This document shows positions 1 through 64,000 of a stretch of 64,000 nucleotides of DNA, piece after piece. Numbering within the stretch: the stretch's first letter is position 1; the number at the start of each line of letters is the position of its first letter. Origin of the DNA: Macrostomum lignano (lineage: Eukaryota); NCBI GenBank assembly GCA_002269645.1, contig NIVC01000181.1, positions 585,693 to 649,692 on the forward strand. The letters are read 5' to 3'. Below the pieces are notes generated by a model. The model had not been told where the DNA came from. It was given only the letters and a program-made list of their open reading frames with translations, and made no database searches. A program made the position numbers and the translations under genes.

Positions 1-372
1 TTTTCTTTAAACCATATCTCCCTTCTTGGCTTGAGCACATGCCTACAAAAACAAAGAGCACATCGAAAAAAGCTCCTAACGTTTGAAACATTAAAATTAG
101 AAGCGAGTGCCTTTCATGAACAAAATTGAATCGCTGGGATATAATATTTCCGAACAAATCACGGAGAATAAAATTAGGATTGAATGATCGGTGAAGTAAA
201 TGGAGTACATGGCGGTGCGGTGGATATATTTGCACTGAGAAAACCGTAGAGCTGTACTCGTTTCATTGCTCAGGCGTCAACAAGCAAACAAACGCTACAT
301 GATATTCGCTTAAAGCAATGCCTGTCTCTGCTCACGCGAAAGCCTTCAGCTCAAACAACGCCGCTCGACGGA

Positions 373-404
373 CCGGAAACACGTGCCGATCCGATGTTTA
401 TAAA
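373..404 (+). promoter_or_regulatory. Conserved promoter module of the peptide genes (GGAAA-CACGTG E-box and TATA box); representative copy
   Basis: CCGGAAACACGTGCCGATCCGATG followed by TATAAA (399-404) about 90 nt upstream of the ATG. GGAAACACGTGCCGATCCGATG recurs upstream of 15 of 16 intact copies (copy 4 has CACGCG); the TATA reads TATAAA, CATAAA or TATATA. Confidence 0.65.
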
Positions 405-491
405 TTCGTAGTTCCCGACTGCTCAAAGCAACAAGCTCAGACTCGACTCAATCTACACACAGCTCGAAGAATCGACTCGACTCAAGCAATC

Positions 492-674
492 ATGAAGTGG
501 CAACTGGTTCTCGGACTTCTGGTTTTCGCAGCCCTGGTCGTTGTCGAGCCCTCGGAGGCCAAGGCCGAAAGCGAGTCGAAGGAGGATCCGTCCGACTCGG
601 ACGATTCCAAGCTGTCGGAGGAGCAGTTCCCGAAGCTGAGGAAGAAGGGCTTCCACGTTCATTTTCATGGTTAG
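492..674 (+). CDS. His-rich secreted prepropeptide copy 1 (type A, mature GFHVHFH-G)
   Basis: ATG at 492 in GCAATCATG context. 60 aa MKWQLVLGLLVFAALVVVEPS (signal-like), acidic spacer, LRKK, GFHVHFHG stop. Conserved across 16 intact paralogues. Confidence 0.9.
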   Translation: MKWQLVLGLLVFAALVVVEPSEAKAESESKEDPSDSDDSKLSEEQFPKLRKKGFHVHFHG

Positions 675-1379
675 ATGAGCCACATAGCATATCGAAGTCG
701 CTTCATCGATCGGAAGATTGACAACCCACAGCTGACCGGACTTTGAACTTGGAATTGCGACCCACCAATTTTGAATGGCAAACAAGAAATCAACGCAGCC
801 CGTATTCACTGATCAGTTTTAAAAATATAACAACCAGTGCCATCTAAAAAGTCACCCAATGCAACAATACTATTTGTGTTGTTGAGCTTTGTAAATTTTT
901 TCAAGTTGCCAGTCGTCATGTGGAGGACTTTCAGATAAAAGTTTTTGCATTAAAGTAGTCAGAAAAGTGTTGATGCGATAAGGTACTCATTCGGCACATA
1001 TGGATTATATACTCGTATATTCGTTTTTGCCAAACTTTACCATTTGAAATAAGTTCACAACATAATGGGCGATTGTGCAAATACGCGTATACAATAACAT
1101 TTCCTAACTTTTCCGTTTGCTTTATGAATTCTTGTGACGATTCTTAACTCGTCACAAACAAGTGACTAAAGATGGTAAGCAGCTAACTAACTGTAGAGTT
1201 AACAGAATGTTCTCTTCTTGTTGTGAAAAATCGGTTATCAAATGTGCGAGCTGATTTAGGAAACGTGGAGCCAATTCGATCTATAGAACTATCATGGAGC
1301 TGGTACCCATTTTGTGAGAAATCTCCAAGAGATAGATGTGACAACTTGATGATTGATAACTTAGAGAACTAGTATTGAA

Positions 1380-2500
1380 GCCCCACACATTGAAGTCAAA
1401 GTAGCGAGAAGGAATGTTGAGCAACTTACTGCTGCCCATTCATGGTTTCCGGATCAGGATGACGACAGGGTGATCAGGATGACGACCGGCCTTTACAACT
1501 GGCCATCGTCATCAAATTTACTAAAGCAAGTTCACAATGCTTTAAATATATTTCTAGACATTAGCTCCTTTTAGCAGTGTGGAGCTTAGCCATACTGTAC
1601 AAAATTCAAGTTCTGAGGCGATTTTCGAGGCTATCAAGGAGACTAGACAGCAGTTCATCCTCGTCTCAGGCCGTCGGGGTTTTTCCTGTAGGTGGGACTT
1701 GGTCGACGTCCATGGTCTCCTCACCCCTCAGCCCCCGACAGATTCTTCAAGCTCCGATGACGGAATGGAGGAGGTTTCTTCATCTTGAGCTTTTCCCTCG
1801 GACCCCACCAAAGTAGCCGAGAAAAGCACGGGCTTCGAACTTCAACTTCCGAACACCCGGCTTTGTTTTCGACACCATTTGGCAGGTTTTGCGCCCTGGG
1901 CCGGGTCACAGCCGTCGCTACGGTCGCCGAACCGCCGCTTGCAGAAGGGCCAAGCACAGCATCGGCTTTGGTATCGGCCAGTGCCTTTCCTTTGGCCTGT
2001 GACTCGCCTCTACCAAGCGTTGGACAGGCCGAGGAAAATTGAATCGCCCGTTTCCGCCTTCTATCCCCTTTGCGGTGATACCTGGTTTGCTAGAAGAGAG
2101 GTCGGAAATCAGGCGCAGTAGGACCCGATGGTTAATATCTGACCCAGCGGCGGTGCTCTCGCTATCGCTGAGCACTCTCATCGGCCTAGGGTTCCCGAAT
2201 CCGAACCCGAATCTCAAGTGAGTCCCAATGGATGGGTACCAAATTTTTGGGCTCATGCCTTGCATTTAGCTAGTTGTGTAATTCAAAGTCTACGGCACGA
2301 GGCCTTCAATGTTGTCCATTTACCATATGTCAGTTCACCTAGCGCAAATGCAGTAAAGCCGCTAACAGTGGTCATCTTACAAAAAGTACAGAAAGGTCAG
2401 ATTCTCATCTAGGAACTTCAACCGGACCGCCCAAGGACAAATCACACCTTCCAGGTAAATAGTGCACTCACAATCTCAGAGATATTGTTTGTACATATTT
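1380..2500 (-). mobile_element. Decayed 5' part of a LINE (ORF1 end and APE start), co-duplicated with the peptide cluster
   Basis: Homologous to 48090-48830, where the minus strand reads ASVNFIKIAKLHRPLLILIKEPW (APE motif I-like). Many stops here. Confidence 0.5.
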
Positions 2501-3125
2501 ACGGTGACGAGCTAGAAATCGCCCAAAGAAATGAAAAAATGAACGGAAAAAGTTCAAACTGCCATATATTACAATAAAATTTTTGTAATGATACTTATTA
2601 TTCGGCGAAAATGAAGGGATACCCAAAAACTTTTAAACAAGTATCTCTAAGGTAACACATTCACATTGAATTTCATGCGAAAAAAAACAATCTCTGCATC
2701 GCATCATCATCAAATCAACATATTCAAGTCAGACTTTAGAGTCCAGTCAGCTTTGATAAAGCAACTTCGATGCACGATGTGTCAGGTAAGGATATGAGTC
2801 AATGTATCAATGTATCAATGTGGGGAACAAAGGTATTGTTTTCTGCAAGTTAGATAGCTCGTATATCTACGAATGCTCCACATGACGACTCGTAACTTGA
2901 AGAAATTTACTAAGCTCAACCACATATATTATTGTTGCATTGGGTGCCTAATTAGATTCTGCTTGCTGTTATATTTGGTAAAACTGATCAGCAAATAAAG
3001 ACTGTATGGATTTTACGTTTACCATTCAGAATTTGGTGGTTTCATATCAAAGTTCAAAGTCCGGCCAGCTGTGAGTTGTCAATCTTCCGATCGATGAAGC
3101 GACTTCGATGTGCGATGTGGCTAAT

Positions 3126-3308
3126 CTAACCATGAAAATGAACGTGGAAGCCCTTCTTTTCCAGCTTGGAGAACTGCTCCTCCGACAGCTTGGAATCGTC
3201 CGAGTCGGACGGATCCTCCTTCGACTCGCTTTCGGCCTTGGCCTCTGAGGGCTCGACAACGACCAGGGCTGCGAAAACCAGAAGTCCGAGAACCAGTTGC
3301 CACTTCAT
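3126..3308 (-). CDS. His-rich secreted prepropeptide copy 2 (type A; FSKLEKK variant)
   Basis: Intact 60 aa ORF, paralogue of copy 1, with conserved promoter module upstream. Confidence 0.9.
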   Translation of the reverse strand: MKWQLVLGLLVFAALVVVEPSEAKAESESKEDPSDSDDSKLSEEQFSKLEKKGFHVHFHG

Positions 3309-6300
3309 GATTGCTTGAGTCGAGTCGATTCTTCGAGCTGTGTGTAGATTGAGTCGAGTCTGAGCTTGTTGTGTTGAGCAGTCAGCAGCTGCGAATTTAT
3401 ACGCATCGGATCGGCACGTGTTTCCGGTCTAGAAGCGACGATGTTTGAGTTGAAGGCTTTCGCGTGAGCAGAGACAGGCGTTGCTTTAAGCGAATAGCTT
3501 GTAGCGTTTATTTGCACGTTGACACCTGAGCAATCAAACAAATACCGCTCAAGTTTTATCAGTGCAAATGGCAATGCATCTCACTTATCGCGCTGCACTA
3601 CACTGCACTTGACTCAGTTCTATACGAGTATTGAAGCCCAATGACGCTAACTATCGATTGTGGAGAATAAAATGCATGAAATCGGGATGTCTACCGATTT
3701 TTTTCGGCCACTGCGTGTCGATTTCTGCAGTGTCCAATTGCGGTTCTCAACCTGTCAGATGCTAAGCTTGTGTTTAGAACTCCTTAGATTTGATTTCTAT
3801 GTCTGCTCAGGAAAGCGGATTTCAGGAGCCGATTTCGTGTGGTCGAGCGAAGCAGAAAATGCGCGCCATTTGCCAGCTTATATTCTACCGTCTACCGTCT
3901 TGCGACAACTGCCGACTTTTAATATTTGTTTTTGCAGCCGTTTTGAACCTGACTGAATGTTTCTAAACCATTGTGACGCCCCCGAGCTCTCATTAGAGAA
4001 TCCATTCATTGAGGTTAAATAATTTTGTGCTAAACAGTCTTGAACACGCTGCAGTGAGTAAACCCGTTGAAGTGCTGCGAAACGGACCTAATCTGGATTT
4101 GGCTGATTGAGTGTATGAAAATTGATTTATTTGACAGCTTTGTAGTTACTGTAAATGGGCTAAAACTCCTATTTTTATCATGAGGTGATACGCTTGTATA
4201 ATTGGTAATATCCATACTCACCAAAGGTAGCTAATTAAAAAAACTGCTACTTAATTACTAATATTTAAGTCAAACGAGCTTTAAGTCAAGGAAAACATTT
4301 TAATCCATTCAAGAAAAAATAGTATGTTGTCGCAAGAGTATGCTTTGCCTCATGTCGATGAATAGAACCAAGAATCTCTCTGCCTAAAATTTATGTTTCC
4401 GCTCATCACAGCGCGAATCACCGTCCCGATCGGGGCAAAGTGAAATTTTCCAAATTTCACGCTCGCACATGGGTTCCAAACTTGCTAGCCTACTAACAGC
4501 AGGCTATGGGCGTTTTTCTCCCTCTTTTGCAATTTTTCTAGAATTCATACTAGTAGAACTTCTGTAGCTATATTAATCTGCCATACTTGTAGTTATAATA
4601 ACATAGGCGCGGTTTCGAGCTGGTCTGACAGCCACCTGCGCCTCGCTCAATGCGGAGGCTGGCGCCAGATGGTCTGAGAGGATGCGGGCGGTGGTTTTTT
4701 TCTCATCATTTTGACAGGCCATCAAGATTTACCAGGTCAGGGCCTATTGTTCGTGTTCACTCAAGCGTGTGACAGCTTTGACAGCTATGCGTTTTACCCC
4801 TAAAAGTACTTTGGGATTAGCGATTAGCGATTTCTCTTCATTTTCTTCACTTTCTACTTAATAAGAGCTTTCTAATGTATATTTTTTAATTCATTTTTGT
4901 CATTTCTACGCGAAAGGTCATAAATCATTTAGTAGCGATTTTGAGTGATTTATGACCGCACCTGTCGTATTTTTATGGCCCCGAGGGAACTGATGGGATC
5001 TCTTGGTCACGTGAGTTTGGGTGGCAACAAGCTCAGCCAATCAGAAAATTAGACGTGCGTTATAACAAATCGACTCAGCCAATCAGAATCAAGGTGTTCC
5101 ATTATAACAAATTGCGCTCCAGTTGGCGGCCATATAAACCGGCGTTTTTGACCCGCTCGGACCTCAACTGGCTGGAACTCGGCTCCACCTCCTAGGACTT
5201 TGGCCTAACGGAGCCCGACCGTCGTCTTTTGATCCCCGGATCGCGACACCCTCCCCCCCATCATCATCAAGGACGAATTCCCACGGTCGTCAGCAGCGAA
5301 CATCAAAGTTGAGAGCATCACCTGCTAGCTATCTGCGAAGATTGTGACATCAGCATCATCCCGGGCATACAGCTGCGAAGCACTAAGCCGATTCGGTCTC
5401 TGCGGATTTCCTGGTCTCCGGCTGTTAAGTTTCTGATTGTTTGGATGAGAGGCTACCTAGACTTGCTTGATTGGGTGATTCCTTATCTGTCCCCTATTTC
5501 AGTAGCTGGATTAGGTGCACACTTTTGCTCTTTTTATTCAACAGTGCTGTTATCGAGGCAGAAATCACTTAATAATACTGTTAGTAGTCTGAAACTCCAA
5601 TTCAATATGAAGTGTGAAGTGATCTAAGGAGAAGGTTAAATCTAACAGTTATTTTTATCGGTTTTATTTCTTTGTTCGCCGATGGCTCAGATGAGTAGCT
5701 AAGCTAGTAGGCGCCGGTCACAGTGGACCAATGGCAAGGCAGTTCTCAGTCGATCAATCTATCAAATCAGTGAGCAAAATCGCCAATAGTGCAGAATCGG
5801 CGCTAGAGATGTACTCTGTGCACTCTAGGTTCGCCAAGGGTAATGAATCATGCGGTCTCCGATGTTCGAGTTAGCCTATCATTAGCGCTACGAGAGGCTG
5901 GTTGGCGCGTTGAAGGCCAAAAGTATAATTCTTCGTATTTAGCAATGTAATAGTACATGTACTGGTAGCTACCCCATAGTCTCGCCACTGCAAGAACCCC
6001 CTGCACAAGTCCCCTCTGTACCTGCATGGCCAATGCGATCAAGTCTCAGCAGTGTCCCTTAACATCGGCTATGACTTCGAGATTGACAGCAAAAAGACAC
6101 TAGTTGGCAGGTAAGTGCTAAGCCCCCTCTAGTCGGAAGCCCGATTTCGAAAGTTCCGGTTTGGTGAGCCAGAACGCACGGGCTGGTGGCAGCGGGTTAG
6201 CTAATCTGCGGATTAGCTGATCTCTACCTTTAAAATCCTCCCTGATTGTCTCTCGCTGTCCCTCTCTTAGCTATAGGACCTAGACTGCTCGCCACAAGAT

Positions 6301-7437
6301 CAAGCTACCATGGGGCTGACCATCTGACAGGAGTGGGGGGCCAGGACTCTAATTGATTTATTTCTGAGACCTGAGGCCCGAAGGCTTCCCGAAAGGGGCC
6401 GAAAAGGCCGAAAGCCATCAAATTCAAAATGATAATACCATAAATTTACGAGTAGCTGCACCTTCTTTGTATCGAATTTGAAATTCATTTGACACCACAA
6501 ATTGAAAATTTCATGAACGCATTGATGAGCATCGTAATAAAAGTCTGTCTCCCAGCAGAATCGGAGAAAAATGAACGATTAGACTGACAACAAAGATTGG
6601 GTAAAATTCGCAGGACAGCTGAGCATCTGCGTCAGAAATGCCAGAAATAAAATTGTCAAGTGTTTTCCAATCTGGTCCTGTTCAAGCTTTTCAAGAGAAC
6701 AGTACGCAGTAAGCGGTTATCGACAGCCTCGACGGTGTATCAGCTCTTTAGGATAGTAAAAAAACGTTTGGTGAGATTATGGGGCTGTAGAACATTAAAG
6801 TAAACAACCCCGTCAAAATACAATGCTTTTACTCCTTAACCTTGCGAATACGAGCCATTGTTCTCTTTTTTCTCTTTTTACATGCACTGTCTCTACTGAG
6901 ATTATTCTCCAAGATGAAATGCGACAGTTTTTCCACATCAAAAGTCTCATGCATATTTAGTCAAACGAATACGTTGTTGGATTGCAACGAAAATTGACAC
7001 ATAGCTACAGTTTCCTGCACTGCAGATATCCCGATTTCGCACATTTCTTCTACACAGTCGAAATATAGTGTAATATTGCTTTACTATGCGACTGAGTTCG
7101 CATTACGAGTCAAAGAGAGTGCTATGCAAAGCAGTGCAGTGCGGTGCGGTGCAGTACTTAGAATACCTGCAGTGTCCTGCTCTAAGAAAATGCTAAGGCG
7201 GTACTTGTTTGATTGCTCAGGTGTCAACAAGCAAACAAACGCTACATGTTTTCGCTTAAAGTAACGCCTGTCTCTGCTTACGCAAAAGCCTGCAATTCAA
7301 AAACCGCCGCTCGACGGAACGGAAACACGTGCCGATCCGATGCGCATAAATTCGAAGCTGCCGACTGCTCAACACAACAAGCTCAGACTCGACTCAATCT
7401 ACACACAGCTCGAAGAATCGACTCGACTCAAGCAATC

Positions 7438-7620
7438 ATGAAGTGGCAACTGGTTCTCGGACTTCTGGTTTTCGCAGCCCTGGTCGTTGTCGAGCCCTCA
7501 GAGGCCAAAGCCGAAAGTGAGTCGAAGGAGGATCCGTCTGACTCGGACGATTCCAAGATGTCGGAGGAGCAGTTCCCGAAGCTGAGGAAGAAGGGCTTCC
7601 ACGTTCATTTTCATGGTTAG
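7438..7620 (+). CDS. His-rich secreted prepropeptide copy 3 (type A)
   Basis: ATG at 7438 within ORF 7213..7620; intact 60 aa. Confidence 0.9.
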   Translation: MKWQLVLGLLVFAALVVVEPSEAKAESESKEDPSDSDDSKMSEEQFPKLRKKGFHVHFHG

Positions 7621-8139
7621 ATAAGCCACATCGCACATCGAAGTCGCTTCATCGATCGGAAGATCCAGACAACTCACAGCTGACCGGACTTTGAACTTTA
7701 ATTTGAAACCGCTCAATTCTGAATGGTAAACTGAAATTAACACAAGCCCTTATTCGCTTAACAGTTTTATCAAATATAACAACAAGCAGAAGCTAATTAG
7801 ACACTTAATGCAACAATAATATTTGTGTTGTTGAGCTTTGTTAATCTTTTTCCAGTTGCCAGTCATCATGCAGATAATTTGCACTAAAGTAATCAGAGAA
7901 GTTTTGATGCATGAAGAAAGAAATTCATTGAATGAAGAAATTCATTCAAATATGGATATTATTCATTTGTGCCAATTTGAAGCTACTTGAAATGCGCTCA
8001 AAACATAATGGGCGTGTCGGATTTCCATCTTCCAAATATGTTTTGCAATTCAGCCTCGTAATTTTCAGTTAGCCGACTCTCTTCGTCTAACATACTCTAC
8101 CCTAACTTCCAAGTAGGTCCCAATGGCAGGGTATCAAAT

Positions 8140-8770
8140 TTTTGGGCTCATATCTTTCATTTCGACCTTGTGGAATTAAAAGTCTAGGGCACAGACGTCG
8201 CTACGGTCGCCGAACCGCCGCTTGCAGAAGGCCAAGCACTGCATCGACTTTGGTATCGGCCTGTGCCTTTCCTTTGGCCTGTGACTCGACTCTACCAAGC
8301 GTTGGACAGGCCGAGGGCAATTGAATCGCCCGTTTCCGCCTTCTATCCCCTTCCCCTTTGCGGTGATACACCGGTTTGCTAGAAGAGAGGTTAGAATTCA
8401 GTCACAGTAGGACCTGATGGTCAATATCTGACCCAGCGGCAGTGCTCTCGCTATCGCTGAGCACTCTCATCGGCCTAGGGTTCCCGAATCCCAAGTGGGT
8501 CCCAATGGAAGGGTACCAAAGTTTTGGTCTCATGCCTTCCATTTAGCTAGCTGTGAAAATTCAAAGTCTACGGCACGATGCCTTCAATGATTTCCATTTA
8601 CCTGCTACCTACTCATCTCGGTTCACCTAGCGCAAATTCAGTAAAGCCGCTAAGAGCGGTCATCTTTCAAAAAGTACGGAAAGCTCAGCTTCTCATCTAG
8701 GAGCATCAGCCGGACCGCCCAAGGACACAACACACCTTCCAAGTAAATAGTGCACTCACAATCTCAGAGA
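8140..8770 (-). mobile_element. LINE ORF1 remnant (second copy of 1900-2500)
   Basis: Near-collinear similarity to about 1900-2500 and 48560-48830. Confidence 0.45.
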
Positions 8771-9265
8771 TATTATGCACAAGTCATTGACTTATCGTAC
8801 CCGGTAAAACTAAAAAACCCGGAAAATGAAGGTATACCCAAAAACTGCTGAACAAGTATCTTTTTAAGTTAACACATTTACGTTGAATTTAAGGTTATCT
8901 TCATCGCATCATTATTACATCATCATATTCAAGTCAGAATTTAGAGTTCAGTCTGCAACTTTGACGCACGATGCGTCATGAAAGCGACAAATTATTATCT
9001 GTACGTCGCACATTTATCTACCAGTCCATCACAACTTGCAAATTTAAAAAGCTCAACAACACAAATATTATAGTTGCATGGGGTTGCCTAGTTAAATGGT
9101 ACTGGTTGTTATATTTTTCAAAGCCGATCAGCGCACAAGAGCTGTGTAGATTTTACATTTACTATTCGGAATTGGGCGGTTTTAAATCAAAGTTCAAAGT
9201 CCGGTCAGCTGTGAGTTGTAAATCTTCTGATCGATGATGCGACTTCGATGTGCGATGTGGCTCAT

Positions 9266-9448
9266 CTAACCATGAAAATGAACGTGGAAGCCCTTCTTCC
9301 TCAGCTTCGGGAACTGCTCCTCCGACAACTTGGAATCGTCCGAGTCGGACGGATCCTCCTTCGACTCGCTTTCGGCCTTGGCCTCTGAGGGCTCGACAAC
9401 GACCAGGGCTGCGAAAACCAGAAGTCCGAGAACCAGTTGCCACTTCAT
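9266..9448 (-). CDS. His-rich secreted prepropeptide copy 4 (type A)
   Basis: Intact 60 aa ORF; protein identical to copies 1 and 8. Confidence 0.9.
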   Translation of the reverse strand: MKWQLVLGLLVFAALVVVEPSEAKAESESKEDPSDSDDSKLSEEQFPKLRKKGFHVHFHG

Positions 9449-12400
9449 GATTGCTTGAGTCGAGTCGATTCTTCGAGTTGTGTGTAGATTGAGTCGAGTC
9501 TGTGCTTGCTGTGTTGAGCAGTCGGCAGCCTCAAATTTATACGCATCGGATGAGCGCGTGTTTCCGGTCCGTCTAGCGACGATGCTTGAGGTGAAGGCTT
9601 CTCGAGAGCAGAGACAATGGTTTCTTTAAGCGAATATCATGTAGCGTATATTTGCACGTTGACACCTGAGCAATCAAACGAGTACCGATCTAGCTTTTTC
9701 TCAGTGCGAATGCATTCTACACCTTGCTCTACACTGCACTCTATTTACTCCACATCATTAGCATAGTAATGCAACTGACACTATCTATCAACTGTAGAGA
9801 AGAAATTCGCGAAATCGGGATTTCTACAGATCGTTGACTCGGCCACTTGTTGTCGATTTGTGCAGTTTTCAATTGTAGATCTCAACTTGTCAGATGCTAT
9901 TTACAATTTCTTAGATTTGATTCCTTACTCGACCCGGCGGAAAATGCGGAAGAACCAGACACGGGGCGAGAAATGCGTGGAAGCGAGCCATTTGCAGCTT
10001 ATATTCTTACATCGCCTCGTTCCATCTACCAACGCTCAGAGCGACAACTGCCGACTAGCAACCGCCGGCTTTTCTCAAATGTCGATATCTCTTTTAAATC
10101 TATTGACTTCTTTTCAATCATTGCGACGCCACAGGATTCTCATTGAAGGAATTTTTAAATGAGATAGAAAAAAATGTGCTAAACAGCCGGGAAGGCGCTG
10201 TAAGGAGCAAAGTCGTTTAGATGCTTAATCTAGATTTTCCTGATGTACGAAGTACCGAACCATATTGCAAACTAAATGAAAGTTATTTCCATTTATTACT
10301 TGTAATATACGGAAGCAATATATTTATACGAGTATTCCGTTTGGCCATATTAACATTGTACATTTTAGCCATAGAGAAATGTTGATTTGATGCCTTTTAC
10401 AAAAACGACTGTGTTGGGTTTTTTTAAGAGTAAGTAGTTGTCTGTATCTCTACTAAACCTTTTCTGTGACATTTTCGAGTTATTTGCTGCATGAGTGATG
10501 TTGATAGCGTCAGCTTTGAATCACTTAGGCTTGCTGAAGTCGAAGCTGTCTTAAGTGACTTGCCATTGGCACCCGCAACCGACTATCCGAGTTTGAGCAA
10601 GCGCGATCTCAACTACGTTCTTAAGTGTTAGAGTCTTAGAGATCCGAAATTAACCTGGTGGTCGCTATGGCGCTTCTACGTTTAAGGATTGTTTTCAGCA
10701 TGCTGCAATGCTACTTGTTCAATTAATGCGGAAAGCCATGGAGCCTCTGGAAGGATGGGAAATTCAATGACAGCCGACGTCCGAAGAGAACTCTGGTCTG
10801 AAGGTGTGATTGGTAGTGATGTCCACGACAACTGGTGAGTTCTGTGATTTGGGGGGGGTGGTCGATGTGGAGTTGTGCGGGGTGATTATCTACTTTGATT
10901 GAGTTGATCTGTTACGACCCATTGACCCACTTCTAACTTTCAAGCCAAAAAAACAGGTTAACAACTGCTTACCTTTCTAAAACATTATAATATAACTTTT
11001 CAACTTCGGATTCGTCAAAAGTGAGTTCAAATTGGTCAGTGTATGCAAAGCTATATGGCGCTCAAGGGGAAGAGAATGAGTGTCTATGGTAAATTTTTAG
11101 AGAAAGTGACTTCGAATTCGTCTAAATAAGTGAAATTCGTCAGTGCAAATACAGCCTGATCAGAAAAAGTGTTTGCTTTGAAAAAGTGTAAGAAAAGAAG
11201 GTGTCTATGGTAAATTTAAGTAAGAAAGTGAGTGAAGTTCGTCTGTGGAAAAGTAGCCCAATTTCTTGAAATTTTCATTTCATGCTTTGATTTCATGCTT
11301 TGATTGTTGGCAGAGTATGTCAGAATCCTCTGTGTCAGAGCATCAAAGCATGGTATGTTGTGCTTGTACATGTATTTCTTGAGTACTTTCTTGTGGCGCA
11401 TTCGTTTGTCTTATTTGGATCGTTTGTTTGGCCGGAACAAATAAACGTCTTTTACATTGCACCATAGACCTTTTCGGAGCGGCCAAAAGGGTATAAATCG
11501 ATCTCACTTTCATCTGAGCTACCTGGCTAAGTTGGCAAGTGACTACTAAATTAACTTCACTTATGTCAAAACAATTGTTAGAAGGTGCATTGCTCTTGAT
11601 TTGCCAGCAGAAATCAGAGGTTCCGGAGGAATTTCTTTTTTAAAGAAGCCCGGAAGATAAGGGTTGCAGCGTTATTGTTCATATGCTACCGAGCAATAAA
11701 CCGATGCAATATTTTGCTACGCAAGCAAAAAAGGCCCATGGCCGAAAAGTAAAGGCATAATGATTCTGTCGTGTAGAAACGAGCATCCATAGCCTTCAAT
11801 GTACCACTAAACTTAAAAAACTGAGTTCACAGGCACTCGATATACGAGCTATATGAGAAAGGAGTCCTACATCGATCATATGATGCATCTCGAAAGTAAT
11901 CCACGATAGATATCAAGCTTCGAGACGAGGAGACAGGCAGCAAACGTGTGGCGTTCAAGCAAAACCATGATCGAAAGAGCTATCGTTTCTTTAAACCAAA
12001 ATCGTGTAAATTATCCTGGTATGGAAGATGACAAGAGAAAAATAACTACGACTCGCAGCGTACAGAAAAAACGATCTTTACTTTCGATCTTAACCCATTT
12101 CATACATTTAATCTCCCACTGTCGATAGATAGTGTCATTCGGCTTTACGATGCAACTGATTAAAGGTAAAATGCAGGGCAGTACAGTGCAGTGCAGTGCG
12201 GTGCGTAAGATAAATTTTCACTGAGAAAACGTTGGGCGGTACTTGTTTGATTGCTCGGGTGTCAAGAAGCAAATAAGCGCTACATGATATTCGCATAAAG
12301 CAACGCCTGTCTCTGCCAATGCGAAAGCCTTCATTCAATTCAAACAACGCACTACAACGGACCGGTCAACGGTCCGGAAACACGTGCCGATCCGATGCGC

Positions 12401-12463
12401 ATAAATTAACAGCTGCCGACTGCTCAACACAACAAGCTCAGACTCGACTCGACTCAAGCAATC

Positions 12464-12655
12464 ATGAAGTGGCAACTGGTTCTCGGACTTCTGCTGTTCG
12501 CATCCCTGGCCGTCGCCGAGCCTTCCCAGGAGGAGAACGACAAGGGCCAAAGTGATTCGAAGGATGATCGGACCGACATGGACGTTTCCGACCTGTCGGA
12601 TGAGCAGTTCCCGAAGCTCAGGAAGAAATTCCACCTTCATTTACCTGGTAAATAA
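12464..12655 (+). CDS. His-rich secreted prepropeptide copy 5 (type B, mature FHLHLP-GK)
   Basis: 63 aa; same signal peptide, longer and more acidic spacer (QEENDKGQSDSKDDRTDMDVSDLSDEQ), then LRKK-FHLHLPGK. Confidence 0.9.
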   Translation: MKWQLVLGLLLFASLAVAEPSQEENDKGQSDSKDDRTDMDVSDLSDEQFPKLRKKFHLHLPGK

Positions 12656-13399
12656 ACAACATCGTAAATCGAAATCGCTTCAAGAATCGGAAGATTACGA
12701 CAACTCACAGCTGACCGGACTTTGATCTCTGACTCGGAACCACCCAATTCTGAATGGTAAACTTGAAATCTACTCGGCTCTTATTCGCTGATCAGTTTTA
12801 TTATCTGACAAATACAACAGCATCGTCCAATTAGGCACCCAGTACAACGATAAGATTTTTGTTGTTAAGCTGCGTAAATTTCTTTGTAAGTTGGAAGTCA
12901 TAATGGGGAGAAATTTTAAATACATTTAATTAATGATCTTAAAATATGACAGCAAAAATAGCTGTTTCGAAGGAGCGACTTTTCCAAAGGCGGCTGCTGC
13001 TCGCAAAGACTGGCCGCTTGTCCGCCCGGCCTGAATTTCCCCAAATTGACCTGCGTTCTACAGGTTCGCATGTTTCATAGTGTGCTGGTGGGTGGCTTGC
13101 AAAAGTAGCTGCTCTTAAATTAAGAGCAGTTTCGGAGTCAAATTGTGGTGGATGAGACCTATATGCGCGTCAATATGGTCAGCCAATGTCGTTTTTTCTG
13201 TGCCTTGTTGCACTGTACCGATATTTTCACCCGCATACAATAGAAGCATTTACTGCTCGTTATTCCAAATATTACAATGGACATTTGGATTCAAAACATT
13301 CAGCACCAGGTGTATTTGTTGATACTAGCTTAGCTAAAGAACACCAAAAAGTAAATGAACAAAAAAGCAACAATCAATAAAAACTTAACTACACTCTTA

Positions 13400-13401
13400 A
13401 C

Positions 13402-13433
<32 letters not shown>

Positions 13434-13880
13434 ATCGTTTCCGGTGATCTTGTGTGCGTGCTTTCAGCGTGATTGGCTGCGGCAAGCAAGCTCGAAAGAG
13501 CTCGCTTCGCTCGCTCTTTCTCGCTATCTACCATCTATTGCCAGGACCTGCACCGGAGCGGTTACGAAAATTAGATTTCTCGGTAGTTGCTCGCACTCTT
13601 TTGCACTACTTGAGTAGTCTGATTTTCGTTCGGCATGGCTGGTTCCAGCAGGTAGTTCCTCTGGATAAAAGCGCTTACCGCGCCCATTGGCTTTCCAGCT
13701 GCCTTAATCGTTTCCGGTGATCTTGTGTGCGCGCTTTTAGCGTGATTGGCTGCGGCAAGCAAGCTCGAAAGACCTCGCTTCGCTCGCTCTTTCTCGCTAT
13801 CTACTATCTATCTATCTATCTATCTATCTATGTATATATAGGCATAAAGATACAGCAGATAGATATATACCTATCTATCT
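13400..13880. repeat. Two ~100 bp direct repeats embedded in (ATCT)n microsatellites
   Basis: AATCGTTTCCGGTGATCTTGTGTGCG...CTCGCTCTTTCTCGCTATCTA at about 13433-13530 and 13706-13805, with ATCT runs at both outer ends. Confidence 0.8.
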
Positions 13881-14307
13881 GAGTTCTCAGCTGAGTTTCG
13901 AGTGCCTAGAGTTAATTTTTGCACTAGACAATTGGGCAAATGAATTTTGATGCAGAGTCCCGTCAGCCTCAATAAAGAGACTTCGATATACGATTTGTCA
14001 TGAAAGCGACTAAAAAGTATCTGAATGAAGATGCATTTACAAGTCCTTTACTTCACGGCTCGCAACTTGAAGATATATACAAAGCCCAACAAAACAAACA
14101 GTATAGTTTCTTTGCGAGCCTATTTATATGGTACTTGTTGGTATATTTAATAAAACTCGCCAGTGAATGAACACTGAGTACACTACACCTCTACCATTTA
14201 GAAATTGGGGGGGGGGGTTGGAGTCAGAGTTCAGAGTCCGGTCGGCTGGGAGTTTTGAGTGCGAGTCCCTTAATCTTCGATAAAGCGACTTCGATGTACG
14301 ATTTTGT

Positions 14308-14498
14308 TTATTTACCAGGTAAATGAAAGCGGAATTTCTTCTTGAGCTTCGGGAACTACTCATCCGGTTTCCCGGAAGCGTCCATCTCGGAGGATCATTC
14401 TTCGACTCACGTTCACCCTTGTCGTCCTCCTCCTGGGAAGGCTCGGCGACGGTCAGGGCTGCGAACAGCAGAAGTCCGAGGGCGAGCTACCACTTTAT
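14308..14498 (-). pseudogene. Prepropeptide pseudogene copy 6 (type B)
   Basis: Start ATG changed to ATA (14496-14498), Gln4 codon changed to TAG (14487-14489), a frameshift in the spacer and a second TAG before FPK. C-terminus reads FRFHLPGK; the upstream E-box/TATA segment is missing. Confidence 0.85.
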
Positions 14499-15578
14499 GT
14501 TCGCTTGAGTCGAGTCGAGTCAAGCCTGAGCTTGTTGTTTGTCTCTTTATGTTTCATAGCAAAGCCAAATGGCGCTATCGATCGACTGTGGAGAAAAAAA
14601 TGCGCGAAATCGGGATATCTAAAGTACAGACTGTTGCACTATGGCCATTACCATGAATTCTCACTTTCAGACAACCCTCCATTAGAAAAGTTTATTTAGT
14701 CCCTTTGTAGCTTAGCCAGATCCCTCGGAGGTAAGTGAGATGATTTGGTCTACGATATGGTTTGGTATATCCAGATTATGTCCATCTCGCAGCACCTCAA
14801 CAAGTTTACACGCTACAATGAGTTCATGACTGTTTAGCACAAATTTGTTCTATTTCATCCAATGGTGAAAGCCCAGTGGTGTCGCAATGATTTAAAAGTG
14901 ATCTGAAAAAGAAAATTCTGACAGGTTGGTGTCGGAAAACGGTGGCAAGTCGGCTGTTTTCGCTCTGAGCGTTGGTAGATGGAACGAGGCGATGTAAGAA
15001 TATAAGCTGCAAATGGCGCGCTACCACGCATTTCTCGCCCCGTGTCTGGTTCTTCCGCATTTTCTGCCTGGTCGAGTAAGAAATCAAATCTAAGAAATTG
15101 TAAATAGCATCTGACAAGTTGAGATCTTCAATTGGAAACTGCACAAATCGACAACAAGTAGCCGAGTCGATCGATCTGTAGAAATCCCGATTTCGCGAAT
15201 TTCTTCTCTACAGTTGAGAAGAATTACTATGCTATTACTATTACTATTACTATGCTAATGATATGGAGTAAATACAGTGCAGTGTAGAGCGGTGCATAGG
15301 ATACATTCTCACTGAGAACACGCTAAAGCGGTACTCGTTTGATTGCTCAGGTGTCAACGTGCAAATATACGCTTCATAGTATTCGTTCAAAGCAACGCCT
15401 GTCTCAGCTCTCGCGAAAGCCTTCACCTCAAACATCGTCGCTAGACGGACCGGAAACACGTGCCGATCCGATGCGTATAAATTCGAGGCTGCCGACTGCA
15501 CAATACAACAAGCTCAGACTCGACTCAGTCTACGCACAGCTCGAAGAATCAAAGCAACTCGACTCGACTCAAGCAACC

Positions 15579-15761
15579 ATGAAGTGGCAACTGGTTCTCG
15601 GACTTCTGGTTTTCGCAGCTCTGGCCGTCGCCCAGCCCTCGGAGGCCAAGGCTGAAAGTGAGTCGAAGGAGGATCCGTCCGACTCGGACGATTCCAAGAT
15701 GTCGGAGGAGCAGTTCCCGAAGCTGAGGAAGAAGGGCTTCCACGTTCATTTTCATGGTTAG
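15579..15761 (+). CDS. His-rich secreted prepropeptide copy 7 (type A)
   Basis: ATG at 15579 within ORF 15339..15761; intact 60 aa. Confidence 0.9.
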   Translation: MKWQLVLGLLVFAALAVAQPSEAKAESESKEDPSDSDDSKMSEEQFPKLRKKGFHVHFHG

Positions 15762-17199
15762 ATGAGCCACATCGCACATCGAATTTGCTTCATCGATCGG
15801 AAGATTAAGACAAGTCACAGCTGACGGACTTCGAACTTTAATTTGAAACCGCTCAATTCGGAATGGTAAACGTAAAATTAACACAAGCCCTTATTCGCTG
15901 ATCAGTTTTACCAAATATAACAACAAGCAGTATCTAATTTGGCACCCAATGCAATTATAATATTTGTATTGCTGAGCTTTGTGAATTTATTTATGCGGAG
16001 GACTAGTAGATACATCTACTTGCATATAATGATATTTTTCATGAAACTCGGCGAAACTGTGCTGGTTAAATATTATAGCTTAGAACTCTTGATTAATGTA
16101 TTCTTTTCTGCCGAATTTTTAATTTAGGATAAGTTCACGAAATAATAGGCGAACGACATTTTTTAAATGATCATTTTCTTTTTTGGGGCGATTTGTAATA
16201 GGCGAACGACATTTTTTAAATGGTCATTTTCTTTTTTGGGGCGATTTGTACGAGCTAAGTCGTCACCAATATGTGACTAAATATGGTATGCTGTAACTAA
16301 CTTCAGAGTTGACAGAATGTTCTCTTGTTCTGGGGCTTGGTTAATCGTTAACTACTAAATTTGATAGCCGATTTATGAAACCTTCGATGTATGAAGCCAT
16401 CATGGAATAGGGTTCGTTTCATAGGAAAATTTTAAGTGACAAGTGAATATTTGATGAGTGGCTGCTGTTGTTTTATCATGCAAGAACCCTTTCTGCAGAA
16501 CTAATGTATCTTTTTATGTCTTTGGCTGGAATGACCTTTCTGTTGAGTCGACGCAAAAGTAATTAGAGCTCACCAAGGATTATTCATCCATGGAGCTCAC
16601 TTAAAAAAAGTAAATAAAATAGGAAGAGCTGAAGAGCTCTGAAGTACGTAGTGCGCACATTGCAAAAAATGAAGTCAGAACTTTTTGAAGCAATATTGTC
16701 TAACAACTTTGCAAGCCTAGAAGCCAGCTTTGTATCTAATCCATGTATTGCCAATCGCATCGACACACACTTACCTGCACCTCACAGCAAGTACATTGAA
16801 GACCTTTGAACCCAACTTATAACAGTCGCGTTGCAAGATGAACTCTGCATCCAGTTCACCTGCACGATCATCAGTGGATCCCAATAAAGTAGCGGGTCCT
16901 CCGGTTGTTTTACGAAGACGGCAGGTCTGCCGGATAGTGCGGCGCAAGTCGTCGGCCAGACAAATCGACGGACTGAGGGAGCAGTATTGTAGGTATCGAG
17001 AAACTGGAAGCTTCTAGCAACCTGCCATGCGGTCTAGATAGATTCGAGGTGGCAGTAGCCTTCTACAACTGGGACTCAGTTGGAAAAGCACAAGTAACGC
17101 TAATGCGACTTTCATTAAAGTGTAATGACTAATGATTAATTTGTGGCTGAGATAGAGGCTTTCTCATTCTTAGTCGCCACAGATTATGAATAACGCTTC

Positions 17200-17800
17200 T
17201 AAGCTTGACGGCCTTGCGAAAATTAAGGTTGGAGTTTTCAAATACGGCTCAGTGAGAACAAAAAATCGGAATAAGAATACAAGACTTAAGAACTTTCAGT
17301 GTGGTTCGATGCGCGACAAATTTCCTGTCTAGTGATGGAAGAAACTTGCCGAGATTTTGGGAAGCTGTACCACTTCCAGAAAGTGTGCCGGTCACAGAGC
17401 GGCCGTTTAAAGCCAAGAAGGCGCCAATCATCATTAAATTTCTCGAATTCCACTAGAAGCCCAAGTGCAAGTTGAGAACCGGCCAACGGGACGTTCCTCA
17501 TTGGCACTATAGAAAGCACTTCACCTATAAACTTCACGTTGAACTTCGTCTATAAGGAGAAAACTAAAGCATTTGAGTGCCAGGTCGACACGGGTGAAGC
17601 TGTGTCAGCCACGTCAAATTGCTCATGGCTTGAGATCGGATGTCAAAAATTGCAACAGAATGAGACCAAGCAGCTGAGTTATGTTGACTCGCATTCATTT
17701 CAAAACCTAGAACGATTCAATGGCACTGTGTCTCATGAGTACTGCCATTTTATACTCGTAATTGTACAACCGCTCATTACGATTTCCTGAGCTTATTTGA
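17200..17800 (+). mobile_element. Decayed Ty3/Gypsy gag-protease fragment
   Basis: Degenerate zinc knuckle CRDFGKLYHFQKVCRS near 17350-17395, followed by an aspartic-protease-like VDTG motif in ORF 17539..17790; stops and frameshifts present. Confidence 0.5.
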
Positions 17801-18120
17801 AATTGTGAAATTCAGTGAAAGGAAAAAATGACCAATAAGTACTCAACCAGTTTCTTCGCATTAACACGTTCCCTGTGACGATTAACCGGCAGACTCGAAA
17901 TTAACTGACGAAGACAAATACAGCAGAGGCAAATTTTTTAGCGGTAGCACTTGATGATAGTAGCGAATGATGCGGGCGGTGGCTGCAGTTCTCATTTATT
18001 GTAACCGTATAAGTGGATAGTTAGGGCTCGTTATTATCAATTCCGTCTGGGTAGTTAATAGAGATGGGCCGGAGTATTTGCTGAATCCGTAAGGAATGCA
18101 CTGGGCGGCTACACAACAAG

Positions 18121-18504
18121 ATAGATGATAGATGATTTATTATTTTTCTATTAGAGGCAGGGGGGTTGTGTGCACCCTGGCGCACTTTAAGCGACATTGG
18201 CACACAACCGGCGAGAGGCATTACTGCCCATTCCGCCGACTCCCCTGGGCAGGCATACAAGCGCGCGGATACGTACGCAGGCACACACTCACACAGGAGT
18301 GTACAGCGGCCCTAACTTTATATTATCGTTAGGCATGTACACTTCACTGCGCCTTGGGGGGTTGGCTCTCAAGGCCGTTAATTGCACGAGCAGAGCCAAG
18401 CCGAGATTCCAATTCAGCCCCAAATTAATGTGGCTTCACTTGGAATCGAGCCTGGGTCGCTGGCACACTAGAGCAGCTGCGCTACCGCTGGGCTACGGCC
18501 CCCC
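18121..18504 (-). mobile_element. tRNA-derived SINE
   Basis: Minus-strand head GGGGGGCCGTAGCCCAGCGGTAGCGC...CCAGGCTCGATTCC has Pol III A-box (TAGCCCAGCGG) and B-box (GGCTCGATTCC) motifs and an ATCATCT-type tail. 12-bp direct repeat GATAGATGATAG at 18120-18131 and 18509-18520. Confidence 0.7.
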
Positions 18505-19404
18505 TGATGATAGATGATAGAGCGAGTCGATGAGCCTGAGGCAAAGGCGACGATGTGATAACAGTGATCGTGTGGTTGCGGTGCTCGTAGCGAGAACCCT
18601 TTATAGACGGTAGTGGTGGCGTGGTCGAGAATTGACGGTGGCGGTGGCGTGACTGAGACTTGGCAGAGGCGTGCTTTAGAATTGTGGCGGAGCGAGGCGG
18701 AGAGAGAAGACGGGTAAACAAGCAACGAGGGGTGTGAAAAACAAGGGTCGCAAAACAAGGGGCTATACCGGGCGCCCCAACCAGACAGGACTGATAAAGA
18801 GCGGGCTGGGGTTGGGTGCGCGGGGAGAGCTTAATTTCAGGCTAGCATAATTTATGCGCGGCTTTTCTATTGGCCGGCGAGTAAAACCAACTTGAAAACA
18901 GAAATTATCGATCGCATTGTACATAGGCTTTACAAACGCACGCAATGTTGTTTAAATTTCTTTGGACATTACTTTAAGCAGACGTTAGAGTACGAGACCA
19001 TTAAATAACCAATATTATAGATTGGCACTGCTCTCGCTAAAACAGCCCTTGTCGGGGCTACCTCAACTGACAACGTCACATTCCCCAATGCTAAAAAGTT
19101 TTTGCTAAATTTCATACGACAAATGTTTATCGGCATCAAGATGCATCTACAACGTCTCCACATGACGACTCTGTGTGGAGACTATGACGCCAAACAACAC
19201 AGGCATTATAGTTGCATTGGGTGTCTAATTAATTCTTTCTGGTTGTTATATTTGGTAAAACTGATCAGTGAATAAGTATTGCGTAGATTTCACGTTTTCC
19301 ATTCAGAATTGGGCGGTTCCGAGTCAATTTGCAAAGTCCGGTCAGCTGTGAGTTGTCTTAATCTTCCGATCGATAAAGCGATTTCGATGTGCGATGTGGC
19401 TCAT

Positions 19405-19587
19405 CTAACCATGAAAATGAACGTGGAAGCCCTTCTTCCTCAGCTTCGGGAACTGCTCCTCCGACAGCTTGGAATCGTCCGAGTCGGACGGATCCTCCTT
19501 CGACTCGCTTTCGGCCTTGGCCTCCGAGGGCTCGACAACGACCAGGGCTGCGAAAACCAGAAGTCCGAGAACCAGTTGCCACTTCAT
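19405..19587 (-). CDS. His-rich secreted prepropeptide copy 8 (type A)
   Basis: Intact 60 aa ORF; protein identical to copy 1. Confidence 0.9.
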   Translation of the reverse strand: MKWQLVLGLLVFAALVVVEPSEAKAESESKEDPSDSDDSKLSEEQFPKLRKKGFHVHFHG

Positions 19588-20939
19588 GATTGCTTGAGTC
19601 GAGTCGATTCTTAGAGTTGTGTGTAGATTGAGTCGAGTCTGAGCTTGTTGTGTTGAGCAGTCGGCAGCTGCAAATTTATATGCATCGGATCGGCACGTGT
19701 TTCCGGTCCGTCGAGTGGTGTTGTTTGAGCTGAATGCTTTCGCGTGAGCAGAGATAGGCGTTGCTTTAAGCGAATATCATGTAGCGTTTGTTTGCTTGTT
19801 GACACCCGAACAGTCAAACAAGTACCGCTCAAGCATTTTCTTAGAGCAGGACACTGCAGGTATTCTCGTATTCGTTTCACTAAATATGAATGAGACTTTT
19901 GATGTGGAAAAACTGTCGTACTTCATCTAGGAGAAGAATCCCGGTAGAGACAGTGCATGTAAAAAAAAGAAAGAGAACAATATTCGTAAGATTAAGGAGT
20001 AAAAGCGTTGTATGTTGAGGGGGTTGTTAACTTAAATGTTTCACTCCCCCTCTTCTTATGCATATTCTTCTTTTTGAGTCTTGAAGTTTCTTCTTCTTGA
20101 TTTTTTTAGTTTCTTCTGCCTGTTAGGCTCCATTAATTGGTGAAATAAGACCGTTTGCATCTAATGACCCGATCAGCACAGTGATTAGAACTGTGATGAC
20201 CGGAAACACAATTTTTAGGTAGTTTAGCGATTCCTAGTTTTATTTAATCGGAATGAGGCGAAGCATACTTTTGTGACTATGTACTTTTTTTCTTGAATGG
20301 GTTATAATATTTTTTCTGAACTTGAAGGTCTTTTGCCTGGGATTTTTCAAATCCTAGTGCTTAAGTGGTAGCTTTTTTAAGTGGGCACCTTTGTTGTGTC
20401 ATGATATTACGATATATCACATGGTAAAGATATAAGTTTTAATCAATTTAACAAGTTTTCATACTAGGCAAGTGCCGTATAAGTCCGTCTTTCAGCAACT
20501 CACTCAATTAGTTTACTCAGTACATGTTCGAAACTGTTTAGCACAAATTTGTTCAATCTCATTTAACTGGAAAGCCCAGAAGAGTCGCGATGAGTTTAAA
20601 ATTTTTAGAAAGGGTGAAAAATGCTGTCGAAATAAACACGGCGGTAGCAAGTCGGAAGTTGTCGATTTGCGCGTTGGTAGATTAAACGAGCCGAAGTCAG
20701 AATATAAGCTTGCGAATGGCATGCTTCCACGCATTTCCAGCCTGTGTGTGGATTCTCGTCATTTTATGCTTTGTTCGATCAAACCAAATTGGCTACTGAA
20801 ATCTAAGCAGTTCGAAATCTAACCAGAAAAGTTAGAAACTACTATTAGAAACTGCAGAAATCGACACTCAGTGATCGGAACAACAATCTGTAAATATTCC
20901 CATGTCGTGGAATTTATTCTCCACTGCTGACAAATACAG

Positions 20940-21002
20940 ATGTCGGAGGAGCAGTTCCCGAAGCTGAGGAAGAAGGGCTTCCACGTTCATTTTCATGGTT
21001 AG
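20940..21002 (+). pseudogene. 5'-deleted prepropeptide copy 9 (type A C-terminus only)
   Basis: Only MSEEQFPKLRKKGFHVHFHG plus the normal 3' flank remains, joined directly to the far-upstream flank. Promoter, signal peptide and most of the spacer are absent. Confidence 0.85.
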
Positions 21003-21350
21003 ATGAGCCACATCGCACATCGAAATCGCTTCATCGATCGGAAGATTAAGGCAACTCACAGCTGGCCGGACTTTGAACTTTGACTCGGAACTGCCCAATT
21101 CTAAACGATAAACGTAATATTTGCCCGTATTTGCTGGTTAATTTTAAGAAATATAACAACCAGAACAGTATATTAGCTACCCAATGAAGCTATAATCTTT
21201 GTGTTTTTGAGCTTTGCTAATTTCTTCGAGTTGCGATTCATTCGGAGATTTTTTATACAAATTTACTTACGGATAACGTTTGGTCGCTTTCATGAGATAT
21301 TGTGCATCGAATTCCATTTATCGAAGCTCACTGGACTCTGAAATCTAACA

Positions 21351-21687
<337 letters not shown>

Positions 21688-21689
21688 AT

Positions 21690-22120
21690 TGCCGGGGGCG
21701 ATTCGCTGTTTAGTTTTACCAAATGTAACAACAATTGCAATTTAATTAGGCACCCAATGCAACTAGTCTCAGCCATTTGATCGACTTCCTCGCAGGCCTC
21801 AATCGGACGCTTATTCGTGAATTCCTGCAGGTGCAGATCAAGGGTAGCTTTATAGGCTTCCAATCAGTGTTGCGGACGTTACGCCTCCAAGTACTCAAGG
21901 ACTGGAGCTTAGTGTCGATGGAGCAGAGGTCAGACAGGGGGTTCCTTCGATTAGACCTCCTCCAGTTCCATATTTCAGCCATTGGTGCAGCTAGGGCCAC
22001 AAATTCAAGTCAGAGTAAGCCAGAACTTACCGTTTCGCATCCAAGGGTTCATGGATCAAGATAAGGACTGGCCTGGACAACTGACCATCTTCATCAAATT
22101 TACTGACGCAAGTGCACAAC
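21690..22120 (-). mobile_element. Internally deleted LINE ORF2 remnant
   Basis: Similar to 47480-47640 (YKATLDLHLQE linker) joined to sequence similar to the APE start at 48100-48220. Confidence 0.5.
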
Positions 22121-22600
22121 CCCTTACGGCTTATTTGGCCACATGTCGGTGACAGTTACGAATCGCCCAAGAAATCATAATTGAACAGCGAAGTTAAAAT
22201 TAGCTATTGAATAATTGTAAAATCTTCCTTTAAGTTGGTTAGGTATCTTCAATTATAAACTTCGATGAAATTGAAAGAATAAGCCATAACTTTGGAACAC
22301 ATCTTATCGAATCCACAAGTTTTCGTTGAATTTTATTCGCGACATCATTATCCGCAAGTCAATAAATCTATGCAAGTCCTTTTAAAAAAGAAATTCACAA
22401 AGCTGATCAGACGCATATTTTAGTTGCTTTATTGCTGGTTGTTATATTTGGTAAAACTGATCAGAGTATAAGGACTGAGCAGATTTCACGTATACCATTC
22501 AGAATTGGACGGTTCCTAGTCAAAGTTCAAAGTCCGGCCAGCTGTGAGTTGCCTTAATCTTCCGATTCATGAAGCGACTTCGATGTGCGATGTGGCTCAT

Positions 22601-22783
22601 CTAACCATGAAAATGAACGTGGAAGCCCTTCTTCCTCAGCTTCGGGAACTGCTCCTCCGACAGCTTGGAATCGTCCGAGTCGGACGGATCCTCCTTCGAC
22701 TCGCTTTCGGCCTTGGCCTCCGAGGGCTCGACAACGACCAGGGCTGCGAGCACCAGAAGTCCGAGAACCAGTTGCCACTTCAT
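22601..22783 (-). CDS. His-rich secreted prepropeptide copy 10 (type A)
   Basis: ATG at 22783 within ORF 22601..22939; intact 60 aa. Confidence 0.9.
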   Translation of the reverse strand: MKWQLVLGLLVLAALVVVEPSEAKAESESKEDPSDSDDSKLSEEQFPKLRKKGFHVHFHG

Positions 22784-24059
22784 GATTGCTTGAGTCGAGT
22801 CGATTCTTCGAGCTGTGTGTAGGTTGAGTCGAGTCTGAGCTTGTTGTGTTGAGCAGTTGGCAGCCTCGAATTTATACGCATCGGATCGGCACGTGTTTCC
22901 GGTCCGTCTAGCGACGCTGTTGGAGTTGAAGGCTTTCACGTGAGCAGAGACAGGCGTTGCTTTAAGCGAATATCATGTAGCGTTTATTTGCTTGTTGACA
23001 CCAGAGCAATCAAACAAGTACCGCTCTAGCTTTTTTTCAGTGCTAATGGATCATACATCGACACCGCCCTGCACTGCACTGCACGCTCTTTTTTCAGACT
23101 CTAAATCAGTTGCATAGTGACTACTTATCGACTGTGGAGGCAAAAAGTGCGAAATCGGGAAATTTGAGATATATCGAGATATAACGAGATTTTTCTTTGG
23201 GCCACTTCGTGTCGCTTTCTTAACTTTCGATTCTAGTTCTCAACTTGTCAGATGCTATTTAGAACTCCTTATATTTAATTCCTCACCCTTACTGCAGCGG
23301 ATTATGAGAGCTGATTTCGACTAATCGAACAAAGCAGAAAATGGGGAAGAATTAGTCACATGCATGGCAGCGAGCCATTTGTCTGCATATATTCTGAACT
23401 GACCTTCTTTCGTTCCATCTACCGAGGGCAGAGCGACAACTGCCGACTTGCTACGGCTGTGTTTTCTTCAAGATCAATCTGTCTGAATGAATACTATTAA
23501 ATAATTGCAACGCCATCAGGTTCTCATTGAAGACTTCTTTGAATGAGGTCGACAAGATTTGTAATAAACAGTTCAGAACCCGCTGTAGTGAGTAAAGTAG
23601 TTGAAGTGCTGTGAGTTTGACATAATCTGGAGTTGCCTGATTTACCAAACCTCATTGCTGATTAAATCGGTCTCAGTTTTCTTTGAACGATCTTGCTAAG
23701 ATGGCAAGGGACTTAATAAATTTTACTTCTGTCAAAACATTTGATAGAAGATATAATACTCTTGATTAGCGGGCAGAAATCCCGAGAAATCTCCGAAGAA
23801 GCTCGCAAGTTTAGAGTTACGATTGTGTTAAAAGGCTAGCGGGCAAATAAAACCACTCAAAAGCGTACGGCACGAAAACCCTGCTAAAAGTATGACGATT
23901 TTTGCCTCATTAGCCACGAGTTTCCATAGACATGGAACTAATATAAGTAATATTCAACTTAAACCCCAAGACTGCGGATGGCCTGCTCTGCAGGTCATGG
24001 TCTCATATCTATGGTCTGCGGCTCAATTTGCTGCTGATTTGTGAAAACATGTCTAACGA

Positions 24060-26320
24060 GTCTTAGTTTGCGGCTGTGGCCTGCAGAGCAGGCTATGAAA
24101 AGTCGGTTGTCTTAAGTAACTTTTTTGTTTCTTTTAACATCTGATTTTTTCTATACTATAGCGCAACAGGGATACTAAACGAGTTATGAAGTGTGAATAT
24201 ATTTTCTCAACAGTCATTGGAACAGTGAATAAAAGTTCAAAGACATAGTGAAAAATTTACGAAAACAAGTAATACGAACAAGTTTAAAATGATAAGCGAA
24301 TAATTCAACAACGACCAACAAACATCGATAACACCAAGCACGAGTAGCAGTCATAGGCATAACAGCAGGTGAGTCACAATTTAACAAATAGTCATAATTA
24401 ATTTTGATTGGCATGCCAATCTCCGAAGCAGGGCACAGCGCAAAAATCTGGATTTCCCTGGCAGTGATCGCAACAATAGACAGTTTTCTTGACTCGGCCA
24501 CTCTTGTAACACTGTCTGCAACGCTTGGCTGGGTTGAGCCTGGGCACCTGTTGGCCGGAGGCGCTTCAGGAGATGCTGCTGCCTATTGGATCCTGTGCCA
24601 GGCTGTGCTTGAATTTGCCGGTTCCATGCAGGTCCAGTAGTCTGGATGAAGCCCTTGATGGTTAATTCCAGGAACTTCAGGAAGTCGTACGAGCCGCCAC
24701 GAGACTGGTACACAACCCAACCGTTTCTGACAAGGACCAAGAAAAAGTGGGCCCCTAGCTTGGCAAACCACTTTTGGGTCCTTCTGTTTGGGCTATACGG
24801 CTGTAGGCCAGAGTCCAGCTTATCAACACCGCCCATGAAGCTATTGTACGATGTTGCTGTTAGAGGCTTGAGCTCTACAACTTCATGATTTCCTTGAACA
24901 GTGCGGTGAACATGTTGAATGGCGGCGGCATTTTTGGTGTCAATAAAATACACCGTCTTTGTACCAGATGCCTTTCTGACGACGTACTTCACAGCAAGTA
25001 CACTGCCGCTTCGCATGAAGGCACAGCCTGGAGCGGGCACGGCCAGATCTCTCAGTTCAACGGGGACACCGCGGTTTGCACGCGCTGTGCAAGTCAGCAT
25101 GTCGTGATGCAGCAGGTAGACTGCTAGGCGATGCGATCCGAACCAGCTGTCGCAAACGACATGGTAGCCAAGGTCCAGTACATATCGGCATGTCTCAACC
25201 AGCACCTTCTCGCTCATCGAAAGTCCTTCACATCCCAGATCTTGACCAAACTTATCATTCTCGGGTCTGCTCGAATGCACAAGAAAGTTGCAAACATAAC
25301 CTGTTTTTGCCTCACACAAGCAATAAATATTAATGTCATACCACGCTTTCTTAGCTGGAATATATTGGCGGAACAGTACTCTTCCTCTGAGCAGCACCAG
25401 TTCTTCGTCTACGCTTAGCTCCTTCTCTGGCATGTACACGTTCCGGCAGATCCGCGACACACAGTTGATGAAGGGCCTGGCCTTAGCCAGAGGATCAGCG
25501 GCGTCAAAGTTGGAGCAGTCATAGAAGCGTAGTAGACTGCTGATCTGCTGAAACCTGTCTCTTGGCAGACATGCTTGCTGCTGGAAGAATGGCGGAGAAT
25601 AGAACTCGCTTTTAGACCAATAGTGGGTCACTTCGGGTTTTTTACTACTCCCATATAGAGTGACATTGCGACGAACTTTGACATCTCATTTACAGTGACA
25701 TCCTTCCAGCTGGAAAATCGCGATGGTACATGTAGCTGTTCATCCTGAAAATCTTCGAACTCGCGCAAACGCTCGAGCATTCGTCCAGTCGCACAGCTTC
25801 TGTAGCAATTCGGGTGTCAGAAACCTTCGGCTGAAAGCTACTGGATCTTCGTCAGCGTTCTCGGGTTGCGGCAAATCCGGATTGACACCTGGAATGCCAA
25901 GAAACTCGGGGTCCTGGTTCGGCTTCTGACCTTGGCCAGGGTGGCATGCATGCCATACATTGGTTGCACCATGGGCAGTGGCCAAACCTTCATCTACCTC
26001 TTGCATTTCCATGCCTCCTTGTTCGGTTTCGTCCTCATCATCAGTGGAGAAACTGTCGTCTCCTTCTTCAAACTCGGGATCAGTATCAGTATCAAAATGC
26101 TCCGCTTGAGCCATAATGACGATAAATAGTTTTTAAAAAATTGAAAAGGACGTTAATCGAAACTGCTCTAGCTTAAAAACTGAGCCACAAGCTGTACAAA
26201 TAAAATCCTAAAGTTTCAAAGACTAAATACTCAGTAGGAGCTGCTACCTCAAACTAAAGACATGTCAGCCAAAGATTAAAAAATGTTTATGGCCTGCAGG
26301 GCAGGCCAAGCCGCAAACTG
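24060..26320 (-). mobile_element. piggyBac-family DNA transposon, frameshifted
   Basis: Contains the transposase below. Imperfect inverted repeats GTTTGCGGCT..TGGCCTGC...CAGGC at about 24065-24095 and 26285-26318; exact TTAA termini not resolved. Confidence 0.8.
24401..26114 (-). pseudogene. piggyBac (PGBD4-like, DDE_Tnp_1_7) transposase with frameshifts
   Basis: Acidic N-terminus (25740..26114), WKDVTVNEM segment, catalytic motifs SVDE / CDSWF / MGGVD in ORF 24381..25631. The C-terminal Cys-rich domain (KRCRQCYKSGRVKKTVYCCDHCQGNPDFCAVPCFGDWH) is in another frame; at least three frameshifts (about 25760, 25640, 24545). Confidence 0.88.
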
Positions 26321-26906
26321 TGTCTATGGCATAATTTAAGTGAGAAAGGAATCCATAAATCAGTCATCTCATGCACTGCAAGGTTCAGATTGAAAGCGTT
26401 GAAGCGAAGCGATGATCGACAACATTGTCGTTCCTTTGAACGAATGCGAAACCCGCGGTAAAGAAAGAAGCAGTTACGATAGGCAGCATCTGTGAATATC
26501 TCGATTTCGAGCATTAATTTTCCAAAATAAATAGGTACTCGTGATCGCATTTGATTTGATTTGAGTGTGCAACGGATTAAAAATTAAATTCTCGTAGAGT
26601 GCGGGCAGTGCATTGCAGTGTGAAGCGGTGTGTAAGATGCATTCGCACTGAGAAAACGCTTGAGCAGTACTTGTTTGATTTCTCGCAGGTGTCAACAAGC
26701 AAATAAACGCTACATGATATTCGGGTAAAGCAACGCCTGTCTCTGCTCACGCAAAAGCCTTCACCTCAAATATCGTCGCTAGACGGACCGGAAACACGTG
26801 CCGATCCGATGCGTATAAATTCGTAGTTGCCGACTGCTCAACACAACAAGCTCAGACTCGACTCAGTCTACACACAGTTCGAAGAATCGACTCGACTCAA
26901 GCAATC

Positions 26907-27089
26907 ATGAAGTGGCAACTGGTTCTCGGACTTCTGCTATTCGCAGCCCTGGCCGTCGCCCAGCCCTCGGAGGCCAAGGCCGAAAGTGAGTCGAAGGAGG
27001 ATCCGTCCGACTCGGACGATTCCAAGCTGTCGGAGGAGCAGTTCCCGAAGCTGAGGAAGAAGGGCTTCCACGTTCATTTTCATGGTTAG
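26907..27089 (+). CDS. His-rich secreted prepropeptide copy 11 (type A)
   Basis: Intact 60 aa ORF; protein identical to copy 12. Confidence 0.9.
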   Translation: MKWQLVLGLLLFAALAVAQPSEAKAESESKEDPSDSDDSKLSEEQFPKLRKKGFHVHFHG

Positions 27090-27594
27090 ATGAGCCACAT
27101 CGCACATCGAAGTCGCTTCATCGAAGATTAAGACAACTCAGCTGACCGGACTTTGAACTCTGACTTAGAATCGCCCAATTCTAAATGATAGACGTGAAAT
27201 CTACTCAGTCTTTATTCACTGATCAGTTTTACCAAATATAACAACCAACACCATCTAATAAGGCACCCAATGCTACTATAACGTTTGCGTTTTTGAGCTT
27301 TGTAAATTTCTTCCAAGTCGCAGGTCGTCATGTGGAGAACCTCTCGGTGCAGCTACTTGTACCAGGTACGAGTAGATAAGGGTTTTTAAAAGGAAATTCA
27401 TCGAAGATTTATTGCAATCGTTACTCTCTGAGTAAGGGGTGTTAGACAGGCCGGAGGGTGCCGCTGTACATATCGCTGTACTTTGGCAGGGGTTGAGGTG
27501 TGGGGGTGTTGGCCGCGCCGGCCAGCTTAAAGCCTCTGCACCCGGCCCGGCTTGGCTCCGCCGCAATTTCTCAATTTTTTGCTCAGCCACCGCC

Positions 27595-28711
27595 ATGAGT
27601 GCCAGCCCAAAGCGACTCTAAACGTGCGCCAACTCAAGGCTGAGCTGCGAAACAGAGGCCTGCCTACTACGGGCTGCATACAACAGCTTGCCAAGAGCTT
27701 GTCTACTGCACTCGGTTTAGAGCAAGCTGACGAAGACTTCAACAACTCCGAGATGACTTCTGCTCCGGACGCCGAAGATGGCATCAGCAGCGCGGGCGAG
27801 GCGCCTCCGGGGGCGGGGAGCAACCGGCTGGCTGCGCTGCGACAGGAGGTGGAGCTGCTCGAACTGCAAGTCTTGGAAGGCCGTCGTCGTGATCTTCAGC
27901 AACAGCTTCACACTCAGCAGCGCTTGACGGCTCAGCCCCAGCCAGCATCATCATCAGGTGAGCCAAACGCACATGCAGTCTGCAGTTGCCCGAGGTTTTT
28001 GAATCTGGGATGAGGGAGGCGGCTCAGCTTCAGGACGCTAATTGCCAGGCTCCGACTCGCAAGTTGCATCTCGTCAGAGACCACATCAAGCTAGCCAGAG
28101 GACCCGGCTCAGCCAGTCAGGAGCAGTTGGTCGCCACTATGGAGAATGGCTCGCTCACATTCAGGAAGCAGGAGCCGAAGCTGTCTAGTATCTCAATTGG
28201 TCAGTGGATCGCGGCCAACTCGATCATCTTGCAAAAGCTGATCAAGGAAAAACTTCCGGCGGCTGCTGGAAGCACTGATGGTCTCCTGACTGACGTCCTT
28301 GGCTACCTTGACTACAATCGCAAGATTGGAGAGCTGCTGGCTGCTGACTACCCGGAATCCGTAATCTGGGAGTTTGACGAGGACTACTGGAGGCTGGTGG
28401 CGGAGTCGGGCATGGCGTGGGGTGAGGAGCCCCCTCAGTTGTACCACAAGCACCTCAACGCCCCCAGAAACCTGCGGTTCACGTTCGCTAAGCAGCCCAG
28501 CCAGCAGCAAATCCCGGCAGCAACCAGGGCGATCTGTCTGCGCTTTAACTCCGAGTCCGGGTGCACCCACCAGAACTGCAGGTTCCGCCACGTCTGCAAA
28601 ATCCAAGGCTGCCTGGCAGCGCACCCGGCTCACGCTCACACGCAGTCGCCGCAGTCATTACTCACCGGACAGCTGCTGGGTCACGTGACCGGTGCAAGTG
28701 CAAAAAACTAA
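27595..28711 (+). pseudogene. Gag-like ORF1 with N-terminal SAP-like motif and C-terminal Cys/His finger
   Basis: LNVRQLKAELRNRGLPTTG..QLAKSL (SAP-like) and ICLRFNSESGCTHQNCRFRHVCKIQGCLAAHPAHAH. The Kozak-like ATG at 27595 is out of frame with the SAP motif; second frameshift near 28000. Confidence 0.7.
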
Positions 28712-30565
28712 TGCCATTTTATCCAGCTGACTGCTCTGCTTTTAATTCCGATTTTTCTGCTTTTACTTTTTCGCTGCCCATCTCGTCTGACCTGCAACCT
28801 GACGCCTGGAGTGCTCTGCTCAGCGACGACCCAGACCGCGACTTTCTGATGCAAGGCGTCGTCAACGGTTTCGCTCTCACCAATGCTGTCCAGCCACCTT
28901 TGACTTCGTCCAAGAACCACGCCTCCGCCCTGCTGCACCGCTCTGCTGTGGAAGCCCAGGTCGAGGAGGAGCTGAGCCTTGGGAGGTACATCCGGTGGAG
29001 CGGCCCGATCAAAGTCAACCCCATCGGTGCCCTTCCCAAGTCCGACGGGCGGGTCCGCCTGATCCATGACCTGTCCTATCCGACCGGCCAGTCTGTCAAC
29101 GACTTCTACGACCAACAGAAGCACATCAAGTACTGCACTGTCCAGCAGCTGGTTCGTCATCTCCGTCCGGGACACTACATGGCCAAAATTGATTTCAAAA
29201 GCGCCTACAGGTCCGTGCCAATCAGGCCTGCTGACTACCGGCTCGTCGGCTTCGCCTGGCGGTTTGACTCAGACAGCCAGGACAGTCTGCTCTGCGACAC
29301 CAGGCTTCCCTTCGGCGCCAAAGCTGCTTACGAAGTTTTCCACCGTCTTTCAGCCGCCGTTACCCGGCACATGCACCGGCTTGGCTTTTCTGCCACGGTG
29401 AACTACCTGGATGACTGGGCAGTCGCTGGGAAATCCGAGTCCGAGGCTTTCGCTGCTTTCAATTGCCTGCTGGACATCTTGCAGCGCCTCGGCTTTGTCA
29501 TCAACTGGGACAAGGTTGTCAGACCTACGCAATGCATCGACTTCCTTGGCGTGCGCATCAACACCGCTACCGGCACCAAGTCGCCGCCTGAGGAGAAAGC
29601 TCTCGAGACGACAAAGCTGCTGACTCAAACCTGCTCGGAGACTCGGGTGCACATGCGCTCTGCTCAGAAGCTGATTGGCAAGCTTGGCTGGTTCTGTCAG
29701 ATTGTCCCTCATATCAGAGTCTTCCTGCGTCCGCTCTTCGACTGGCTGACAACTGCTGTTGACTGCAAGCTTCAGGTGACCGATGAGACCCGCACCAACC
29801 TGTCCTGGTCGCTCAGAGCCCTGGCTTGGCTCCCCCCGGTGTCTTTGTGGCCGCGCTTTGATGGAGTTTGCCATGGAGACTGACAGCAGCCGGTCGGGCG
29901 CAGCCGCAGTCATCTGGGGTGCCGAGAGTTTCTGGAGTGTCATCGACTGGGAGCTGGACTGCGGTGGTGTGTTCAAGGATGTTCATATCAACTTCAAGGT
30001 GGCTCTGGCACCTTTGCTGATTATCCTGCACCGTCGCTCTCAGCTAAAGAACTGCAAGATTGTCATCTACACCGACAGCACCGCTGCGGCTGGCATGATC
30101 AATCGGCTGAGCTGTCGTGACCCGCGGTTCCTGCAGGTGTACCAGACTGTGGCTCTGCTGTGCATCAGGAACAGCATCAGTTTTGAGGCCTTTCGCCTTC
30201 CTGGTCGCATGCAGATTTTTGCTGATGCCGCCTCCCGCATGTTTGTCTCGCAGTCTGAGCTCATTAACTTTTGCTGCCGCTACTGCCGTACGCTCGTGAT
30301 CTGCCCGCTTGAGTTCGCGTCGCACGCGCTCTCTGCCGCTTCCCAATCTCGCCTCCTTTTGCAGGTCGCCCTCACCCTCCGGAGACGCCGCCCGCCCCCC
30401 GCACTGTGTCCGCCGGACACCTGTGCCGCCTCGGCCTGGCGGAGAACTCCTGGCGATCCTACCTCAGCCAGTTGCGCTCCTGGGAAGCCTTCTGTGTTAG
30501 CGCAGGCCGCCCTTCATCTCCAGCTGACGGTGACCTGCTTTGCCGCTACATCGCGCACCTGGTGA
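28711..30565 (+). pseudogene. Reverse transcriptase and RNase H of the YR retrotransposon
   Basis: RLIHDLS, KIDFKSAYR, RLPFG and YLDD motifs in ORF 28561..29883; RNase H motifs TDSS, HINF, YTDSTAA in ORF 29783..30565 after a frameshift near 29870. Confidence 0.88.
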
Positions 30566-31330
30566 GCACCCGGCTCCGGTCCTTCTCTAGCCTCCGATCC
30601 TACATCCATGCCGTCTCTTTTCTGCACCAAGCCACCGGCGCCCCCGACCCAGCGAAAGACTTTACCGTGCAGCTGGCCCTCCGCGGCGCCAAACGTCATC
30701 TGGGCCTGCGATGCAAACAGGCAAAGCCGCTGACCATCGAGCACCTCAAGAGCATCTATCAGCAGCTCCCGCGCTCCATCTCAAGCGCAGATCTCAGGGC
30801 CGCCTTCTGGGCGGCTCTTCTGGTGGGCTGGTGGGGCATGTTGCGTCTTGGCGACTTCCTATCGACCCGCGGCAGCCGCTCTGTCTCGCGGTCTCGCGGG
30901 CCTGCCTGTCGGCTTCATCTGGCTGCTGGAAGTTGGCCCTCCCTAAGTCCAAGACCAACCAGTTCGGGTCGACGCCGCATGTCGTTCTTCTGCCAGCTGT
31001 TTAAGAGTCACCACTCTGCCCTGTGCGCGCCCTGCGGTCTCAACTGCACCTGTCACCAGCCAGCGACCCAAGGCGCCACTCTTTGGCTACGGCCTCGGAG
31101 GCGAGCTCTCAGCCAGCCAGCTCATCAGCTGTCTTCGTGCGTGTCTGGCTGCGTGCGGCCTCCCAGCTGCTGGTTTCTCCGGCCACAGCATCCGGCGTGG
31201 GGGTGCCAGCTTCTGTCATCAAATCGGCTTGCCAGATTCGGACGTTCGGGCTCTTGGGGGCTGGAGATCGGACGCTGTTCTCCGCTACTTTTCTTCCAGC
31301 TCTGCCCTGTCGCGCCGCCAGCGCTCTGCT
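30406..31330 (+). pseudogene. Tyrosine recombinase (YR) with N-terminal SAM-like domain, frameshifted
   Basis: SWRSYLSQLRSWEAFC..., GMLRLGDFL (catalytic R), KSKTNQFG, then GHSIRRGGAS and GWRSDAVLRY in shifted frames. Confidence 0.85.
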
Positions 31331-32548
31331 TCTCTCATGGCTTCGCAGCTGCAGGCTGCGTCCACCTGACTGCCTTCCCGCTTTTACTCCTTCCCTTCCC
31401 CATCATTGGGGTTGGGATCCGCTTTCTCGGCCGCTGCCTGCTTTTCGCAACTGATTTGTCTCGCTTGGCTCCTTCCGGCGTGTTTAATGATGCGATAAAC
31501 TACTCAGCACTTTTGCGGTGCTCAATAAGTTTTTCGAATTTTAATATATCGCATAAGCCCACAACATAATCGGCAATTGTAAAATTACGAGTACGAGCAT
31601 TAACCGGCAGCTCCTCTCTTCGCCATTCATTTTTGACTTATTTGGGTGATTCGCGCGCTCTACCCTCTACTCAAGTTTGATGGCATATTTGAGTGCGTGC
31701 TTTGCCATATGTCGATGGATAAAACCCAGAATTGCTTATTTTCCTTAATTCAGGTTTCATATCAGTTCTAGCCGCTGTCCTGATCGGGTCAGTGGATGCT
31801 GCATACGATTTTTGTTCCAGAAATTACTGAAGCGCTGCCCCATTACCGGCAAATGAAACCTAAAAACTAAAATAGGAAGCTAATGAATAAAAACGGTGTC
31901 CATGCATTGATCATTTGGCACATCTCAAAGGCCATCGAGGAAAAGTACACCTCAGTGGAATGCCTTCCATGAATGGAGAATGATATTAACATAAATTGAG
32001 CTACACTTTCCTTGCACCAAGTCTGCCTTTCATTTGACACCACAATAAATAGAAAAGTTCACGATTGCCGTGATGACCATAGTATTAGAAGTCTCTGTCT
32101 CCCAGCAGGATCGGCAAACAATGAACGATTAGATTGACAAGGATGGCAAAAATTAGCAGGAACTTCGTGTCAGTCTGAAGAAATTAAATCGTCAAATGCG
32201 TCCAACCTGGGCGTGTTCAAGCTGTTCAAGAGACCAGGACGCAGCAAGCGGTGATTGACTGTCTCGTCATTCCTTTGAGCGAATATCATGTACAAAATCC
32301 CGGTAGAGACAGTGAAAAGAAAGAAAGAAGAATCTATCAATTCCATCTATTCATCTATTTGATTTGAGTTGGTAAGAGTTTTCAACAGCAAAATCAGCTT
32401 TACAGTCTGAATAGATTTAACAGTGAAAACTACAAGTAAGGAGATGTAGTAAAGATAATACAATAAAAATAATCATAGAGGCTGTGAAAAGAATAGATAG
32501 AACCAAACGGTCACAAAAATTAAGATTAATTCCCCCACCAGCAGAGAC

Positions 32549-32576
32549 CAGGGACTACTAGTTTAAGTAGTCCCTG
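32549..32576. mobile_element. 28-bp minimal hAT-like element with 8-bp target-site duplication
   Basis: CAGGGACTACT-agttta-AGTAGTCCCTG (perfect 11-bp inverted repeat) flanked by GCAGAGAC at 32541-32548 and 32577-32584. Confidence 0.7.
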
Positions 32577-32989
32577 GCAGAGACAGAGAGGCAAAGGCGA
32601 TGGGGTGGCAGCGAGCACAAGGCGGCGAGGAGGGGAAGGTGTCTCCTTTCGCATGTTGCATTTATTTTAAGCATTTGCGCCAATATATGTCGAATTAGCC
32701 GTTAGAAAATAAATTGAAGATGAACCGTAAAAAAATCGGAAGAAATAGGAATATTAATCCGAGCAGTGGCACACAGAAAAGGCCAAGCCTGAAAAATCTG
32801 GGGCTTAAAACCTCTTGAAACGCGGTGGATGTCGGGCTAGGAGAAAAGGAAGGCGCAAAGGGGAGGAGTGTGGTTAACACACATTGCACTGGGGTTCACG
32901 AAGCATTTAGAGCGTAAAATGAACAGCACTATCCCTAACCTCGTCTTAGTTCCTTTTCCCTGAGTGAAAAGAATATCTGCTTGATTTTT

Positions 32990-33650
32990 TCGTTAAGAAT
33001 ATTTAATAAAGATGGAGCAATACGCCATAACAACAACAAAATGTGCAGCGACGCATGCAAAGCACAGTTAGAACAGGGGCGCGTCAGATTGCACGCCGCA
33101 AAGCCTGAGAGTGGCCGAAGTCCGCTCCGCTGGCAGTGTCGGGCGCCTCAGCGTCGCACAGCAAGCAGTCCACGTATCGACGGGTTCGGGCCTGACGCCG
33201 CCTGAACGGGCCCTGCAAGGTGAGCAGCAGGACATCCTAAGCAGGCTGGGGACAGTAGCTTTTGGCCCGGATCACGTGGCTCGCCAGTTGAAGTCGCCGC
33301 TGGCGCAGAATGATGGACGGGCGCTGCAGCTTGGCCCGATCATACAGGGCCTCGGTCCCGACGCTCTCGTCAGCCCGAAAGGCCGCATGGAGGAGCCATG
33401 CGTGCGTCGAGTCCAACGTAGCCGTCAGTGTCCACGTCACGGCGTTGTATAGCAGGACGGTATCGACCACCGCCTGCCACAGCCGAGCCCTCGGACTGGA
33501 GGATAACTCGGATTGAACGGAAGGCCGCCCAAGACAAGTCGTCTGCGCCGCCGGAGGTCTTCCTCCACGTAATTCACCAGACCGCGGAGGTATTTAAATG
33601 CGCCATAGTAAGTAGCCATGTAAACTTTTATGAGTCCGGAGTCCGGAGGA
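32990..33650 (-). mobile_element. 3' fragment of an RTE-like LINE
   Basis: FKYLRG.V, VLLYNAVTWTLT and RQRRLQLASHVIR match the RTE-type post-RT C-terminus; frameshifted. Confidence 0.65.
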
Positions 33651-34786
33651 AAAGCAGTGACCTCTAATATGTAAGATTTAGCATGTGGCAGAATAAAAGC
33701 TTTAACCCCTTTAACTGAATATTGACCAAATTTTCTGGGTGGGAGATGTGCCGCCGTTGCCTCAAGCTCCCGCCCGCCAGATACCTAACCTAACCTAGAA
33801 ATCGTACATCTGCGTGTTATTTAAAAATACGAGTACAATACTTCTTTTGAATCGTTGACAATGCTACGTGTCTACAGCCTATTTTCTGAAACATACAGAA
33901 CCAAGAACAGACGTAATAAAGTAGCTGCCAAATTGATTGTACGCTCGTAAACAGCTCGTAAACTTATATTGATTAGGAGTTGTCAAAAGTGAAGCAGAAT
34001 TTTTGGGTATACAAAACATAGTGTCAATTTTGAAGCAACTCAGTCAAAATAAAATCAGACTGCAGTCCAACTAGTTAGTCAGGCTATTTTATTGCGTTAG
34101 TAAAAGAATGGAGAAAAATAAATTTTAGCAACTCTTGTAAATCACAAAATCAAGGTCAGAACGAGCTGCTTTTGCACAGATCGCTTCATCACTGTTCAGG
34201 CTTTCGTTGCATTAATTTTTTACCGAATTTTCCCAGGAGAAGTTGACTAAACGTGTATTGTCAAAATTGAAGCCCGGTCTGTCAATATCACAGAATATGG
34301 TCAATATCGATAGTACGCTCGTAGATTTTGAGTGACCAGCTATATAGTGTCAATATTAAAGAAGAGTTTCGAAGTTTCGAAGTTCTCCATGTTCAAAATC
34401 GAGGGTAAAATGGTGTAGATATCCAAATTTTAAACATCTATTCTAAACAGTCGACAGATAGCGCATTTGAATTTACTATGCAACTGATGCGCAATGCAGT
34501 GCAGCGCGATTAGTGGGATTTATTTGCACTGAGAAAACGCTAGAGCGGTACTTGTTTGATTGCTCGGGTGTCAACAAACAAATAAACGCTTCATGCTTTT
34601 CGGTTAAAGCAACGCCTGTCTCTGCTCACGCAAAAGCCGTCAGCTCAAACAACGCCTCTCAACGGACCGGAAACACGTGCCGATCCGATGCGTATAAATT
34701 CGTAGCTGCCGACTGCTCAACACAACAAGCTCAGACTCGACTCAATCTGACACACGGCTCCAAGAATCGACTCGACTCAAGCAATC

Positions 34787-34969
34787 ATGAAGTGGCAACT
34801 GGTTCTCGGACTTCTGCTATTCGCAGCCCTGGCCGTCGCCCAGCCCTCGGAGGCCAAGGCCGAAAGTGAGTCGAAGGAGGATCCGTCCGACTCGGACGAT
34901 TCCAAGCTGTCGGAGGAGCAGTTCCCGAAGCTGAGGAAGAAGGGCTTCCACGTTCATTTTCATGGTTAG
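34787..34969 (+). CDS. His-rich secreted prepropeptide copy 12 (type A)
   Basis: Intact 60 aa ORF. Confidence 0.9.
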   Translation: MKWQLVLGLLLFAALAVAQPSEAKAESESKEDPSDSDDSKLSEEQFPKLRKKGFHVHFHG

Positions 34970-36199
34970 ATGAGCCACATCGCACATCGAAGTCGCTTCA
35001 TCGAAATTAAGACAACTCACAGCTGCCTGATTTTGAACTCTGATTCGCAACCGCAAAATTCTGAGTGTGAAAACGTGAAAACTTAGGCGTGAAATCTTCA
35101 CAACCTTTTTCGCTGATTAGTATTAGTATAACAAATATAACAACCAGCACCATCTGCTTAAACGTCCAGCTATAATATTTGTTGTTGAGCTTAATGCGAT
35201 TTGTTCAATTTGTTCAATTTGCGAGTCGTTATTTGAAAGACTTTCAGATTATTTACTTCCAGATAAGAATTTTTCAATTGAAATTCATCAAAATAGGGCT
35301 AATGTGATAAGGTGCTCATACGACATTTTTGGTTTAGCGCTTCATTTTCGCCAAATTTTTATATTTCAAACTAATTTTACAACATAAATGACGATGTAAA
35401 ATTTCTAGTTTCTAAATTTCTAAAATTATTAATAAATGGCAGCTCCTAACTTCGCTGATTATTGATGATTGATGATTCAACCGACATTGATCGGTGTCGC
35501 TTACAGCGGGAGACACTCCTTGTTTACCTTCGGATCAAAGCCAGTTCGCATGATTGCTCACATTTTCTCTTTTCTTGTTTTCGTGATTTCTCATGAAATG
35601 CGCACCTGCTACATGATGGTCTCACGTTTCATGAATCGACTGGCACATTTAATAAATAATGTTTACCTAGACCAAAGAACAACCGAAAATTCATTCAACT
35701 CTAAAGTTCAGTGGCAAGCATTCTCGAACATTAAAGCTCTTCAGTCATATGCTGGGGATAGTTAAAAAAGTTATAAATGACTGGTGAAGATAGGGAATGC
35801 AATTTAATAATTACACACCCATTACTCGCCCATTGAGCTGTGTGCTTATATTTAACGGTAAAACTATGCAAAATTATTTAATAATCTATAGTGCATGAGT
35901 ATCTTATCTCATCAACACATTTTTGTTGATTTTTTTGTGACGTCACAAATCATTATCTCCAAGTACATGTACCTCGTACAAGTTCTCCACACGAGACGAC
36001 TCGCAACTTAAAGAAATTCACAATGATCAACAATGCGTTATAGTTGTAGTTGATGCCTGATTAGATGGTACTTGCAGTTATATTTGTTATAACTGATCAG
36101 CGAATAAGGACTGAGTAGGGTTCCAAGTCAGTGTTCAAAGTTCGGTCAACTGTGAGTTGTCTTAATCATCAATGAAGCGACTTCGATGTGCGATGTGGC

Positions 36200-36382
36200 T
36201 TATTTACCAGGTAAATGAAGATGGAATTTTTTCCTCAGCTTTGGGAACTGCTCCTCTGACATCTTGGAATCGTCGGAGTCGGACGGATCCTCCTTCGACT
36301 CGCTTTCGGCCTTGGCCTCTGAGGGCTCGACAACGACCAGGGCTGCGAGCACCAGAAGTCCGAGAACCAGTTGCCACTTCAT
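36200..36382 (-). CDS. His-rich secreted prepropeptide copy 13 (type A spacer, type B mature peptide)
   Basis: Intact 60 aa ORF: EAKAESESKEDPSDSDDSK spacer followed by LRKK-FHLHLPGK. Confidence 0.9.
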   Translation of the reverse strand: MKWQLVLGLLVLAALVVVEPSEAKAESESKEDPSDSDDSKMSEEQFPKLRKKFHLHLPGK

Positions 36383-36758
36383 GATTGCTTGAGTCGAGTC
36401 GATTCTTCGAGCTGTGTGTAGTCGAGTCTGAGCTTGTTGTGTTGAGCAGTCGGCAACTACGAATTTATGCGCATCGGATCGGCACGTGTTTCCGGTCCGA
36501 GGAGCGGCGTTGTTTGAGTTGCTTCGCGTGAGCAGACAGGCGTTGCTTTACTCGAATATCATGTAGCGTTTATTTGCTTGTTGACTCCCGAGCAATGAAA
36601 CAAGTACCGCTCTAACGTTTTCTCAGTGCAAATAAATCCCACTAATCGCGCTGCACTACACAACACGGAGCTTTGTTTAAGCAGTTCTATAGTAAAGCCA
36701 AATGACACTATCTTTTAAATGTGCAGAATAAATGTTTGAAACTAGGATTTTTAGGATC

Positions 36759-37002
36759 TGTCTCAAATTGTCTCCCCGCTGTCTCAAACTGTCTCTCCGC
36801 AGTCTCAAACTGTCTCTCCGCAGTCACAAACTGTCTCTCCGCAGTCTCAAACTGTCTCTCCGCAGTCACAAACTGTCTCTCCGCAGTCTCAAACTGTCTC
36901 TCCGCTGTCTCAAACTGTCTCTCCGCAGTCACAAACTGTCTCTCCGCAGTCTCAAACTGTCTCTCCGCTGTCACAAACTGTCTCTCATCAGTCTCAAACT
37001 GC
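36759..37002. repeat. 21-bp minisatellite (about 11 units)
   Basis: Unit (A/T)GTC(T/A)CAAACTGTCTCTCCGC. Confidence 0.95.
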
Positions 37003-37209
37003 CGAAGGCGCGATAAGGTTTTTTTAACGGGTAAAATGTCAAGATACGCTGGAATTCAGAGAATGCATGTTGAGTTACGCGTAGGGAGATTGGCAAAATA
37101 CAATAGAGTGCAGCATCTATATATTTTCCGATGCAGCGGAGCAGAGACAAAATCATGCAATACCAATCACCAGAAGGCCTTGGTAAAGGAGTAAAATTAA
37201 ATGCTAATC

Positions 37210-37915
<706 letters not shown>

Positions 37916-38197
37916 ATGATCTATTTACCTATCTATATTAGAGATTTAATCACGGAAATTTTCACATGTTGAAGGCAAGTTAATCAAGCTGTTCGTACTG
38001 GTCCGGGAGCATCAGTCCCTGTGGCTGCTGCACATGTATCTCCAAGCGGCCAGAGCCAGCAGACTGGCCAACAAGGCACCTCTAAGAACGTCCAGGTAAT
38101 GGGAAATGTAGGTTAATAATTTAAGCCTGTAGCGGGCGAGGCGACAAGGCAGGTCGGTTTCGGTCTTTGACAGCTTTTCACACCTGCGTGGGAAGGG

Positions 38198-41100
38198 TCA
38201 GGTGAGGTAAAGCATCATCCATGCTTTCGTTAATATCGATAGAAGTATAAAAGTAGAAACACACCAAGTCCTTTCGGCCGCTGTAAGACACAGTACACAG
38301 ACAGGACACAGGTTGCAAAAGTACACAGACAGGACACAGGTTGCAAAAGTACACAGACAGGACACAGGTTGCAAAAGTACACAGACAGGACACAGGTTGC
38401 AAAAGTACACAGACAGGACACAGGTTGCAAAAGTACACAGACAGGACACAGGTCGCAAAAGTACACAGACCACAGCTCGCCCTACAGAAGCCCCATCCCA
38501 TGCAAGTGCTCACAGCCTGTACAGTCGAAACGCGGCTCTCGCCCGTGGTCCCATCAACAGCCAGCTGGGATCGCCCTCGCCGTCGCCCTCGAAGGCGTCG
38601 CCAGTCAGCTGGTTCGCCGTGCTCGGCGACAGACGGCCAGCCTCGGCCAGGACGGCCAAGTTGAAGGCCGCCTCCGGGTCGCCCTTGGCAACCGCGCGAG
38701 TGTAAAAATCCACGGCGGCGCTCAGGTTGGAGGCGTGCGCCAAGCCCAGGCTGTGGTAGTCTCCCATGCGCGTCAGCGCTGAGGAAAGAATGGTTATGCC
38801 CCGCTTAGACTACTCTCGGGTTTTGTTCAGTAGTGTGACTGGCGCTGGTAGCCCAGCTATTGTTAATTTACTTGCATGCATCCAACCTATCAACTCCGCA
38901 TTTCATCCGATTCACAAATCTCCCTCTCTGTTCTCATCTCCTAGTATCTCATATCTATCACTGATCTCACCTGTACCTTTATCTCATTTCCCTCATTTTC
39001 CTTTCCTCATTGACTCTGTTCTATCGCGGTCCTCATGCATCTCACTGGTTATACTGATCCCAACTCATCCATTTGCATTCTCATTTCAAGAACTATCCCA
39101 AACCGTCCAAAATTGAACTAAGAAACTCACACTTGGCGTGTACTTGGTTCTCGTCCCTCCAGACGCTCCTGTTGTAGTGATGAAACTCGCACTCCTTGGC
39201 GAACCTGCCGTTCAGCCGGTTGCTATGCTGGTCGCACAGGTAGGCCAAGTTGAAGTTGGCTACCTCCAATCCGCAGTATGCAGCTAAGGTGTACCACAGG
39301 GCTGAGGTCTCGCTGAAGTTGTTTAAAATCATTATAGCCAGTCTGTAGTCGCCCTCTTTACCTAAGCTCGTAGCTAAATGTAATTTTTTTGACACTCACA
39401 TTTGCTCCTTGCGATAGGCCACAATGGCTTTGGTCAGCAGTGCCCCTACTTTGGGGTTGAGCTCCGCCACGTAACGGGACCATCTGCGGGGTATTCGGGT
39501 ACATTTAGTTGGGTAGATCGGAGGTACAAAGCAAAGATAGATAGAGGTTTGAGGAAAAGGATAGATAGAAGTGTGGTGCAGGGAGGAGAGGGAGGGAGAG
39601 GAAGAGGGGTAGAAGGAGGAGTAAAGGGAAGAGGGGAAGAGGGAATAGGGGTAGAGGGAATAGGGGTAGAGGGAAGAGGGGTGGTTTTAAAGTTTATCAA
39701 GTTTTTCACATGGATGCTTCAAGTATCACTAGTAGCAGTGTGTAGTAGTAGCAGACTACTCAAGAAGTCCTTAAGATACATTTGGGTACTGCTGCGATTC
39801 AAGGGGACGGTCGAGTAACAGTCGGCAGATAGGCATGCTGCTAAGCCCCCTCCGCTGACTGCTAGGATACGTCCGCACGCACACGCAGGCAGGCACTCGC
39901 ACTTGCGGTATAAAAAGCTTCACTCACTCGGTCGCCTGTCCTAAGTCCCTTGGCAGGCCGATGTCCGGCATGTGGCGCCGCCTGTACTTTGCCACCATGA
40001 TCGCCGCGTGCAGCAGCCCGCGCCCGGCGGCCTCCGTGAAGTGCCGGAACGCTTCGCGTCGATCCTTTGGCAGTCCATGCTGCGGGAATCCGATGTCGCG
40101 AAGTACGCCGAGGTTGTACACGGCGTCGTGGCCGCCCAGAGCGGCGGCTCGCTTGTAGAGATCGATGGCCTTGGCCATGTCACCCTCGTGCCTCTCGGCG
40201 TACCAGCCTAAAGAGGTAAGGGTCCGCGGGTCGCGCTCGTTGGTGAGCTGGGCCGCCCTCTGCAGATACTGGAGGCCCTCGCGCACTCGGTGGCTTCCGT
40301 GACCGCCCTTGATGAGCAGCATGCCGTAGTCATGCGCGGCACCCGCGCTGCCGTCTTCGTCAGCCGCTTTTCTGTTTTTTCGATTGAGACAAACCAGGAG
40401 GAATTGTGCGGTATTCCTTAGCCAGGAATGATATCCCTAACTGCTAAACCTTACAGCATATAGGCTGCTTGCAAAGTGTGTTAGGGGCGGCGGGGAGCCG
40501 TCGGCGTTGGGGGCTGTCGCGTCGCGCTAGCGTTTAAACCCCCAAATTCTGCTCTACCAGCGCTGTCGCTCACCTGCTCAATGTTTTTGTTATATTCTCG
40601 TATTTCTTGTATTTGTCGTAACTTCTAACCTCCTAATGCCAAATATAAAATCCGTCGTACAAGGTGTGCCCACCTGTTTGTTCGTTGCCTGCCAACTCTC
40701 GCCGTGACCTCTCGTTGGCTGAAGAGGCCGTAGACATGAATAAATAATCTTAAATTACGAGTACGCTCGTATGCTGGTTCAGTTGAGCTAGTTATACTAT
40801 CCTTTCATTCATAGCTTTAACACTCCGCAGCCAATCAGAACTCATATGCATGTAGCTATAAAAGCATCCCGCTTTCCTTTTGACTTCCAAAGGACTTTCA
40901 AAGACGTCTGGACAGGAAATCACTCTCAAGGGCGCACAGCGACCTAGGCGTTCAATTTATCGGTCATGTTAACTTTCTGTTATTCATCACTACCCCACAG
41001 CTTAACCACTCACTGGTAGACACATATTGTATCAAAACAAAACAATATTACTATATAATCAGCTACGAATCGATGACTTCTTCTCCTCACTTCTCGGCAT

Positions 41101-44100
41101 TTCTCCTTAACTCACTTAAAGTAGCTCAGGCCCTCTTGGACGTTCCTCTGTATGCCGCTGCTGCCCCAGTACAGCAGATCCGCCATCTTCCGCTTCGCCC
41201 AGGGCACCCCGCGACCAGCCTGGTGGCTGATCCACTGGAACAGGTCGTCCTCTGCATGAGTCACCTCCTTGACTCGGTTCTCGTCGGTGAGTCGCACCAT
41301 GTCAACCCGGTTGTACTCTTCGTTAGCCAGCTCGTCTTTCTCGCTCGGTGTCCGTCTTGCCAGATGAAAGAAATAAGCCAGCGAGAGTTCCCGATTCGCC
41401 TCAGCCCCGTCCGAGCCCAGGTAGTGCTTGGTTGCCAGGGCCAACAGACTGAGCTGGTGACGACAGCGGAGCACGTTTTCTAGTAGGAGCGCGTTGGACT
41501 GCGGGTTTAGAAGAGCGGATTTGCTGGATGGATGAAGATTCGAAGATTCCAACGTTCATAACTTTCTGTCATTCAAAGCTCATCCCTGAAACCTCACATT
41601 ACCAAAACCCCACACCCTCTAAACCCCACGTTCCCGAAACCTCAAATCGATGAAACCTCCCATTTTTGAGGCCAAACATAATCTCACATCTTAGAAACTT
41701 CATATCCTCGAAAACTTGCATCTTAAAATATTTTGTTCTCAAAACTGCACGTCCTGGGCTTGCTAATACTCTATTTTTTATCAGTGGAATGTGTAAACTA
41801 AATATGCAATCCTGAATATCATATTGTAAAAAAATCAAACCTCGGTAAAGTCCATGTGTCTGTCCGACTGCAGACCGTAGCTCAGCATGGCCGATAGCAG
41901 AAACTTGGCTGAGCAGTGGCCCAGACAGGCTGACGCATTCAGCAGTGCAGCGCTCTGGTCCATGTTGTCAAAGTGGCTGGTCTGGGAAGGTGACGAATTG
42001 TGAATTTGGTCAAATTAAGGGCCTTTAAAATTGGTTGTGCTGATTTCAACAGCTTCTGGCCTCTATTAAAACACCACAGACCTGTATCAGTTTCACGGCG
42101 AGCTGGTAGGCAAACTGGGCCAGCTGCTGACGGGCTTCTTCGCTTAGCTTCCCCTGCGTCAGTGGCAGCGAGCGCAGCCTCCGCTCCATCAACTGCTCGG
42201 TGAGGCGCTTACTTCGTTCGACGGCTGTCGCCACCGAAGCTTTGGTTCCGTCCCCTGCGCCGCTGCGACAGACATTGCGACGTTGACGCTCCTTGGTCAC
42301 AGAGAGCCGAGAGATGAACGCGCCCCATGATTGACAAGTGTCTGTTGAACAGGCACATGAGACCACCGAGCTGGCACTTTACTGACTCATCTTGCGTCTT
42401 ACTGACTGAACTTACTATTAACATTTCTCTTTATTCTATAAAACAGAAACCTTGAGAAGAGTTTCCTAAAAGACAACAACAGACCAACCTCTAGTCTGCA
42501 AAGCCCGAACTCTCCTATCCAGATCGGCTTCCAGCCTCGCCACGAGTCTCTCGCAGTAGTCGCACAGGCGCGGCCTCAGCCAGTTGCTGCGCTGCAGGAA
42601 CCCCGGCGTCATTGGCATCGATCGGGCTGACAGTGGCAGGAGAGCTCGGCCTCGGTACAACACCGTCTGGGCGATGTAGCCGCTGATGCCAGGAGTCTGG
42701 CTGTAACCGCCAATCAGTAGCGCCAGTTCGGAGTCCTCGTAGTGAACGGGATTCGGCCACCTGCGGAATGAGGTTGGGCGTTGAAAGATTTTCATGAATT
42801 GTACAGCCAGCCAGCTAATCAGAACCTAGATAGGGTAAGAGTTCATGGAATCAAATAGCCAGCCAGTCAGGAAGTACGATATTGTAATGAGAAATAATAA
42901 AAAATTCGAACGCGGAAATACTGATTTCTGTATAATTAAGACGGAAAGGCCAAGAAACTCTTGACATACCTGTGAACAATGTGTTTAAACATGGTCTTAT
43001 CCAGCTTATCGAAGACTCCAATCTGAATCTGAAGAAGAGAGGTGCCAATCGAGTTATGTTTCAAACAACAGTCTTACTCATGTAAATTATTCATGTACGC
43101 GTAAATGGGGAGGAATCCTCATTTGTTATCATAAATTGCCACTGTTCGATTTCTGTTCCGTATCTTAGAGCTAAACGTTTTGGTACGCTCGTATCACAAA
43201 AACTGGAGTTAACATCCATTTTAGCCAAGGAAACTTTCAATTTTTCTCAGCGCTGGAACGGAGTAACCGAATCACAAGAAATTCAACGACATTTACTAAC
43301 TATTTGTCAAGCACCTTTTCCTCCATACAATCAAGCCATCCAACGATTCTGTTCGACTTTTGAAGCCCCGGTGTATTCAGTACAGTCCTGTGGCGACTGA
43401 CTGTCTTGTTCGATCCAGTTCATGTGTAATCTTCTCGGTTTTCTCTGCCTCTCTGTCCAGCTCAGTCTTGTTATTCCTCTCTCTCCCTCACTGCCTTCTG
43501 ATTGGCTCTTCTATTCTCACTACTCTCCTTAGTCGCCAGCTTCACCCCTTGTGACTGGTGGACAGCAGTCCTGATTTTCACATCAACAGCCATGACTACA
43601 CTCGGTACCATGGGGTGGCTCTCAATGGCGTGAATCCCATGACAAGCCCCAGATACCCATGAGACCCAAATTGCCGTTGGAGCACACGGATTCGATTTTT
43701 TTGCCGCTGGTGACCCTGACCCCTGCCAATATTCTACTTTAGGCCCAATAATGCTGGTAAAAATGTTTACGAACCTCGTGCGGCTGCCAGACCAACACAA
43801 TCCGCAACCAAGTCCGCAGGGGAAGCCGATAGCCACTGAGGAAGGCGGATCCCTTCGAGTCTTCTCGGTTGGAATGATGTCCCTGGTAGTGCAGCCTGTT
43901 GTCTTTGGTTATCAACAGGCCGGGCGACCGATGTCGGTTCTCGGCGTCGATGCCCAGCAGGATGTTGCACCAGCTCGAATCGCATGACCTCTCCAAGTAG
44001 ATCCAGGTTGAGAAGGTGAATCTGAAATATATTTTTATGGGAAGATCTAATGCTAGTTTACACTGCCATAAAATTAAGCCAATTTTTACGTTATCTTCCT

Positions 44101-47100
44101 AATTTTGTCGATTTGAACAATACATACAATACAATGGTGTGAACGAGCCGTTAGTGAGAGTCGTGAGGTGAAGCTGGAGAGTCAGAGTAACTGGAAGAGT
44201 GAGCTTCCATTCGACGCAGGAGACATATGAGGGAGTTACCTTCTAAACGGAAGAGGTAAAACATTTATAAAAGCATCAGCATAGAGCTGCTCACACTCCT
44301 CTGCCGCCATTGCTATCCCAGTGTTGGAGCAGCTCAGGCTCGTTAATCGGCTGCAGGTGAGTCAGCACGCCGATGTCTCCATGGACTGCCAACGGAAATT
44401 CGTTGAACTGCACTCGCTCTGTTGGATTGTTGGATTATTGAGGGTAAATTTTAGGCAAGGTACTTTTGTATTGGAAGGTAAACTAAAAATGACTAGAAAA
44501 ACTTGTTAGATAAAAAACAAGAAATTACAGTTTCTTCCTTATCTGTCGCTGGTGCAACTGCATGTCAACATCTCAAGTTTCCAGTGAGGAGGCAAGTAGT
44601 TAAGGCAGGCCATTCTGATTACCTTTAAGTACATCGATGCGTACGCAGGCACACCACAGAATATACAGGCATAAATTTCAGCCGGGAATTCAGTGGCTTT
44701 AACATTCTTATTTTCAAGCATCTCAGTACACTCTGTGCCTTGAATGTCTGAGCCCACGCAAACCAAAGTACATGTGCCTTCGCGCGAGATTCAAATGTGT
44801 TGCTGTTGACGCCATTTTACTCAACCTGCAAGCGGGCGATCAAAGTCAATTGTTCGCTAATCCAACTAGCACACATTTTCGTGGTTGCATATATTATGGC
44901 CTGACTTTTCTCAGTGTACACAGTTAGTGCCTTTAACGCTCGTTCATACAGCGATCAAATAACGCCAATTTGGTGTCATCACACAGCCGGTACATATTTT
45001 TATTCCTTTTCAAATGGTTCGCGTGATTTGATGGTCAATTAGATGGCTGTGTGGACGTATCCACGAGTGATCTTAAATATATTCACAAAAGTGACAAATG
45101 AATATTATTTATTAATCAACGGAATTATATATGGGGTCAATATGCCCACCAAAATTTGGCATATTCCCCGCAACAATATTTTCGCTTTAGCGATTCATTC
45201 TAAATCTGATCAAAAAATCTAATAGAGACAGTCAATTTTTAACCACAAGTCATCAATAACGTGCACATTTACCAACAACGATGAAGAATAGGGTATAAAA
45301 GAAGCTTTTCATTATAGTCACCTCTTAAATTTAGCAAGCAGTGTGTGTGTGTGTCTGTGCTTGGAGCATAAAAAGCTTGAAGTGTGCAGAGTTTACTTTT
45401 ACTCGTATCACTAGATAATTGAGTAGTCAGATTTCAGAGTCCGGCCAGCTTCGATAAAGCTACTTCGATGTACGATGTGTAATGAAAGCGAAAAATCATT
45501 ATGTGCAAGTAGATGTATCCATAAGTGTTCCACGAGGACTTGACACTTGAAGAAATTACAAAGCTCAACGAAATTAATAATTTAGTTGTTTTGTGGGCCC
45601 AATTAGATGGTCCTGGTTGTTATATTTGTTAAAACTGATCAGCGAATAAGTGCTGTGTAGATTTTACGTTCATATTTAAGAATCGGGCGGTTGCGAGTAG
45701 AGTTCCGAGTCAGGTCAGCTGTGAGTTGTCTTAATCTTCCGATCCATGAAGCCAATTGTACGATGTAAGATGTGGCTCATCTAACCATGAAAATGAACGT
45801 GGAAGCCCTTCTTTTCCAGCTTGGAGAACTGCTCCTCCGACAGCTTGGAATCGTCTGGGTCGGACGGATCCTCCTTCGACTCACTCTCGGCCTTGGCCTC
45901 CTCCTGGGTGGGCTGGGCGACGGCCAGGGCGGCGCACAGCAGAAGTCCGAGAACCAGTTGCCACTTCATGATTGCTTGAGTCGAGTCGATTCTTCGAGCT
46001 GTGTGTAGATTGAGTCGAGTCTGAGCTTGTTGTGTTGAGCAGTCGGCAGCCTCGAATTTATACGCATCGGATCGGCACGTGTTTCCGGTCCGTTGAGAGA
46101 CGTTGTTTGAGATGAAGGCTTTTGCGTGAGCAGGGACAGGCGTTGCTTTAAAAGAATTTTATGTAGTGTATATTTGTTTTATAACAACTGAGCAAAAAAA
46201 GTATCACTCTAGTGTTTTCTCAGTTCATCTTACGTATCGCAGTACTCTGCAGTGTACTGCACTGCATTTGACTCTTTATCTGTTGCATAGTAAAGCCGAA
46301 TGACACTATCTATCGCCTGCGCAGAATAAATTCAGAATGTCTACAGATTTTTGTCTCGGCTACTTTGTGTCGCTTTTTGCAGTTTCCGATGGTAGCTCTT
46401 AACTTGTCAAAGGTAGTTTTCTGGGTGAGGGCAATATATCCGCCGTACAACTGCAGAGGTCTCATGCTCCACTGTATTTTGCTGGTGAACTAAAATAATG
46501 CCGAGAGTGTTGGGCTCAACCTCAAAGTTTTAAACCTCTTTCATGGATTGAGCTCTGCGGATAAAGCTCTGGATCAAGTAAATGTCTGGGCGTGCAGGGT
46601 GACGGCCCTGCCTCCAATGGCAGTGGCGTCGTCACCGTAACCAACCGAAAATGAAGACAGGGCCTGGCCAGGGATCACTCGGAAGGCACTCATGACCAGG
46701 ATTCAGAGCGTCGGCGTGAAAGCTCAGCCTTTGGATCCTCCCTTTCAGAATCTGGTGGAAGGGATTTGCACGCAAAGTTAAGCAGTGACCGTAGGGATGG
46801 AAATCATGTTCATAATGCACCGTGGAGAGTAGCATGAGCTTTGTGATTTTAAAGGGCCACCTGACACACCTTGATGATTACATTATCAAAAGCACCTTCA
46901 AGGTTGAGGGAAAGACTGAAGGCATAACTGTCGCCCAGCCACGCCCGTTCTACTATTGCATGTAAAGCGAAATAAAGATATGACAGATGCTTCGTGAAGA
47001 AGAACTGGGTAGGTACCATCAGCTCCAAGAGAGTTGAAGGGCTTGAGGGTTCCAACCGCACAGGTGATAGAGTCTTTTGTAACGATGCCTGCCACCAAAG

Positions 47101-50100
47101 TGGCTCCCTACATAGGGTTCTGTGGGTAACTTTGCAAAGATGGTGCTGAGCATTTGTTAAATCATTTCTTAAGAGCTTTTAGTTAGAGAGCCATCATAAT
47201 TTCTTATGATGGCTAGTTTGGACATTTTTTTCCAACTGTCAGGGGCTTGACAAGCCTAGACGTAGGTTTCGTGATCCAACTCATTGCAGAATATCCGCCA
47301 CATACCTTGGCCTTCCGCACCTCAGAATTGAAGTTTTTGGGTTACAAGTTTTTGTGGCGCTGCGGTGAGGGCTTTTGGCCTTCGGTCTGAGCTTCTCCGG
47401 GCTACACCACGGACTGAAAGAAGTCTTGCCTTTGTAGGCACGGACAAGACAGGCCGCTTCAAAAGCTGCAGTAATGCAGCCTGTTTGCCTCTCAGCCATT
47501 TGATCGAATTCCTCCTAGGCCTCAATCGGACGCTCGTCCGTGAGTTCCTGCAGGTGCAGATCGAAGGTAGCCTTATAGGCTGTCCAATCAGTGTTGCGGA
47601 AGTTATCCCTCCAAGTACTCAAGGCCTGGAGCTGAGTTTCCGCGATGTTAAAGGCGATGGAGCAGACGTCAGATAAAGTGGGTTTTCGTTGACCAGATCA
47701 GAGTCTGGGGTAACGAGTGTGGCATCGAGAAAATTGGTGCATGTGGCATTTTCGAAGGTAAGAGTGCTTCTGTGGTTGCAGAGCATAATATTTGAAAAAA
47801 GATGAGAAAAAGAATCTCCTACCCTCTAGCATTAGTGCTTTTGCTGTCCTAGTGCTTATGATGTGTGTTAAGGTCGTCCCCCAAGCACAGCTCAGCCTTC
47901 TGAAATTCGTAGTATTGCGCTCGGCGCAGTTAGGGTCCCTGTTACCTAGGATATCACCCTATCACCCTGTCACACCAAGAGAGATTGTCAGATTGGATGA
48001 CACAAAGACCTCCATCTGAAAGATCGCCCTCGGCCAAGCCTGGAGATGGCTGGCAGCGAGGATGGTCACTGTAGGGCAACTGTTCTCCGGGCCACAAACA
48101 TTGAAGTCAGAGTAGCCATGAGGAATGTTGAGCAACTAACAGTTGCGCATCCAGGGTTCCTTGATTAGGATAAGGAGTGGCCTGTGCAACTTGGCAATCT
48201 TAATAAAATTTACTGACGCAGACGGGCAATAGATTTATTTGTAGACAGAAAGTTACTCCTTTGGCAGAGTGGAGGTTAGTCATAATACGCTCGTATACTA
48301 AATTCAAGTTATGAACGATTCTCCCGTCAAGGAGACTATACAGGATTTAATCCTTTTCTGATTCCGTCGGGGCTCGTTTGAGAGATTGACTTGGAGATTT
48401 CCGCCAGAGTCCTCAGGCTCCGATGACAAAATGGAAGAGATTTCTCCCCTCGACCCCCGAACCCCACCAGAGTAGCTGAGGAGAGCTCAGATTCTGAAGA
48501 CTTGGCTTCGTCCTCAAATCCTCCGTTTGTTAGGTTCTGCTCTCAGAGCCCGACCACACTCCTTCACCTAGGATCACCGAATCCCAAGTGGGTTCCAATG
48601 GCAGGGTACCAAATTTTTGTTCTTATGCCTTCCATTTGACCCTTTGTGGAATTCTAAGTCTAGGGGACGTGGCCTTCCATGTTGTCAATTTAAAAGCTAT
48701 CTACTCATGTCGGCTCACCTACCGCACACACAGTTAAGCCACTAAGAGCAGTTGTATTCGAAAAAACACGGGAAAATTCCAGGAAATGCTCGTAGTGCGC
48801 CAAAGATTCAAAGATAACGCATTTACGGTTAACTGCGTGTCTTTGTTAGCCATATTGTCGGTGACGAATAACGAATCGCCACGAGAAATCATAAATATTT
48901 TTTCAAATCTTCCTTCATGTAGCTAATATTTTTTGAAACAGTTCATTAAGCTACTAACTCTTTTTTAAATGGTAAAATTCGGCGAAAACGAAGAAATAAC
49001 TGATAATTGCAGACCTTATCGCATCAAGTCGCAAATTATCTATCGCATCAACAAGTTTTCAATGAATTTCATGCGACAAAGCATTCTCCACATTACGATT
49101 CGCAACTTGAAAAAATTACAAAGCTTAACAACATTAATAATACGAGTATAGTTGCTTTGTGTGCTCAATTCGATTATGATGATCTACGAGCTACAAGTCC
49201 TCTACATTACGACTTTCGAATTAAAGAAATTTACAACGCTCAACAAAACAAAAATTATAGCTTTACTGGATGCCTAATTAGATGGTACTGGTTGTTATAT
49301 TTGTTATAACTGATCAGCGAATAAGGGCAGTGAAGATTTCAGGTTTACTTTTTAAGAAGTTCAAAGTCAGTGTTCAAAGTTCTGTCAGCTGTGAGTTGTC
49401 TTAATCTTCCGATCCATGAAGCCAATTGTACGATGTAAGATGCTGCTCATCTAACCATGAAAATGAACGTGGAAGCCCTTCTTCTTCAGCATCGAGAAAT
49501 GCTCCTCCGACAGCTTGGAATCGTCTGGGTCGGACGGATCCTCCTTCGACTCACTTTCGGCCTTGGCCTCCTCCTGGGTGGGCTGGGCGACGGCCAGGGC
49601 GGCGCACAGCAGAAGTCCGAGAACCAGTTGCCACTTCATGATTGCTTGAGTCGAGTCGATTCTTCGAGCTGTGTGTAGATTGAGTCGAGTCTGAGCTTGT
49701 TGTGTTAAGCAGTCGGCAGCCTCGAATTTATACGCATCGGATCGGCACGTGTTTCCGGTCCGTTGAGAGACGTTTGAAATGAAGGCTTTTGCGTGAGCAG
49801 AGACAGGCGTTGCTTTACACCCGAGCAATCAAAAAGTACTGCTCTAGCGTTTTTTTTCAGTGCAAATTTATCCTACGGCACTGCACTTCAATGCACTCTA
49901 CTTGACTATGTTGCATAGTAAACCCATATGACTATCTATCGTCTGTGGAGAAAAAAATGCGTACAATTTGGGATATCTACAGATTGTTATTTCGGCTACT
50001 GCGTGTCTATTTCTGCAGGTTCTGGTGGTTGTTCTCGACATGTCAGATGGTTTTTTGCAATCCTTAGATTCGATTGTTTACTCGATCTGGGTAAGCGGAT

Positions 50101-53100
50101 TTGGAAGTCGATTTTTTTATTGAACAAAGCAGAAAATATGGAAAAACCAGAAAATAAATGCTTAGTATGGTAGACTTAATAGGCTGATAGACCTAATATG
50201 GATTTGCCTGACGTACTTAATGGGGATCGATTTGCTTGGCAAATCATAATTTGAAGGGGTTAAAACTCAACTCAAGCGACTATATATTGATACTGCTTCA
50301 AGAGTCTCAGTGAAAGGAGCTTTAAGTCAAGGGAAATTATAGTGTATGGTCGGTCTTACGAGCGTACCTTCTCTATTTTCTCCCTGGCCTTTCTATCTAA
50401 GCTGTAAAAGTTTCCTTTGGCCAAATCGTCAAGAGTCATAAGCGATATTACTTGCGGTACGTAAAAATTGGGCGACAAAGGGTAGGCCATAGAATAATGC
50501 ATCCCAGAATAATGCGTGTGAAGCACGAGTAGTTTTCGAATATTTATCAATTCGAAGACCTACTACACAATCTACCATTAAGGCCCACTTAACTTATTGA
50601 GAAATGTAATAAACTCCGTCAACTACCTTACAAAGCGAGCGACAACAGTTCAAAACTGAGGAGTATTTTATTAGTTCGACTCACAGATACTATAACAATT
50701 AACATACTCATTTATTACTATGTGGTTTCACCAGAGAATATCGAGTATACATAGACTGCCAATAGAGGGGTCAAAGTGAAGCCGATTTTTTTTCCTTCCG
50801 GGACTCTACTTTTTGGCCATAGACATTGAGTTTTAGCGGGCGCAGTTAAAAAAATTGGCTTGCAATATTCCAATATTGAGACTGTCTGGTAAAATCCCAT
50901 TTACCCCAATGCATTCAGTTGGTTTCACCTCCCGCTGGAAATGTCTATGACAAAGTCAGAAGAAAGCGGGGTCAAGGGGCGCTGAGCCCCCTTGCGGGGG
51001 TGTGGGGGCGGAGCCACCACATTAGCACACCAGCACTATGTTGAGCAGTTGAACCTGAGGCTCTCGAGCAACTTTCCTTGGCGATTGCCACCCTTTCGCA
51101 GGCAATCTCTGCCGGCAGAGTTTCAAGGCGCTGCTGGATGCTGTAAACCACCTTTTCTTTTACATTCAGCAACCTTGCAATGTCCTTTGGGTGTTCACCT
51201 CCGTCGAGTGCTTCGATCACAAGCCAATGACATTCGTTCAATAGCCTAGCATATGGTCCACAATTCTGGGACTGAGCTGCAAATGAACTAAATGGACCAA
51301 ATTGATGCTTGTTGGACCAAATTAAATGCCGCTGTGCCAGCCTTGCTACCATAGACAAAAGCTCCATTACTTTGACAAACATATCTTGGATTAAATTCGA
51401 TGCGCGTAAGCCCAAATGGGCTGCAAAAAGCTATAATAAAATCTAAAAATTGTCTATGGCCAAAACTCCTTATTTTTCGAATTGGGACGATCGAGCCAGT
51501 AAGTAACATAGGAAAAATGCGAGCGTAGCGAGTAGGCTAACTATAACTCAGTTGTCAATTCCAAGTCAGCTAGGCATCAGCAACAGTTCCATTAGGGGTG
51601 TTCGGGTCGGCCATTTTTTCGGGGTTCGGGGTTTACCCCTAACCCGGTACCCCTACCCCGAACCCCGAACCCCGTCCCGAACATTTCTTCCAACCCCGAA
51701 CCCCGAACCCGGTACCAAAACCCGACCCGACCCCGAACGTAACCCCGAACATTTTCACGCTTATTTTGGTCAATCATTTTAATAAATTAATACACTTTTT
51801 CCACCGATAAAGGTACAATATTCATTTGTACTTCACTTCAATTGTAAGCCTTTTGGGCGCGACGTTAGCTCATGAATGACTTGGGACAAACACAGGTTTA
51901 TATTTGTTGTATAAGTGTAAATTATATTGCACAATTCCAATCCTTCAGCTTCAGGAAATTCAAACTGTGATTGTTAGTTACAATGTTAGTTAATTCGGTC
52001 CTTTGTCATTTATTTTCAGTAGATGCTAGATAGTAGACTACATACTGGGCTCATAGACAAAGTAAATGAATAATAATAGTAATATTACATCTATGAGTTT
52101 ATTTAAGCTGCAAAAATAGAGTACAATAAAATTAGATTATACCCTGTAGTGCAGATATCAGTAGAGATAGAACTAGAGCGATAAAGAGATGGCACAGATA
52201 AAACAATGATGCAATGAAACAGGAGAGTTAATCACAAATATATATTTATTTTTACTTTTGACTACAGTTAACAGTAAGTCAGTAGTGGTATAACAGAATT
52301 GCTTTGTAAAAACTAAAGTGACGTCTTTACATAAAATTGTATGCTGATATGAGTAGGTAATCATTGTGATAATTGATTATTGGCGACTGATGCGTGGAGA
52401 ATATTAGTGTATTTATAAATTTTAAGCTTCCTCATCCAATCCAGAAGTTCAGACCATGTTACACGTAGCACATGTAAAATTATTACTGAACGTAATTTTT
52501 TTAAATCATCAACTGCAAGACTGAATGGGTCGAAAAACGACAATCGTGATTTACCAGAAAGTGTAAATGAATCCATGGTTCTATCTGCTATTTCCGTTTC
52601 AAATTGTATGTAAAATATAACTTAAGTTGTACCTGAAACTCAATGCATATCTTTCGCATTGTGGATTTTGCATAAGGAGTAAAAAGTGCTTGAAAATACT
52701 TTTGAGAATGATAATTGTTCAAAACCCCGAAAACCCCGAAAACCCGGTGGCCATACCCGACCCGAACCCCGAACCCGGTACCCCTACCCCGAACCCCGAA
52801 CCCGACCCGGAACACCTACCCCGAACCCCGAACCCGGTACCAAAACCCGACCCGAAACCCGACCCGACCCCGAACCCCGAACACCCCAAGTTCCATATAT
52901 TGATCATATAGTTTATCTTAAAGGCCATCGAGAAGAAGTACATCTCAGAGGACGAATTTCAAACCATTCAAGATCTGTGAAGCGCATGAATTGAAAATGA
53001 TACCGACATAATTTTACCTTTTTTTGAATCAAATTAGCTTTTCATTTGACACCACACGTTGAAAATTTCATGAACACATTTGATGAGCATCGTCACTTTC

Positions 53101-56100
53101 TCACAACAAGATCGGCGAAAAATAAATGAATACATTGACAACCAAGATTGGCAACAATTAGCGGGATCGCTGAACATTTGCGTCAGTCTGCCAGAACTAA
53201 ATCGTCAAATGCGTCTAATCCGGTCGTGTTCAAGCTGTTCAAGAGACCAGGACGCAGCCTCATCGTTCCTTTGCGCGAATATCATGTGGGAATCCCGGTA
53301 GAGACAGTGAAAAAGAGAAACTACGAATCTATCAATCTATCAATCTACCCGATAGAAGAGTTTATCAAATTTAAAAAGGCGATAAAAGTTTTTAATAACA
53401 AAATCACCATTACAGTCTTGAGGAGGGGAGGGGAGGGGATTGAAGAAAGTGAGATTTAGCAAAAATTGTATTCTAGAAAACTACCCCGCCACGAAAACTA
53501 CTAGCCTTTATCTCGTCTTGCGAATTATTCTCATCTTCTTTTACACTCTCTACCGGGATTCTAAAGTGGCAGTTTTGCTACTTTGAATAACTTTCGCATA
53601 CGCTCCTATTTAGTGAAGAAATGAATACCTGGTTGTATTGTGAATATTTCATGAAAATGCAGCACTAAGTCATGGCAAGTTGCCAGGTAAACATTTAAGG
53701 GGTAAGAAGTCGTGAGGGAAAGTAGTCCCCTCTAATGAGTAAGTAGCCAACGTGAGATAAAGATGTGAATTAGAAACCTTTTAAATAAAGATCTGCCAGG
53801 TAAACCAAGCTCCATCAACTATATCAGACAATCCAGATTGAGTCCATCTCGCAGCCCCAATCAACAATCTGAACCTTATCTAGTGGTTACTTTAATGAGA
53901 GCTCAGGGGGCTTTGCAGTGATTAAAGAATATATTCAGACAGTTTGATGTCGAAGGATCGAGATGAAGAAAGAATAAAAGCTGGCAAACTGTGCGCTTCC
54001 ATGCATATCTGGCCGGCCATGCGTCCGGTTGTCGGCTCACTAAATCCGCTTACCCGTATCACAACTTCAAACAATCAAAGTACCCTGGTAGTTCTAAGTA
54101 GCACCTGACAAGTTGAGAACCGCCATCAGAAACTGCAGAAATCGACACGCAGTAGCCGAAATACATATCTGTAGACATCCCGATTTCGCAACTTTTATCT
54201 CCACAATCGATAGATATAGTGTCATTTGGTTTTCTTATACAAATCATTAAAATTCGTAGAGTGCCGCGCAGTGCAGTGTGTAGGATAAATTCACACTTAG
54301 AAACGCTGGAGCCTTACTTGTTTGATTGCTCAGGTGTCATAAAGCAAATAGACGCTGCAATGATATTTGGTTAAAGTAACGCTTCTCTGCTCAAGCGAAA
54401 GATTGCAACTCAAACAACGTCGCTCATCGGATCAGACAGGAAACACGTGCCGATCCGATGAGCATAAATTCGCCGACTGCTGACTGCTCAAGAAAACAAG
54501 CTCAGACTCAACACGACTCAAGCAATCATGAAGTGGCAACTGGTTCTCGGACTTCTGCTGTTTGCAGCCCTGGCCGTCGCTGGGCCCTCAGAGGCCAAGG
54601 CCGAAAGTGAGTCGAAGGAGGATCCGTCCGACTCGGACGATTCCAAGCTGTCGGAGGAGCAGTTCCCGAAGCTGAGGAAGAAATTCCATCTCCATTTACC
54701 TGGTAAATAAGCAGCATCGTACGTCGAAGTCGCTTCATCGAAGATTAAGACAACTCACAGCTGACCGTACTTTGGACTCTGATCGGAACCGCCCAACTCC
54801 TAAAAATTAAGCGTGAAATCTACACAGCCCTTATTCGCTGATCAGTTTTAACAAATATAACAACCAGCACGATCTAAATAAGCACCTAAAAATCCAAAAT
54901 ATTTGTGTTGACAAGCTTTTTCATTTTTGTCAAGTCGCAAGTTGTCATGTGGAGCACTTGAAGAAACGAGTGTAAATCGTCTTGTAGTTAATAATTTGTC
55001 GCAGGAATTCAACAAAAAAGTGTTGAATTATAAGATACTCATTAGGAAGTTTTTGGTTATTCATTTATTCATTTCACAATTTCAAATAAACTCAACTTTA
55101 TTGTTGATTTCACAGTGCTCAACAGTAAAACTACCAAGAGAGGGGAGCTTCTGGACCTTCAACAGGTGGCCCCATGTGACTATGGACGAGCTGTTGCAAA
55201 ATTCTCCTGTTTCGCCGATCAAGCTTCAATAATGGGCAAGCCTCAACTGCTGGACATGCGTCATCAACCTGACGCCGTCGGTACCTTCAACAGATTAGCT
55301 GAGCCTGGATGAAGGCAAGTGATCAACGAAGTCAGAGCTGCAGACACATATGGTCGACGTACTGATGAAATTTGGAGGCTGCACTGAGGCGCAGGGCTGA
55401 TTGGCGCACAGGGGTGTACTGAATACACTAGGACTTCATCATCAAGGGAAAAATCCGATCTTCTGGATCTTCTGGCAGAATCGTCGAATATCTCAACGGT
55501 CCGGAGGGCTGGCGAATTTTTTCTTGTTTGAGACGGTGCGCAACAAAAATTTTGCCCGTGTTCTTGAATTCCGTATGCCTGCGTTGCTCCGTTCCGGCGC
55601 AACAAAAAATTGTCATGGGGGAATCCCCCCTTCTTGGTAGTTCGACGGGCGGAAAATGGCTTGGTATTCCTACTAGCTCGTAGTATTCTACATGGATAGC
55701 GAGGCCAAAAAACGATTTAAATGTACAAGGATATGATACAATAAATTAGGAATGAGCGGGGTCATGTGGGGTCAGGTAAAAGGTGTGTACAATGCTTTTT
55801 TGAATTGCGAAATGATAATGATGAGATACATCTGCGCGCACTTTGAGCCTTCGCTGTCGAGTCGTGTTATAAAATCTTATTGAAAACAAAATTAATTGTA
55901 TTCTGTCTATTGTCACTTGTCAAATTGTAACGCCCTTCACTTAGAGATTTCTCCTGAAATGGGCATTTGCTTCATGATGGCTCCATGAATCGAACGTTTT
56001 ATTAAACGGCGCAACTAAGTCAAAAAACAAGAGAACAATCTGTGAGTTAGCGTGACTCAGCCGCAATTATGTCAAACTCTAAAGCTGCATAACATGTTTA

Positions 56101-59100
56101 GTCTTATTTTGGTGACGAGTTACAAATCACCCCAACAATATAATAAATGACCGGAAAAGTTTCGAACTGCTATTTAAGCACTACGCAATAGTCCATAAAG
56201 TAGTAAGCTTGTTGCGATCGAAAAATATTTGCGAAAATGAATGAATAAGCCATAAGCGCTGAATAAGTATCATATCGAATCAACACATTTTGCTACATTT
56301 CGTGCGACAATTCACTTACTGCAAGACGCTACAAGTCTCTACAAGTTCTCCACATTACGACTTTTGAATTAAAGAAATTTACAACGCTCAACAACACAAA
56401 AATTATAGCTTTATTGGGTGCCTAATTAGATGGTGCTGGTTGTTTTATTTGTTAAAACTGATCAGCGAATAAGTGCTGTGTAGATTTTACGTTCATATTT
56501 AAGAATTTGGCGGTTCCGAGTAGAGTTCCGAGTCAGGTCAGTTGTGAGTTGTCTTAATCTCCCGATCCATGAAACCACATGTGCGATGTACGATGTGGCT
56601 CATCTAACCATGAAAATGAACGTGGAAGCCCTTCTTTTCCAGCTTGGAGAACTGCTCCTCCGACAGCTTGGAATCGTCCGAGTCGGACGGATCCTCCTTC
56701 GACTCACTTTCGGCCTTGGCCTCCTCCTGGGTGGGCTGGGCGACGGCCAGGGCGGCGCACAGCAGAAGTCCGAGAATCAGTTGCCACTTCATGATTGCTT
56801 GAGTCGAGTCGATTCTTCGAGCTGTGTGTAGATTGAGTCGATTCTGAGCTTGTTGTGTTGAGCAGTCGGCAACTACGAATTTATACGCATCGGATCGGCA
56901 CGTGTTTCCGGTCCGTTGAGAGACGTTGTTTGAGATGAAGGCTTTTGCGTGAGCAGAGACAGGCGTTGCTTTAACCGAATATCATGTAGCGTTTATTTTC
57001 TTGTTGACACCTGAGCAATGCTAGAACAAGTACCGCTCTAGCGTTTTCTCAGTGCAAATATATTCTACGTACCGCAATAGACTGCACTGCATTGCATTTT
57101 GCTCTTTATCAGATGCATTAGTAAAGCCAAATGACACTATCTATCGAATATGGAAAAATATGGTAAATGGCTTAGCGATTGTTTTCTACAATTTGTTGTT
57201 TGCGCTGCTGCTAAATTCAACGTTGACATCCATTTCTGTAGTTTCCAATTGGGGTTCTAAGCTTGCCATGTGCTATTTAGAACTCCTTATATTTGATTCC
57301 TTAATCGACTCGGGTGAGCGGATTTCATGAACAGATTTCATAGTGACATCAAGGATATCTCTTCCCTAGAGGCGCAAGATAATGTCTCGGAGCTGATGAC
57401 AGGGCAGGAGAGAAGCGCCATTGGATTGCCTGCAGGTTCTCATGTTCCTGCCAGTAACGCCTGTGGTGCTACGCTCTGCAGTACAAAAGCTGATGACAAG
57501 ATGGTGTTAGTCCAGTGTGCTTAGCATGGGTTGCAACCGCACATTTAAGAAAATTCAAACACTATAGGTAGTCTCGTCTGACTGCATTGAACCATCGGTT
57601 TTTCAATGGAACTCAGCTGGGTTTCAGCGTAAGTGATGATAGCGAAGTAGCGACGTAGCGACTCGAAAAAAGAGTATATCAAAAGCTGCCAAACGGCGAA
57701 CATGCATTTCTTTCGCTAGGTCTGAATTTTCCGATTTTTCTGCTTTGTTCGATCGCACACGAAATCGGCTCCCTAAATCCGCTACCCGGTAATAAGAAAG
57801 TAAGGAATCAAATCTACGAGCTAAGGAGTTCTAAATAGCGTCTGAAAAGTTGAGAACCACTAATCAGAAATTGACACGCAGTAGCCGAGACAAAAATCTG
57901 TAAATATCCTGTTTTGCGCATATATTCTCCACAATTGATAGATAGTGTCATTTGGCGTTACTATGCAACTGTCTTAATATTCAAATGCAGTTTAGTACAG
58001 TGAGGTTCCTAAGAGACATTTGCGCTGTGAAAATGCTAGAGCGGTACTTGTTTGATTGCTCGGGTGTCAAAAAGCAAACAAACGCTACATGATATACGCT
58101 TAAAGCAACGCTGCTCGCGCAAAAGACTTCAAATCAAACAACGTTGCTCGACGGATCGGAAACACGTGCCGATCCGATGCGTATATATTAGCAGCAGCCG
58201 ACTGCTCAACACAACAAGCTCAGACTCTACTCGACTCAAGCAACCATGAAGTGGCAACTGGTTCTCGGACTTCTGCTGTTCGCAGCCCTGGTCGTCGCCG
58301 AGCCTTCCCAGGAGGACGACAAGGGCCAAAGTGATTCGAAGGATGATCCGACCGAGATGGACGTTTCCAGCATGTCGGATGAGCAGTTCCCGAAGCTCAG
58401 GAAGAAATTCCACCTTCATTTACCTGGTAAATAAGCAACATCGTACATCGAAGTCGTTTTATCGAAGAATAAGTGACTAGCACTCAAAACTCACAGCTGA
58501 CCGGACTCTGAACTTTGACTCTGAACCGAACAATGCCTGAATGGTAAACGTGAAATCTACACAGCCCGTACTCACTGATCAGTTTTAATAAATATAACAA
58601 CAAGCTGCATCCTTCTTGGTACCTAATGCAACTGTAATATATGTGTTGTTGAGCTTTGTAAATTTGCTCGAGTCACAAGTCGTCACGTGGAGAACTTGTA
58701 GACACATTGACTTTAAATACTTCAAATACTTCAAATAAGAAGTAGTTATTCTTTGCAGGAAAAATAGAAAAATGACTCGCTAATGACTGTGGAGCATGTT
58801 TGTTTGGGTTCTAATGTAGAGTAAGTCTTTCGCGAATTGTATCTTTTCGATGTTTTCATTAGTGTCAGGACACGCGGATTTTCTATTTGGACTCCTTTCC
58901 CTTGTATTTTTTTTCATTGTCAGCTCATAAAATTGGCCCTATGAGACTGTGAAAAGCCAGAGCAGCTTAAACCGAGTTACTGCACAAAGCAACTTATAAT
59001 GGAGGCCTATCAGCAAAACAGTGCGCTCAATCACCCGCCTTTCTCTTCGCTTGTTAATTAAAATCGTTAGAGAAGCCATCTTCTGGGCTTAATTATCTGA

Positions 59101-60185
59101 GCTCAATTGTCTGAAAGTCAGAGGCTATGCACAAAATAGTTTATACTAAATTAATTTCGCATGTACCAATTATAGTTACTATTAAGGCAAGTAGTTTTTA
59201 GGGGAAGTATACAAAAGTAAACGTGAAAGGCCCTGGAAGCCTAACTTTTGAAACTTACATTGAAAGGCCCTGGAAGCAAGAGGATATACCATTCCGCTTG
59301 AAAATGCAATGGGCGAGCTCAAAGTTGTTCTGTCTTTGTCAAATTTTACTTCATGACTCTCTGAAGATAAAAAATCCTTACAGTGCTTTTTCATTCGATA
59401 TAAAGCAGTACTTGTGAATTTATAGTGTCAAAAATGAAGATAAATCTCTAATACGAGCTAAATTTGCATTTAAAGGCATTTTCATGAACCTTTATGTGCG
59501 TTTGCAAAGTTCAAGAATACGAGAATCGTCAATTTGGCGATGAATACCAAATAAATGCATATATCATCAATTATTTCACTGTGTTATGTCGTCTCGCAAC
59601 CATTTGTCCTTAAAGAAACCCCTTTGGGCACCTCGCAGCGCGCCGGGCGCATTTCCATCAATGCTACCTTGTGTATCGTAACCAACTATTCTCTAGCGAC
59701 GCAGTTGGACAGTCTGGCTCACCCTTCTCCGCTCTGCACCCTCGTTCTGCGCTGCGGTCCTGCAGACTCGTGAGAATCCGACCGAGCCAGGAGGCACAGC
59801 TCCCAGCGAAGAGTTCCTCGGCGCCCTCGTCCTTCAGCTGGGCATTGGCGCAGTCAATCGGCAGCTCCCAGTATCGTGGCAGCGGCAGCTCGCGCACTAG
59901 CCGGGCCGTCGCCAACCGGAATTCGTCCCTGTCCGGCTCGGCCAGCCAGGCTCTGAGGCGGGCGGCGCCAATATCTGGTGCGTAGACGCCAGACAGCAGC
60001 GCCGAGTGCCGGTAGCAGCGATAGCTCGGCGGCAGGCGGAGCGTCGCGTTTAACGACGGAGCCGAAGTCGGCGGACAGGGCAAACGGGCGTCAAACAGCA
60101 ACCGCTGACGTCCGCGAATGACGAGCGTGGCTTGAAGTCGAACTGTCTGCCGGCTCGGATGGCGGCATCTGACCAGCAGAGTTAC
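38198..60185 (-). CDS. SEL1L3: SEL1L3-like Sel1-repeat membrane protein, multi-exon (5' exon(s) not located)
   Basis: Phase-consistent GT-AG exons: 60185-59723, 44418-44295, 44021-43775, 42825-42489, 42341-42082, 41981-41841, 41498-41116, 40371-39928, 39483-39400, 39312-39131, 38778-38514; probable last exon about 38280-38198 (junction unresolved). The translation follows vertebrate SEL1L3 as I recall it: LRAW, FTFSTWIYL, GGYSQTPGISG, DDLFQWISHQAGRG...LLYWG, Sel1 repeats, hydrophobic C-terminus. Confidence 0.82.
38290..38470. repeat. 28-bp tandem repeat (about 6 units)
   Basis: Unit ACACAGGTTGCAAAAGTACACAGACAGG. Confidence 0.95.
45781..45969 (-). CDS. His-rich secreted prepropeptide copy 14 (type A, QEE-inserted subgroup), intronic
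   Basis: Intact 62 aa ORF ending FSKLEKK-GFHVHFHG. Confidence 0.9.
   Translation of the reverse strand: MKWQLVLGLLLCAALAVAQPTQEEAKAESESKEDPSDPDDSKLSEEQFSKLEKKGFHVHFHG
46430..48830 (-). mobile_element. Decayed LINE (APE-RT; R1/LOA/I-like)
   Basis: ILIKEPW near 48150, PTQFFFTK..ALHAIVE..SLNLEGAFDNV near 46890-47010, YGDD near 46635; many stops. Confidence 0.7.
49451..49639 (-). CDS. His-rich secreted prepropeptide copy 15 (type A, QEE subgroup), intronic
   Basis: ATG at 49639; 62 aa ending EEHFSMLKKK-GFHVHFHG. Confidence 0.9.
   Translation of the reverse strand: MKWQLVLGLLLCAALAVAQPTQEEAKAESESKEDPSDPDDSKLSEEHFSMLKKKGFHVHFHG
50970..51300 (-). mobile_element. Tc1/mariner-like transposase N-terminal HTH remnant
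   Basis: VIEALDGGEHPKDIARLLNVKEKVVYSIQQR resembles a paired-type HTH; no DDE domain seen. Confidence 0.4.
51593..52888. mobile_element. Non-autonomous hAT-like element with subterminal CCCGAA arrays
   Basis: Termini TAGGGGTGTTCGGG ... CCCGAACACCCCA; 8-bp TSD AGTTCCAT at 51585-51592 and 52889-52896; (A)CCCCGA repeats at 51640-51750 and 52725-52885. Confidence 0.8.
54528..54710 (+). CDS. His-rich secreted prepropeptide copy 16 (type A spacer, type B mature peptide), intronic
   Basis: Intact 60 aa ORF ending LRKK-FHLHLPGK. Confidence 0.9.
   Translation: MKWQLVLGLLLFAALAVAGPSEAKAESESKEDPSDSDDSKLSEEQFPKLRKKFHLHLPGK
56604..56792 (-). CDS. His-rich secreted prepropeptide copy 17 (type A, QEE subgroup), intronic
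   Basis: Intact 62 aa ORF. Confidence 0.9.
   Translation of the reverse strand: MKWQLILGLLLCAALAVAQPTQEEAKAESESKEDPSDSDDSKLSEEQFSKLEKKGFHVHFHG
58246..58434 (+). CDS. His-rich secreted prepropeptide copy 18 (type B), intronic
   Basis: Intact 62 aa ORF; B-type spacer and FHLHLPGK. Confidence 0.9.
   Translation: MKWQLVLGLLLFAALVVAEPSQEDDKGQSDSKDDPTEMDVSSMSDEQFPKLRKKFHLHLPGK
59723..60185 (-). CDS. SEL1L3: Distal N-terminal exon of the SEL1L3-like gene
   Basis: CAG acceptor at 60188-60186, GTGAGC donor at 59722. The exon ends in phase 1 (G) and joins AG at 44418 to read CRAEK-E-RVQFNEFPLAVHGDIG. Confidence 0.75.
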
Positions 60186-61279
60186 CTGGAGAGGTGAGGT
60201 ACATAATAAAGAAGTAGAAAATTCTTTCTCTGAGATAGAGGAGCGAGGGTGGGTGGCATTGTTCCAGATGGCGGTCGAGATCGTACTGCTGTACATCAAC
60301 GAGACTGTTACGCTGACATACTCGCTCAAAAATGAGGAGACTCTTAAGATGGTCCTTCAGGGATGATCTCGTAAGATATCCCTCATGATTTCTCCTAAAT
60401 CTTGTTCCGATTTGATTATCTGGCCTTAAGAAATTACAACTGGATTTCCACTTTTATGATTAGCATCGGATGTGTACTTTATAAATCGTTCTTTGGAAAT
60501 TCTTTCCCAAGATCCCAAGATGTATCTGAAAATGTGTCCCTAAGAGAGTGTGTGTGTTGAAGACTCGAAGATTATTTCTTTCACTACGAGCGAAAAACTG
60601 AGCACTTTGGTACAGAGTTTAAGAGAGACACTTTCGAAAATCCTTAATGGAAAATCCTACTAGACACACCCAGAGAGATTTTCTCCCATTTCTCAGTCTT
60701 ATGTAGTGAGAGGGGAAGTCGATTTTGTAGCAACTGATTAAAGAATGCACAGAACCAGAGGACAGGAAAAATGCTTTTGTGAACGACTTGTGCTGTGGCT
60801 CATTTGTGAATCGGATTGAGTACTGAGGGTATTGAAAATGAAGCGAGTAATAGGGGAATTCCGCAATTTATTTCCAGACTGTGGGTTTCAAATTGATCTG
60901 AAAGTTAATTTTTCTGGGGTAGATTGCAGTGTCTTAGGAGAGGAATGATTATAGTACTCTCATGTAGCGACTTCTGTCCTCCTCCTGATTGGTCCTCACT
61001 TCTTCCCTCTTTAGCCTCTAGTTCTCACTCCATCCCTCTATTCCTTTTGCGTAGCTAACCCACCCGTTGTGGGCTTCGTTCACTCACTCAAACTTTTGCT
61101 ATTGTTTTTACAAAAAGTGACAAATTTTTGTTATTATTATTACGAAATGTGTTGTAATAGATAGATTCACACACCTCTAAAACTGTAAACTTCAATCCCA
61201 AAATTTGGTAGAAGACTACTAAGGGATTCCGTATGGCGCGATTTTGCGAAGGTCCGTCGGGCTGATGTCGGCCTCTAGC

Positions 61280-61870
61280 ACCGCGGCAAGGTGCTCCCTC
61301 GGGGTGTACCACCTCCCCCGGGGTGTACCTCCAGCGGGGTGGGTGTCCAGCGAGTGTACCTCCAGCGGGGTGGGCCTCCCGCGAGTGTACATCCGGCCGG
61401 CTGGGCGTCCAGCGAGTGTACCTTCAGCGCATGGGCCTCCCTCGGGGTGTAAATCCGGCGGGGGGATTCCCGCCCCTCCCACCAATGTCGTGTGCACGCG
61501 GTTAGTGTAGGAAGGAAACCCCCGATGCTGACGCAGCCCTGTACACTGAGCAACCGGCCCCCATGCGGGGGACAGAGAGCAGCCCCTGTAGCAGGAGGGG
61601 TAGTGCGTGGAGAGCCGCCATCCCCCTGTAGCAAGGGACAGATAACAGGCGGCCCCCTGTAGCAGTATGAGGTGGGGTACAAAGAGACACGGGGTGCTGG
61701 GACAGAGAGTGCGTGGAGGCACCCTGCGCTGCCCTGGCATGTCGCAGCACGCGGCGTGGACAGAGAGGGAGTGTGAGTCACACGGAGGGACAGAGAGCTT
61801 CCCCAGGCCGGGGTGGTAGAGGGACAGACCGGCGGTGAGTGATAGAGAGCTCCCCCAGGGCAGTAGAGGA
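61280..61870. repeat. GC-rich degenerate tandem repeats downstream of the Polinton ATPase (possible subterminal repeats)
   Basis: About 31-bp units (AGCGAGTGTACCTCCAGCGGGGTGGGCCTCC-like) at 61300-61460 and recurring GGGACAGAGAG at 61560-61850. Confidence 0.65.
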
Positions 61871-61950
61871 CTTGAAAAGAAAAAACACGTATTTTAGTTG
61901 TTTCAGGTTCAGGCCATCCGGCAAACAGAGCAAAGCTCTCCAACAGTGTT

Positions 61951-62580
61951 TTATTTAGCATAAACTACGGGGTAGCGCCCCAACACATTAGCATAGTAGC
62001 GAACAGATGCGTTCTGCAAGCAATTAACAATCAAGTAGGAGTAGGGCTCCCTAGTGGCGTCTTCGTACATTTGAACAAAACTTTTTGGGTTAGCGGGGAC
62101 AAGCTGCTTTGCAATATGGGCGACTGTACTAACGTCCCGTACATTGCGGAACAATACAAGGTAGTTTGCGTTAAGGGATTGAGTGCGGTGCTCCTTGCCC
62201 TTGGCAAACAGGTTTTGTACAAGGTACCAAAGCCGGAATCCCACATGGCTGACTTTGCGAGTGAAAAATGCGGTAAAAGCAGCGTTTTTTTCCATGGCTT
62301 GCATTTGATCATCGACAACGAGTAGAATATTCGGAGCGGGAACATAGGTTTCAGGGTTAAATGTAGACGAGCGAAAATTGACAGGGTACGGTAATTCAAA
62401 CAGTTCCGGGTCTGGATAGTGCCCAAACCAATCAACGCGAACAGGCTTAGGGTCCTGAAAAAACTCGTTTCGCAGCAATTCTTTAACAAGAGTTGTTTTT
62501 CCGCTCTGGTTAACACCAGCAAAAATCGCCGAAGTATTTGGAGCAAACTTTAGAGCGTCAGGATCAATTGTTTGGTACAT
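61951..62580 (-). CDS. Polinton/Maverick DNA-packaging ATPase (A32/FtsK-HerA-like)
   Basis: Walker A GVNQSGKT, Walker B LLVVDD, then FFTRKVSH, QNLF..GK..RTQSLNANYLVLFRN; first ATG at 62580. Confidence 0.88.
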   Translation of the reverse strand: MYQTIDPDALKFAPNTSAIFAGVNQSGKTTLVKELLRNEFFQDPKPVRVDWFGHYPDPELFELPYPVNFRSSTFNPETYVPAPNILLVVDDQMQAMEKNAAFTAFFTRKVSHVGFRLWYLVQNLFAKGKEHRTQSLNANYLVLFRNVRDVSTVAHIAKQLVPANPKSFVQMYEDATREPYSYLIVNCLQNASVRYYANVLGRYPVVYAK

Positions 62581-62614
62581 TTTCAGGGCGAGTTGACACT
62601 CCAAATATTAAAAA

Positions 62615-63052
62615 CTATTTTATTTGTAGAACATGTTTTCGAACCATCAAATCATTTTCAAGCAGATTGGTAGAGTAACATTCCCTTAAAATCTTTTCAA
62701 TCGACAACCCCTCTAAAAAGTGCTTTTCGGCCACAAAAATCACATGCGGCCCACACGCTACACTTAGAGGGTGTTGAACAGGGTGGCGATTCATAGCAAC
62801 AGGTGAATGTACATGCTTCGAGATCCAAGCCGAGAGCAATTCCGGCACGGGTTCAATACACAGAGGGTCAAAAAATGTCACACTCTTATCATCGTGTAGG
62901 CAAATCAGTCCCCAGTGGGTGCCTGGCAGATTACCCGTGTCAAAATTAATTACATATGCAGCAGGGTAAACAGGTGCAGGAATTCTGTCGAGAGGGCAAA
63001 CGTGCACTTCCACAGGTAGTTTTAAACACTCCAAAATTTCCAACGTGTTCAT
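62615..63052 (-). CDS. Polinton/Maverick adenain-like cysteine protease
   Basis: VINFD...PGTHW (His), FFDP (Asp), VQHPLSVACG (Gln/Cys); its start overlaps the capsid stop (ATGA). Confidence 0.88.
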   Translation of the reverse strand: MNTLEILECLKLPVEVHVCPLDRIPAPVYPAAYVINFDTGNLPGTHWGLICLHDDKSVTFFDPLCIEPVPELLSAWISKHVHSPVAMNRHPVQHPLSVACGPHVIFVAEKHFLEGLSIEKILRECYSTNLLENDLMVRKHVLQIK

Positions 63053-64000
63053 ACGTAGTCCAGAATGGGCTGGCGGCCTCTAGTGATTTGCACCGCGTTG
63101 TCAAAGTAACCAAACACCAAAACGTTAATCCCGGCAGGTAGGGCTGCAGAAAACTTTATCTGTAGGGTCAGATTCCCTCTCTCGCGAGGCATGCTATGTC
63201 CACCCAGTTCCATATCGGGCATTAGATTCCACGCAAATAAGCAGTAACCGGCGCGATAATCCGAATATGACAGGTCAATGTCCAAATCGCGATTCATTTT
63301 CCCTAGGCTCTTAAACAGCATGGCGTATTCGCGAGCATAGTTTTGGGCAGCGAACCTTGGAGTGAATGGTTGACCGCACAGACTGACACCGTCCTTGTAC
63401 AGGGCCACACTGTCAGCCCCAAATGGCTCGAAATTGAACGGATTATGGGTAGCCACCCCGTTATATGCGGCACTATTTACCATCCCCATAATGACAAGTT
63501 TAGGCTTCTGCTCCGGGAAAATATTATTGATTGACACGTCGCGAACTCCTACAGCGACAGAGGTGTTGTGTACAACGAGGCGCTCGATGGGGTAGACTGC
63601 ATTCTGAGTTGCCAGCTGTTCTTCAATCTCCAAGGCCAGTTGGGGGTTAGCCTTTACCCGACGAACGTGTAATTTTGCACTTTGAAGAACCAACTTTGCA
63701 TCAACCCCTTCGGCGTGATTCTCTACAACGAATCCCGAATTTTGCAGAGTGAGCGTAACCACCATATCAGTGTAGGGTAGCAGCATACGATCGTTGGTGA
63801 CAAAAAAGTCGAGACTAAGAGGGCCATACAGGTGAAATGTTCGAGAACCGGCAGCCATCGCCTTGCGAGTTACAAAGCCAGGATTTCCAACCGCAGCCAT
63901 TTGACCCCCAGCGTCTTTAGCGTAGCCCATCATCCGCAGTTGGTTAGACTTTGAATCAGACCCATAACTCAAGCATGTACGAATGTACGCCTTGTAGGCA
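63049..64000 (-). CDS. Polinton/Maverick major capsid protein (double jelly-roll), 5' part outside window
   Basis: Frame open to the window edge (AYKAYIRTCLSYGSDSK); GPLSLDFF, HNPFNFEPF, GYCLFAWNLMPD, GNLTLQIKFSAAL motifs. Confidence 0.85.
   Translation of the reverse strand, partial: AYKAYIRTCLSYGSDSKSNQLRMMGYAKDAGGQMAAVGNPGFVTRKAMAAGSRTFHLYGPLSLDFFVTNDRMLLPYTDMVVTLTLQNSGFVVENHAEGVDAKLVLQSAKLHVRRVKANPQLALEIEEQLATQNAVYPIERLVVHNTSVAVGVRDVSINNIFPEQKPKLVIMGMVNSAAYNGVATHNPFNFEPFGADSVALYKDGVSLCGQPFTPRFAAQNYAREYAMLFKSLGKMNRDLDIDLSYSDYRAGYCLFAWNLMPDMELGGHSMPRERGNLTLQIKFSAALPAGINVLVFGYFDNAVQITRGRQPILDYV

Follow-up and report, generated by a model that had tools for sequence, protein, structure and literature searches.

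Frog-skin precursors of the preprodermaseptin/temporin type are encoded by multigene families and consist of a signal peptide, an acidic spacer, a dibasic site and a short peptide ending in G or GK. In Hydra, the arminins form a lineage-restricted group with many paralogs in which an anionic N-terminal part balances a cationic, amidated C-terminal peptide, and the nlp-29/cnc genes of C. elegans are tandem clusters of ~60-80-codon, neuropeptide-like secreted-peptide genes with a role in epidermal defence. Piscidins are known for a His-3 (ATCUN-type) N-terminus; for the heptapeptide designs termed catalytic amyloids, we know of no natural counterpart. In free-living flatworms, to our knowledge, the peptide effectors of innate defence are poorly known, and no antimicrobial-peptide family of Macrostomum is described in the searchable literature.

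This study analysed a 64-kb stretch of the Macrostomum lignano genome (assembly Mlig_3_7, GCA_002269645.1; contig NIVC01000181.1, ~585.7-649.7 kb), referred to below as the window, which corresponds to one homeologous copy of an array of small genes arranged in tandem and in mixed orientation. The predicted precursors share with those of frog skin the tripartite layout, a conserved prepro region followed by a hypervariable mature peptide (a gradient measured here) and the organization as a multigene family; they differ in carrying KK instead of KR, in their single-exon genes and in their phylum, and the peptides are His-based and 6-7 residues long, as opposed to the 10-46-residue Lys-rich helices of frogs. 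Homology to the preprodermaseptin/temporin precursors was rejected, as Pfam gave no match above the cut-off and a profile search of 1.84 billion representatives gave only Macrostomum proteins. The charge balance of the arminins is also seen here, with the negative charge of the propiece scaling with the positive charge of the peptide (r = -0.85), but no homology to arminins was found, the active arminin peptide has ~31 residues, and the window peptides are ultra-short, with His replacing Arg/Lys. As in nlp-29/cnc, very small secreted-peptide genes resembling neuropeptide precursors are clustered; the nematode peptides, however, are Gly/Tyr-rich and lack the hydrophobic/basic alternation, no homology was found, and inducible defence has been demonstrated only in the nematode.

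Gene array and promoter unit

A six-frame regular-expression search combined with an ORF listing yielded 16 intact single-exon ORFs of 60-63 codons in the window (Table 1), 12 ending in GFHVHFHG* (nine of 60 aa and three of 62 aa) and four in FHLHLPGK*, together with two dead copies, one a decayed pseudogene and the other truncated at its 5' end. The sequence-only reading had counted 16 intact intronless genes of this length and two dead copies between positions 492 (start of the first gene) and 58,434 (end of the last), and both the count and the limits were borne out by the ORF listing. All 16 intact ORFs begin with MKWQL(V/I)LGLL, have a middle part rich in Asp, Glu and Ser, and carry an invariant KK before the C-terminal peptide. 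A chance origin of the set was excluded by the 69-100% protein identity among the ORFs and by a 31-nt promoter motif that occurs 16 times against an expectation of 0 (100 shuffles). The ORFs are uninterrupted, and in the GenBank models of window genes the gene range equals the CDS length; each gene is an independent single-exon unit. The window is rich in transposons, and g11 is flanked by piggyBac-type and RT-type insertions.

Table 1. Positions, strands, C-terminal ends, core promoter motifs and gene models of the copies in the 64-kb window.
Copy	Position	Strand	Length (aa)	C-terminal end	Promoter motif	Gene model	Remarks
g01	492..674	+	60	KKGFHVHFHG*	375-405	P0030 (GenBank-type)	Intact; TATAAAT at -93
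g02	3126..3308	-	60	KKGFHVHFHG* (...KLEKKGFHVHFHG*)	3395-3425	None (L007)	Intact
g03	7438..7620	+	60	KKGFHVHFHG*	7321-7351		Intact
g04	9266..9448	-	60	KKGFHVHFHG*	9535-9565	P0037 (chimeric; sole covering model)	Intact; 3 mismatches in motif abolish CACGTG E-box
g05	12464..12655	+	63	KKFHLHLPGK*	12376-12406		Intact; divergent propiece; 5'UTR 29 nt shorter
Pseudogene	~14,062-14,521	-		FHLHLPGK type	Replaced, TATA lost		ATG->ATA, 1-nt frameshift, in-frame TAG
g07	15579..15761	+	60	KKGFHVHFHG*	15452-15482	P0039	Intact
g08	19405..19587	-	60	KKGFHVHFHG*	19674-19704		Intact; protein identical to that of g01
5'-truncated dead copy	~20,938-21,227	+		…SEEQFPKLRKKGFHVHFHG*	None		Last ~20 codons and 3' flank; no signal peptide
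g10	22601..22783	-	60	KKGFHVHFHG*	22870-22900	P0029	Intact
g11	26907..27089	+	60	KKGFHVHFHG*	26790-26820	P0032	Intact
g12	34787..34969	+	60	KKGFHVHFHG*	34669-34699	P0032 (one product shared with g11)	Intact; protein identical to that of g11
g13	36200..36382	-	60	KKFHLHLPGK*	36463-36493		Intact mosaic: GFHVHFHG-type signal and propiece, FHLHLPGK tail
g14	45781..45969	-	62	KKGFHVHFHG* (...KLEKKGFHVHFHG*)	46056-46086		Intact; QE insertion
g15	49451..49639	-	62	KKGFHVHFHG* (...MLKKKGFHVHFHG*)	49726-49756	P0004/P0041	Intact
g16	54528..54710	+	60	KKFHLHLPGK*	54439-54469	No GenBank call	Intact mosaic: type-1 propiece plus FHLHLPGK tail carrying 2 synonymous changes
g17	56604..56792	-	62	KKGFHVHFHG*	56879-56909	No GenBank call	Intact
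g18	58246..58434	+	62	KKFHLHLPGK*	58158-58188 (TATATAT variant)	P0005	Intact; divergent propiece

The gene unit spans ~0.7 kb and comprises a conserved upstream region, the core promoter, a very conserved short 5'UTR and an ORF of 183-192 nt. The core promoter motif (E-box plus TATAAAT; CGGAAACACGTGCC…ATAAAT) is found once at each of the 16 intact genes and at neither of the two dead copies in the window, and the same promoter is present at Arg-type paralogs 110-150 kb upstream on contig NIVC01000181.1. Transcript-derived gene models begin 34-42 nt downstream of the TATA box, and their 5' ends follow the box in long-UTR and short-UTR variants alike; models P0001 and P0030 reach upstream of it, and the transcription start is therefore provisional.

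The GenBank models were built from RNA-seq and transcript assemblies, and transcripts overlapping the repeat annotation were excluded from the core gene set. Models exist for seven or eight of the 16 copies, all carrying the name 'hypothetical protein' and one being chimeric, and, among the copies checked (all but g13 and g14), five have no model. The expectation that ORFs this short would often be missed by annotation holds only in part. The sequence-only reading had named a complete lack of transcripts or peptides as evidence against its own proposal; the transcript-derived models speak against such a lack.

Selection and the wider family

Nucleotide diversity at codon positions 1, 2 and 3 was 0.076, 0.060 and 0.135, respectively, and amounted to 0.09 in the CDS compared with 0.165-0.25 in the 3'UTR and 0.40 beyond. 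Indels in the CDS measured 3, 3 and 9 nt, in addition to one terminal 1-nt change that converts G* to GK* at the last codon and keeps the Gly; 54 of the 68 indels in the flanks were not multiples of 3. Within the main type, pN/pS ranged from 0.07 to 0.5 (0.18 for the propiece). The third-position excess, the in-frame indels and the pN/pS within the main type show that the coding sequence is under purifying selection, and the dN/dS near 1 that had been named earlier as counter-evidence was not found within this type. Between divergent propiece types, pN/pS was ~1, or 8 non-synonymous differences were accompanied by 0 synonymous ones. The C-terminal tails are invariant at the protein level inside the array: variants of the FHLHLPGK tail differ by 2 synonymous and 0 non-synonymous changes, and the GFHVHFHG tails are nucleotide-identical in 21 of 21 copies. 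Gene conversion, as opposed to selection, may account in part for this identity and for how little the 5'UTR and CDS have diverged. The copy left without a promoter has decayed. The possibility that the unit is part of a transposon, also raised by the sequence-only reading, was rejected because the unit ends are inconsistent (BLAST boundaries between copies vary by >100 bp, and the aligned length is 1.2-1.4 kb in some copy pairs but 0.65 kb in others) and similarity falls off gradually to 0.2-0.4 identity on both sides.

Profile searches spanning 1.84 billion representative and 5.8 billion proteins recovered at least 55 paralogs that GenBank names 'hypothetical protein', every one of them from M. 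lignano, as well as one Logan contig from a sample without a species label; apart from that contig, these searches found no relatives outside M. lignano, and no orthologue external to Macrostomum was present among the 1.84 billion representatives. No paper containing the peptide strings was found in the literature, and four gene ids were absent from full text. The Pfam, profile and literature searches agree with the earlier view that the genes cannot be assigned to a known family.

The paralogs lie in several homeologous clusters and share the signal peptide, the acidic propiece and the KK site; among those recovered, only P0063 departs from KK, with EK in its place. A C-terminal G or GK is present in 16 of 16 window genes and in all recovered paralog types except P0011 (SKK) and P0063 (AVL). 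Across the family, the signal has a mean pairwise identity of 0.78 and the propiece one of 0.47, against 0.21 in the C-terminal peptide, which varies strongly, from 6 to 33 residues, with alternating hydrophobic and basic residues (e.g., FIHIHF, IFRVHVRF, IFRVRVRI, FVRVRVRL and WLRVRARVRI). Arg-type paralogs make up the majority of the family types, and the longest peptides (24-33 residues) are Arg/Trp-rich, carry charges of +10 to +15 and look like classical cationic antimicrobial peptides. The array is part of a multigene family of putative secreted prepropeptides that is restricted to Macrostomum, the window copies representing the His-bearing, shortest branch of this large, unstudied, flatworm-only family.

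Predicted processing and function

At the N-terminus, MK reads as the n-region, 16 residues form a hydrophobic core and small residues occupy positions -3/-1 (S-E-A or A-V-A). The net charge of the propiece is -5 to -8 in the window genes and -4 to -13 across the family. The layout proposed earlier, with a predicted signal peptide, acidic propiece, dibasic site and short G- or GK-ended peptide, is supported by the family comparison and is strengthened because KK and G/GK are kept while the intervening peptide is hypervariable. The signal peptide (MKWQLVLGLLVFAALVVV…) would be removed at ER entry, and the anionic propiece would keep the C-terminal peptide neutralised within the secretory pathway. 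A convertase would then cleave after the invariant KK, a carboxypeptidase would trim the trailing K from the GK forms, and a peptidylglycine amidating enzyme would use the terminal Gly, giving GFHVHFH-NH2 (12 genes) and FHLHLP-NH2 (four genes) as the predicted products. The data establish gene structure, selection, family membership and a transcript-derived annotation; signal cleavage, KK processing, amidation, activity and tissue are inferred.

The peptides have a computed period-2 amphipathicity. The charge of the His peptides drops from ~+4 at pH 5 to ~+0.5 at seawater pH (8.1), those of the window being charged only below ~pH 6.5. In FHLHLP, His occupies positions 2 and 4, and in GFH… (12 genes) and the paralog FIH… it falls at position 3, the Cu/Ni-binding ATCUN arrangement, only if cleavage occurs exactly after KK; these would then have a His-3 N-terminus like that of piscidins.

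The best reading of the array, held with slightly better than even confidence, is that it represents a taxon-restricted family of host-defence-like (antimicrobial-type) secreted prepropeptides at high dosage. The Arg-rich family members point to defence rather than to a toxin or pheromone. The window peptides would be the shortest, His-for-Arg members of a predicted amidated series of alternating hydrophobic and basic residues, (Phi-B)n, and all genes of the series have the promoter, 5'UTR and signal peptide in common. FVRVRVRL-, IFRVRVRI- and WLRVRARVRI-NH2 share the period-2 pattern, the length and the predicted amide end with designed (X-R/K)n-NH2 peptides, among which the 8-mer IRIKIRIK, alternating in the same way, has broad bactericidal activity (PMC4330034); the designs, however, are synthetic, and the window peptides carry His, not Arg/Lys. 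The His forms would need an acidic pH to be cationic and act on membranes, or would act via Cu/Zn binding. His-rich, metal-binding, pH-dependent antimicrobial peptides exist, such as the clavanins of tunicate hemocytes (PMC8424629, PMC5198042). Like clavanins, histatins and piscidins, the flatworm peptides are His-based, although the modulation by pH and Zn/Cu known for those peptides is only predicted here, and those peptides are helical, have 22-38 residues and another precursor organisation, and show no homology.

Several observations run against a defence role: almost all natural antimicrobial peptides are longer than 6-7 residues, the window peptides would be nearly uncharged in seawater, KK is no canonical furin site, and the one M. 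lignano convertase studied, a pc2 homologue, is expressed in the nervous system (PMC4490696). The searched literature and supplements gave no match for the expression site, peptide detection or activity of any member.

Alternative readings and implications

The genes may instead encode precursors of neuropeptides, hormones or pheromones, with 6-10-residue amidated peptides acting on receptors and the array providing dosage or signal diversity. The predicted products match typical neuropeptides in size and chemistry, the predicted C-terminus of some paralogs is -RFamide, -RIamide or -RLamide (IFRVHVRF-, IFRVRVRI- and FVRVRVRL-NH2), and flatworm neuropeptides such as GFVRIamide exist (PMC13026224). 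Dibasic cleavage by the PC2 homologue, which is neuronal in M. lignano (PMC4490696), would fit as well. This reading is nonetheless unlikely, as conservation is reversed relative to neuropeptide families (0.78/0.47/0.21, with a conserved prepro region and a hypervariable mature peptide), the same family contains the 24-33-residue peptides of +10 to +15, its at least 55 paralogs have no orthologue beyond Macrostomum in 1.84 billion representatives, and propiece charge tracks peptide charge as in antimicrobial precursors. Membership among flatworm FLP/NPP precursors, for which mature-peptide conservation across flatworm species is expected, was rejected, as the searches found relatives only in M. 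lignano and in the one Logan contig, and the mature peptide is the least conserved part here.

A role as material-forming peptides, soluble and protonated in acidic granules and assembling into metal-binding beta-sheet fibrils at seawater pH (~8) in mucus, adhesive, rhabdites, eggshell or elsewhere, is quite unlikely. It draws on the Phi-H-Phi-H-Phi core, the length of ~7 residues and the predicted C-terminal amide that GFHVHFH-, FIHIHF- and FHLHLP-NH2 share with Ac-IHIHIQI-, Ac-IHVHLQI- and Ac-LHLHLRL-amide, designs that form Zn-binding amyloid fibrils at pH 8 (PMC10008563). The charge drop between pH 5 and pH 8.1, the His at position 3 that GFH and FIH N-termini would expose, and a very high gene dosage suited to a bulk secretion product also favour it. 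However, the designs are N-acetylated whereas the natural peptides would have a free N-terminus, FHLHLP ends in Pro, a beta-sheet breaker, and the Arg-type paralogs keep a high charge at pH 8 and would thus not form such assemblies; the promoter is common to Arg-type and His-type genes, and one family role is therefore probable. By analogy, GFHVHFH-NH2, FIHIHF-NH2 and FHLHLP-NH2 might be natural counterparts of these Zn-binding catalytic amyloids, acting as beta-sheet material or as a metal-activated antimicrobial coat, a proposal that we regard as distinctly doubtful. The peptides would be stored in protonated form beside the polyanionic propiece in acidic granules, and release to seawater of pH ~8 would cause charge loss, Zn/Cu binding and self-assembly; the extreme gene dosage would thereby be explained.

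Little credence is given to reproductive peptides of the seminal fluid or female tract, evolving fast under sexual selection and amplified for dosage. The prostate-limited transcripts of M. lignano typically encode proteins that are small, secreted, restricted to a lineage and quick to diverge (PMC5977470), and the pN/pS of ~1, or 0 against 8 differences, between divergent propiece types would agree with this, but no family match was found in the supplement text of the prostate screen (27 kb searched) and no sequence feature points to reproductive tissue. This proposal is about where the genes are expressed, and the peptides could still be antimicrobial under it. Similarly improbable is that the acidic 25-35-residue propiece is itself the functional product, as a Ca-binding, phosphorylated or anti-adhesive polyanion with the tail as a sorting or neutralising tag, or that the ~40-residue protein acts uncleaved. 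Conservation across the family is higher in the propiece than in the tail (0.47 vs 0.21), and the propiece also shows purifying selection among main-type genes (pN/pS of 0.18) and contains S-x-E type motifs; the retention of KK and terminal G/GK in nearly all paralogs at tail lengths of 6-33, however, is hard to explain for a mere tag, and the tails in the array are invariant at the protein level. That the ORF is carried by a transposable element or satellite as a non-functional repeat, conserved by recent copying only, is extremely unlikely in spite of the high copy number, mixed orientation, transposon-rich window and 21 identical GFHVHFHG tails, given the inconsistent unit ends with gradually decaying similarity, the coding signature (bias among codon positions, indels that keep the frame and decay of the pseudogene after promoter loss), the omission of repeat-overlapping transcripts from the GenBank core gene set and a paralog divergence that is ordered and function-like.

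With an antimicrobial-type family as the favoured reading, the locus brings to light a family confined to one lineage, in which at least 55 annotated paralogs have one compact promoter in common. As transgenesis, RNAi and in situ methods are available for M. lignano, the ~300-bp conserved promoter and the peptides are directly testable. The family provides a natural series from 6-residue His to 33-residue Arg-rich peptides on one alternating motif, in effect a structure-activity experiment run by evolution with minimal amphipathic beta-strand peptides, and this series holds natural versions of motifs that were designed independently, namely IRIK-type antimicrobials and His-based catalytic amyloids. 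If the metallo-amyloid proposal were true, the peptides would represent the first case in an animal of an ultrashort metallo-amyloid peptide system that is encoded in genes and made on ribosomes.

Organisation of the array and its duplicated unit

The sequence-only reading had described an array of 16 intact copies carrying two kinds of tail (12 and four genes), an invariant KK and two dead copies, and an ORF listing together with a six-frame regular-expression scan of the window found this description to be accurate. The intact ORFs, of 60-63 codons, lie between 492 and 58,434 (copies are numbered g01-g18 along the window) and end in KKGFHVHFHG in 12 cases and in KKFHLHLPGK in four. All 16 begin with MKWQL(V/I)LGLL, which is followed by a hydrophobic run and an Asp/Glu/Ser-rich middle, the propiece, and the KK is unchanged in every intact copy. 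The other features of the window are collected in the table below; within the array, the Sel1-repeat gene is the sole gene that is neither a family member nor a transposon, and the micro- and minisatellites give rise to spurious long 'IYLS' ORFs. For the ORF trio at the right edge, none of the three had a Pfam or PHROG match, and a PDB sequence search with two of them (61,951-62,604 and 63,049-63,972) returned nothing significant, the best match being an FtsK-like EccC ATPase (E = 0.34); the trio could be a piece of a Maverick/Polinton-like or viral element.

Features of the window other than the intact copies (positions in the window)
Feature	Position	Strand	Details
Promoter of g04	9,535-9,565	-	E-box destroyed
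Chimeric GenBank model BOX15_Mlig016106g1 (product P0037)	9,266-15,779	-	129 aa
Dead copy between g05 and g07	~14,062-14,521	-	ATG to ATA, 1-nt frameshift, in-frame TAG, upstream promoter gone
Dead copy between g08 and g10	~20,938-21,227	+	remnant with truncated 5' end
(AGAT/ATCT)n tetranucleotide microsatellites	21,350-21,686 and 37,210-37,936		84 and 182 copies
piggyBac-type transposase ORF inserted between g10 and g11	24,381-25,631	-	416 aa; Pfam DDE_Tnp_1_7, E = 3.5e-39
ORF upstream of the transposase ORF	25,740-26,114	-	
Retroelement adjoining g11	~27,552-31,569	+	GC-rich (0.57), overlapping long ORFs; reverse-transcriptase domain RVT_1, E = 4e-12; DIRS-like class only a guess
Minisatellites of 21 bp and 28 bp, between family copies	36,760-37,001 and 38,292-38,470		
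Apparent exons of Sel1-repeat host gene	~38,510-42,795	-	several ORFs, Sel1 repeat in one (E = 1e-10)
Trio of co-oriented, tightly packed ORFs	61,951-63,972	-	217, 145 and 307 aa; Walker-A-like GVNQSGKT in the first

When one copy and its flanks were compared with the window by BLAST, matches of ~650-780 bp were obtained to every other copy, reaching 1.2-1.4 kb for certain pairs, with end points that differ. In a 16-way alignment, identity was highest over the 5'UTR and coding sequence and tapered on either side; this gradual decay indicates that the unit is a duplicated gene and not a mobile element with fixed termini. The motif GGAAACACGTGCCGATCCGATGnnnATAAAT, in which a CACGTG E-box precedes a TATA box, lies upstream of all 16 intact genes; the window holds exactly 16 occurrences, one for each of these genes, against a chance expectation of none; the window scan did not find it at either dead copy. 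The distance from TATAAAT to the ATG is 93 nt in the common form and 64 nt where the 5'UTR is 29 nt shorter. The "partial" ORFs that make up the GenBank models were derived from transcript 5' ends, and they start 51-54 nt (long-UTR form) or 24-30 nt (short-UTR form) 5' of the ATG. Since these starts fall 34-42 nt past the TATA box in both forms, the putative start tracks the TATA box and not the ATG; a few models (P0001, P0030) reach further upstream. The GenBank gene ranges equal the CDS lengths, which means that each gene model has a single exon. Only in g04 among the intact copies is the E-box destroyed (CACGTGCCG to CACGCGCTC), and this gene may, by its promoter sequence, be a transcriptionally weakened copy with its ORF still intact.

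The GenBank annotation of the Mlig_3_7 assembly draws on RNA-seq and de novo transcripts, and the matches in a first protein search with the window proteins were its "hypothetical protein BOX15_Mlig…" entries (GCA_002269645.1). Of the 16 copies, 7 or 8 are covered by models, in a tally over g01-g05, g07, g08, g10-g12 and g15-g18: g01, g07, g10, g15 and g18 each have their own, the product P0032 belongs to g11 and/or g12 (whose proteins are identical), and g02, g05, g08, g16 and g17 have none. A product identical to that of g03 is annotated on a homeologous contig. The tally of covered copies includes g04, which has only the chimeric model P0037, in which the antisense strand of g07 is spliced to the sense ORF of g04, and which probably arose from transcript assembly across inverted paralogs. 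A 79-aa model spanning 7.9 kb in the compared DNA stretch L001 resembles this chimera. An exact database look-up of the bare 60-aa product returned no record.

A Macrostomum family ranging from His-rich to Arg-rich peptides

A profile built from the window proteins was run against 1.84 billion representative proteins, and two more profile searches covered a set of 5.8 billion. All members of known source came from M. lignano, a free-living marine flatworm, and no homologues outside Macrostomum were found in either protein set. With the cluster look-ups added, the family counts no fewer than 55 distinct products, annotated as "hypothetical protein" and spread over 15 or more contigs. Its members have the signal peptide (MKWQLALGLLLCAALAVA…) and an acidic propiece in common, and the KK is kept in all those recovered but the product P0063, which has EK. 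The tails run from a further His type (FIHIHFG before the stop) through mixed His/Arg forms (IFRVHVRFG, FVRVHVRFG, IFRVRVHIG, IFRVRARIHIG) to an Arg type, which comprises short tails (IFRVRVRIG, FVRLRVRIG, WLRVRARVRIG, FVRVRVRLG, FVRVRARIRLG, FIRARVRVRLG) and long ones (FRIRIRWGRVARNVLRLLGK, WLLRRIRIRWRRVLRVASRVYRIYRYLPIGK, WRIRFRRIRIRWRRVYRVVRTAYRIYRHLPFPGK, WRIKSACKIFRRLLHLARKCYAKKG and WRRRRRFRWRKAIRVAGKVAKAVL).

Arrays of Arg-type and FIHIHF genes were located on the contig of the window (NIVC01000181.1, 797 kb in length, with the window at about 585,693-649,692); they occupy 438-476 kb (stretches L004 and L005), 110-150 kb upstream of the window, with the 2-4-kb spacing and mixed orientation seen within it. 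Compared with the window genes, the core promoter, 5'UTR and signal-peptide coding sequence are almost identical per base, whereas the propiece and tail have diverged. One variant in L004 (17,002-17,220) reads through into a longer tail, WLRVRARVRVGSRRRSRSG. His-type arrays are also present on contigs of 208.6 kb and 533.7 kb; on the former, gene order and orientation are as in g01-g05 and the spacing is similar, which fits the homeologous copy expected in the neopolyploid M. lignano. A 929-bp genomic Logan contig (L006, SRR31628392) holds a family gene at 541-813 with a 33-residue Pro/Arg-rich tail of the long Arg type, FLRVRLPRVRMPRVRLPRVRLPRLRVRFRWSKK, and, upstream, a recognisable version of the family promoter with the related motif GGAAAAACGTGGCC…GCATAAATA; the contig comes either from a second Macrostomum species or from an M. 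lignano paralog left out of the assembly.

Pfam searches with His-type and Arg-type members gave nothing above threshold. The sub-threshold matches were considered spurious, being driven by the signal peptide or low complexity, and a borderline Lock_Gag1-like match on an internally duplicated paralog was likewise rejected. In full-text literature searches neither the peptide strings nor any of four gene ids gave a match, and no paper on Macrostomum antimicrobial peptides was found; Mlig gene ids and sequences were likewise not found in the searchable supplement text of PMC5816591, PMC7336406, PMC5946080, PMC5977470 and PMC12896417.

Selection, gene conversion and peptide chemistry

Nucleotide diversity within the array is 0.039 in the 5'UTR (-64 to -1 from the ATG, all 16 units), 0.09 in the CDS and 0.165-0.25 in the 3'UTR, and it rises to 0.40 at greater distance; across codon positions one to three it is 0.076, 0.060 and 0.135. 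The CDS indels are of 3, 3 and 9 nt, plus one 1-nt change at the final codon, by which GGT TAG (Gly-stop) becomes GGT AAA TAA (Gly-Lys-stop); of the 68 indel events in the flanks, 54 have a length not divisible by three. Among the GFHVHFHG genes, pN/pS is 0.07-0.5 (0.18 in their propiece), and the variants of the FHLHLPGK tail comprise two synonymous and no non-synonymous changes, although gene conversion blurs such estimates of selection. When the two propiece types are compared, pN/pS is ~0.8-1.5, and g05 and g18 differ by eight non-synonymous and no synonymous changes, so that divergence of the propiece from subtype to subtype is fast. Concerted evolution contributes as well, since g13 and g16 are mosaics in which the 5' half is of type 1 and the tail of type 2, and all 21 copies of the 27-nt GFHVHFHG tail with its stop codon, on three contigs (the window, L001 and L002), have the same nucleotide sequence. 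Combined, the lower diversity of the 5'UTR than of the CDS, the tails without synonymous variation and the mosaics suggest that gene conversion or RNA-level constraint acts in addition to selection on the protein.

Across 14 representative paralogs, mean identity falls from 0.78 in the signal peptide to 0.47 in the propiece and 0.21 in the C-terminal peptide. In the same set, the more negative the propiece, the more positive is the peptide (r = -0.85, a descriptive value and not a formal test because the sequences are related). Hydrophobic and basic residues alternate along the peptides, and in the short members the period-2 hydrophobic moment is close to its maximum; shuffles of single 6-8-mers gave p of 0.03-0.2, which is weak alone because few permutations exist, and it takes the family as a whole, with its non-independent members, to make the pattern convincing. 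The computed charge is +3.4 to +4.4 for the Arg 8-10-mers at pH 8.1 and ~+6 to +15 for long members, and for the His peptides it is ~+3 to +4 at pH 5 and ~+0.5 at pH 8.1.

Candidate functions of the family

Host-defence peptide families have a signature in which the prepro region is conserved and the cationic, amphipathic C-terminal peptide is hypervariable, propiece and peptide balance each other in charge, an amidation signal is present, the genes are amplified in tandem and the family is confined to one lineage. The M. lignano family shows this whole signature, as do frog-skin peptides, cathelicidins and Hydra arminins, and from our analysis a secreted defence role appears to be the best-supported function, at slightly better than even confidence. 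In neuropeptide families, it is the mature peptide that forms the conserved part, and the M. lignano family shows the reverse. This conservation pattern, the members of +10 to +15 and the number of paralogs all speak against precursors of neuropeptides, hormones or pheromones; that role is held to be unlikely, even though the product size would suit it, certain paralogs would be RF-, RI- or RL-amides, some Arg-type tails may resemble FVRI/FVRL-amide neuropeptides, and the single convertase studied is neuronal. Also unlikely, and next in order, is a self-assembling His peptide material: the predicted peptides correspond to IHIHIQI, IHVHLQI and LHLHLRL, heptapeptides designed as Zn-binding catalytic amyloids that form at pH 8 (PMC10008563), but the co-regulated Arg paralogs would behave otherwise. 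A reproductive secretion is quite improbable, as is, to the same degree, a propiece that would itself be the functional product with the acidic stretch as the active part. A transposon or satellite origin of the unit was rejected on its fuzzy boundaries and clear coding signature, and a reading of the copies as transposon or junk is very improbable.

For the secreted defence role, there are two experimental parallels. The synthetic octapeptide IRIKIRIK, which is broadly bactericidal (PMC4330034), has the same design as the M. lignano peptides FVRVRVRL and IFRVRVRI, and the clavanins are an example of His-rich antimicrobial peptides whose action depends on pH and metal (PMC8424629, PMC5198042). 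In the proposed mechanism, the signal peptide would be cut off at a candidate site between S-E-A and K or between A-V-A and Q/E, and the precursor would be kept in the regulated secretory pathway, where its polyanionic propiece would neutralise the peptide. Cleavage after the KK would then be followed by trimming of the basic residues and by Gly-dependent amidation, yielding GFHVHFH-NH2 and FHLHLP-NH2. The ATCUN arrangement is defined by a His at position 3, and the GFH- and FIH- N-termini would place one there if cleavage is exact. The His forms may be specialised for acidic compartments, or may act via Cu/Zn. Overall, the precursor architecture is of a known kind and the family itself is undescribed, with the ultra-short alternating His peptides as an unusual variant within it.

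Follow-up and report, generated by a model that had tools for sequence, protein, structure and literature searches.

A multiplied family of short, predicted secreted peptides in Macrostomum lignano, with an ATCUN-like N-terminus that looks like a side effect of an alternating hydrophobic/basic design

Results

A cluster of short prepropeptide genes

A 64-kb stretch of the Macrostomum lignano genome, here called the window and placed by one of its genes (P0005) at roughly 585.7-649.7 kb of NIVC01000181.1, harbours a cluster of closely related small genes that belong to an uncharacterised peptide family. On balance, the sequences favour a lineage-restricted, tandemly amplified family of secreted and amidated peptides of the host-defence type, of which the members in the window would be pH- or metal-switchable His versions. 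The predicted mature peptide of the most frequent type starts with an ATCUN (X-X-His) motif, but this start looks like a side effect of an alternating hydrophobic/basic, defence-type design and not like a conserved metal site.

The focal gene is an intronless prepropeptide ORF of 60 codons on the plus strand (492..674), which translates into MKWQLVLGLLVFAALVVVEPSEAKAESESKEDPSDSDDSKLSEEQFPKLRKKGFHVHFHG (60 aa) and matches the ORF part of BOX15_Mlig012700g1 (P0001) with 100% identity. When the exact 60-aa ORF was looked up in public assemblies no match was found, because the gene callers had extended the ORF upstream. The precursor starts with a signal peptide (MKWQLVLGLLVFAALVVV, 492..545), judged by inspection, in which an N-terminal Lys is followed by a hydrophobic run of 16 residues; its cleavage point would lie somewhere between residues 18 and 23. 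It is followed by an acidic propiece rich in Ser, Asp and Glu (EPSEAKAESESKEDPSDSDDSKLSEEQFPKLR, 546..641), with a net charge of −4 to −6 when the basic site is included, and by Lys-Lys (642..647), a predicted proprotein-convertase cleavage site. Positions 648..668 encode GFHVHFH, the predicted mature peptide, whose residues 3, 5 and 7 are His; a Gly codon, the putative amide donor, and the TAG stop codon follow at 669..674. The codons at 648-674 are GGC TTC CAC GTT CAT TTT CAT GGT TAG (G-F-H-V-H-F-H-G-stop); they are in frame with the ATG at 492 and are preceded by AGG AAG AAG (R-K-K). Upstream of the ORF, on the same strand, a conserved block (GACCGGAAACACGTGCC...TATAAAT, 371..405) contains an ETS-like CCGGAAA, a CACGTG E-box and a TATA box (399-405) and probably acts as the core promoter.

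In total, the window contains 16 intact paralogs, which can be divided into 12 of type A, ending in KK|GFHVHFHG (C-terminal codons GGT TAG), and four of type B, ending in RKK|FHLHLPGK-stop (GGT AAA TAA). Next to the focal gene, type A copies are located at 7438..7620, 15579..15761, 26907..27089 and 34787..34969 on the plus strand and at 9266..9448, 19405..19587 and 22601..22783 on the minus strand. Four further minus-strand copies vary at the cleavage site: 3126..3308 (FSKLEKK|GFHVHFHG), 45781..45969 and 56604..56792 (both EKK, 62 aa) and 49451..49639 (KKK, 62 aa). The type B copies are found at 12464..12655 (+), with its own propiece variant, at 36200..36382 (−), at 54528..54710 (+) and at 58246..58434 (+; P0005). 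Two of these are mosaics: the gene at 36200 combines an A-like upstream region and prepro part with a type B peptide, and the one at 54528 has B-like flanks, an A-like propiece and a type B peptide. In addition, we found one pseudogene (14075..14521, −), which has lost its start codon, carries a premature stop and a frameshift and retains the relic end KKKFRFHLPGK, as well as one 5′-truncated type A fragment consisting of the 3′ part (…MSEEQFPKLRKKGFHVHFHG-stop) and the 3′ UTR (20938..21223, +). Beyond the 16 paralogs of the window, 11 copies are present on two homeologous contigs. Precursors are 60-63 aa long in the window and 62-90 aa in the relatives, below the 200-aa limit for prohormones. 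An antisense ORF (453-809, −) was also considered as a gene and rejected: it is open in 14 of the 16 copies, is closed where Leu is encoded by TTA, and stays open due to GC3-rich codon usage.

Conservation and transcription of the genes

Among the type A copies, diversity amounts to 0.15-0.5 in the UTRs and flanks and to 0.03-0.09 in the propiece, and it is 0 at 642-668; all 12 copies are nucleotide-identical in their peptide codons. The promoter block (371..405) shows a diversity of 0.03-0.04 among copies and is common to His-type and Arg-type paralogs and, in part, to the divergent relative L006. In the type B peptide codons two synonymous sites are variable and no nonsynonymous change occurs. 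When 11 syntenic pairs from the homeologous contigs were compared, the CDS had diverged by 3.4% versus 5.9% for non-coding DNA (Fisher p=1.4e-6). The codon changes over these pairs comprise 39 synonymous and 22 nonsynonymous ones, and none falls within the 297 nt of peptide-coding sequence.

The CDS is thus under purifying selection, as indicated by its higher conservation compared to the flanks and by the excess of synonymous changes. Moreover, the focal ORF is not a chance ORF, given its multiple copies, the conserved peptide codons and the contrast with the pseudogene, which exemplifies an unconstrained and visibly decayed copy. The M. lignano gene models were built from a genome-guided RNA-seq transcriptome, showing that the loci are transcribed. 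The mosaic genes are a sign of ongoing gene conversion, a process that may, instead of selection acting on the peptide, account for the lack of synonymous changes in the type A peptide codons. Comparing the mature with the prepro region in a tree-free minimal-change count, which is a crude measure, we observed no nonsynonymous excess (Fisher p=0.84); the count thus does not demonstrate diversifying selection of the kind expected for immune effectors.

An M. lignano-centred family of alternating hydrophobic/basic peptides

Profile searches revealed that the genes of the window are part of a larger family centred on M. lignano; the protein matches came from M. lignano only, and one divergent genomic relative was found in run SRR31628392. 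The family comprises at least 25 genes on one contig, and Arg-type and His-type genes lie about 110 kb apart on one contig of 797 kb. Its members start with a signal peptide, in which MKWQL.LGLL hardly varies, continue with an acidic propiece and an invariant KK, and end in Gly or Gly-Lys. This order of elements, with a dibasic site and a short peptide in front of the Gly, is real and conserved in the family. In 38 CDS with 21 peptide types KK is invariant, while the residue in front of it varies (R, E, K, A or Q); G or GK precedes the stop codon in 20 of the 21 types. KK and the terminal Gly are retained even across paralogs that are only 41-66% identical.

The short predicted mature peptides are GFHVHFH, FHLHLP, FIHIHF, FVRVHVRF, IFRVRVHI, IFRVRVRI and FVRLRVRI; further members are WLRVRARVRI, FVRVRVRL, FVRVRARIRL, FRIRIRWGRVARNVLRLL, WLLRRIRIRW... 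and FLRVRLPRVRMPRVR.... Most have a predicted length of 6-10 residues, and some relatives reach 18-31 residues and are Arg-rich. Basic residues occupy positions 3, 5, 7 (and 9) in 16 of the 21 peptide types. Across 34 distinct CDS, positions 3 and 5 are exclusively H or R (at position 3, H in 27 and R in seven), and positions 2, 4 and 6 are exclusively hydrophobic. At positions 3, 5 and 7, Arg and His replace one another, the replacements being single CGT/CAT changes if Arg is encoded by CGT. In type B the register is shifted by one residue due to a 3-nt deletion, which places His at position 2. P0018 (FIHIHF), the second paralog type with only His, has His3 in the same register as type A. The beta-strand hydrophobic moments of the short peptides are near the maximum but, compared to shuffles, not individually significant, since the sequences are so short.

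The peptides of the Arg-type relatives follow the alternating pattern with a charge of +2 to +12 from K and R, and their propieces carry −2 to −10; the long members are at +8 to +12. Over the family, the charge of the propiece correlates with the K+R content of the peptide (Spearman −0.85). The peptides of the window contain neither K nor R and would become cationic only when His is protonated.

A Pfam scan of the family assigned no curated family and gave only sub-threshold or marginal short matches, such as one to Defensin_propep (E=0.12). A Lock_Gag1-like match (PF22991) on P0015 was dismissed as borderline (27.1 versus a cutoff of 27.0) and as lying where part of the propiece is duplicated. 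The searches brought up no homology to known prohormones. String searches of the literature for the window peptides and those of six relatives returned nothing relevant, and Mlig012700, 010443, 014625 and 031410 are absent from the main texts and supplements of the M. lignano studies searched.

Predicted processing and the ATCUN motif

As the preliminary description had stated, cleavage after KK at this site would release GFHVHFH, which we found in all 12 type A copies, and F-H-L-H-L-P in type B, which is encoded by four genes. His is then at position 3 in type A and at position 2 in type B; if type B were cut behind R-K, the start would be K-F-H. Two alternative cuts had been considered, this one and one before FPKLRKK, and neither found support. 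The family alignment places the cut behind the invariant KK: A-K-K and Q-K-K are the only forms among the relatives, and E-K-K occurs in three copies of the window, which favours cleavage after KK over the two others. This N-terminus, as well as the amidated C-terminus, are predictions that we infer from the precursors. To recognise planarian prohormones, Collins et al. 2010 (PMC2953531) required a signal sequence, basic sites next to the peptide at which it is cut out, and fewer than 200 aa; the precursors described here show these three features. In M. lignano, a PC2 homolog with an RNAi phenotype has been described (PMC4490696). Lys-Lys is less common as a convertase site than Lys-Arg.

An amino-terminal H2N-X-X-His binds Cu(II) and Ni(II) with sub-picomolar conditional affinity, and GHK-type X-His termini also bind Cu(II). 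Since ATCUN coordination needs a free alpha-amine, the site would exist only after processing. The G-F-H of type A agrees with the sequence definition, and so does the F-I-H of P0018, whereas the F-H-L of type B lacks His3. In both, residue 2 is not Pro (Phe in type A, Ile in FIHIHF), so that two deprotonatable backbone amides are available. An ATCUN site in type A is chemically plausible. However, that ATCUN is a conserved or evidently selected family feature is not supported by the alignment: most relatives have Arg at position 3, and type B has His2. His3 of type A lies in a generic basic slot, since positions 3, 5 and 7 are Arg or His across the relatives. On this reading, the motif would be a consequence of an Arg-to-His switch in a fixed register and not the conserved purpose of the gene.

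It had further been suggested that the acidic propiece serves as a safety catch on a metal-activated peptide. This finds no support. The propiece goes back to the ancestor of the whole Arg-rich family, and its charge follows the K+R content of the peptide, which points to a general charge-neutralising or trafficking propiece. The relatives resemble cationic antimicrobial peptides.

Discussion

A candidate defence-type family and its alternatives

The reading that we prefer is that of a host-defence-type family. The signal peptide would be removed by signal peptidase, a PC2-type convertase would cleave after KK, a carboxypeptidase would trim the Lys of type B, and the Gly would be converted to a C-terminal amide. 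The products would be alternating hydrophobic/basic, amphipathic beta-strand peptides of the cationic host-defence (antimicrobial or cytolytic) kind, neutralised or escorted by the acidic propiece until cleavage. In the sub-cluster of the window every basic position has been turned into His, and the predicted products are GFHVHFH-NH2 and FHLHLP-NH2. At the pH of seawater these peptides are expected to carry almost no charge, and below about pH 6 to become polycationic. At the N-terminus they could bind Cu(II) or Ni(II), through ATCUN in type A and a His2 site in type B, and Zn or Cu could bind through the H-x-H pair. The site of secretion, the antimicrobial role and the pH or metal switching of the window peptides are all deduced from sequence and thus putative. 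In an independent AMP-prediction pipeline, the longer relatives BOX15_Mlig024774g1/g2 were scored as AMP-like by 100% of the tools and BOX15_Mlig001477g4 by 82%; their later exclusion was due only to their being ungrouped or confined to one genome (PMC10414684, S5 File). Against a defence role stands that the window peptides have only 6-7 residues and no Arg or Lys. To our knowledge, hardly any natural membrane-active AMP is so short.

A single short amidated peptide per precursor also fits a signalling peptide. We consider it unlikely that the family codes for receptor-directed signals, be they neuropeptides, hormones or pheromones, and was amplified for dosage or diversification, even though all three planarian prohormone features are present, the predicted products are short and amidated, and the planarian 'Planarin' prohormones are likewise expanded as neighbouring, oppositely oriented duplicates (PMC2953531). 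The ...VR[IL]-amide ends of the Arg-type peptides also resemble flatworm I/L-amides, for example GFVRIamide (PMC4723143). However, neither the length (6 to 31) nor the C-terminal residue (H, P, F, I, L or S) is conserved among the paralogs, the long members have charges of +8 to +12 and AMP-like scores, at least 25 genes lie on one contig, and the searches recovered no known prohormone as a homologue. Neuropeptide families usually retain a C-terminal motif. A somewhat better, though still rather low, probability is given to the original proposal that type A is a copper-activated peptide, with KK cleavage unmasking the ATCUN site, the Cu(II)/Ni(II) complex causing oxidative damage in the manner suggested for piscidins, and the propiece as a safety catch. 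G-F-H behind an invariant KK with a residue 2 other than Pro, His3 in FIHIHF and the fact that the His-only genes are the most amplified and most strictly conserved ones all argue for it. On the other hand, Arg at position 3 in most relatives and the H/R interchange suggest that His3 follows the register and not selection for ATCUN; type B is equally conserved yet has His2, the K-F-H alternative being without support; and the propiece is older than the His types, with a charge that tracks Arg content. Furthermore, Cu(II)-ATCUN complexes are rather redox-inert, so that ROS chemistry is not a given.

Another secreted product, such as a reproductive (prostate or seminal fluid) peptide, a toxin directed at prey or predators, or a peptide for metal handling or self-assembling material, seems to us very unlikely. 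Tandem amplification, lineage restriction and fast divergence are shared with reproductive and venom families, and alternating hydrophobic/His heptapeptides from design work assemble with Zn or Cu, but nothing points specifically to any of these roles. That the ORFs are transcribed but unprocessed or functionless, being recent selfish or neutral duplicates whose tail has no role, is extremely improbable. The copies are indeed very recent and similar, and gene conversion, as seen in the mosaic genes, could mimic conservation; nevertheless, synonymous changes outnumber nonsynonymous ones, the CDS is better conserved than the flanks, KK and the terminal Gly persist in paralogs of only 41-66% identity, and true pseudogenes have visibly decayed.

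Resemblance to known peptide systems

The family can be compared with several known systems. With ATCUN host-defence peptides (piscidin 1/3 with FFH/FIH, histatin 5 with DSH and hepcidin with DTH) the flatworm peptides share the predicted His3 (GFH in type A, FIH in FIHIHF), additional His residues downstream and a site exposed by proteolysis. In contrast, those peptides have 20-25 or more residues with a separate membrane-active or receptor-binding body, while the flatworm peptides have 6-7 residues in all, show no sequence homology to them and carry a motif that is not family-conserved and a site predicted from the gene. A second comparison is with the precursors of the frog-skin dermaseptin superfamily and other prepro-AMPs with an anionic propiece (such as defensin propeptides), which likewise place a hypervariable C-terminal peptide behind a dibasic site and keep the signal peptide and acidic propiece conserved. 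Like these precursors, the flatworm ones have Gly or Gly-Lys for amidation, clustered multiplied genes and a propiece whose charge balances that of the peptide; they differ in the lack of homology, in having KK instead of KR and in their much shorter products.

Short beta-sheet AMPs include designed octamers of the (IRIK)2-NH2 type and the VRVR stretch of lugworm arenicin. The predicted FVRVRVRL-NH2, IFRVRVRI-NH2 and WLRVRARVRI-NH2 share with them the (hydrophobic-Arg)n-amide pattern, of which the window peptides would be His analogues. The octamers are synthetic, however, and arenicin is a disulfide hairpin of 21 residues from a BRICHOS precursor, whereas the flatworm peptides are gene predictions. 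His in place of Arg or Lys is found in the clavanins of the tunicate Styela clava and in histatins, which are His-rich AMPs whose action depends on pH or Zn. The clavanins are also amidated, and in both cases a gain of charge is expected below about pH 6, which suggests a pH or metal switch; clavanins are helices of 23 residues without homology to the 6-7-residue, strand-type alternations of the flatworm. The Planarin family (spp-6/7/8/9/17) and I/L-amides resemble the family in their precursors of less than 200 aa, signal peptide, basic sites, oppositely oriented neighbouring duplicates and ...VR[IL]-amide ends. Unlike in these prohormones, the copy number is far higher in the family described here, product length and C-terminus are not conserved, and the long members are highly cationic, without detectable homology to either.

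Catalytic-amyloid heptapeptides, Ac-LHLHLRL-NH2 and Ac-IHIHIQI-NH2, were reportedly designed by Rufo and colleagues in 2014. As in the His-only peptides, 6-7 residues alternate between hydrophobic and His and end in an amide (FHLHLP resembles LHLHL.. and FIHIHF resembles IHIHI...). The designed ones are synthetic and N-acetylated; in the flatworm peptides, a free N-terminus would draw Cu away to the ATCUN or His2 site. That the natural His peptides assemble or catalyse reactions is pure conjecture. In its widest form, the idea is that the His-only members (GFHVHFH-NH2, FHLHLP-NH2 and FIHIHF-NH2) could be gene-encoded minimal metallopeptides with N-terminal Cu(II)/Ni(II) binding, Zn/Cu beta-sheet assembly through H-x-H, redox or hydrolytic activity and a pH- or metal-gated role in defence or surface chemistry; we regard this as quite improbable. 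If it were true, the His-only peptides would be the biological counterpart, used by a flatworm, of the designed 'catalytic amyloid' heptapeptides.

Implications for flatworm peptide biology

The antimicrobial-peptide repertoire of flatworms was stated not to have been described by Irvine et al. 2023, whose pipeline discarded the relatives of this family only for their occurrence in a single genome (PMC10414684). The family may include some of the shortest gene-encoded defence-type peptides known, and with its working transgenesis and RNAi M. lignano would be a species in which flatworm innate immunity can be approached by direct tests. On a fixed scaffold of 6-10 residues, the paralogs run from all-Arg over mixed to all-His peptides; this natural Arg-to-His series lends itself to asking what charge, pH gating and the kind of N-terminal Cu/Ni site (ATCUN versus His2) do to activity. 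If the peptides are signals instead, they would represent an unusually amplified new flatworm peptide family.

Focal gene and predicted product

At positions 648-674 of the window, the codons GGC TTC CAC GTT CAT TTT CAT GGT TAG (G-F-H-V-H-F-H-G-stop) are the last of an intronless open reading frame (492-674; MKWQLVLGLLVFAALVVVEPSEAKAESESKEDPSDSDDSKLSEEQFPKLRKKGFHVHFHG), as the preliminary description had stated for the type A peptide; its reading of type B (...RKK FHLHLPGK-stop) was equally correct. The ATG is preceded at a distance of about 90 nt by a TATA box (399-405), which is part of a conserved putative promoter block. In a search of 5.8 billion proteins, the ORF matched M. lignano proteins only. 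It is the ORF part of M. lignano gene models (100% match), all labelled as hypothetical proteins, and the peptide family has no Pfam family match. Since the M. lignano annotation was made purely from RNA-seq-derived transcripts (PMC5730564), the peptide loci are transcribed. The window peptides are unusually short and lack both Arg and Lys. A 118-amino-acid antisense ORF over the focal gene (453-809, minus strand), open in 14 of the 16 copies, was rejected as a gene; GC3-rich codon usage in the sense strand explains why it is open.

Organization of the gene cluster

The window (about 585.7-649.7 kb of NIVC01000181.1, assembly GCA_002269645.1) harbours 12 type A genes, four type B genes, one pseudogene and one 5′-truncated fragment, located on both strands and often in opposite orientation to their neighbours. 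The pseudogene (14075-14521, minus strand) has lost its start codon and carries a premature stop and a frameshift; what is left of its end, KKKFRFHLPGK, is a type B form intermediate between Arg and His. The truncated type A fragment (20938-21223, plus strand) adjoins an (AGAT)n array. Transposon remains and microsatellites are found between the copies, among them a piggyBac-like transposase ORF between peptide genes (24381-25631, minus strand; Pfam DDE_Tnp_1_7, E=3.5e-39) and a retroelement with broken frames, seen as a run of overlapping ORFs (27552-31569, plus strand) that includes a SAP-domain ORF (27552-28013, plus strand) and a reverse transcriptase (RVT_1; 28561-29883, plus strand). The long arrays comprise (AGAT)84 at 21350-21686, the complementary (ATCT)182 at 37210-37936, a 21-nt unit repeated 11.5 times at 36760-37001 and a 28-nt unit repeated 6.4 times at 38292-38470. 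Several long ORFs of 171-307 amino acids at 59664-63972 (minus strand) gave no Pfam match and may belong to a gene missing from the annotation or to the decayed remains of a mobile element. Homeologous versions of the cluster were found on two other contigs (92-97% identity), where 11 further genes are intact and both peptide types recur, in agreement with the known redundancy of the polyploid M. lignano assembly (PMC5730564).

The His residues occupy the basic positions of a wider family

We searched 1.84 billion representatives with an HMM built from the window's proteins and then ran a profile search, which together gave about 26 clusters. M. lignano is the source of every cluster except one, a divergent relative that sits on a short genomic contig of run SRR31628392. 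Every member has the signal peptide (MKWQL.LGLLL...), an invariant Lys-Lys and, between the two, an acidic propiece, and the sequence 3′ of KK varies widely. The peptides encoded there include IFRVHVRF, FVRVHVRF, IFRVRVHI, IFRVRVRI and FVRLRVRI, as well as IFRVRARIHI, WLRVRARVRI, FVRVRVRL, FVRVRARIRL, FIRARVRVRL, FIHIHF, FRIRIRWGRVARNVLRLL, WLLRRIRIRWRRVLRVASRVYRIYRYLPI, WRIKSACKIFRRLLHLARKCYAKK and FLRVRLPRVRMPRVRLPRVRLPRLRVRFRWS. One member on the window's contig (about 441 kb of NIVC01000181.1; 17002-17220, minus strand, of locus L003) has a longer tail, ...KKWLRVRARVRVGSRRRSRSG-stop, in which RRR comes after an internal Gly and might allow the release of WLRVRARVRV-NH2 and a second fragment. 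A duplicated propiece segment was seen in one family protein (P0015).

Nine genes, Arg-type and FIHIHF taken together, lie at 438-476 kb of the window's own contig, and they carry the promoter block of the His-type genes (371-405: GACCGGAAACACGTGCC, about 11 nt, TATAAAT), with an ETS-like site, a CACGTG E-box and the TATA box. The block is kept in every window paralog and in His-type and Arg-type genes, and partly in the SRR31628392 relative, which suggests common regulation.

After KK, the predominant register opens with two hydrophobic residues, and basic and hydrophobic residues then alternate up to a basic residue at position 7; in 16 of the 21 peptide types, basic residues occupy positions 3, 5, 7 and sometimes 9. 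In 34 distinct coding sequences, His and Arg are the sole residues at positions 3 and 5, and nothing but F, L, I, V and A occurs at positions 2, 4 and 6. In the alignment, G-F-H-V-H-F-H matches I-F-R-V-H-V-R-F and I-F-R-V-R-V-H-I position by position, and Arg and His differ by a single CGT/CAT change where the Arg codon is CGT. His3 is therefore the generic basic position of the family, and any member in which Arg is replaced by His gains an X-X-His start automatically, as in type A and FIHIHF. In type B the initial GGC codon of type A is deleted, which places His at positions 2 and 4; the pseudogene relic reads F-R-F-H-L-P. Thus, the predicted type A product does carry the ATCUN copper-binding motif proposed earlier, but the motif is neither conserved nor demonstrably under selection, and ATCUN as the point of the design is unsupported. 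By established coordination chemistry, an X-X-His peptide like the predicted type A product would bind Cu(II) and Ni(II); piscidins, clavanins, designed (IRIK)2 peptides and catalytic-amyloid peptides are systems for comparison.

Processing and the acidic propiece

Relatives with A-K-K or Q-K-K and three E-K-K type A copies can be cut solely after KK, so the alternative K-F-H start considered for type B is unsupported. A cut before FPKLRKK is unlikely, as family members do not conserve this stretch and no basic site lies upstream of it. A PC2 homolog is present in M. lignano (PMC4490696), so a PC2-type enzyme could plausibly cleave after KK, and C-terminal amidation is predicted from the conserved Gly (Gly or Gly-Lys in 20 of 21 peptide types).

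The net charge of the propiece ranges from -2 to -10 and follows how much K+R the mature peptide contains (15 Arg-containing types, related to one another in sequence; Spearman -0.85). The His types (propiece -4 to -6, 2-3 His) fall on this trend only when His is counted as positive, as it would be in an acidic secretory compartment. Such charge tracking is the classic charge-balanced design of prepro-AMPs. The propiece predates the His types and is therefore not a safety catch specific to metal chemistry, as had been suggested.

Constraint and gene conversion

The 12 type A units show a nucleotide diversity of 0 at 642-668, of 0.01 near the start codon and of 0.03-0.09 across the propiece, with values of 0.15-0.5 for UTRs and flanks. 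In 11 syntenic window/homeolog pairs, which are not independent of one another and belong to a cluster in which gene conversion occurs, coding sequences diverge by 3.4% versus 5.9% for non-coding DNA (p=1.4e-6), with 39 synonymous versus 22 nonsynonymous codon changes and none in the 297 nt of peptide-coding sequence. Type B has two variable synonymous sites and no amino-acid changes. The type A peptide codons are invariant even at synonymous sites (642-686 in the 12 window copies, and in the 11 homeologous pairs), for which gene conversion is one candidate cause and an element acting at the nucleotide level near the stop codon another. A crude regional count revealed no excess of nonsynonymous change in the mature region. 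Two mosaic genes combine an A-type prepro with a B-type peptide: one (36200-36382, minus strand) has an A-type upstream region and prepro, the other (54528-54710, plus strand) B-type flanks and an A-type propiece. Both point to recombination or gene conversion shuffling prepro and peptide modules among paralogs.

Most likely function

The architecture matches that of gene-encoded host-defence peptides: a conserved prepro and a dibasic site precede a hypervariable, cationic and amphipathic product with a predicted amide, and the genes are tandemly amplified and restricted to one lineage. Relatives that share the signal peptide and propiece were rated AMP-like by the helminth AMP-prediction pipeline of Irvine et al. 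2023 (PMC10414684 S5 File): 100% of prediction tools were positive for BOX15_Mlig024774g1/g2 (...AEKWRRRRRFRWRKAIRIAGKVAKAVL) and 82% for BOX15_Mlig001477g4, and these were dropped as 'Same genome' or 'Ungrouped'. The scores provide independent in silico support.

Signalling peptides are an improbable alternative, even though the precursors have the signal, basic sites and length below 200 amino acids used as planarian prohormone criteria, the duplicated Planarin prohormones offer a precedent (PMC2953531), and the ...VR[IL]-amide ends of the Arg types resemble the I/L-amides of flatworms; the length and C-terminus of the product are unconserved, long members are extremely charged and copy number is high. 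We consider a reproductive, toxin or material role less probable still. That the ORFs were amplified without function is unlikely, since the pseudogene is visibly decayed, the G/GK ends are kept across types and the coding sequences are constrained relative to non-coding DNA.

We therefore read the window as an all-His sub-cluster of a defence-type peptide family. Of the preliminary description, a defence-like peptide that would be processed and amidated, from a precursor with an acidic propiece, is supported; the ATCUN motif as its purpose is not. All-His products would be nearly neutral at seawater pH and polycationic below about pH 6, and could bind Cu/Ni via the N-terminus and Zn/Cu via H-x-H. 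The main finding is a flatworm peptide family, previously uncharacterised, whose tandemly amplified genes provide a natural Arg-to-His series.
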